Shown: positions 1-20,000 of the stretch, in pieces | How the letters are laid out: every line of letters starts with the position of its first letter | Position numbering within the stretch: the stretch's first letter is position 1 | Assembly: GCA_008632985.1 (NCBI GenBank) | Contig: QPGO01000258.1 | Span: forward strand, 66,083-86,082 | Direction: 5' to 3' | DNA from: Psammoneis japonica | Lineage: Eukaryota | DNA length: 20,000 nucleotides | Program-made: the position numbers and the translations under genes | The notes under the pieces: generated by a model | Seen by the model: only the letters and a program-made list of their open reading frames with translations | Told to the model about the DNA's origin: nothing | Database searches by the model: none

Positions 1-570
1 TGGTGGCAGTTGGAGCCTTCACATGGCTTTTTGCAGAGCCGGTGGTGTGTGGAGCCTTTGTGCTGCCAGCGCTGGTGGCGGCCGGTTTGAGCCTCTGCAG
101 CACTGCTGGACATGGAGCTGGCAGCCTTTGCACACCACTGAGCATGGAGCTGGTGGCAGTTGGAGCCTTTTGCTGTGGAGCTGGTGGTGTGCAGGGCCTT
201 TTTGCTGGCACTTGTGGTGGTTTTAGCCTTCACACTGCTGGGCACAGAGCTGGTGGCTTTGGAGCCTTTGCACCACTGGGCATGGAGCACAGAGTTGGCG
301 CTGTGGCAGTTGGAGCCTTGTTTGTGCCATTGGGAGCAGAGCTGGTGGCAGCTGGAGCCTTTTCACTGCTGGCGCTGGCAGTGGTTGGATTTTTTGCACT
401 GATGCTGATGCTGGCAGTGGCTGCAGCCTCTGGATTGCTGGCACTTGCTGTGTGGCTGGTTGAGGCCTTTGTGTGCTGCTGACACTGGCGGTGGTTGGAG
501 CCTTTGTGCTGCTGCTGGATGCAGAGCTGGTGGTGGTTGGAGCCTTTCTGTTGCTGGGTGGAGCTTTTGA
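1..570 (-). repeat. Degenerate 33-42 bp coding-type tandem repeat (KAPT / Thr-Pro-rich mucin-like), decayed; continues off the left edge
   Basis: Recurring GGTGGCAGTTGGAGCCTT-like units at about 12, 51, 122, 162, 261, 313, 354, 497 and 539. The minus strand reads KAPTAT/KAPTT in shifting frames (ORFs 223..702 and 230..814). Confidence 0.7.
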
Positions 571-2508
571 GCAGCAATTTGGCTGCAAATTGCAGGTTGC
601 TGTCATGCACACATTTCCCTTCTGCAGACATTCTGATGGCAAACACGTGCTCACAGGACATTGTTCTTGCACCTGCTGGAAATGATGCTGCAGTGAACAC
701 AAAACAGGAAAGCAGCTGCAAACTGTTGTGCAATTGTCCCATTTTGTGTTTCTTCATGCTGGGACAATGGATCTTCCCAACCTCCCAAAATTTGCACTTG
801 TGCCCAAAATGCAACTCTCTCCAACATCTGGACCCTCAACCCACAGTGCTCACCTGTCCCTGCACCTGCTTGCCAGCACTGCTGATTGCACTTAGAAGGT
901 TCATCATGCCAGTGCCAGCTCTGACAACATTTTTGAAATTTCCACACCATCCAGCCTCCCACTGTGACCAACACCCTGATGAAACCTGGCAGGCATGCAC
1001 CCCAAGTCATGGAAGGCTAAAAAAAGATTTTTTTGCAGACTTTGCATGTTTCAGGTGCAGCTGCAATCCAATGCTGAACTCAGCTTGGCTCTCAATTTGG
1101 CCACAATTCTGTCAATTGACCAGAAGCAATGTCAAAATGAAGTGCAAGGAGGGGTGTTGCTTGTGTTGTTTCTTCTTTTTGCCTTGGTGGTGCTTGCTTC
1201 CACATGATGTGTGTCATGGAACAATGAAGTTAAAAAAACTCATGGGAAAGTCAATGCAGAGCAAGTGTGTTCTTCAAGTGGCTGTGCACTGTGCCACTTC
1301 CATGCTCTTGCCATCTTGCACACATGCAAATGGACAGAGTCATTGTGTTTGGTGTGATCTGGGATCTTCAAGATGAAAAAATGTGCTGACTGTGGTTCGT
1401 GATTGGAGCAACAAAGGAGGACACATGGAAAAGCCGAGAGAGCAGAAGTGACAACATGGCAAATCCTGGTCAAAAAGAGGCCACAATGCAGCAAAACTTG
1501 GTGTGTCTCTGTCAAATGTGGGCCTTGGCAAAGCAGGCTTCCCTTGCAGCTAGAAACTCTGGGGCAACATGCACAAACTGTCTGATGTCAATGGCCGGCT
1601 TGCTTCAGCCAACTGGGCAGGATTCCGTGTGAGATGCTGGTGAGCGCAGCATGGAGTTCTGCATGTGAGCACATCCTTGAGAGCACAGAGTTGGGAAATT
1701 CAGCTGCTGCTTGGCAAAACAAATCTCTTGCCACCTTGCCAGCACAACACTTTCTTGTTGACATGTTGGCTCTTGGAAATGGCTGAACTCTGTTGTGCAC
1801 AGGGAAGATGTGGTGACAACAGCACAGTGTGGAGGTGACAAAGGTGGGGTGCTGGATGACTTCTTGAACTTTGCCAATCTCCTGAATGAAGTCACCACCA
1901 AGCCACAAGCTTGGTGTCACATTGAGGTTAACAGCCTCTCTGGGGATCTTTTGCAAAAGCTCGGTTTCCAATCAGGAGAGCTTGGGTGCCCAAGAAAAGA
2001 ATGTCCCTGCATTGTTTGTTGAAGCGACATGGCCAATTCAACCAAATCCTTCCAATTGCACCCGCCCCAACTTCGAGTGTCTGATCAGCTTTTTTTTCTT
2101 TTTTTTTTTCATTCAGAGGAGAAGCAGCCACGCTCAGTCTCACAAACAAATTGTCTTGCGACCATGCCATGAGAGAAACACTCAAATGGTGGATGCTTTT
2201 CAGAAGCATTCTTGACAAAAGAGAAGCTGCAATGGCAAGTCCAGTGCCTCTTGCTTGTTGAGGCCCAGCAACAACAACTGGCAGGGACGACATCACGTGA
2301 AACGATCAACTCCCGAATGAAATGCATGCACGTCAGATCTCACAATGATGATGATTGTTCATGATGGCCTCACTTCAGTCTTCGCATGAGCTCACTCTCT
2401 GCTCTGCTCTTGGCAGCTGCTCTCCAGCTCAGTCTGCCAGGTGCACTGTGCCGCATCTCTCCATCTCCAATTCGCGTGTCTCGCTTGATCCTCTCTGCTG
2501 TCTGTGTG

Positions 2509-2781
2509 ATGATTCGCTCTTTGCTCATGTCAGTCACTGTTGCCCTTTTTGGCTTGGCCCATGCTGGGACGAATCCTGAGGGACTGAAGTTTCCAGCCGC
2601 CAAGACACAGGAGGACGGGGTTGTGGAGTTTCCGTCAGGCCTTCTCTGCAAGGAACTTCGTGCTGGAACCGGTCCGTCGCCGAAGATTGACACGCCGTGC
2701 TTTTGCCACTGTGCAGGAACTTTGATCAATGGCACTGAATTTGACAGCTCTTACAAACGCGGGGAGCCGCTCACTTTTGCT
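2509..2781 (+). pseudogene. 5' fragment of a secreted FKBP-type peptidyl-prolyl isomerase (FkpA/Mip-like)
   Basis: Signal-like MIRSLLMSVTVALFGLAHAG, then GVVEFPSGLLCKELRAGTGPSP..CHCAGTLINGTEFDSSYKRGEPLTFA. Similarity stops before the VIxGW half. Conserved Tyr positions read Cys at 2647-2649 (TGC) and 2710-2712 (TGT). Confidence 0.88.
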
Positions 2782-3268
2782 CTGGAAAATGGGAGCTTTG
2801 CATCCCTTCTGAGTCAGGTTGCGGCGACCGTGGCGCTGGGGGGCAGATCCCAGGTGGTGCTGTTCTCGTCTTCACCTTAGAGCTTCTCAAAGTGACGCAA
2901 GACGGACAAGCGGAGTTCTAGAATGCCTCTTGCACCTGCGCGGCCCGCTCAAAACTTGGGTTTGCAGACCACTGCCGGCAGCGCTGTGCTCTAGAGAGAG
3001 GAAGGTCCTGCAGGGCTGTTTCGTCATTTGCACTGTCAGATTCATCAGCCATCAATTTTCGTCTTGTCCAATTGCAAGTCAACATTGCCGCTCTTCCATT
3101 GCGAAACTCATGTCTGCCACATTTCGCCCACCCGCATGTGCTTGTCTGCCAAGTGCCTCCAGGTGGTCATTTCCTGGTGCGTCAGCAACAATGCCCTGAG
3201 GGAAGCTGCCATCTCCAAAGCCATGTTGATGTCCAACCTGACAAAATTGCACATGTTGTCACACTCAC

Positions 3269-4860
3269 CCAATCATTCCATCACTTGTGCATTGAAACAT
3301 TCGACTGACAATCAGAGCGCCAACGCTGCCCAACCCTTTGTGCAAATGCTCTCAAGCAATGAATTCTTGTGGCCACATGGTGCAAAGTGCCACCTTTGCC
3401 AAAGGCCCCCGAGCCATTTGAAGCTGCTCAATTTCAACATCGGAGACTGAAATAGAAAACAAGTTGAGGATGCACAAAACAACACGTGAAAGCTCGGACA
3501 CATTGTCTCCACACTCGAAACAACAACACACCTCCCCCAACTGCTCGAAAAGGCCGAGCGGCAAAGTCCGCACCCGTGCTGTGCGTGTGCAACCAAACAG
3601 ATGCCGCAAGACCACCAGGCTGCGGTGAGTCGATTCCCACCCACCACAAATGTCGGCGTCGCAATCGTCAGGACAAACATGAGGCCACGGCGTGCCTGGT
3701 TCAAACTTGGACAGTGGGCTTTCTGCTTGTTCCAAATCATTTCGAAGGGTTGACAAGGCAACAGCAGAGAGCAACAATGTCAAATGAGCTGCTTCTTGGA
3801 GCAACAAGGAAGGGTCGAATTGCTCCATTGAAGCCATGCTCCGGACAACTGATCTGCCTTTGGAAAGTTGCAAAGCCGTTGTGCGACTCGCGTTGTTGTT
3901 AAGATTTTGGATTCGTCGCCTGCTGCAATGTGCTGCAGCAGTCTTCGAATGGGATCACCGACGGTCCTTTGCGGTTTCCACATTGGCGCATTGACACTCT
4001 GCGCTGGTCTCTGCATTGGAGCATTTGTGCTCTTTTTGGGCCCTTGCATTGACGGGGACTCGAGAGATTCGTTTCGGTCAGATGATTTTGCAACGATGAC
4101 TTGTGGAGGTCTCTGTTGTTGTGGCTGTCTTCACCGTGACGACAATCGCACTCCTCAAAAAGATTTCTTTGCACGATGCCACAGCGACAATTGAACATCA
4201 TGTCCCTGTGCACTTTCAATTTCGTCAAGGTGGTCTTCTAAATCTTGTCGTGTCATTTCATTCAATTGTTCCCGCTCCCGTTTGACAGAGGTTGCCTGTG
4301 GAAATTGCCCAAAGGATGGAGGCTGCGTGCATCTGTCTGACTGCAAATGAAATGCTGCAAGTTCCATGCCAACATCCAACCATTTGGAGTGCATTTGATG
4401 AACGACAGTCACTGCAGCAGACAAAGTGCTGTGAGCGATTGTGCCATGGGTTTTCCAATTGACGACCTCATGCTTGCCTGCTTCCCAATGCTGCAGCAAT
4501 GATGCACCCGACATCAGAGACACCAGACATCAGAGATGTCAAGAAGAGCGGCAAGATGAAAATGAATGTAAGTGCCTTCAACTTTCAATGCATTCCGAGT
4601 TCATTCTCAAGTCTGCACAACAAAAGCGCTGATGCCCAACACCTGCTCACGCGGCAATGAGAAAAGGAAGTTTTGAATGTCAGCAGAAAGGTGAAGGAGG
4701 CAATCAGTGCTCCCATTGGACAGGGGTGATCAAACACTCCATTCCCGCCGTCATGCAGGTCGAAGAAATGGAAAAAGACCGCTGCAGCCTTGAACAGTGC
4801 TGACCCATGCAGTCTCAACAGAGCTTGAAAGCCAAACACACCGCCTTGATGCTTTGTCAT
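3269..4860 (-). pseudogene. 3'-truncated bestrophin-like (UPF0187/RFP-TM type) gene with retained introns
   Basis: ATG at 4860. Motifs LRLHGSALFKA, DHP(C)PMGALIASFTFLLTFKTSFS, (H)WEA|VTVVHQMHSKW, PSLLLQEAAHL..LSAVALSTLRND, AARPFRAVGG|VSDVEI..ARGPLAKVALCTMW.QEFI, SDGMIG. In-frame introns inferred at 4491-4650, 4412-4477 and 3447-3531, with a further donor at 3268. Contains frameshifts and stops. Family call is from memory of diatom homologues. Confidence 0.72.
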
Positions 4861-4959
4861 TGTTGCTGTGGAGTGGGCTTGCACTCTAGAACGATTGTGC
4901 AAATGTGCAAAATGCAGAGGAGAAAGCGCTGTCATTTGCCATTTTCATCATTCCTGCTG

Positions 4960-7086
4960 CGGCTTCTGCGGCAGAGTGTTGGCTTCTAATCCGTCCAAGA
5001 GCTGCGCAGCACCTCGTTTCATTGCAATGCTGCAATCACCGTCGCGGACAACAGTGTCGCATTTGATCAAGAGCGGCTCCAACTCCACCAGTGCCTCAGC
5101 CGCAGCTGCAACCATTGCAGAGGCGGTTGCTTCAAAATTGTCAAGCTCGACGGGCGGCAACTCACTGGTTTCCGCTGTGGCATCAACCGAAACTTCGGGA
5201 AGCTCCGTCAAGGATGGATGAGCGCCATTTTTGTTCCATGCATCACACGGCGACCACAACAAAGCTGTGGTGTTGGCATTGAGCAGCTCCATGACGTTTG
5301 ATGAGGACAGATTCAAGATTGTGACGGACACACCATGCACATCAAATGAAGTCATGCAGCTGCCCACAAAAATGCAAGTCACTGTGCAGCCATGCTGCAT
5401 TTCCAGACAGCCCAAAATGGAGTTGGTCAAGATTGACATTTCAAAGTTAGATGTCCCACCCAAATTGTTGACAAGGACACAGAGATCGTCTCCTTTTTCG
5501 AACATGGGAACGACTGCTTCCAATTCATCGACACACCCACACTTGTGAATCGCACCAACCATCTCCTTTGCAAGTTCCTTGCTTGTCAAAAGCGCGGACT
5601 GCTTCACCCCAGCTTCGCCATGAATTCCGAGGCCAACTTCAATCATGTCATCATCGTCCAGATGATCTTTGACTGCCACTGCACCAGGCACCGTGACTGC
5701 ATCAAGCGCCGCACCCAACGTTCCCATGTGTTTTGCAGTCAGTGCAGCCAGGTTTGCCGCGCCCTGCAAAGATTTCCCTTCGGCAGCAGCTGCTCCTGCA
5801 ATCTTGTGAACAAGAATGGCTCTGGAAATGCCTTGAGCTCCAGGGATGCCCTTGGTTCTCTCCAAGGCCGCATCGTCGGCTGCGACCGCCACTTGGCAGG
5901 AAAGACGGGTTCCAGCCCCAGGTGGGACTTTTTGTGACATTTGCCCCGCAGAATTCCACGTGCGAGCTCTGCAGTTTGTGCTCTGGTTGATGGACATGTT
6001 CACTTTCGACATGAAATGAACAGTCAATTTTGCAGCACATGCACCTCTGTTCGCACTCGAAGTTTTAGATGACACGCCTGCCCTGCGCCATTCTCAAGAC
6101 ACTCGAGAATGGCGCAGAAGAAAAAAATGTCAAAAGTTGTTGAGTGGATCACCCGACAATTGCACTGTAAAATGATGCAAAATTTCGCCAAAATCACGCA
6201 GAAATGTGCATGCGCGACATGCGACGCGCATTCAAAAAACTGTCGATGTCACAGTTCAGCAGGGCGAGGTCCCACCCAGACCTGGAGCGCGTCTGGCTCG
6301 ACCACATGCCGCTCCAAAGTTCAAACGGTCACCAGCGCAGTTCTTCACCACTGGCAGAATGGGGCTTGTTTTCCCACATGAAGCGGCGCGAATTGCAGCC
6401 AAGGCAGCGGCGACAGAGGGAGACGCAAAGATTCCTCCTGGAGTGGCTCCGCTGAGCATGCCGTCGCCTGTCCATCCTGCATGACTCGGCTCATGTCCGC
6501 CGCCGCCACTGAGAATCTGAGCACCCGTTCCAGCCTTCAAGTTGCTCTTGAGCACAACATGATGATTTTTCAATTTCGCGAGGCGAGCGAGTCAGATGTT
6601 GCAATGGCAGGCCAGCAACAAATTCGTCGACAGTGTCGGCTGGATCGCTGGTGATCTTTTTCGGCTTGGGCGATGCGACGCTTTTCTGCTGTGCGAGTTG
6701 AGCCAAACAACACCTGGTCATTTTGCGTGAGGGTCAATCACTGCTGGGAAGACTCACGCGGATGTTCTCAGCAAGAAGCTCCTTTGCACAAGGGCCGTCG
6801 CTCAAGAGCATGGGACAAAAGCTGCGGCCCAACCAACCCGCTGCACGACCTGTCTTGCAAGTCGCAGCCGAGACGGCAAGTTCTTTGAGAATTGCACTCG
6901 CATTGCCCCGCTTGTCAACGACCATGGTGTCGTTGCACACTTTGTTGGAGCTCTTGAAGATGTGCGCTCGAGTGCGGAACAGGAGCCCGCTTGTTGGCGG
7001 GTCATCGCCGAGTGCATTTTGCTCTTGTCGGAACGGCCGGTCAGATGCAAGAATCAGCTCAATGGGAATCAGTTCAACAGAATTCG
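4960..7086 (-). pseudogene. Dihydroxyacetone kinase / triokinase (DAK1 + start of DAK2 domain), frameshifted, interrupted and 3'-truncated, with an upstream non-DAK exon
   Basis: KKITSDPADTVDEFVAGL; SGGGGHEPSHAG..GML..IFASPS; VKN(C)AGDRLNFG; ADD..LVHKIAGAAA; GLGIHGEAG; LVNNLGGTS; DGDC. Frameshift near 6575 and an insertion at 5911-6286. The DAK2 SMGGTSG motif is absent. Intron 6689-6757 joins an upstream exon in frame. Confidence 0.9.
5911..6286. mobile_element. Candidate MITE-like insertion in the DAK pseudogene
   Basis: 376-bp non-DAK block splitting the DAK1 domain. Ends are imperfect 18-bp inverted repeats (TCCAGCCCCAGGTGGGAC vs revcomp TCCAGGTCTGGGTGGGAC, 14/18). A central 13-bp stem hairpin lies at 6083-6117. 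No clear TSD. Confidence 0.55.
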
Positions 7087-7165
7087 CTGGCGATTAGAGT
7101 GCACACAATGTGATAGAAAGACCCGCCATTTTGACAAGCAGAAAGCATTCATTGGCTTCCACAGT

Positions 7166-8197
7166 CAGAAAACGCATCTGCGGCATGGCAAGTGCGGCAA
7201 CAACGGCGGCATGGAAATCTGATTGGACAAACGACGTCAGCTAGCTATGAACTTTGTTCTTCACAACAAGTGATGTTGACATCATTATTGCCCCCCCAGC
7301 ACCTGCCAGCATCGCGCAGGCAGACCCCATGCTGTACAAGTATGGTAGTACGAGTGGTAGCACTCACTCTACACTGGATGAGACGCATCACGTCAAGTAC
7401 TGAAGCCGCACGTAGAATTGTACGTGGAATGAGATGTGGTTTTTTGTGCAAGTCGCCATGGCGGTGTGTGGTTGTTTTGGACAACTTCTATCGACTTTGT
7501 GACTATAGAAGTAGGATCAATCGATAATATGAAGTAGTTATGATATGTGTAGAGAAGGAAATGGTAACGCTTCGCGTACTTCTTTCCAAAATGGACCTGT
7601 TGTATTGCAAGAATTTTCAGGTCTTTTCATGCATCGCAGAAAGCCATGCATAAGGTCCCTAAACTAGATCTCTATGACACAGAAACTACCGTACAGAGTA
7701 ATTTAGATATGGCGGATTGAACGGTGTTATTTGTAAGTTAAATGGTTTTAGAGTAGGTAGACTAAATGGCCCGAGAAGGACGGTGCAAAAATTTCTACTT
7801 GAAAGTTGCTGAAATTGTCCCATAAGAGGGTCGCACATGCATTGAACAAAAAGAGAAACAACACACACATACTAACAAAAATGCTGCGGTTCTAATGGTG
7901 TTATTTTTATGCTCACCAGTCCGAAAGTTGCCGCTGTCATGGGCGGTTCGTGCTGTTTGTGTATCATGATGTTGTGTTGTCTTGCTGAGTCTCCAAGGAC
8001 TCTTGTGAATGTTTCTGTTGAAGTGGAGCGCGAATCGCCACGGCCGGGCGGCGGGGCGGATGGTGGGCGGGGTAAGGATGATGTCATCATTACTTATTGT
8101 GAACAACAAGGTTCTTAGCTGACGTCGTTTATCCAATCAGATTTCCATACCGCCGTTATGACCGCACTTACCATACCGCGGATCGATACGTTTTCTG
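7166..8197. mobile_element. Non-autonomous TIR DNA transposon, Mutator (MULE)-like, 1032 bp
   Basis: TIRs at 7166-7243 and 8116-8197, starting CAGAAAACG. Perfect 9-bp target-site duplication TTCCACAGT at 7157-7165 and 8198-8206. No transposase ORF. A 9-bp TSD with long TIRs is typical of the Mutator superfamily. Confidence 0.88.
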
Positions 8198-8224
8198 TTC
8201 CACAGTTTGCCTGCCGTACACCGC

Positions 8225-8403
8225 GAGGAATTTTGTGTCTCGGAGGAATTTTGTATCTCGGAGGAATTTTGTGTCTCGGAGGAATTTTGTATCTCGGAGG
8301 AATTTTGTATCTCGGAGGAATTTTGGGTCTCCGAGACACAAAATTCCTCCGAGACACAAAATTCCTCCGAGATACAAAATTCCTCCGAGACACAAAATTC
8401 CTC
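8225..8403. repeat. Palindromic array of 18-bp repeats: 6 forward + 4 inverted copies
   Basis: GAGGAATTTTGTRTCTCG at 8225, 8243, 8261, 8279, 8297 and 8315 (last copy variant). CGAGAYACAAAATTCCTC at 8332, 8350, 8368 and 8386. Symmetry centre about 8332. Confidence 0.97.
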
Positions 8404-8424
8404 CGTCCTCCGTGAACCGATACC

Positions 8425-9118
8425 GAGATGACGCAGCGGCGACCCATGCTCGGCGTTGTTTGAGCTATTCTTCGTCGTTTTCGTTCATTAAAGACACGGA
8501 TATTACTTTTAGGAGGTCGACTTATTAGATGAGGTCCTTGGTTTGGCGAGAAACGGTGTTGTGGTTGTGTAGAAATCAAAAGATGGGTCTTTTTGCTTTT
8601 GTCAGCCATTTCTGAGCGGCAAAACCCATGCTCGGATGTTTAATCGCTCATTTCACTTCATCTGATGACTATCTTTGCTGGTATCGACTGACCATAGTCA
8701 CGAAAAGTTTTCCATGTCTTGGGTATGCTGTGAGTGGGGGCTGTGTCGAGAAACATCGTTCTCTCGTATCGACAAGAAACACCAAAAAGCATGGAATTGA
8801 CACGATCCATACTTTGATGGTTATTCGTTCAATACACCTTTTCTGTTGTGTACCTTTGCCTGGATCTCTTTGTTATAGATACGAAAATCATCTCCTGTCT
8901 TGTGTATGTTGTCTGTTTGATTTGTGGAGAGAAATGTCGGTCACACTCGTGTGGTCTCATGTCGGCATTTTGTGATTATCGCTGACCCATGCTTTGATGT
9001 TTATCCGTTCATTTCGTCTCTTTACTCACACTTCTTAGATTAAATCATTACTTTATAGCTACAAAAAGATTAGTCTGTCTTGGACATGCCTTCGGTGTGG
9101 TCTGTAAAGCGCAAGTGT
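8425..9118. repeat. Left arm of a long inverted repeat, composed of diverged ~180-bp units
   Basis: Reverse complement of 9720-10410 over about 690 bp, with scattered substitutions and long identical tracts (e.g. about 8652-8785). Motif (G/A)AYCCATRCT at 8441, 8623, 8804 and 8984. Confidence 0.95.
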
Positions 9119-9719
9119 CATTCACAACACAACTGCGACATGCACCGACGCCTCTCCTCGCTTTCCGACAATACATTTTCCCGTTTGTCTAATCTATTTG
9201 GACACTAATTGAGTCATATAATAGAATGATAATAGAATGGTAATACCAAGCATGTTCTTCTTTTATCTGAAGCTATTGTTTCCTTGTTCTCCATGGTAGC
9301 ATCATTCTGGATTCTCCTCGGCTGGTCGTGCATCCGTGAGTCGAATGAAGTCCGTAATCCTCATTTTGTTCAACATCAGCTCGTTCACTAGAAGAATCAT
9401 GAGCAGAGCCGGAGGAGTCGCTTGATGGGCTGCAAGTGCTTTTGATTTTGATATTGACAAAAGGACCCCGATTCTCCTCGTCAGCACTAGCAGAACTCGC
9501 AGGAACGGTGTCGGTGCTTTCCTCGGCGGACGTGTCCGCAACAGCCTTTGCTTGGCATTTCTTGGTGGATCTATTGTGCTTCCTTGTATTTTGGTTGAAC
9601 TCTTCCTCTTCTTTTCATGATTCCTCTGCTTCTCGTTGCTTTGGGACAGCATGCGCTTGCGGGGAGCTTTATGACTGAAGCTTGCGCATCGCTTGTGTTG
9701 ATGTTGGACGGTGTGCTCC

Positions 9720-10410
9720 ACATTGCTCTTCACAGACCCCACCAAAGGCAAATACAAGACAGTATAATCTTTTCGTAGCTAAAAAGAAGAGATTCGATTA
9801 AAGAAGTGTGAGTAAAGAGACGAAATGAATGAATAAGCATCAAAGTATGGGTCGGTGTCAGTAAAAAAAAAGACACGGGACCACACGAGTGTGACCGACA
9901 TTTCTCTCCACAAAACAAACAGACAACATACACAAGACAGGAGATGATTTTAATATCTATAATAAAGAGATAACAGCAATGGTACACAACAGAGGAGGTG
10001 TATTGAACGAATAACCATCCAAGTATGGATCGTGTCAATTCCATGTGTTTTGGTGTTTCTTGTCGATACGAGAGAACGATGTTTCTCGACACAGCCCCCA
10101 CTCACAGCATACCCAAGACATGGAAAACTTTTCGTGACTATGGTCAGTCGATACCAGCAAAGATAGTCATCAGATGAAGTGAAAGGAACGAATAAAGATC
10201 AAAGTATGGGTTTTGCCGCTCAGAAATGGCTGACAAAAGCAAAAAGACCCATCTTTCGATTTCTACACAACCACAACACCGTTTCTCGCCAAACCAAGGA
10301 CCTCATCTAACAAGTCGACCTCCTAAAAGTAATATCCGTGTCTTCAATGAATGAAAACGATTAAGAATAGCTCAAACAAGGCCGAGTATGGGTCGGCGCA
10401 GCGTCATCTC
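9720..10410. repeat. Right arm of the long inverted repeat, directly upstream of the kinase gene
   Basis: Mirrors 8425-9118. Motif AGTATGG(G/A)T ends near 9853, 10031, 10212 and 10394. The arm ends about 165 bp before the kinase ATG. Confidence 0.95.
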
Positions 10411-10573
10411 CAAAAACACAACTTGAAACTTCACGTTCCCAACAAAAAGTCTCTCCGCGCTAAAAAAATAAATCCCACGGATCGCGCGAAAAGCAATAAC
10501 ACGGGTTGCGATTGGCGCCGCTGCTGCACCTACCTGCCGAAGGGAAAAGGGAACAAAGCCAACAGCCAAGACG

Positions 10574-13500
10574 ATGGCACCAGCCACACGCAACACTACA
10601 AAGACTCCAAGGAAGAGCAACGCTCGCAGTCGTTCTCATCATGCCCCAGCGACGACTCTCCGGGCAGTGACAGCGCAAGACTTTGTCAGCAGTCCAAATG
10701 ATGCAGAGCTGGCGCTGCTTCCCGCTGCGGTTGCTCGTGCCTTGACCGACCTTGCTTTCGACGCAGCTTCTACGGCGACACCGCGCAGGAAACGACGCAG
10801 CACTGGTGCTGCTGGTACGTCCAAGACCATCGCCTTGAATGGTTTGACTGAACAAAAGCTCCGAGCCTTCATCAACAGTGCGTCCAAGCTTGATGGTCCT
10901 TTGGTTGCAGCATTGGAGCGTCTAGCGGAAGAGGAAGGTATCCATGGGATGCTCGAAGATTGCGATGTCAAGAAGACGGCGGTCTTTCGTGACTGGCACA
11001 CTGCCTACGTGACAGACCCGGAAAGCGAACAGGCGGAACAATACCGTCGTTTTGAGCTGATGCAGTTTGCAACCAAGAACATGAAACGCGTCAAAGGACG
11101 CGTAGCCAATACTTTTGCGCCTATCGGAAGCAGGGAATGCACCACGCAAGAACTTTCCCGTTATGCCACATCCCTTGTGATGCTCCTACGCGACGCTGCC
11201 TTACTCCCTCGCGAAAATGTCGACTCGGACACCGATGGTTCGTGCGACGGCAGTTGCCGTGAAGAACTCTTGTGCCGAGTGGCTCGCTTCATTATGTTTA
11301 ATGGCATCTTGATCAGCGACTTCGAGAACTTTGACACTCACCACGGTCGACGCCGGCCTAGTCTGTACACACAAGTCTTCATCCAAAGTGGGCTAGCCTT
11401 GCCGGAAGGCCTGGATTACTCAGAAATTGACGACAAGGATGACCAGTGCGATCCGTTTGACCTGGACTTCAAGCAAAAGTGCATCAGTCAGCTCTTGATG
11501 GTTCTCTTTGGTGGCAATGACTGTGCCACGCCTTTTGTCAAGCGCGTGTATTCCTATTTCAAAAAGGTCTGGGAGCTGCAGCACTCTAGCAAGCTTAGCT
11601 CACGCATGGCAGGAGCAACTCTTTTCGAACAGCGCAGCATGTTTATACATCAATTTCTCCTCTGGGGTAGCGAGGAGGAGGACGATACCTTGGGGAATAC
11701 ATCTTCAGCAAATGTGCCCTCGATCGATGAGTCGATTGCGTCGTTGGTTGCTTCGTCGCTGTCGTTTGATACCGATGACCATCCATCGGCGAATGCGTCG
11801 ATTGGTGGGGTTACGGCGGTGTCGTTAAGCCCAGCCTCGACACGCAGTATTGTGCACAGTAGCAGTGGTACTAGCGATGGTTGCAAGACCCCTGGAAGTT
11901 CCAACGGCAATAGAACTCCTCTTGCCATGCTCAAGGGCGCCATTGAAGAGCTTGTTGCGGATCCGTTCAACAAGAAAAAGTATTCTGAGGTCGCCGTGTG
12001 TGCTTCCAAATGCTATCCCCAGCGCAGCTTGCTCGTGGGATACGAGTTTCCGGACCCCGCCAGTCCAGCCGCCAAAGAAACTAGCAAGTTGCTTCGAGCA
12101 GCATGTCCGGCGACAAAGGTGGAGGAGCCGGTCCGTTTGAGCAAGGCCGAGAGCACGTTTGTGGATCAACTGCACAATCTCAAAAAGACGGACAAGAACC
12201 TTCCTGATATTCAGTTCATTCGCACCCTATTTCCACTCATTCAGAGTGCTGACCAGTTCTACAACACTGGGGGCATTCTCGAAAAACGGCTTGTCCAGTC
12301 CCACATCAAGGCGCTTCCAGTGGATTCCAGTATCAGTAATTTTGCTGATACTTTTGCTCCGTCCGCCGCGCAGGCCGCATCAGGAGGGGACGAGAATGAA
12401 TATGATGCTGTGGAAAACACCGACGAATTAAGCGACGACGACGATATCGAAACAGCGAATGCCTTACCAGTCGCTCCAACGCACACCCCTGCTGGTGTGC
12501 TAGGCAATCTGGAAGTTTTCAACTTCATTAAATCCTGCAAGGAGGACCGTCGCGAGGAAGTAAAGGATGGCAAAGTGGTTTACGAAAACGTCTTTTCCCC
12601 GGAAGTCCAGGCATTGTTGGGAAAAAGCTATCAAAAACCGGGGAAGAGCGAGGAGGAGCAGGCGTGCGCTGGATATCGCATGAACCAGGATGACCTAAAG
12701 CTTGTCCGCTTCGTCGATCACGGAGCCATGGGTTTTGTCTTTATGGCCAAGCACCAGTCTGGCAAGCTGGTGGTGGTCAAGTATGAGTGGTTTCATCCGT
12801 GGGATGTTGGCGACTATCTCATTCGAGTTCTCGTAAACCATTCCCTGGTCAACTACAGCCCTCACGTCATGACTCTTTCTGACTGGTTTGTTGTTATGTG
12901 CGATGGCACAGCGTTGAAGCAGAAGATTAGGGGTGGAGATAGACTCGAACGCAAGTGTATGATGATTGCTCTTGTCGCTGAGTGGTGCCCCGGTGGGAGC
13001 TTCAAAGCTGCTGTCAAGAAGCGTATCGAGCTTGGATCCCTCAGCATGGGCTGGGTTCTAGAACACGCAATTCAGCTTACCCAGGCGCTTCGCTGCTTCA
13101 AGCGACACAATATTGTCCACCGTGATCTGAAGCCAGCCAATATTCTGATCGGGTCTGACGGTAACGTGAAGATTGCCGACTTTGGCCTTGTTCGCAAGTC
13201 TACTCGGGGTCAAGAGAGTGGCACCCGTGGAGCTGGAACTCCTGGATTCCGCAACCATGCTGGGGTAGTGTATGGCAAGTACGACTCTAACACGGATGTT
13301 ACTGCCCTTGGTTACACCCTCCGCGAACTGTTTTTACAAGGAGACGAAGAGGGCTCAACCAAGGAAATGACGGCTGACGAGGTGGCTGGCGCAGAGGCTG
13401 CAAAGCAAGAGGCATTCACACCGCAGCAAATGGAAGAGGTCATCTCGAATAGTGAAAGCAACAAGGAAGCCCTGAAAGCGTTCCATGAGCTCATTCAAAG

Positions 13501-13597
13501 CATAATCGTCGAAAGTGATGCAACCCGCATCTCAGTGGAGGAGCTTGAGCGCGCACTCGAAAAAATTCGTGAGACGGTGTTGGAGAGCGCTGAATAG
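10574..13597 (+). CDS. 1007-aa intronless protein with a C-terminal eukaryotic protein kinase domain (about 12690-13570) and an unassigned ~700-aa N-terminal region
   Basis: Uninterrupted ATG..TAG ORF with normal TA/CG content and Tyr codons. Kinase motifs: DHGAMGFVF (G-loop), VVVK, HRDLKPANIL (13118), KIADFG (13178), GTPGF, DVTALG. Confidence 0.93.
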   Translation: MAPATRNTTKTPRKSNARSRSHHAPATTLRAVTAQDFVSSPNDAELALLPAAVARALTDLAFDAASTATPRRKRRSTGAAGTSKTIALNGLTEQKLRAFINSASKLDGPLVAALERLAEEEGIHGMLEDCDVKKTAVFRDWHTAYVTDPESEQAEQYRRFELMQFATKNMKRVKGRVANTFAPIGSRECTTQELSRYATSLVMLLRDAALLPRENVDSDTDGSCDGSCREELLCRVARFIMFNGILISDFENFDTHHGRRRPSLYTQVFIQSGLALPEGLDYSEIDDKDDQCDPFDLDFKQKCISQLLMVLFGGNDCATPFVKRVYSYFKKVWELQHSSKLSSRMAGATLFEQRSMFIHQFLLWGSEEEDDTLGNTSSANVPSIDESIASLVASSLSFDTDDHPSANASIGGVTAVSLSPASTRSIVHSSSGTSDGCKTPGSSNGNRTPLAMLKGAIEELVADPFNKKKYSEVAVCASKCYPQRSLLVGYEFPDPASPAAKETSKLLRAACPATKVEEPVRLSKAESTFVDQLHNLKKTDKNLPDIQFIRTLFPLIQSADQFYNTGGILEKRLVQSHIKALPVDSSISNFADTFAPSAAQAASGGDENEYDAVENTDELSDDDDIETANALPVAPTHTPAGVLGNLEVFNFIKSCKEDRREEVKDGKVVYENVFSPEVQALLGKSYQKPGKSEEEQACAGYRMNQDDLKLVRFVDHGAMGFVFMAKHQSGKLVVVKYEWFHPWDVGDYLIRVLVNHSLVNYSPHVMTLSDWFVVMCDGTALKQKIRGGDRLERKCMMIALVAEWCPGGSFKAAVKKRIELGSLSMGWVLEHAIQLTQALRCFKRHNIVHRDLKPANILIGSDGNVKIADFGLVRKSTRGQESGTRGAGTPGFRNHAGVVYGKYDSNTDVTALGYTLRELFLQGDEEGSTKEMTADEVAGAEAAKQEAFTPQQMEEVISNSESNKEALKAFHELIQSIIVESDATRISVEELERALEKIRETVLESAE

Positions 13598-14934
13598 TCG
13601 GGTTGGTCTCGGTTGTTTGGTCTTTCTTGTTTTGATGAATAGTGAGGAAGGAGTCGGACTCGACGCCATCGCATTCGTAAATCGGTGTTGATCCTCCTGG
13701 CTATCAGTCGTTCCTTTTCCGTCATCTGTGGGACTTGGAGGACGACAACTAGACGGGATTTCTTAGAACAAATACACAAATACAGAGTAGAAAAAGGGTT
13801 CTTCTCATCATGTTACATTCTTTAGGCTCTTGTTGACCATCGTTAGTAGGAGAGTGCGTGTGCGTAACTCTGTTGCAGACGATCGACACCTTGGCAAGGT
13901 TGGGCTAAGGCATGCTCTCAAGAATCTACTCTCAGACGACAACAGAGGATCGTCTTCAGTCTCTAGCTAGAGTGTCCAACGAAAGTAGAGGCAGCACCAA
14001 ATTCAATGTGGGCCAGCAGCGCGTCAGACTTTGAGAACTCAAATTCTAGGTGGCAAACGACGGCAGGAGCACACCCTGCTTGGCAACGCACAGCAGGCGC
14101 TCAGCAATGCAACGAGTCCATCAACAAGAAGTCTCCTCAGAGGATGGTTCAAGTGGCACACTCTCTTGTGGCAACAAGATCTCATCATTGTGTTGCTGAT
14201 CTTTTGTTTCTGGGTTGGACGACTGAAGTGCTCATTGCTGGAACTGATTGTGCAACAAGCACGTGACAGAACTCTGGCAACTCAGGCATTTTTGACACAC
14301 TCAGTTGTTCCACAGGGCATTGAAGCACAGTGTGGCACTTTGGTCAGTGCTTTCCTGATGCAGGTTCAACTCCTGTGCATGTCACACTGCTGGACACGCA
14401 GGATCTCTGTCAGTGCAATGCTGAGTCACAGAGCACAGTGGGCTGTTCTTTCAGAGCCACTGTGGATTGCTTCTGACAACTGCTGAAGTCAAAGACAGCT
14501 GGCAATGACTGTGGAAGGTGCTGTTTGTGCAACACAGTCCTTTGCAGCACTTGGGCTTTGCGGGCAGGTGGGAAAGAAGAAAACAGTGCGGTGCTTCTTC
14601 TTGACATTTCAACAACAACAAACTCTCTTGAAGCTGTCTCAAGAAGGAGCAGGTCTGAAAGCAGTTTTAATCACAGACACCGTCTCTTTGACACGTGCAT
14701 TGTCAAATCCATGAACTGCCATTGATGTGAAGTGAGGAAAGAAAGGATGGAGCCGACCCTCACAGAAGATTCTTTGCCGAAATGGAAAACAAACAACAAG
14801 ATGATGAGATCAATCCTGGGGGCAGTGACAACATTGACATTGAGGTTGGCATTGACAAATTGGGAAGAACACCGCAGCTCACATGGTTGCGGGATCCATT
14901 CGAAGCAGCAGTGGTTGCGACATGGACTTTTCAA

Positions 14935-14994
14935 TTGTTGACTCCATGCTGAATTCAGCCAAGTTTGTTGACTCCACACTGAGTTCAGCTGAGT
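14935..14994. repeat. Two tandem 30-bp copies
   Basis: TTGTTGACTCCATGCTGAATTCAGCCAAGT / TTGTTGACTCCACACTGAGTTCAGCTGAGT. Confidence 0.8.
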
Positions 14995-17900
14995 CAGAGT
15001 CTGAAGACTTGGTCAAGACCCAGATGATCAAGATGAATCTGCACAGTCACCAACACCTAAGACGTTGCCCAACCACACCAAATCTTGACCCATCCCTGAG
15101 TCCCACACAGCATCCACAGGCTTCTTTGCTCCCACTGCAACCAATGCAAACAGCTGTTGCCAGTTCCCAGAAAGTTTGGGCTCTGCCTTTTTGAGAAGTG
15201 TTCTCAATCCCACAGTGAGCGCATTCAACAACACACACCTGCCACACACACCTCCGGCCACAGAAACTTCACATGAAACATCTCATTTTGGCAAATGCAC
15301 TTGATCGAAGAGTGCCTTGGGGCATCTTCATTCTGCTTTGGAGCATCTTGAAGAATGAGATTTGTTGGATCAACAAACCAAGGGTGTTGTCAGAGATTTG
15401 GTTGATGTTGGAGATGAAGAGCTTGGAATTGATGTGATGTGAACAAATGCTGCACTCTTGTTCTTGTCCTCCCTTGATGGGACAGGCAATCTCATTGTCA
15501 CTGCTGTCATCATTGGATGATGCAGAAGCAGTGGCAGTCCTTCTGGTCCATCAGGAAATTCCCTTCCACCAAATGAAAATCCAATGTTGCAGCCATCGTT
15601 GCTTTGCTCCACACAAGTGCCACTGTTTTGCTTCTCCTGTTGTTGCTCTTTGGGTTGCTTGTCCTCTGTGGCTGTTCTTGCTGCGTTCTCTTTCTTGGAA
15701 TGGCATTCAAACTTGTTGTGGGCTTCAACAATGTTGATCACATGGTCACAGGTTTTTGTGGCTTTTTTTTTTTGCAGTGCCGGCACAGAAGTCATCATTG
15801 GAGCTGGAATCGCCTGCACCTTTTGAGCTGAATCCTCCCCAACTCCCATCACACTGACACCCAGTTGACACACATGCACAAAAGACAATGACACTTGAGC
15901 AATGCCAGTTGGAGGCAACACAGAGGGAATGAGTCATCTTGCTGGAGATTTGATGCTGAAAGGTTGCTTTGCATTCTTTGGTGTTGGTGTGGATCAAAAG
16001 AACAGACTGGAGCAAGGCACAGTGAATCACAGCTTGTCTTGAAACAGCTGCTGGCGTGGGCATTGTGACAATTGCATCCAAACCTGGCAGGTGCAACACA
16101 CCAGCACATTTGTCTTGAATGGCATGTCCATGTGCATGTTTTGAAATGCACTTGGAACACACAGCAACCAGAGCTGAACAAAAGTTGGGGAAAGGAGCAA
16201 ACTGGCCAAAAATTGACTGTGTTCAGTGTGCAAACATGGGGTCAGAGATTCATTGGCTTCTTCTTTGTCATCTGGGGTGGTTGCTGCAGACACATCAGTG
16301 CACATTGCAGCTGCAGGGTGACCATGTGACACAGAGTGGTGTGTGCTGCCAAGCTGAGCACCCCAGACTGGCTTTGAGCCAAGCCCAGGGCACCAGCTGC
16401 CAGCTCCCTCTGCCCCACCCCCCCAGCAGGTGCTCTCCTCTTGCAATGTGGTTTGGCTGCTCAAGCTGCACCACACACTGACTCAAAGGCTGCACTTGGG
16501 AATGGCTGGGGAGAACAAAAACTTGCAAGCTTGGCTGCTTGCTTCAGACCTTTTGCTGGCAAGCAAAAGCTTGTGAGAAAAGACCAGCGGGTGCTGCAGC
16601 ACCATGAGCAGAGGAGAGTTGTCACCACTGGTGCATTTCAGGTCAAGTGCTTGGCATGCTCAATGACTCCTGGACCCAACCTTGCCAAGATCTTCTTCAC
16701 TTTGAACCACACAAGCAGGGGCAGAGGTTTGTTGGCTCTTTGTCATCCAGGGTGGCTGTGCCTCCAAGATGCTGCTCTGCTCTCTTTGCTGAGGGAGGCT
16801 CCCAGCTGCTCATGGGTCATGTGCACTTTGGGGGCATGTCGCTTGATTTGCAAATTGTGTCATGCTCCTTGCCCACAACTGTGTGGTGTGCCCAATGTGC
16901 CAGTGCATTGGCTGGGCACGTGACAAACTTTCATGCTTGTCTGTGGCTGGCAAAATGCCATTGAGCTTCCCACTTGCTTTTTTGAATGCTGCTGTCAACA
17001 TGTCACAAGTCAAGCCCAGCTCACTGTGAGAAGCACTTCCAGTGGGCTGTTGCTTGGGAGCATTTGTGGTTGTCTCACATTGTGTGTTGGCCAGCAAAAA
17101 TGGGTGCTCTCCTGTTTGCAGCAACAAGCAAGGTTGTGTGTCAATGATGAGGGGGAAAGCCTCTCTTGCTGTCACCACCACACAACAAAACAATTTCTCT
17201 GGTTGCATCTCCATCAAGGGGTTGACAGAGCCAAATTGGCTCTGTTGCTTTTCACAGGTGTGCTGCCAAGGCAAACTGAGGGCAGGCAACTCATGCATTT
17301 GCACATTGAACAGGCAGAGGCAATTTTGGACATGAGAGAAATGGCATGTTCGAAAGCATTTTCTGCTTGTCATTCAAACCATTTTGCAACTGCCACAGCA
17401 TGGGGCACCAACAGGAGCTCCTGTCATCTCTGGCTTTGGCCAGGGATCTTTGCAGTTGTGCTGACCCTCAAGCCAGCACTCTTGTCTGAGAGGGGCAGTG
17501 GTGTGTGGGGTTGGGCAGTCCAGCCAGCTTGCTTGTGCTCTCTTGATGGCACAAAGTGCTCTCATGGCAGCAAGGTGGGAGCAACTTTTGTGAGTTGTGA
17601 GCTGGGCTGGTGCTCTGGAGGTCTAAGTGCACCACTGGGAAGCTGTGCAGGAAGAGCTCAGTGCTGCCACCATGGTCAGAATCATGGGCCTGTTGCCCCA
17701 TGTCTTGTGATTCTGGGAGTGCTCACAACTCCCAGGTTTGATGTGTCAACTGGCAGCTTGGAAAACAGCTTGAATTGCAACACCTGACATTTGGGTGGTG
17801 CTGTTGTTCCCAAGAGCTGGGGGGAGGGAACAGGCAGAGAAAGGTTTTGCAGGTGCTGCTTTGTCAATGGTTGGGGACACAGCTTGGACTCTGGACTTTC

Positions 17901-19337
17901 TCAGGATGGAAGCAGCAGGTGCAGCAACAGAAGATGCCTTTGTGACAGAGGAGTGGCTGATGGACAAAGCCTGAGCACAGAGAACTGTCCACTCCAGCTC
18001 AAGCAAGCAACACGCTCCAAAGGCGATGCTGCATGTGTGTTCATGCACCAACATGCTTCAAGCTGAAAGTCATGAAAAATGCCATCAGCCTCTCAAACAG
18101 CTGCAGTGTGGGGGTCAAACCACAAATGTGCCATTTGAGAGTCCAAGGCTCAAAACAAGAGTGGCACATCAACTCTCTTCTCATTTTGTGCATTCAAGAA
18201 CCCCTTGTTCTTCACAAGTCTTTTGCACATGCTTGCTTCTGTTGATTCAAGGGCAAAGAGAGGAGTCACTTCTTGTTTCTTTCTTCCAGTTTTGGTTGTC
18301 GGGCAGTGTTGCAATCTTCATTTTCACAATTTGGAAATTGGCAAAATCAATCACTGCTTGTTTGTCTGTTTGCCATTTTGTGTCTCTGCAGCAAAAAGCA
18401 CTGCAAGACCACAGTCCTTAAAAAATTGTTTTGCCACAAGCTCCAAATTGTTTCACCAATTTTGGTGCTTTGAAACATGTTGAGCATTCACTCAACTCAG
18501 CTGAGTCCCAGTTTTTGGTAGATGCAAAATCACGAATGTCAAACAAATGGCTGATTTCAACATGAAGCTCCCCAAGTTTAACCCCCTTGTGAACATGCAC
18601 TTCAGAGCTTGTGGCCATGATGCACAAAAGCATGCTTTTGTTGTTGTCATGTGTCAAGAAAAGCTGACACATCAAAGTTCAGCACAAGGGTGGAGTGCAA
18701 ATTAATTTGTGCATTCATTGCCTGGATTGCACCAATGATGTGACAGCAAAAAGTGACAGTGAATCTACACTCACAATCAATTGACTTTTCTGCATTGCTT
18801 AGAATTTGAAATCTGACCACTGAGCATTTGGCTCTCTTTGTGCCAAAGTGGAAATGACACTTGACAATTTGCACTGTTCATTTGGCTCAAAGTCAAATGA
18901 AGCATTTGGGTCATCACAGGCTCATTGTCACATTCAGCCACAATCATGAAGTCTTTGCCAATGCCTGCTTTGCAACTTTGAGCAATCCCTCTGTCACAAA
19001 TTCAAAAATGTGTTTTGTCAAAGTGAAGATCAACAAAATCACATTGTTGCCCTGATGAATGAATGCAAGTTGGGGTCAAGAAATCCAGGCGTCAAGAAAT
19101 CCATGACAGCTGGCTGAGAGATGGATCATTCTTCAAAAGGGAGAGATCAGGAGTGTTTCATTTCTCTTCTTGTTGTGCCACTCAGAGCCTGCTGTCTGCT
19201 GCACAGGTTGGTGCCCCAAAAGGATGAAACAATGATGTCAACAAGAAGACAAGCAGTCATGCATGAAGAAAGATGAGTGCAGCCAGAGAAGTTGTTTCTT
19301 GCCATGTGTGTGAGCACAGCAAATGTGAGCACGAGCC

Positions 19338-19884
19338 CAAAACAAAACCCAAAATCTGTGTTTAAGGTGCTGCTGCACTTCTGCCCTGCAACTCCAGCAT
19401 CAAGCTGGCCCACACCCCCAGCGCACAATCAGTGTGGCAGGGGCACACAGCAACTGGCTAACAACATCAACACTGCTGCCAGGTGAAGCAATTGGCAACA
19501 GTGCACATGCCTCTTGCAGCAAGACATTTGGCTTCTCAAATGCTGGACTTGAACATGGGGCAAACCATGGTCAACTAATTTTGCAGTCTGTGTGTTGAGT
19601 GAGTCGAGTCAAAACAAAACCCAACATCCATTTTTAAGGTGCTGTTGCACTTCCGCCCAGCAACTCTGGCAACAAGCTGGCCCACACCCCCAGCACACAT
19701 GTGTGCGACAGGGGCATGCAGCAATCAGCCTAGACCAGCATCACCATCAGGTGATGCCACACCAAAACAACTGGCAATTGCACAAGCGCCCCTTGCTGTC
19801 AGCCTCTTCACTTCCTTCATGCTGGATTTGAACATGGGTCTTGCCATTTCCAACCAATTGTGCAGTCTGTGAGTTGAGTGAGTC
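19338..19884. repeat. Diverged tandem duplication of a ~270-bp unit
   Basis: Copies at 19338-19605 and 19610-19884 share CAAAACAAAACCCAA, TTTAAGGTGCTG, CAAGCTGGCCCACACCCCCAGC, ATGCTGGAYTTGAACATGGG and TGCAGTCTGTG.GTTGAGTGAGTC. Confidence 0.85.
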
Positions 19885-20000
19885 ATGTGTTCATCCATGT
19901 GGGCACCTCAAACTTTGAAGCACGGTGAACTGCAGCCAAGTTGTCAAGGCACAGGTCGCTTCCCAGAGGAAAGCCCGCAAGACAATGTTCCATCACCCAA

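Follow-up and report, generated by a model that had tools for sequence, protein, structure and literature searches.

In a 20,000-nucleotide window of the Psammoneis japonica assembly (GCA_008632985.1, QPGO01000258.1:66083-86082; positions are counted from its first nucleotide), the dinucleotide TpA is almost completely erased from two long flanking tracts, which are a further striking case of the TpA hypermutation signature already in print for Bigelowiella natans. Taken as a whole, the tracts are probably best explained by region-limited TpA>TpG/CpA mutagenesis of non-functional DNA, likely through enzymatic adenine deamination. The window contains the following features:

1-7243: left TpA-erased tract (21 TpA up to 7240; observed/expected ratio (o/e) 0.05)
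1-2000: sub-tract also lacking CpG (CpG o/e 0.03-0.17)
36-557: decayed repeats in the CpG-poor sub-tract, spaced ~142-185 bp apart
2365-2918, plus strand: FKBP-type isomerase pseudogene, spread over two frames (2365-2877 and 2745-2918)
4969-6667, minus strand: dihydroxyacetone-kinase (Dak1 domain) pseudogene, covering homologue residues 3-32 (6667-6566), 29-128 (6585-6289) and 131-447 (5904-4969)
5905-6288: 384-bp stretch that interrupts the Dak pseudogene, falling between homologue residues 128 and 131
7176-7260, plus strand: inverted-repeat arm lying across the left tract edge, with CA at five sites where its partner has TA and TG at one site where its partner has CG
7244-10410: repeat-rich DNA with normal TpA and CpG (TpA o/e 0.5-0.8 in 500-bp bins from 7501)
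8104-8183, minus strand: unmutated partner arm of the inverted repeat, an internal reference for the ancestral state
8207-8418: palindromic 18-bp tandem arrays in the repeat-rich block
8425-8963 and 9872-10410: arms, 94% complementary, of a foldback of ~2 kb
10472-13597, plus strand: protein kinase gene with an intact 1,041-codon frame (kinase domain at residues 794-1025), single-copy by depth, TpA o/e ~0.5
13990-20000: right TpA-erased tract (15 TpA, o/e 0.04; CpG o/e 0.13)
19330-19890, plus strand: two tandem copies of ~275 bp each, inside the right tract

The preliminary description of this DNA held that TpA was nearly gone from ~13 kb of flanking sequence, with about 35 survivors by hand count and about 29 of these in the context YTAR; the exact count is 36, including 29 YTAR, with 21 in 1-7240 (o/e 0.05) and 15 in 13990-20000 (o/e 0.04), as against 260 (o/e 0.57) in the 6.7-kb middle region (7241-13989). 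TpA frequency in the flanks is 0.0025-0.0029, and the product dinucleotides are enriched in the left and right flanks alike (o/e of 1.63 and 1.92 for CA, 1.66 and 1.80 for TG). Other adenine contexts are not depleted (AA, 1.30 and 1.23; GA, 1.01 and 0.89; AT, 0.87 and 0.75), which agrees with the earlier view that adenine is not lost in general, and G+C is ~0.50 in the flanks versus 0.48 in the middle. We applied the window thresholds used for B. natans (Rho_TpA no higher than 0.43, with Rho_CpA+TpG no lower than 1.52; main text of bioRxiv 10.64898/2026.01.13.699255). All 13 of the 1-kb flank windows had Rho_TpA ≤0.08, and both thresholds were reached by 11 of 13 flank windows versus none of the seven middle windows, with consecutive runs at 3001-6000 (three in a row) and 14001-20000 (six in a row). 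These counts confirm that the depletion is regional, near-saturating and real. Contigs from the X1 read runs match the flanks at 699-1773 and 16647-17212 without a difference, and a single X1 contig (10395-16282) spans the right edge with 15 differences; this agreement is not independent support, because the runs represent one sample and are possibly the assembly's own source data.

Comparison with unmutated copies indicates the direction of change. The FKBP pseudogene lacks 52 bases present in its single-copy paralogue at 2782/2783, and 40 of 545 aligned bases differ between the two (93% identical). Among the 26 differences listed, ten have TA in the paralogue and either CA (six) or TG (four) in the window, with none reversed. 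In the inverted repeat, five sites read TA in the normal arm and CA in the tract arm, with CpGs retained. The two comparisons, including the alignment of pseudogene to intact paralogue that had been proposed as a check, thus give 15 sites with TA in the reference copy and CA or TG in the window, and none the other way, supporting a mutational loss of TpA by TA>TG/CA, that is, A>G/T>C. The two tandem copies in the right tract (19330-19890) differ most commonly, among adjacent double differences, by swaps of CA for TG (7 of 37), as would be expected if each copy had resolved ancestral TA/CG independently. The Dak pseudogene, which carries a frameshift and a truncation (the Dak2 end is absent), contains no tyrosine in 492 translated residues; conserved tyrosine has become cysteine in both of the columns with conservation of 70% or more, and at three sites relative to P0122. 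Its other substitutions include Thr>Ala (5), Val>Ala (4) and Ile>Thr (2).

Survival of TpA depends strongly on its neighbours. The 29 YTAR survivors comprise TTAA (9), TTAG (7), CTAA (7) and CTAG (6), and the other seven are ATAG (2), GTAA (2), TTAC (1), GTAG (1) and CTAC (1); YTAR accounts for 29/36 of TpA in the flanks versus 50/258 in the middle (Fisher p = 6e-13), and it dominates because it is the only context without TAY on either strand. Measured against the middle region scaled by length, 29/98 (0.30) of YTAR sites survived, as did 7/253 of those that have a single A in TAY and 0/155 of RTAY sites. The claim that YTAR is a protected context is borne out by these figures, and YTAR is not depleted as much as the other NTAN contexts, a comparison on which the earlier reading had been staked. 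Additive per-adenine exposures of ~3.0 for TAY and ~0.6 for TAR fit the observed survival, predicting ~0.4 RTAY survivors where none was observed. Every TpA is a target, and A is lost ~5-fold faster in TAY than in TAR. The suggested target TAY>TGY therefore stands as a preference but not as the sole target, since only 0.30 of YTAR survives and four YTAR sites were changed in the FKBP pseudogene copy. At six of seven informative one-sided sites the product is that expected for A in TAY (two-sided binomial p ~0.13), and the Tyr>Cys changes in Dak also favour TAY; A in TAY is accordingly a better-supported target than the mirror model (RTA), on an assignment resting on few sites (6/7). The tetranucleotide product balance relative to the middle region was noisy.

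CpG decay overlies parts of the tracts, with CpG o/e falling to 0.0-0.2 at 1-2000 and 15001-20000, and is a separate, ordinary process, probably 5mC deamination; CpG methylation of diatom transposable elements has been described (text of PMC9998398). The likeness to the tracts ends with the CpG>TpG/CpA loss in parts of them, whereas loss of TpA is beyond the reach of this process. At 6001-7000, TpA o/e is 0-0.07 while CpG is intact (o/e 0.95-0.97), so TpA loss is independent of CpG loss. Decay of CpG driven by 5mC was thus rejected as the cause of the composition, as it cannot remove TpA, which is completely lost where CpG o/e is 0.95-0.97.

The tract boundaries are sharp. The left edge lies within 18 bp, between the last demonstrably mutated TA site (~7228) and the first surviving vulnerable TA (CTAT at 7246), and the right edge within 60 bp, between TA at 13986 and TA at 14047. 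Both are far sharper than a chromatin gradient suggests and may instead mark a recombination or duplication boundary. Inside the tracts, a scan of 224 flank frames (74 of at least 90 aa and 150 of the 153 of 45-89 aa) found no viral or transposon domain, recognising only FKBP_C and Dak1 together with weak, sub-threshold matches to Pre-SET, DUF3716 and SWIM; most tract DNA is unidentifiable, and no protein domain was recognised by the frame scan in the right tract, which is mostly single-copy by depth up to ~16000. Short segments of the Dak interruption (~5904-5996 and 6230-6294) have matches in very high-copy sequence, for which contig depth sums to 11,800-33,700 versus ~62 for single-copy DNA. 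Between the tracts, the repeat-rich block at 7244-10410 has a summed depth of 480-1,030 versus 62, corresponding to ~8-16 copies, and the first ~790 residues of the kinase frame have no recognised relatives. The preliminary description had the process saturate duplicated or transposon-associated DNA and spare a kinase island. The near-saturating, regional character and the spared kinase gene both hold, but the 8-16-copy repeat in the island is also untouched, which fits poorly with saturation of duplicated or transposon-associated DNA. No transposon domain was recognised among the flank frames scanned, where the identifiable targets are the FKBP and Dak pseudogenes.

In the mechanism that we propose, the flanks would be non-functional DNA, made up of host-gene duplicates that have decayed, of degraded repeats and of sequence that cannot be identified, which a region-limited process would have driven near saturation by A>G change after a 5' T on either strand. 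Every TpA would be mutable, ~5 times faster with a pyrimidine 3' of the A (TAY). As its most likely chemistry we infer that a TadA/ADAT2-like (or other) deaminase, which would be directed to silenced or foreign chromatin, converts adenine in DNA to hypoxanthine, with the change fixed as G at replication. The kinase gene and neighbouring young repeats would have lain outside the targeted domain, or have arrived or been converted after the episode. The natural target of the TadA and ADAT2-ADAT3 tRNA adenosine deaminases is A34 after U33, that is, 5'-UA, and the bacterial TadA target UACG is a TAY context; by analogy, the target context here (5' T, 3' Y) appears compatible with the TadA/ADAT2 family. 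We know of no protist in which this family has been shown to deaminate adenine in DNA naturally on a genome scale.

The preliminary description knew of no published account of such a process, but the same TpA signature appears in a preprint by Mettrop et al. (bioRxiv 10.64898/2026.01.13.699255). Its main text describes TpA>TpG/CpA hypermutation arising in B. natans mutation-accumulation lines, where 230 of 231 mutations in hypermutable regions were A>G/T>C, all of these at TpA, and 124 window clusters had Rho_TpA at or below 0.43 together with Rho_CpA+TpG at or above 1.52. In both organisms, A>G/T>C changes occur only at TpA, yield TpG/CpA and are limited to regions with normal neighbours, and saturation is similar (TpA frequency of 0.0018 in the low-TpA CDS subgroup of B. 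natans versus 0.0025-0.0029 here). The targets there are integrated NCLDV or virophage DNA, whereas the recognisable targets here are duplicates of host genes, and a locally raised mutation rate was caught in real time there, in some lines only, whereas here mutation is read from finished sequence. The phylogeny and structure of the genes here tentatively suggest a diatom-like organism rather than a chlorarachniophyte. Here we document the preference for TAY over TAR, the decoupling from CpG decay and edges that are sharp almost to the base pair; the main text of the preprint uses none of the words 'trinucleotide', 'context' and 'CpG'. The same text proposes an ADAT2-like adenine deaminase, names a B. 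natans candidate and cites DNA editing by amphioxus ADAT2, with adenine deamination there also inferred.

A different trigger for the same A>G chemistry at TpA would be homology-sensed duplication, as in RIP, with mutation confined to the duplicated segment and stopping at its end. The duplicate host genes among the recognisable targets (the FKBP copy, 93% identical to its single-copy paralogue, and the Dak copy), the divergence of tandem repeats by CA/TG swaps after duplication, and edges as abrupt as the end of a duplicated segment all point this way. We nevertheless consider this trigger unlikely, because RIP strikes both copies, whereas the FKBP paralogue keeps its TA, and because the adjacent 8-16-copy block at 7244-10410 keeps normal TpA even in its 94% complementary foldback. 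The right tract is also mostly single-copy by depth (saturation could hide old homology), and the hypermutable NCLDV region of B. natans is single-copy (main text of 10.64898/2026.01.13.699255). Classical fungal RIP itself shares with the tracts regional, near-saturating transitions in non-functional or duplicated DNA, a dinucleotide target, broken frames and sharp edges, but it changes C to T mostly at CpA, creating TpA and removing CpA/TpG. The shift here is the exact opposite (TpA o/e 0.04-0.05, CpA/TpG 1.6-1.9), and classical RIP was rejected, as the preliminary description had already argued. RNA-level A-to-I editing of transcripts or dsRNA by ADAR- or ADAT-like enzymes followed by reverse transcription, which would make the tracts retro-copies of hyperedited RNA, would also yield A>G on either strand, and ADARs favour uridine 5' of the edited A (Discussion of 10.64898/2026.01.13.699255). 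This origin is highly improbable given that the tracts run unbroken for at least 6-7 kb over opposite-strand pseudogenes, repeats and anonymous DNA, including the 384-bp Dak interruption, and that only one arm of an in-situ inverted repeat was mutated. ADARs act on dsRNA with looser neighbour rules, favouring 5' U or A over C or G and a 3' G, whereas the need for a 5' T here is near absolute (AA, GA and CA show no depletion) and on the 3' side a pyrimidine is preferred (survival of 0.30 for YTAR versus 0/155 for RTAY); ADAR-type hyperediting was rejected. ADAR and APOBEC systems do resemble the process as deaminase-driven, clustered transition hypermutation against selfish nucleic acids, but APOBEC gives C>T and neither erases TpA over kilobases of genomic DNA.

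The primary event could instead be a base modification, such as N6-methyladenine at TpA or a modified thymine, that makes mutation locally more frequent or is read wrongly in sequencing, making the pattern partly an artefact. TpA is palindromic and could be marked by a maintenance methylase, the partial coincidence with CpG decay suggests silenced, modified chromatin, and the sequence data come from one sample. Against this, the B. natans changes arose de novo in Illumina-sequenced lines (main text of 10.64898/2026.01.13.699255). The affected copies here carry independent pseudogene lesions (the 52-base deletion, frameshift and truncation), homologous positions of the tandem copies hold either CA or TG, like fixed mutations, and base calling is not globally biased, because the same run yields TA-rich paralogues; we consider the modification account very unlikely. 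TpA is mildly under-represented in most genomes, and the middle of the window is itself TpA-poor (o/e 0.57), as might be expected from selection against TpA (through UpA-sensitive decay of RNA or because TA-target transposons are avoided) or from GC-biased gene conversion, with no targeted process at all. An o/e of 0.04 in dead pseudogenes and the replacement of conserved tyrosine by cysteine are not the work of selection, and the most numerous survivors (9) are TTAA, which transposons classically target. A general AT>GC drive is absent, because flank G+C (~0.50) is barely above that of the middle (0.48) and neither AA nor AT is depleted, and the paralogue comparisons also contradict an untargeted origin, to which we assign a probability close to nil.

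To our knowledge, no natural case of targeted or programmed A>G mutagenesis in genomic DNA was known before the 2026 preprint on one chlorarachniophyte. Region-limited TpA mutagenesis as described here shows that host-gene duplicates, and not viral DNA only, can be erased, and the preference for a 3' pyrimidine defines the target more sharply for candidate deaminases; base-editing technology would have a use for knowledge of a natural deaminase that acts on DNA adenine in a defined context. Gene prediction is misled by erased tracts, because they lose TAA and TAG stops and become filled with long spurious reading frames. More tentatively, and with the balance of probability against it, the tracts may reflect a TpA-specific adenine-editing genome defence in diatoms, acting on endogenous duplicated DNA within near base-pair boundaries: an 'adenine RIP' delimited by homology or by domain and using a TAY-preferring deaminase, not a virus-specific oddity of one alga. 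If this were true, a second, ecologically dominant SAR lineage would join the chlorarachniophytes, and should the organism be a diatom, the process would be widespread in marine protists.

Both flanks of the window record a region-limited, near-saturating conversion of TpA to TpG or CpA that prefers a 3′ pyrimidine, affected dead DNA and proceeded independently of CpG decay. Counts revealed 21 TpA in the left flank (1–7240; observed/expected (o/e), 0.05) and 15 in the right flank (13990–20000; o/e, 0.04), versus 260 in the 6.7-kb middle (o/e, 0.57). The loss was even across both flanks (o/e of 0–0.17 per 500-bp bin), with elevated CpA and TpG (o/e, 1.63–1.92) and no depletion of AA, GA or AT. 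Most of the 36 survivors lay in YTAR, the sole TA context without TAY on either strand (TTAA, 9; TTAG, 7; CTAA, 7; CTAG, 6), a share of 29/36 compared with 50/258 in the middle (P = 6e-13), and the hand count of the preliminary description (about 35 TpA, about 29 of them YTAR) was almost exact. Counted on both strands over 13.25 kb of flank, TAT/ATA occurred twice and TAC/GTA five times.

TAA and TAG stops have also gone from the flanks, with TGA the only stop remaining in the six frames, so that long false reading frames crowd the tracts. Across the window, 73 frames run for 100 aa or more from stop to stop, the majority mutually overlapping and located in the flanks, where gene prediction will probably produce spurious orphan genes. 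Pfam searches of flank frames, including 150 of 153 short frames (the three excluded lie at 2–229), placed only FKBP_C and Dak1 above curated cut-offs, and Rfam gave 0 matches in the window at gathering thresholds. A weak, sub-threshold SWIM zinc-finger match in the right tract (18650–18877, minus strand; E = 0.004; 17 bits versus a cut-off of 19.6) hints faintly at the remains of a MULE-type transposase.

The ancestral state is indicated by three internal comparisons, involving the following features of the left tract:

2478–3022: decayed copy of an FKBP gene, without 52 bases present in its paralogue and with the domain spread over two frames
7176–7260: inverted-repeat arm inside the tract, with its partner (8104–8183) in normal DNA
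6667–6566, 6585–6289 and 5904–4969, minus strand: three pieces of a dihydroxyacetone-kinase (Dak) pseudogene, with a frameshift, a 384-bp interruption and the Dak2 end missing

The FKBP copy and its paralogue differ at 40 positions; of the 26 that were listed, ten have TA in the paralogue and CA (6) or TG (4) in the window, two are CG versus CA, and none has TA in the window versus CA or TG in the paralogue. The inverted-repeat arms differ at five sites with TA in the normal arm and CA in the tract arm and at one CG/TG site, the remaining CpGs being retained. No tyrosine occurs among the 492 translated residues of the Dak pseudogene, and both tyrosine columns that are at least 70% conserved across 60 homologues, including that of the KNY(T/A)GD motif, read cysteine. 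Over-represented changes are Thr>Ala (5), Val>Ala (4), Ile>Thr (2) and Arg>His/Cys (5), and codons touching CA or TG show 55–56% identity to four homologues versus 66–69% otherwise, a modest effect (P = 0.006–0.08). Together, these comparisons bear out the direction first proposed, A>G with TA lost to TG or CA. Between two tandem copies in the right tract, CA-versus-TG swaps are the commonest adjacent double difference (7/37), as expected if each copy resolved ancestral TA or CG separately. Runs tests of TG versus CA and of TGY versus RCA in the flanks (z, +1.4 to −2.4) gave no clear clustering into strand-coordinated patches, while the same tests in the middle region revealed clustering, which we attribute to palindromes.

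Read depth was examined in three public runs from one sample. The intact FKBP paralogue is single-copy in run X1 (depth, 58) and reaches a depth of 471 in X2. Coverage of the window by X2 is scattered, so this run may stem from another type of library made from the same sample; its record omits the library type. Parts of the Dak interruption (5904–5996 and 6230–6294) match very abundant sequence (summed depth, 11,800–33,700), found even in the tiny run X3.

To define the target, we compared TpA survival between contexts.

Survival of flank TpA by context, with the middle region as baseline
YTAR: observed 29, expected 98, survival 0.30
One adenine in TAY: observed 7, expected 253, survival 0.028
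RTAY (both adenines in TAY): observed 0, expected 155, survival 0

Additive per-adenine exposures of ~3.0 for TAY and ~0.6 for TAR fit these values, with 0.4 RTAY survivors predicted. Every TpA was therefore a target, with adenines in TAY favoured about five-fold rather than exclusively; indeed, the FKBP copy has mutations at four YTAR sites. Survivors alone cannot tell a pyrimidine after the A from a purine-T before it. At six of seven one-sided sites, however, the product is that expected for TAY (inverted repeat, 3/3; FKBP, 3/4), and together with the Tyr>Cys changes these favour TAY over the mirror model, suggestively rather than conclusively. Tetranucleotide product balance against the middle region was too noisy to assign a direction. 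The TAY target of the preliminary description thus holds as a preference but not as an exclusive rule.

CpG o/e within the tracts ranges from 0.0–0.2 (1–2000 and 15001–20000) up to 0.95–0.97 (6001–7000); because TpA is erased throughout regardless, CpG decay is a separate overlay. Such decay is expected in silenced diatom DNA, which carries 5mC (PMC9998398). The left edge is bracketed by the last mutated site, at ~7228, and the first vulnerable TA to survive, at 7246; it lies inside an inverted-repeat arm whose unmutated partner covers the edge. The right edge falls between 13986 and 14047. Comparison of the two edges, direct or inverted, revealed no terminal repeats beyond chance that would mark the island as an insertion (best score, 22; shuffles, 21 at the 90th and 24 at the 97.5th percentile). 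The 7-mer CTAGCTA does occur at both edges (7241–7247 and 13963–13969). Its origin as a target-site duplication would imply that both TAs were in the protected YTAR context before insertion, but the partner arm spans the left edge and we estimate the chance occurrence at ~0.2.

The island comprises a single-copy kinase gene and 3 kb of repeats, present in ~8–16 copies by summed depth, with normal TpA throughout:

8207–8418: two facing arrays of 18-bp units, jointly a near-perfect palindrome
8425–10410: foldback of ~2 kb with 539-nt arms, 94% complementary
10472–13597, plus strand: kinase gene of 1,041 residues with a C-terminal kinase domain

The arrays and foldback have a summed contig depth of 750–1,030 versus 62 for single-copy sequence, contain no recognised protein domain (8207–10410) and look like an unclassified multi-copy element of foldback type. 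The best relative of the kinase among 1.84 billion representatives, a 257-aa protein, matches the domain only (57% identity), and in the same search the N-terminal ~790 residues had no recognisable relatives, which indicates a lineage-specific kinase. It is also missing from the searched protein collection, which should include annotated proteomes. A viral origin was considered and set aside, the search of viral contigs, sensitive to close relatives only, having returned no match.

Full-text literature searches yielded a single description of TpA-directed hypermutation, a preprint on Bigelowiella natans dated 14 April 2026 (bioRxiv 10.64898/2026.01.13.699255), and none for diatoms; a process of this kind, for which no published account had been known to the preliminary description, is thus already described. 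In that preprint, 231 of 302 nuclear point mutations in mutation-accumulation lines fell in an integrated NCLDV region and a virophage region; 230 of these 231 were A>G or T>C, each of the 230 lying at TpA, with rates of ~6e-7 and a subset of lines affected; its authors propose deamination of A in DNA and name an ADAT2-like candidate. When we applied the preprint's cluster thresholds (Rho_TpA ≤0.43; Rho_CpA+TpG ≥1.52) to 1-kb windows, 11/13 flank windows passed, compared with 0/7 middle windows (flank TpA frequency, 0.0025–0.0029). Whereas hypermutation was caught in the act in B. natans, the present tracts would thus be what such a process leaves behind over long periods.

The observation is real and striking, and its chemistry would be adenine deamination in DNA, since the combination of A>G changes and a strict 5′ T resembles the U33-A34 target of TadA/ADAT2. 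The bacterial TadA target, UACG, is itself a TAY context. Targeting would follow chromatin state, foreignness or duplication. The proposal that the process strikes duplicated DNA and spares the kinase island agrees with the unmutated kinase but not with the 8–16-copy repeats, whose normal TpA is hard to square with copy number alone as a present-day trigger; those repeats may have arisen after the episode, or recombination may have produced the joint at the left edge. Competing accounts invoke a duplication-triggered 'adenine RIP', RNA editing followed by retro-copying, selection or biased conversion, and a modification-dependent process or artefact. None of these rivals accounts for the data better, but a RIP-like trigger may be involved. 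X1 contigs match flank stretches with zero differences, and one spans the right edge, but these are not independent confirmation because all three runs share a single sample and study and may be the very data from which the assembly was built.

The protein atlas match of the Dak piece is at family level only, and all named proteins among the best 120 Dak relatives are from pennate diatoms (Seminavis, Nitzschia, Pseudo-nitzschia, Fragilaria, Mayamaea, Epithemia and others; 48–56% identity). A quick tree places the pseudogene, with a long branch, within a group (SH-aLRT, 99) that contains all named diatoms, with inner branching not resolved and chlorarachniophytes absent from the set. B. natans genes are intron-rich, and the uninterrupted frames of the kinase (3.1 kb) and Dak piece (936 bp) fit intron-poor diatom genes better. 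A diatom or a near relation is thus the probable source and a chlorarachniophyte an unlikely one; were the source B. natans itself, the finding would be a known one. The kind of process has been described before, and the value of the finding is that it probably adds a second lineage, defines the target more closely and has endogenous DNA as its target.

What the first reader, a model, noticed from the sequence alone, without database searches (positions are those of the whole stretch)
1..7240. TAY loss and CpG loss are two separable layers with different extents
Seen: about 2300-7240 has almost no TAY but retains abundant CpG. In contrast, about 1-2000 and 14400-20000 lack both. On the right flank TA disappears at about 13990, slightly before CpG does. 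Established: 5mCpG decay gives TG/CA. Inference: the A>G process is faster or earlier than, and mechanistically independent of, CpG deamination. The proximal block was recruited more recently, giving an age gradient.
Basis: partly seen in the sequence, partly recalled or inferred. Interest (0 to 1): 0.7.

Follow-up and report, generated by a model that had tools for sequence, protein, structure and literature searches.

The report
Fast TA erasure, slower CG decay
In this stretch of diatom DNA, dead gene copies have had nearly every TA letter pair rewritten to TG or CA, while their CG pairs decay more slowly and only inside the TA-erased zones, so an unusual DNA-mutating process runs ahead of ordinary methylation-type decay.

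Summary
Observation confirmed, with corrections. All TpA is lost, not only TAY (o/e 0.04-0.05 in 1-7240 and 13991-20000; 0.57 between); the survivors are mostly YTAR. CpG o/e is 0.11 (1-2000), 0.66 (2300-5903), 0.93 (6294-7240), 0.97 (island) and 0.09 (15001-20000). The host is a diatom. The CpG-keeping block holds broken FKBP, bestrophin and dihydroxyacetone-kinase copies. Other copies in sequencing contigs show TA>TG/CA and CG>TG/CA directly, and a mass balance reproduces each zone, so source composition does not explain the pattern. TA loss leads: FKBP piece 11 TA lost/4 kept against 2 CG lost/29 kept; repeat pair 8/1 against 2/7. The layers are nested, not shown independent: 0 of 80 bins lose CG but keep TA. 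A single block-age gradient is not supported: one DAK copy lost CpG in its 3' part but little in its 5' part, and the flanks could not be dated. Closest known: TpA hypermutation in Bigelowiella natans (2026 preprint, which never mentions CpG). This scan already noted TpA erasure and the TA-first pattern elsewhere in this genome.

The parts
1..2000 (.). Zone A: TA erased and CpG decayed (o/e 0.05 and 0.11). Degenerate repeats of about 42 nt at 1-560; otherwise unidentified.
   Evidence: Another copy has CG at 3 of the 4 listed differences in 1830-1842. No Pfam or representative hit.
2386..3022 (+). Broken FKBP-type peptidyl-prolyl isomerase copy, 52 nt shorter at 2782/2783 than the other copy. 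TA mostly lost, CpG mostly kept.
   Evidence: PF00254 E 1.5e-07. 40 differences in 545 nt from an X2 contig; 27 listed, 11 TA-type and 2 CG-type. 4 TA and 29 CG remain.
3267..4867 (-). Broken bestrophin-family copy that keeps its intron (3447-3531, GT..AG), so it is a DNA-level duplicate.
   Evidence: 30 homologues, most with PF25539 and several named bestrophin. Conserved Tyr read as Cys/His at 3 of 4 positions; conserved Arg 10 CGN kept, 3 lost. Intron ends; an X2 contig skips the intron.
4972..5903 (-). Dihydroxyacetone kinase pseudogene, 3' part. TA erased; CpG about 30-55% decayed.
   Evidence: PF02733 E 5.7e-47; about 55% identical to diatom proteins. 6 of 7 conserved CGN Arg lost; C|G junctions 8 kept and 5 G>A, against 1 of 51 after other bases.
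5904..6293 (.). MITE-like insertion inside the DAK copy, so younger than that copy. TA erased (2 in 390 nt), CpG o/e 0.94.
   Evidence: Two other DAK contigs skip it (joints 5903>6293/6294). Imperfect terminal inverted repeats. Loose ends of other copies carry TA where the window has CA/TG (table 7). Composition.
6294..6670 (-). Dihydroxyacetone kinase pseudogene, 5' part. No TA left; CpG nearly intact.
   Evidence: PF02733 E 2.3e-24. 0 of 11 visible CpG losses at conserved codons; one DNA-level CG>CA at 6331. CG o/e 0.89.
7166..8197 (.). Repeat element with inverted ends of about 140 nt that straddles the domain edge. The left end is TA-converted up to 7290; the right end is not.
   Evidence: in 141 aligned nt, 8 TA>TG/CA all in the left copy, 1 TA shared; 2 CG lost, 7 shared.
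7241..13990 (.). Island with both dinucleotides kept: 18-nt palindromic array (8225-8405), foldback element (8425-10410) and an intact 1007-aa kinase ORF (10574-13597, +).
   Evidence: The foldback arms show 8 TA-type and 8 CG-type of 34 transitions, with 8.4 and 8.3 expected.
13991..15000 (.). Right edge: TA gone at once, CpG tapering (o/e 0.38, then 0.30).
   Evidence: CG:GC against 15001-20000, p = 3e-05.
15001..20000 (.). Zone D: TA erased and CpG decayed (0.04 and 0.09); unidentified; old tandem duplicate at 19325-19884.

Best explanation
Silent domains of this diatom genome carry two mutational processes on the same target. A fast, recurrent TpA-directed A:T>G:C process (TAY preferred, YTAR most resistant; most likely adenine deamination in DNA by a TadA/ADAT-type enzyme, which is inferred) clears nearly every TA soon after DNA enters the domain and stops at a sharp edge. 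A slower C:G>T:A decay, most likely from 5-methyl-CpG, follows inside the same domain. Its depth depends on cumulative methylation exposure, meaning time in the domain and also position, so it is weak in recently added pieces and within 1-1.3 kb of the edges. Shown: direction of both changes, nesting, TA ahead of CG. Inferred: the enzyme, methylation, and time as the cause of the deeper CpG loss in the flanks.
For: Nesting: 0 of 80 bins are CG-low with TA kept. Direction: of 40 listed differences to other copies, 11 are TA>TG/CA and 8 CG>TG/CA in the window, 3 are CG in the window only, 0 are TA in the window only. Mass balance: converting 95% of TA and 90% of CG in island sequence gives TA 0.03, CG 0.11, TG 1.87, matching zone A (0.05, 0.11, 1.89) and 15001-20000 (0.04, 0.09, 1.87); 20-30% CG matches 2300-5903; TA alone (CG 0.85, TG 1.42-1.46) comes close to 6294-7240 (0.93, 1.44). 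Order: FKBP piece 11/4 against 2/29 (p = 6e-06; p = 0.015 if all 13 unlisted differences were CpG); boundary pair 8/1 against 2/7 (p = 0.015). The nested insertion lost TA and kept CpG. Recurrent action: 0.5% transitions plus 0.5% transversions would add about 7 non-YTAR TA to 15001-20000, where 2 exist. Precedents: TpA>TpG/CpA hypermutation measured in B. natans; DNMT5-dependent CG methylation of diatom transposons; TadA-derived editors leave TA-motif A>G changes genome-wide.
Against: No methylation data, no genome and no candidate enzyme. Only 40 of 779 difference rows were shown, and contexts were rebuilt from those rows alone. Whether the other copies are alleles or paralogues, and whether each is itself unmutated, is not known. 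The flanks are undated. TAY against RTA polarity is 8 against 3 informative sites by my count, not significant (p = 0.23). Eight non-TA differences in 2526-6340 also run A/T>G/C in the window against two the other way, so a weaker non-TA activity could create CpG and mask decay.
Confidence: 0.62

Rival explanations
1. One reading: two fully independent processes, with CpG depth set only by block age, so 2300-7240 is one younger block.
For: The step at 2000-2280 is abrupt. The FKBP piece has about 1-2% transversions from its other copy (7 of 27 listed), against 30 in 278 nt between the tandem copies at 19325-19884. The nested insertion keeps CpG.
Against: One DAK copy has two CpG levels. The FKBP piece beside zone A is among the least decayed. 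CpG also tapers over about 1 kb on the right edge. CpG loss never appears without TA loss. The tandem pair dates a duplication, not entry into the domain.
Confidence: 0.2
2. One coupled pathway: the TA process comes first and licenses or extends methylation (or both are outputs of one silencing complex), so CpG decay is its downstream consequence.
For: Strict nesting; both changes end in TG/CA; CpG loss lags at both edges.
Against: Diatom CG methylation has a known maintenance enzyme, DNMT5a, with no TpA mention in that paper. Nesting follows equally from a shared target and unequal rates.
Confidence: 0.13
3. The CpG differences reflect the composition of the source sequences, or the pattern is an assembly artefact.
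For: Intact diatom-like DAK coding regions span CG o/e 0.71-1.12 in 8 of 8 loci examined, overlapping zone B's 0.68-0.89. All contigs laid at 6878 read G where the window has A.
Against: None of those 8 loci approaches 0.1 for CG or 0.05 for TA. Short-read contigs match the depleted window with 0 differences over 1075, 515 and 411 nt (records 1, 5, 2). Another copy has CG at 3 of 4 listed differences in zone A. The TG/CA excess matches the loss.
Confidence: 0.05

Closest known systems
TpA>TpG/CpA regional hypermutation in Bigelowiella natans (Mettrop et al., bioRxiv 10.64898/2026.01.13.699255)
   Same: Same substitution, same dinucleotide, both strands, confined to regions, leaving TpA-poor and TG/CA-rich tracts.
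   Different: There: integrated giant-virus and virophage DNA in a rhizarian, rate measured, TpA still 3.3% in the main region, no mention of CpG, diatoms or a trinucleotide preference in the main text. Here: a diatom, the identified victims are host-gene copies and MITE-like DNA, TA is about 92% gone, YTAR survives best, and CpG decay is nested inside.
5-methyl-CpG decay in methylated transposons; diatom DNMT5a CG methylation (PMC9998398)
   Same: CG>TG/CA, graded, in repeat-rich DNA.
   Different: Cannot produce TA>TG/CA. Methylation was not measured here.
Repeat-induced point mutation (RIP) of ascomycete fungi (features recalled; described briefly)
   Same: Regional, near-saturating, dinucleotide-specific transitions in repeated DNA.
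   Different: Opposite polarity (RIP makes TpA from CpA). Here one copy is hit and the other spared, and a closely linked 688-nt inverted repeat is untouched.
Engineered TadA adenine base editors (PMC13225742)
   Same: Genome-wide A>G/T>C with a TA-motif preference.
   Different: Laboratory enzymes; no natural diatom counterpart was searched or found here.

Membership tests
B. natans-type TpA hypermutation | TpA>TpG and TpA>CpA on both strands | tested here: met
   11 of 40 listed differences, both kinds; 8 of 8 TA changes in one direction in the boundary pair
B. natans-type TpA hypermutation | Confined to regions, with TpA depletion and TG/CA excess | tested here: met
B. natans-type TpA hypermutation | Targets viral or other foreign DNA | tested here: inconclusive
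   Identified victims are host-type genes and a MITE-like insertion; zones A and D are unidentified
B. natans-type TpA hypermutation | About 1000-fold raised rate in mutation-accumulation lines | not testable with these tools
   Only indirect: TA loss 3-20 times CpG loss in the FKBP piece and about 9 times in the boundary pair
B. natans-type TpA hypermutation | ADAT2-like candidate deaminase in the host | not testable with these tools
   No genome held
5mCpG decay | CG>TG/CA with matching TG/CA excess | tested here: met
   8 of 40 listed differences; conserved codons; mass balance
5mCpG decay | Cytosine methylation at these CpG | not testable with these tools
   No methylation data; known for transposons of another diatom
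Fungal RIP | C:G>T:A at CpA, raising TpA | tested here: not met
   TpA falls to 0.04-0.05
Fungal RIP | Triggered by homology, both copies mutated, linked repeats hit hardest | tested here: not met
   One end of the 7166-8197 element hit, the other not; foldback arms at background level
Fungal RIP | Premeiotic timing, RID/DIM-2 dependence | not testable with these tools
   No data

The most novel reading that the evidence does not exclude
Diatoms have a chromatin-guided DNA adenine-editing system that recurrently erases TpA from silenced domains, including duplicated host genes. It acts ahead of and beyond CG methylation decay, and possibly marks the front along which methylation later spreads. 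The TA/CG ratio would then be a two-speed clock of silencing history, and the system, shared with a rhizarian, may be old within the SAR supergroup.
Probability: 0.35. Interest if true: 0.85.

Novelty: new variant of a known kind. Interest (0 to 1): 0.58.

Why it matters
Only one report of natural TpA-directed A>G hypermutation of genomic DNA turned up in my searches, and it does not address CpG. This locus shows the same signature in a diatom, acting on host-gene copies, and orders it before CpG decay with internal controls. That separates it from methylation damage and from RIP, tells experimenters where to look (edges where TA is gone but CpG is intact), and makes the link between the unknown adenine mutator and DNMT5 methylation testable. 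A natural DNA adenine deaminase acting in chromatin would also interest base-editing work.

Tried and rejected
No whole genome is held, so no genome-wide copy comparison or enzyme search was possible. Zones A and D stayed unidentified: Pfam on 54 stop-free segments found only the DAK 5' part convincingly; the three minus frames of 13990-20000 gave 0 families (plus frames only as stop-free segments); phmmer of 700-1971 gave 0 hits; the Atlas gave no usable hit for 15373-15933. The flanks therefore could not be dated. The kinase N-terminal 720 residues had no homologue and the exact protein is not in the collection. No RNA holder was listed. X2 contigs skip a GT..AG intron and look like transcripts, but contigs show presence only, so I claim nothing about silence or expression of either copy. 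No synteny: 8 of the 80 fetched loci (L001-L008, the closest by identity) match the window only at DAK; the other 72, mostly about 40% identical, were not used. No TA-depleted tract was seen in the 5 of those loci profiled. Rfam gave 0 matches. A homology trigger as in RIP was rejected (foldback arms at background level). A TAY-only rule was rejected (5 of 11 TA changes in the FKBP piece are at YTAR, by my reading). Paper searches found no description in diatoms; the library lacks most subscription journals. The Epithemia genome paper (PMC12377750, passages) says nothing on dinucleotides.

Full report
Observation. Profiles in 500-bp and 250-bp bins and by zone confirm the pattern. TpA o/e is 0.04-0.05 in 1-7240 and 13991-20000 and 0.57 in 7241-13990. 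CpG o/e is 0.11 in 1-2000, 0.66 in 2300-5903, 0.93 in 6294-7240, 0.97 in the island, 0.38 and 0.30 in 13991-14400 and 14401-15000, and 0.09 beyond. Change points are 2280 and 14120 for CpG, and 7240 and about 14060 for TA (last island-type TA at 13986). Of 80 bins, 31 lack both, 22 lack TA only, 27 keep both and none lacks CpG only. The loss is of all TpA. Per kb, depleted zones against island: RTAY 0 against 11.8, RTAR 0.38 against 9.3, YTAY 0.15 against 9.9, YTAR 2.2 against 7.5. This fits a TAY preference. Polarity (TAY rather than RTA) is favoured 8 to 3 by my count of informative sites, which is not significant.

What is there. The host is a diatom: named DAK hits include Seminavis, Nitzschia, Mayamaea and Fragilaria proteins at 48-55%. 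Zone B holds a broken FKBP gene, a broken bestrophin-family gene that keeps its intron, and a DAK pseudogene split by a 390-nt MITE-like insertion that two other DAK contigs lack. The island holds an 18-nt palindromic array, a foldback element and an intact kinase ORF with no homologue for its N-terminal part. Zones A and D could not be identified.

Direction. Contigs of one sample (three runs, one study; possibly the source of the assembly, so not independent) were laid on 600-8200. They contain the depleted sequence itself, with 0 differences over 1075, 515 and 411 nt, so it is not an assembly artefact, and also other copies 7-16% different. The tool showed 40 of 779 difference rows. Of these, 11 are TA in the other copy and TG/CA in the window, 8 are CG in the other copy and TG/CA in the window, 3 are CG in the window only and none is TA in the window only (contexts rebuilt from listed rows only). 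In zone A, 3 of 4 listed differences are CpG losses. Converting 95% of TA in island sequence plus 0, 20-30 or 90% of CG approximates the TA, CG and TG values of 6294-7240, 2300-5903 and the flanks respectively. Intact DAK coding regions of 8 related loci have TA 0.41-0.62 and CG 0.71-1.12: zone B's CpG level alone could be native, but the flanks' could not.

Order. In the FKBP piece (2478-3022), 11 TA are lost and 4 remain, while 2 CG are lost and 29 remain; 27 of 40 differences were listed. Fisher p = 6e-06, or 0.015 if all 13 unlisted ones were CpG losses; the rate ratio is 3 to 20. The inverted ends of the element at 7166-8197 give a second control: 8 TA changed, all in the left copy and up to position 7290, 1 shared; 2 CG changed, 7 shared (p = 0.015). 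The domain edge thus cuts through an element. The insertion in DAK, younger than its host copy, has lost TA and kept CpG. The near absence of non-YTAR TA in old DNA implies recent or repeated action: 0.5% transitions plus 0.5% transversions would add about 7 such sites to 15001-20000, where 2 exist, although the tandem copies there differ by 30 transversions in 278 nt.

Against a simple age gradient. At conserved codons the DAK 3' part shows 12 visible CpG losses and 14 kept sites; the 5' part of the same copy shows 0 and 11 (p = 0.007), though one DNA-level CG>CA lies at 6331. Bestrophin is intermediate (6 lost, 15 kept). The FKBP piece, next to the CpG-free flank, is among the least decayed. 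CpG rises weakly towards the island across zone B (rho 0.48, p = 0.03, 20 bins) and tapers over about 1 kb at the right edge. CpG depth therefore reflects both piece-by-piece history and position. The flanks remain undated, so 'older' is inference. Because CpG loss never occurs outside TA-erased DNA, independence of targeting is not shown; only the chemistry and rates differ. A caveat: eight non-TA differences in zone B run towards G/C in the window against two the other way, so a weak non-TA A>G activity may add CpG.

Not RIP-like in its trigger. The foldback arms (688 aligned nt, about 600 nt apart) show 8 TA-type and 8 CG-type changes among 34 transitions, with 8.4 and 8.3 expected.

Mechanism. 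Best reading (0.62): a fast, recurrent, sharply bounded TpA-directed A>G process, probably DNA adenine deamination (inferred), and slower 5mCpG decay (inferred from the spectrum and from diatom DNMT5 biology), both on the same silent domain. Rivals: strict independence with block age only (0.2), obligatory coupling (0.13), composition or artefact (0.05).

Literature seen. bioRxiv 10.64898/2026.01.13.699255: parts 1-3 of 5 (abstract to conclusion) and a term search (CpG 0, diatom 0, trinucleotide 0). Its supplements were not visible and may hold flanking-base context or CpG values. PMC9998398: passages (DNMT5a loss removes CG methylation, mainly on transposons; TpA 0). PMC13225742: passages. 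PMC12377750: passages, not relevant. Searches found no diatom report; sought the editor precedent. RIP features are recalled, apart from the short description. Earlier notes of this scan record TpA erasure and TA-before-CG on other pieces of this genome; they are leads, not support.

Verdict. A real feature. The two layers are separable and ordered but nested; the age gradient is unproven and too simple. New variant of a kind described once, in another lineage. Interest 0.58.

Noticed in passing
window 8425-10410: Foldback-like element: arms of about 690 nt, 90% identical, built from units of about 180 nt, with both TA and CG untouched although it is a long linked inverted repeat.
   Followed up: partly
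window 8225-8405: Palindromic array of 18-nt units, about six forward then four reversed.
   Followed up: no
window 10574-13597: Intact, intron-free 1007-aa ORF with a C-terminal protein kinase domain and an N-terminal 720 residues without homologues; it sits between two TA-erased domains.
   Followed up: partly
window 6878: All three X1 contigs, including the near-identical one, read G where the window has A at a CpG: either CpG decay still segregating or an assembly error.
   Followed up: no
window 5903-6294: Two other DAK contigs lack the insertion but differ from each other at the junction in a way that fits independent TA and CG changes, so at least one may also be a mutated copy; three DAK versions exist in the sample.
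   Followed up: no
window 7239-7247: A 4-nt duplication in the left inverted end, absent from three X1 contigs; it supplies two of the first TA at the domain edge and may be newer than the TA erasure.
   Followed up: partly
window 1-560: Degenerate repeats of about 42 nt that read on the minus strand as Ser/Thr/Ala/Pro-rich units, like a surface-protein tail.
   Followed up: no
window 2087-2110: T-rich run close to the CpG step between zones A and B; may mark a junction.
   Followed up: no
window 19325-19884: Tandem duplicate of about 275 nt with 5 TG/CA discordant sites, showing decay resolved independently in each copy after duplication.
   Followed up: partly

Follow-up and report, generated by a model that had tools for sequence, protein, structure and literature searches.

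Bestrophin-like gene copy and its neighbours

The window analysed here is a 20,000-nt stretch of Psammoneis japonica contig QPGO01000258.1, and on its minus strand, at 4860-3269, lies a bestrophin-like gene copy in which introns are kept (Table 1). A phmmer search with exon 1 returned 43 proteins at E ≤ 0.001 (best 3e-14), and the Bestrophin_2 family (PF25539) was present in 14 of the 15 matches scanned. Pfam searches with 13 ORF fragments of the region gave no family even at E ≤ 10; as the region's own fragments fall below Pfam detection, homology was taken from phmmer. Matches by tblastn reached 1e-43 over 3813-3268, and the similarity to Bestrophin_2 covers both the N-terminal and the C-terminal conserved blocks, with 62% identity to the best protein match in the latter.

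Exons were placed by tblastn together with the translations. The motifs named in the preliminary description, namely the donors of the three introns, the 13-nt micro-exon and DHPCP in exon 1, were all located where it had put them. Its observation that introns are retained holds, and a fourth donor is present at 3268. Exon 1 reads MTKH for MIKY, DHPCP for DHPYP and FSHCR for FSYNR, and its first membrane segment is short by ~10 codons. At the codon boundary matching intron 1, a genomic relative (L002) has an intron starting with GTACGTA, and the homologue P0009 reads through it. At the place of the micro-exon, L002 carries TATTGGGAAGC as the start of its YWEA exon, and joining the micro-exon to position 4411 yields HWEAV, compared to YWEAV in P0011. 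There is no intron after YWEA in L002, so the 3′ border of the micro-exon is set only by the protein alignment and by the end of a contig. This same-sample contig (X2 record 9) aligns over 3532-4415, ending at both borders of exon 3. Within exon 3, homology passes from frame 2 through frame 1 to frame 0 (two frameshifts), the linker contains two in-frame TGA codons, and near 3562/3561 the Tyr-Asn codons of homologues are missing. No further exons were found in the window beyond 3268, with no match past residue ~501 of P0016 (627 aa), and the copy is without exons for the final ~125 residues of homologues.

Table 1. Coordinates of features in the window and of columns that are mostly Tyr in bestrophin homologues.
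Feature	Position	Strand	Details
TA-depleted block A	1..7094	none	19 TA in 7094 nt; TA o/e ~0.03
FKBP-type fragment	2365..2877	+	
Exon 4 (bestrophin-like)	3269..3446	-	VSDVEIE...SDGMI; followed by GTGAGT donor at 3268
Intron 3	3447..3531	-	85 nt; GTGTGT...CAG
Exon 3	3532..4411	-	880 nt
Intron 2	4412..4477	-	66 nt; GCAAGCA...CAG; GC donor
Micro-exon	4478..4490	-	13 nt, CATTGGGAAGCAG; HWEA plus G
Intron 1	4491..4650	-	160 nt; GTGAGCA...CAG
Exon 1	4651..4860	-	70 codons; ATG at 4860; phmmer, tblastn
Dihydroxyacetone-kinase fragment	4972..6733	-	residues 63-525 of a 670-aa homologue
Normal core	7095..14047	none	TA o/e ~0.56
Inverted repeat arms, in core	8425-8963 and 9872-10410		
Open kinase ORF, in core	10472-13594	+	1041 codons
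TA-depleted block B	14048..20000	none	14 TA in 5953 nt; nearly without CpG
His	4851		homologues Tyr 34/36
His	4659		homologues Tyr 37/38
His (micro-exon)			Tyr in all 8 homologues that reach it, among 9 printed
His	3603		homologues Tyr 11/11
His	3348		homologues Tyr 7/11
Cys	4722		homologues Tyr 43/44
Cys	4331		homologues Tyr 12/17
Cys	3663		homologues Tyr 10/11
Cys	3291		homologues Tyr 6/10
Phe	3297		homologues Tyr 9/10

The bestrophin-like copy is flanked by two other truncated gene fragments. The dihydroxyacetone-kinase fragment has a frameshift near 6586, an intron at 6288-5905 and Cys or His in place of Tyr (e.g., VKNCAGD for VKNYTGD), and is missing its 3′ domain; it retains a 381-codon open frame and, as a fragment, a Pfam score of 1e-47. 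The FKBP-type fragment could be compared with a same-sample contig, where among the 20 differences listed in 2526-2751 the window has CA or TG against TA in the contig at nine positions and against CG at four. Protein searches, which for the dihydroxyacetone kinase covered only proteins longer than the ordinary ~590 aa, found no intact same-species paralogue. As for the long kinase ORF of the core, it fell in kinase clusters only in the Protein Atlas, and the protein search found no close relative of it. In run X2, much of the TA-free sequence has little or no cover; no conclusion is drawn from this, nor from summed depths as to copy number. The runs listed as containing the window include none of RNA.

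TA-depleted blocks and normal core

The TA signature is not confined to the bestrophin-like gene but fills two blocks, the first of which also takes in the dihydroxyacetone-kinase and FKBP fragments and carries genes on opposite strands. Across 1-7094 and 14048-20000, o/e values are 0.03-0.09 for TA and 1.4-2.1 for CA/TG; in all, 33 TA remain in the 13,047 nt of the blocks, compared to 262 in the 6953 nt of the core. GC content is higher, not lower, with TA loss, and introns and flanks are TA-free to the same degree as exons. The limits at 7094/7095 and 14047/14048 are sharp and resolved to <100 nt; the final TA of block A is at 6168, and the next lie at 7095 and 7114. Inspection of the block borders by eye revealed no evident target-site duplication or terminal repeat. 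Pfam searches with 89 further ORFs of blocks and core gave sub-threshold LED_rpt and SWIM finger matches only, with no viral or transposon domains found in the blocks, and an Rfam search gave 0 matches.

Tyrosine columns, splice donors and ancestral bases

In 3261-4860, we counted four TA in 1600 nt. Base composition predicts 100.7, and the o/e of the core predicts 56.4 (Poisson P = 1.4e-19 for the core-based value). At ten columns that are mostly Tyr in homologues, the window has His five times, Cys four times, Phe once and Tyr never (Table 1). Its second codon reads ACA, at a position that is Ile in 34 of 35 homologues. The two replacements singled out in the preliminary description, HWEA for YWEA and DHPCP for DHPYP, both fall on columns where homologues do carry Tyr. 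Replacements by His, from T>C, are interleaved with those by Cys, from A>G, on the one coding strand, which bears out its claim of a DNA-level change on both strands. To set the polarity of these changes we used protein homologues of no more than 62% identity, a single distant genomic relative and the paralogue of the neighbouring FKBP fragment. Among the X1 contigs of at least 80% likeness, each type of transition occurs 285-309 times and each type of transversion 39-62 times.

The preliminary description had also expected GTGAGT at 4650, GTAAGTA at 4477 and plausibly GTATGT at 3531. Three of the four donors still start with GTG, GT being lost only at 4477 (GCAAGCA). The ancestral donors may have been TA-bearing, a reading drawn only from the 59%-identical relative L002, which has GTACGTA at the place of intron 1.

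Flanking-base preference and proposed mechanism

The 33 TA surviving in the blocks comprise 27 YTAR, four RTAR, two YTAY and no RTAY, and YTAR is far commoner among them than among the TA of the core (52/262; Fisher P = 2.5e-12). This agrees with the TAY/RTA target proposed earlier. Relative to the core, YTGY plus RCAR are in excess by +28/kb and YCAY plus RTGR by +7/kb. The direction of change at TAY is less certain, as CpG decay confounds the test, which also takes the core as a fair proxy for ancestral composition. The four YTAY sites seen in the paralogue gave a mixed result (two to TG, two to CA). A rule that Tyr becomes His only after a purine is likewise left undecided by too few sites: a purine precedes four of five His and two of five Cys, and the Tyr>His change at 4659 has a preceding pyrimidine. 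A runs test found no strand-coordinated tracts of CA versus TG (z = 0.35 to 1.2), and in view of this lack of strand runs a single processive pass over one strand was dropped as an explanation.

We propose that the palindromic TA has a single base converted, on one strand or the other, most likely through deamination of the adenine of 5′-TA-3′ to hypoxanthine, which would be read as G. The conversions may have been many independent single-site events, ~5x faster with a pyrimidine after the A (TAY, i.e., RTA on the other strand). The same pattern would be expected from mispairing of oxidised thymine.

Pseudogene status and history

With two frameshifts, three in-frame TGA codons and the deletion in exon 1, no intact ORF spans the whole Bestrophin_2 domain in the window copy. 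The third TGA, at 3354-3352 in exon 4, stands where all 11 of 11 homologues have Arg, and would fit CGA>TGA, a CpG change. We interpret 4860-3269 (minus strand), with good confidence, as a 5′ bestrophin-like pseudogene fragment within a multi-kb domain of near-saturating, DNA-level TpA to CpA/TpG hypermutation.

The preliminary description had gone further, casting the signature as what killed the gene. This is overstated, given that TA>CA/TG is unable to produce an in-frame stop, only one of four donors has lost its GT, and the copy is otherwise broken (truncated, frameshifted and TGA-bearing). The most likely history is that of a duplicated fragment, dead on arrival and hypermutated afterwards. 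It would have been a non-functional duplicate before or during hypermutation, and the signature would then have added damage without stops, removing every Tyr codon, turning Ile ATA into Thr and leaving one donor with GC in place of GT. Separate CpG>TpG decay would account for the TGA at 3354 and probably for the other two as well.

Alternative explanations

The alternative that survives best, although we regard it as improbable, is a slow genome-wide decay of TA in unconstrained DNA, in which the blocks would be nothing more than neutral DNA of great age and no targeted or regional process is involved. CpG decays in unconstrained vertebrate DNA in this manner, and 1-2000 and 14500-20000 are indeed CpG-poor as well, like old methylated DNA, with no recognisable protein family found in these parts or anywhere in block B. 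However, at 7095-10470, directly beside the blocks, the core is non-coding and rich in repeats and yet retains TA (o/e 0.5-0.7), and the sharp borders also argue against slow neutral decay. In block A, CpG is nearly absent only from 1-2000; in 2000-7000, TA has been reduced by 97%, yet CpG stands close to normal (o/e 0.6-0.95) and the kinase fragment is still plainly recognisable, so TA loss has run far ahead of ordinary decay.

Highly improbable, in our judgement, is an artefact of sequencing or assembly, by which a modified base at TA in this chromatin is misread and the true DNA is still TA. Protists with heavily modified thymine do exist. Furthermore, the runs containing the window all come from one sample and one study, and the same-sample contigs, possibly derived from the data behind the assembly itself, therefore give no independent confirmation of the sequence. 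Against this, TA is read as usual by same-run contigs that cover the core or related copies, and contigs match the TA-free stretches with 0 differences, with one X1 contig of 5888 nt crossing the border at 14047. The frameshifts, deletions and CpG-type stops in the bestrophin-like copy are what real decay is expected to leave. In addition, heritable mutations of this very kind build up in the alga Bigelowiella natans, as seen in Illumina data reported in a preprint (bioRxiv 10.64898/2026.01.13.699255).

Fungal-type repeat-induced point mutation (RIP), or a cytosine deaminase, acting on duplicates is harder still to sustain. Related copies at 80-95% likeness are present in the same sample, as would suit a duplicate-targeted process, and the gene fragments are affected in exons and introns alike. 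Yet RIP turns CpA into TpA and enriches TA, where here TA is removed and CA/TG are enriched; GC falls under RIP and rises here; and RIP makes stops from CAA, CAG and TGG, where the TA>CA/TG signature can make none. A RIP-like process is conceivable only for the separate loss of CpG in part of the window.

Hardly any credence can be given to ADAR-like A-to-I hyper-editing of transcripts that were then reverse-transcribed and reinserted. The TA target does agree with the 5′ U preferred by ADAR-type enzymes, but the three introns kept in the bestrophin-like copy exclude an edited retrocopy (as the preliminary description had argued), T>C and A>G alternate on one strand without strand runs, non-transcribed flanks and opposite-strand genes are equally affected with borders that follow no transcript, and the loss of ~97% of TA is far above the reach of single-strand editing.

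Wider implications

Hypermutation of DNA directed at TpA is a newly reported eukaryotic genome defence, so far described in one preprint and one species. The present locus shows that near-complete TA loss is possible in host-type, intron-bearing gene fragments and that the TpA process outruns CpG decay by far. Inactivation by the process would go by missense and by loss of splice sites and signals, not by nonsense, and the flanking-base preference is a constraint that any candidate enzyme must explain. As TGA is the sole stop in TA-free DNA, long false open frames arise in all six frames, and these may inflate gene counts and lists of "orphan" genes in such genomes.

A broader reading, which we put forward as possible but rather doubtful, is that a TpA system rewrites any silenced or duplicated segment to saturation, intron-bearing host copies included, and so would be a mirror image of RIP and not specific to foreign DNA. 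Its driver might be a natural double-strand DNA adenine deaminase acting on 5′-TAY-3′, and genes might be disabled without stops through loss of all Tyr codons, of TATA-like and AATAAA-like signals and of some GT donors, with long TGA-only open frames mistaken for genes as a by-product.

Comparison with known systems

Compared to Bestrophin_2 proteins (PF25539; here its eukaryotic members with a long linker), both the N-block (RLHGS...DHPYPMG...FR.NFSY.RYWEA...HSKWLDV) and the C-block (LFLQEAAHLLSLLSAVA.STLRNDLE...ARGP.AKV) align with the fragment, the alignment running along its whole length; the window copy differs in being broken, Tyr-free and short of the C-terminal end.

ADAR hyper-editing and APOBEC3 hypermutation, which are used against selfish nucleic acids, resemble the window in their deaminase-type transitions and in their preference for the 5′ neighbour (U/T before A for ADAR). 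They differ in acting on RNA or single-stranded reverse transcripts and in producing strand-coordinated runs and intron-less copies, whereas the window has kept its introns and has no such runs. RIP, which in ascomycete fungi relies on RID/Dim-2 and is timed before meiosis, shares with the window DNA-level, dinucleotide-specific transitions in non-functional or duplicated DNA, in exons and introns, within sharp regional limits. It differs in its dinucleotide change, in lowering GC and in creating stops.

A literature search for a TpA>CpA/TpG process found only the B. natans preprint; PMC13746701 was rejected as a match to the signature, what is available of it concerning AC repeats instead. 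According to the preprint, two regions in mutation-accumulation lines of B. natans gained 231 new mutations, of which 230 were A>G or T>C and lay without exception at TpA, and the genome contains 124 TpA-poor, CpA- and TpG-rich clusters (Mettrop et al., bioRxiv 10.64898/2026.01.13.699255). The emphasis in that text is on viral and transposon targets, host-type domains are listed among the TpA-poor coding sequences, ADAT2/ADAT3-like proteins are named as candidates, and the 5′ U preference of ADAR is mentioned in the Discussion (bioRxiv 10.64898/2026.01.13.699255). It also includes an affected single-copy region, so duplication is perhaps not a trigger.

Common to the B. natans system and the window are the TpA target, the TpG/CpA products with TpA depletion and CpA plus TpG enrichment, the involvement of both strands, regional clustering and some affected host-type coding sequences. 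By likeness of signature only, the locus may be classed as Bigelowiella-type TpA>TpG/CpA hypermutation, a type also marked by a measured mutation rate in living lines ~1000x that of the genome. The two differ in their targets, those in the window being bestrophin-like, dihydroxyacetone-kinase and FKBP fragments of host type with spliceosomal introns and not an integrated virus or transposon. They differ too in extent, the near-saturated loss here (TA o/e 0.03) comparing with a Rho of 0.45 given for the giant-virus insert in the available text, which contains none of the words intron, pseudogene, trinucleotide or tyrosine (bioRxiv 10.64898/2026.01.13.699255). Measured against that text, what is new here is the host-type, intron-bearing target, the near-saturation, the YTAR survivors, the CpG loss in some blocks and a signature from which no stops can arise.

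Exon Structure of the Bestrophin-like Copy

Pfam assigned no family, even at E ≤ 10, to 13 ORF fragments from the bestrophin-like region; in a full phmmer search, exon 1 matched 43 proteins (E ≤ 0.001), with Bestrophin_2 (PF25539) present in 14 of the 15 matches scanned. The gene model (Table) is based on tblastn with seven of the proteins found by phmmer, together with direct translation. The ATG at 4860, the donors of introns 1–3, the 13-nt CATTGGGAAGCAG, and DHPCP within exon 1 all lie where the preliminary description had placed them. Spliced to 4411, the micro-exon gives HWEAV, the counterpart in the homologous protein P0011 being YWEAV. From the same sample, contig X2 record 9 (2040 nt) aligns across 3532–4415, ending at both borders of exon 3 apart from four extra bases (GCAG) with which the intron and the micro-exon alike end; a spliced paralogue, or one with diverged introns, would be expected to align in this manner.

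In a 59%-identical genomic relative from metagenomic DNA (L002), an intron interrupts the gene at the codon boundary of intron 1, none follows YWEA, and there is no micro-exon, the stretch corresponding to CATTGGGAAGC reading TATTGGGAAGC. This gene (L002 590–1300) carries three introns, all with GTA donors (GTACGT, GTACGTA, and GTAAGA), which fits the earlier view that such donors are common in this gene lineage.

Table. Features of the window and conserved Tyr columns of the bestrophin-like copy.
Feature	Position	Strand	Description
Exon 1	4860–4651	minus	70 codons
Intron 1	4650–4491	minus	GTGAGCA...CAG
Micro-exon	4490–4478	minus	13 nt
Intron 2	4477–4412	minus	GCAAGCA...CAG
Exon 3	4411–3532	minus	880 nt
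Intron 3	3531–3447	minus	GTGTGT...CAG
Exon 4	3446–3269	minus	then donor GTGAGT at 3268
Tyr column	4851	minus	His; Tyr in 34/36 homologues
Tyr column	4659	minus	His; Tyr in 37/38
Tyr column	3603	minus	His; Tyr in 11/11
Tyr column	3348	minus	His; Tyr in 7/11
Tyr column	4722	minus	Cys; Tyr in 43/44
Tyr column	4331	minus	Cys; Tyr in 12/17
Tyr column	3663	minus	Cys; Tyr in 10/11
Tyr column	3291	minus	Cys; Tyr in 6/10
Tyr column	3297	minus	Phe; Tyr in 9/10
Dihydroxyacetone-kinase fragment	6733–4972	minus	block A; residues 63–525 of 670-aa homologue
FKBP-type fragment	2365–2877	plus	block A
Tandem array	8207–8418		core; 18-nt unit, reversing into own complement
Inverted arms	8425–8963 / 9872–10410		core; 539 nt, 94% complementary
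Protein-kinase ORF	10472–13594	plus	1041 codons, uninterrupted
SWIM zinc-finger match	18650–18877	minus	block B; E = 0.004, 17 bits (cut-off 19.6)

Conserved Tyr Codons

Tyr columns were counted in true exons with at least three aligned homologues and Tyr in at least half of them; rows 4641, 4433, 4424, and 3507 were left out because they are intronic, read-through alignments. The ten columns hold His five times, Cys four times, Phe once, and Tyr never, the tenth being the micro-exon His (Tyr in all 8 homologues that extend to it, among nine listed). Codon 2 is ACA, with Ile in 34/35 homologues. T>C and A>G outcomes are therefore interleaved along one coding strand, as had been claimed.

Regional Loss of TA

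The range 3261–4860 contains 4 TA in 1600 nt, against 100.7 expected from base composition and 56.4 predicted from the observed/expected ratio (o/e) of the core, 7095–14047 (Poisson P = 1.4e-19). Blocks A (1–7094) and B (14048–20000) contain 19 and 14 TA, against 262 in the core, with sharp borders (TA at 6168, next at 7095 and 7114; TA at 14047, next at 14668) and a 1.4- to 2.1-fold enrichment of CA + TG in the depleted blocks. Truncated pieces of three unrelated genes, lying on both strands, are TA-free in exons, introns, and spacers alike, which makes the signature a property of the region and not of the gene.

CpG is nearly gone in 1–2000 and 14500–20000 (o/e 0.02–0.3) but retained near normal in 2000–7000 (0.6–0.95), a contrast that implies either two distinct processes of decay or two different ages, both yielding CA/TG. 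Over all six frames, blocks A and B hold 34 and 43 TAA + TAG and 296 and 322 TGA; the scarcity of TAA and TAG leaves long open frames in every frame (e.g., 483–1373 and 16924–17784), which match no family and are likely to give rise to false gene calls.

A sequencing or assembly artefact is unlikely; among contigs from two runs of one sample, possibly the assembly's own data and hence not independent, several show 0 differences to TA-free stretches, and one of 5888 nt crosses the border at 14047. At 80% likeness, 2584 contigs of run X1 match the window (353 at least 99%, 553 at 95–99%, 918 at 90–95%, and 760 below 90%), with 285–309 differences per transition type and 39–62 per transversion type. 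Against one related contig, the FKBP fragment (2526–2751) has 20 listed differences; where the window reads CA or TG, the contig has TA at 9/20 and CG at 4/20.

Uniform neutral decay fails, since adjacent repeat-rich, non-coding core DNA retains TA, 97% of TA is gone in 2000–7000 despite near-normal CpG, and the kinase fragment there still matches Pfam at 1e-47. RNA editing followed by retrocopying, already argued against in the preliminary description, fails on the retained introns, the T>C and A>G outcomes on one strand, and the affected flanks. RIP changes DNA in the opposite direction. The mechanism is most probably regional TpA hypermutation at the DNA level; given this, the chances that its chemistry is that of an adenine deaminase are roughly even.

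Target Context

The proposed TAY/RTA target fits the 33 surviving TA, of which 27 are YTAR, the sole class without TAY on either strand (RTAR 4, YTAY 2, RTAY 0), against 52/262 in the core (Fisher P = 2.5e-12). With core densities as the start, YTAR sites survive at about 28% and one-sided sites at about 2.5%, and no RTAY is left; we infer a roughly five-fold preference and no absolute rule. The tetranucleotide excess (YTGY + RCAR +28/kb; YCAY + RTGR +7/kb) favours A>G within TAY, the likely direction; CpG decay adds to the same classes, and the few polarised sites are mixed (YTAY 2 vs 2; one His follows a pyrimidine). Through the blocks, CA and TG follow one another in random order (runs test, z = 0.35 to 1.2), which points to numerous single-site events, independent of one another and on either strand, and not to long single-strand tracts.

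Inactivation of the Gene

The observation was confirmed and its interpretation in the preliminary description is partly supported, but the signature was probably not what killed the gene. Nothing in the window matches the final ~125 residues of full-length homologues by tblastn, about 10 codons are missing from the first membrane segment, and exon 3 has two frame changes, one near 3562, where the homologues' Tyr-Asn codons are absent. Three in-frame TGA occur, that at 3354 (Arg in 11/11 homologues) fitting CGA>TGA, a CpG change; TA>CA/TG is incapable of creating an in-frame stop because TGA is reachable only from TAA. The GTG start, normally usable, is kept in three of four donors, GT being lost only at 4477. 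The reasoning that such a target is an efficient inactivator holds for missense change, splice sites, and signal erasure. Here the signature most probably acted on an already non-functional fragment. A related copy persists among contigs of the same sample.

Neighbouring Elements

The kinase fragment retains its Dak1 domain (Pfam E = 3e-47) and lacks the 3′ (Dak2) domain. It is Tyr-free (VKNCAGD vs VKNYTGD in homologues), with one frameshift near 6586, and is one residue shorter than homologues at SGGG-GHEP. An open frame of 381 codons continues past the homology for 63 codons into the intron, as TGA is the only possible stop. Summed contig depth is 12,000–34,000 across 5337–6670, vs tens to hundreds elsewhere, and this intron, at about 5900–6300, seems to contain a short repeat of very high abundance.

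The core tandem array and inverted arms, matched by many contigs of the sample, are probably a mobile element that escaped or post-dated hypermutation. The 1041-codon ORF, between both hypermutated blocks, ends in a protein-kinase domain at its C-terminus and is normal in TA content; no close relative was found among 5.8 billion proteins (best 42% over 9% of length). The SWIM match, below cut-off, weakly hints at a decayed MULE-type transposase.

Comparison with Known Systems

The literature search returned a single relevant work, Mettrop et al. (bioRxiv 10.64898/2026.01.13.699255), on mutation accumulation in lines of Bigelowiella natans. There, two regions of integrated viral DNA mutate about 1000 times as fast as the rest of the genome, and 230/231 new mutations in them are transitions at TpA (A>G or T>C). 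That genome contains 124 clusters of windows poor in TpA and rich in CpA + TpG, as well as 324 predicted coding sequences low in TpA, of which some have host-type domains; the authors propose an adenosine deaminase, with an ADAT2-like candidate. The terms intron, pseudogene, trinucleotide, and tyrosine are absent from the text. Given this precedent, the phenomenon is already known, and the locus in P. japonica is a further, saturated instance of it on a host-type target.

Follow-up and report, generated by a model that had tools for sequence, protein, structure and literature searches.

Analysis of a 20,000-nt stretch of DNA (the window) showed a mutational process that converts T:A to C:G at TpA in place, that is confined to sharp domains, and that, on the most economical reading, acted after the insertion of a transposon. 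Very likely, the transposon inserted first and a TpA-specific T:A>C:G process then reached it from the left, a process of the same kind as that known from Bigelowiella natans. In the proposed sequence of events, a ~1-kb non-autonomous Mutator-like transposon would have inserted at TTCCACAGT, and a TpA-specific process would later have converted T:A to C:G in the DNA to the left of it, with the mutated tract running ~125-170 bp into the transposon before it stopped. The left terminal repeat would represent the 'after' state and the right terminal repeat the 'before' state of one sequence. Each TpA would become CpA or TpG according to the strand acted on, with R-T-A (equivalent to T-A-Y on the opposite strand) preferred, and mutation would approach saturation inside the sharp-edged domains.

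Structure and family of the transposon

The transposon is flanked by a perfect 9-bp target-site duplication, for which a chance match at a fixed place has a probability of 4^-9 (Table 1). Its terminal inverted repeats are 78-82 nt long and together with the subterminal repeats reach ~130 nt. Independent repeat detection recovered both the terminal arms (7176-7243/8116-8183, 88% complementary) and the subterminal pair (7243-7297/8066-8120, 82% complementary). The pattern of the repeat core occurs at two places only in the window, with 0 expected by chance, and exact-pattern scans of metagenome contigs and of viral contigs found 0 loci each.

With a target-site duplication in the 9-11 bp range of MULEs and long terminal inverted repeats, the element can be assigned to the Mutator-like transposons by anatomy, that is, by duplication length and long inverted repeats only. 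It has in common with MULE-type MITEs a 9-bp duplication, long inverted repeats with internal sub-repeats and a non-coding interior, here in ~14 copies. A Pfam scan of its open reading frames (ORFs) gave no match, and neither MULE or DBD_Tnp_Mut Pfam domains nor an autonomous partner were found in the window. A SWIM zinc-finger match at 18650-18877 was below the Pfam threshold (E 0.0043). The depth of the transposon in run X1 was ~900 vs ~62 for unique sequence, which suggests ~14 genomic copies. Both GCGGTATGG sub-repeats of the left end are changed to GCGGCATGG, and these changes probably immobilised this copy.

Table 1 Features of the window (positions are those of the 20,000-nt stretch).
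Feature	Position	Strand	Basis
Left TpA-free domain, rho_TpA 0.02-0.07 per kb; extends past the left end of the window	1..7290	.	
FKBP-type isomerase remnant in TA-free domain	2365..2877	+	Pfam FKBP_C E 1.7e-7; unmutated paralog in same run
Triokinase/dihydroxyacetone kinase (Dak1) pseudogene, two pieces (6259-6591 + 4951-6093)	4951..6591	-	Pfam Dak1 E 3e-47, 2e-24
9-bp target-site duplication TTCCACAGT, left copy	7157..7165	.	Direct reading
Non-autonomous DNA transposon, MITE-like, 1032 bp	7166..8197	+	Inverted repeats; no Pfam in ORFs; depth
Left terminal inverted repeat, mutated state; six RTA -> RCA, one CG -> TG	7166..7243	+	
Left subterminal inverted repeat, final signature-bearing stretch	7244..7297	+	Inverted-repeat pair and alignment
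Island with normal dinucleotide content	7300..13989	.	
Right subterminal inverted repeat	8066..8115	-	Inverted-repeat pair
Right terminal inverted repeat, unmutated TA state, 4 extra nt	8116..8197	-	
9-bp target-site duplication TTCCACAGT, right copy	8198..8206	.	Direct reading
Right TpA-free domain	13990..20000	.	

Differences between the two terminal repeats

The earlier note had quoted both terminal repeats, and its sequences match the window letter for letter, the left at 7166-7243 and the right as the reverse complement of 8116-8197. Six sites read T in the right repeat and C in the left, and all six are RTA (7176, 7184, 7189, 7201, 7210, and 7228), as had been claimed; the CTA at 7241-7243 is indeed unchanged in the left repeat. 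The remaining differences are a CG (right)/TG (left) at 7179, a TC/CA difference at 7198-7199, and a 4-nt indel. The probability that the six RTA thymines would catch six of the nine substitutions among 78 sites is P = 3.3e-7; it should be noted that a gap-affine alignment puts the first site (7176) within the indel, and the alignment of the earlier note was used for this count. Its placement of the first site is backed by family ends in run X1 that are without the 4 nt and read T-A there.

The subterminal repeat extends the signature, with ATA>ACA at 7267 and TAC>TGC at 7290. One subterminal difference is off-motif (7272, GTAA/GTGA). Two TAs within the mutated tract are intact, at 7246 (CTAT) and 7286 (TTAT), and both are TAY. 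The first intact RTA is at 7338, which places the border of the mutated tract in the interval 7290-7338. As a control, we compared the arms of a foldback element in the normal island (8425-8963/9872-10410), which differ at 30 of the 538 aligned sites. Transversions make up 14 of these 30 differences, and TA<>CA/TG accounts for only five, split 3 vs 2 by direction; a directional TA signature is thus absent from the foldback arms.

TpA-free domains and the island between them

The left TA-free domain closes with the left terminal repeat, which makes up its final 80-125 bp. Together, the two TA-free domains hold 39 TAs in 13,301 nt, vs 257 in the 6.7-kb island. TpA/ApT is 0-0.1 in nearly all windows of the TA-free domains (maximum 0.31) and (CpA+TpG)/(ApC+GpT) is ~1.5-2.4; the balance per kb of TA-free DNA is -35.5 for TA, -33.1 for CG and +71.8 for CA+TG, the two losses together matching the gain. 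At the edge of the right domain, GTAG occurs intact for the last time at 13986, and no further TA follows until a CTAG at 14047. Both domain edges are located to within ~50-90 bp and are sharp to <100 bp. TA content is normal in the right repeat, in the right copy of the duplication, and further to the right (with an intact GTAC at 8217), and the left edge therefore lies inside the transposon. On this ground, gene conversion or late insertion of the normal island was rejected as a source of the pattern.

Pseudogene copies of FKBP and Dak lie in the mutated domains, together with a high-copy MITE and the weak SWIM match. The normal island contains the interior and right end of the transposon, a palindromic 18-nt array, the foldback element, and a 1007-aa kinase ORF with no close relative (best E 3e-10, otherwise generic kinase clusters). 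No viral domains were found by Pfam among the 127 window ORFs scanned, and no deaminase gene was found within the window. Depth suggests 2-5 copies for 1-5336 and a single copy for 14008-16008. The targets of the mutator do not appear to be simply repeats: 14008-16008 is single copy yet TA-free and the 12-16-copy foldback element (8672-10672) is untouched. The choice of domain may depend on, for example, a silent-chromatin mark or an RNA guide. Separately, run X2 gives no cover for the greater part of the TA-free domains, and no RNA run is among the runs listed for the window; neither observation is evidence on expression.

Sequence context, strand, and candidate chemistry

In the 13,301 nt of TA-free DNA, surviving TAs were counted by context against expectations scaled from the 6.7-kb normal island (the original composition of the mutated DNA may differ): no RTAY survives vs 157 expected, five RTAR vs 123, four YTAY vs 131, and 30 YTAR vs 99. 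A per-strand model with survival of ~0.06 for R-T-A and ~0.55 for Y-T-A would fit all four classes, and under this model RTA is preferred over YTA ~4-5-fold in rate. The rule of the earlier note, that RTA becomes RCA while CTA is spared, thus holds as a window-wide preference but not as an absolute rule, since 7 of 11 differences from an unmutated FKBP paralog are off the preferred route. These 11 changes divide into four by the preferred route, five at YTAR, and two against the preference.

All seven changes between 7176 and 7267 are T>C on the plus strand, and the three GTAT sites had been read correctly as all changed on the same strand (3/3). The two intact sites in the tract (CTAT at 7246 and TTAT at 7286) are sites preferred only on the opposite strand. 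These observations preserve a local hint at 7176-7267 of the strand-processive action proposed earlier, but no clustering beyond the control was found domain-wide: a runs test of RCA vs TGY products gave z = +1.45 and -2.38 in the TA-free domains and -4.75 in the control island, so that the suggested strand clustering was not borne out. Saturation by repeated rounds of mutation could have erased strand clustering elsewhere.

The enzyme may be a TadA/ADAT2-type polynucleotide adenine deaminase acting on one DNA strand at T-A-Y; we consider a deaminase of this type the most likely candidate, with confidence that is about even. ADAR, TadA, and ADAT2/3 likewise change A to G with a preferred 5' U/T, and the natural site of TadA is U-A-C-G, which resembles T-A-Y. 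However, these enzymes act on RNA, whereas the target here is genomic DNA in multi-kb tracts that include non-retrotransposed genes. The same event in the same direction could have come about by another chemistry, in which the thymine of R-T-A is modified, for example by TET/JBP-type dioxygenase oxidation that leads to mispairing with G, and we give this a modest chance. Oxidised thymines can mispair with G, and R-T-A describes the context as well as T-A-Y does; furthermore, a sequence by itself does not distinguish A>G on one strand from T>C on the other. However, the strict 5' T before the edited A fits the U33-A34 context of tRNA adenosine deaminases and so speaks for a deaminase. The only published proposal, in the main text of a preprint (bioRxiv 10.64898/2026.01.13.699255), is also an adenine deaminase, with an ADAT2-like candidate.

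State of the transposon family and timing

If the asymmetry between the repeats were ancestral, a master copy that was already CA-type on the left and TA-type on the right would have given rise to this copy, which landed beside a TA-free domain. We regard this as improbable. Changes at every RTA of the left repeat and at no RTA of the right would have to mimic the signature of the flank by coincidence, and the signature would also have to stop ~125-170 bp inside the transposon by chance. Both ends of the ~14 copies align to the TA-type right repeat, where depth reaches 1779 at 8181 vs 62 for unique sequence. The variant data from this run comparison cover 40 of 1020 rows. In addition, family ends without the 4-nt insert end in ACGTTTTCTG, which is T-A at the first site (X1 loose end 8183); the consensus at this loose end comes from 4 contigs with an agreement of 0.69 and is the sole source on the family state of the left repeat. 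The 4-nt indel itself is a polymorphism of the family and not a product of the mutator, because the gap at 8181 is carried by a depth of 419 of 1779 in run X1; about three quarters of family ends have the 4 extra nt.

Mutagenesis after insertion, as the earlier note had dated it, is the most economical reading of the window. However, the intact target-site duplication cited for this date is no proof of it: TTCCACAGT contains neither TA nor CG and therefore cannot record the mutator. The identical copies of the duplication do, on the other hand, tie the two ends to a single insertion and so exclude an assembly chimera or ectopic recombination.

Direction of the change

The claimed direction, T>C on the plus strand (TA>CA), was upheld by the TA-free flank, the Dak pseudogene, a paralog, and the de novo mutations of B. 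natans. The left repeat runs on without a break into a 7.3-kb flank that is nearly devoid of TpA. Within this flank, the Dak pseudogene has no Tyr in 381 aa, while 14 homologues average ~8 per protein, and a Tyr that is invariant in 14/14 of these homologues is Cys in the pseudogene. Of ten conserved Arg residues, six are replaced, by two His, two Cys, one Gln, and one Gly, and 66 of 208 conserved columns are altered.

A contig of the FKBP paralog spans 2478-3022, with a depth of 58 in run X1 and 471 in run X2. Of 26 listed differences, 11 have TA in the paralog and CA or TG in the window, and the reverse case was found 0 times; at three more places the paralog reads CG and the window CA. A high-copy 390-bp element (5904-6293) located inside the Dak pseudogene provides another comparison: the consensus of its family has TA twice and CG once where this copy has CA, TG, and CA (X1 loose end 6230). 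The Dak homologues, the paralog, the consensus of this second transposon, and the family ends of the first transposon all point to TA as the older state.

A RIP-like CpA>TpA process that hit the right repeat and the interior, with the left repeat as the original state, would reverse this direction; it is highly improbable. The interior (7251-8000) is AT-rich, with a GC of 0.40-0.43, and its TpA/ApT of 0.90-0.92 and (CpA+TpG)/(ApC+GpT) of 1.10-1.12 are near common RIP thresholds. However, the right flank (8200-14000) has ordinary indices and CA and TG sites are still present all along the right repeat. The abnormal compartment is instead the TA-free one, where TpA/ApT is 0-0.1 over 13 kb and rho_TpA <=0.08, and the outgroup tests make TA ancestral.

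Authenticity of the sequence

An artefact, either two loci joined at a repeated element or systematic base-calling errors at modified bases, is just as improbable as the reversed direction. The presence of an identical 9-bp duplication at either end speaks against a chimera. In run X1, independent k-mer contigs at a depth of ~62 reproduce TA-free sequence exactly, with 0 differences at 699-1773, 5416-5930, and 16647-17212, and a single X1 contig bridges the edge at 13990, covering 10395-16282 with 15 differences. In this same run, TA is read as usual in the FKBP paralog. Miscalls at the palindromic TA should yield competing CA and TG forms, and none was found among the variants listed in the single-copy stretch 14008-16008. 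The CpG-type and frame damage of the Dak pseudogene is ordinary pseudogene decay. It should be noted that run X1, the best-matching run, is possibly the source sample of the window itself and as such is not independent support against a read-level artefact, which therefore keeps the same very small share of probability.

Fungal RIP, suggested by the CA/TA pattern, was dropped on the dinucleotide indices. ADAR-type hyper-editing via an RNA copy was discarded because the tract is unbroken over 7 kb, spans intergenic DNA as well as gene remnants and the end of a DNA transposon, and stops within a DNA transposon that retains its flanking duplication.

CpG loss as a separate process

The TpA mutation is separate from a slower CpG>TpG/CpA decay in parts of the same domains. 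In the left repeat, 6/6 RTAs are changed vs 1/8 CpGs. Across 2000-7290, where TA is gone, CpG observed/expected is 0.5-0.97, and a near absence of CpG is limited to 1-2000 and ~14250 onward. This CpG loss looks like what ordinary decay at methylated CpG would leave in older parts derived from transposons; according to a passage of PMC9998398, diatom transposons carry CpG methylation.

Relationship to known systems

The only report of TpA hypermutation that we found in the literature, on diatoms or otherwise, is the preprint on the chlorarachniophyte B. natans (bioRxiv 10.64898/2026.01.13.699255), and targeted A:T hypermutation of cellular DNA is nearly unknown. According to its main text, 230 of 231 mutations in two regions of mutation-accumulation lines were A>G or T>C, and every one of these lay at TpA; these two integrated viral regions mutate ~1000x faster than the remaining genome, and the genome holds 124 further clusters depleted of TpA and rich in CpA+TpG. 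Mettrop et al. propose in that text an ADAT2-like DNA adenine deaminase and interpret the process as genome defence. The change described there is the same as in the window, T:A>C:G at TpA only, giving CpA or TpG by strand. When the B. natans cluster cut-offs were applied to our own strand-symmetric rho, 11 of 13 TA-free 1-kb windows passed both, including the runs 3001-6000 and 14001-20000.

The two cases differ in extent and in targets, as far as the preprint's main text describes them. The rho_TpA of the B. natans viral region is 0.45, whereas here all 13 TA-free windows are at <=0.08 by our own strand-symmetric formula, a near-total loss. The two fast-mutating B. natans regions are viral, whereas the targets seen here are transposon remnants and pseudogenised copies of cellular genes, and no viral gene was found in the window. 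The words 'trinucleotide', 'context', 'CpG', and 'purine' do not occur in the main text of the preprint, and the R-T-A/T-A-Y preference, the co-loss of CpG, and a sharp edge within a transposon are therefore missing from that main text too; its supplementary tables may list contexts.

The best named homologues of the Dak pseudogene are diatom proteins with 48-55% identity, from Seminavis robusta, Nitzschia inconspicua, Pseudo-nitzschia, Fragilaria crotonensis, and Mayamaea, and no B. natans protein is among the 120 Dak matches listed. A diatom is also the better fit for exons that are long and free of introns. By the affinity of this one decayed gene, the window appears to represent a second lineage showing TpA hypermutation.

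RIP of ascomycete fungi is comparable: it, too, is a transition mutator specific for one dinucleotide, and it destroys repeated or foreign DNA in place, can spill into neighbours, and makes compositionally distinct domains. However, both chemistry and outcome are opposite: RIP changes CpA to TpA and leaves AT-rich, TpA-rich DNA, whereas here TpA is destroyed and GC rises. The affected domains show neither the high TpA/ApT nor the low (CpA+TpG)/(ApC+GpT) of RIP.

New here are the saturated end state, the built-in control, the sequence context, the distinction from CpG decay, and the mapping of a domain edge. We tentatively suggest, as a possibility with the odds somewhat against it, that a B. 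natans-type mutator is also present in a diatom-like stramenopile, where it would saturate multi-kb domains with edges sharp to <100 bp, would read a T-A-Y context resembling the anticodon-loop site of TadA/ADAT, and would hit duplicated cellular genes and transposons; it may represent an old and widespread deaminase-based genome defence of SAR, a mirror image of RIP. The half-mutated transposon yields the ancestral sequence base for base, together with the direction, the context, and the edge of mutation, which a compositional scan cannot. If the pattern is general, transposon families would supply natural before/after pairs for dating, for finding the determinants of domain edges, and for weighing candidate enzymes, and half-mutated transposons could be used genome-wide to map the rules, edges, and timing of the mutator.

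A second before/after control in the Dak pseudogene

The triokinase/dihydroxyacetone kinase (Dak1) remnant in the left TA-free domain is interrupted by a high-copy element, which falls between positions 107 and 110 of the Dak1 profile. The depth of this element was 12,000-34,000, compared with 62 in unique sequence, which implies some 200-500 copies. The copy in the pseudogene carries CA or TG where its family consensus has TA or CG, and thus provides a second before/after control in addition to the transposon at 7166-8197. The terminal inverted repeats of that transposon also show a TC/CA difference (7198-7199 and 8160-8161). If the ancestral sequence was GTAATA, this difference may represent a seventh RTA>RCA change together with an independent A>C change in the right arm.

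Features of the stretch, in window coordinates
Feature	Position	Strand	Description
Kinase ORF	10574-13597	+	1007 aa, intron-free; protein kinase domain at the C-terminus (Pfam, E = 1.6e-23)
High-copy element	5904-6293		~390 bp; imperfect 26-nt inverted ends
Foldback element	8425-10410		539-nt arms, 94% complementary, and a further 147-nt pair

Content of the normal island

The foldback element, with a copy number of ~12-16 by depth, lies inside the island of ordinary dinucleotide content and is unaffected by the proposed TpA-specific mutator. The kinase ORF is single copy and TA-normal, and its long N-terminal part is without relatives (best database match, E = 3e-10). A perfect-looking palindrome at 8225-8405, whose arms are 99% complementary, consists of tandemly repeated 18-nt units with the sequence GAGGAATTTTGTRTCTCG or its complement, in which GTAT and GTGT alternate.

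TpA and CpG loss in the TA-free domains

In addition to the loss of TpA, CpG has nearly gone from positions 1-2000 and 14250-20000 (observed/expected 0-0.2). At the left end of the window (1-600), in this TA-free and CpG-free part, lie tandem repeats of 21/42 nt that are degenerate and TG- and GG-rich. The right TA-free domain holds a sub-threshold SWIM zinc-finger match (18650-18877, minus strand, E = 0.0043), possibly a relic of a Mutator-type transposase. Unlike 1-2000 and 14250-20000, the stretch 2000-7290 has lost TpA only, suggesting that CpG loss and TpA loss are two layers differing in age or cause.
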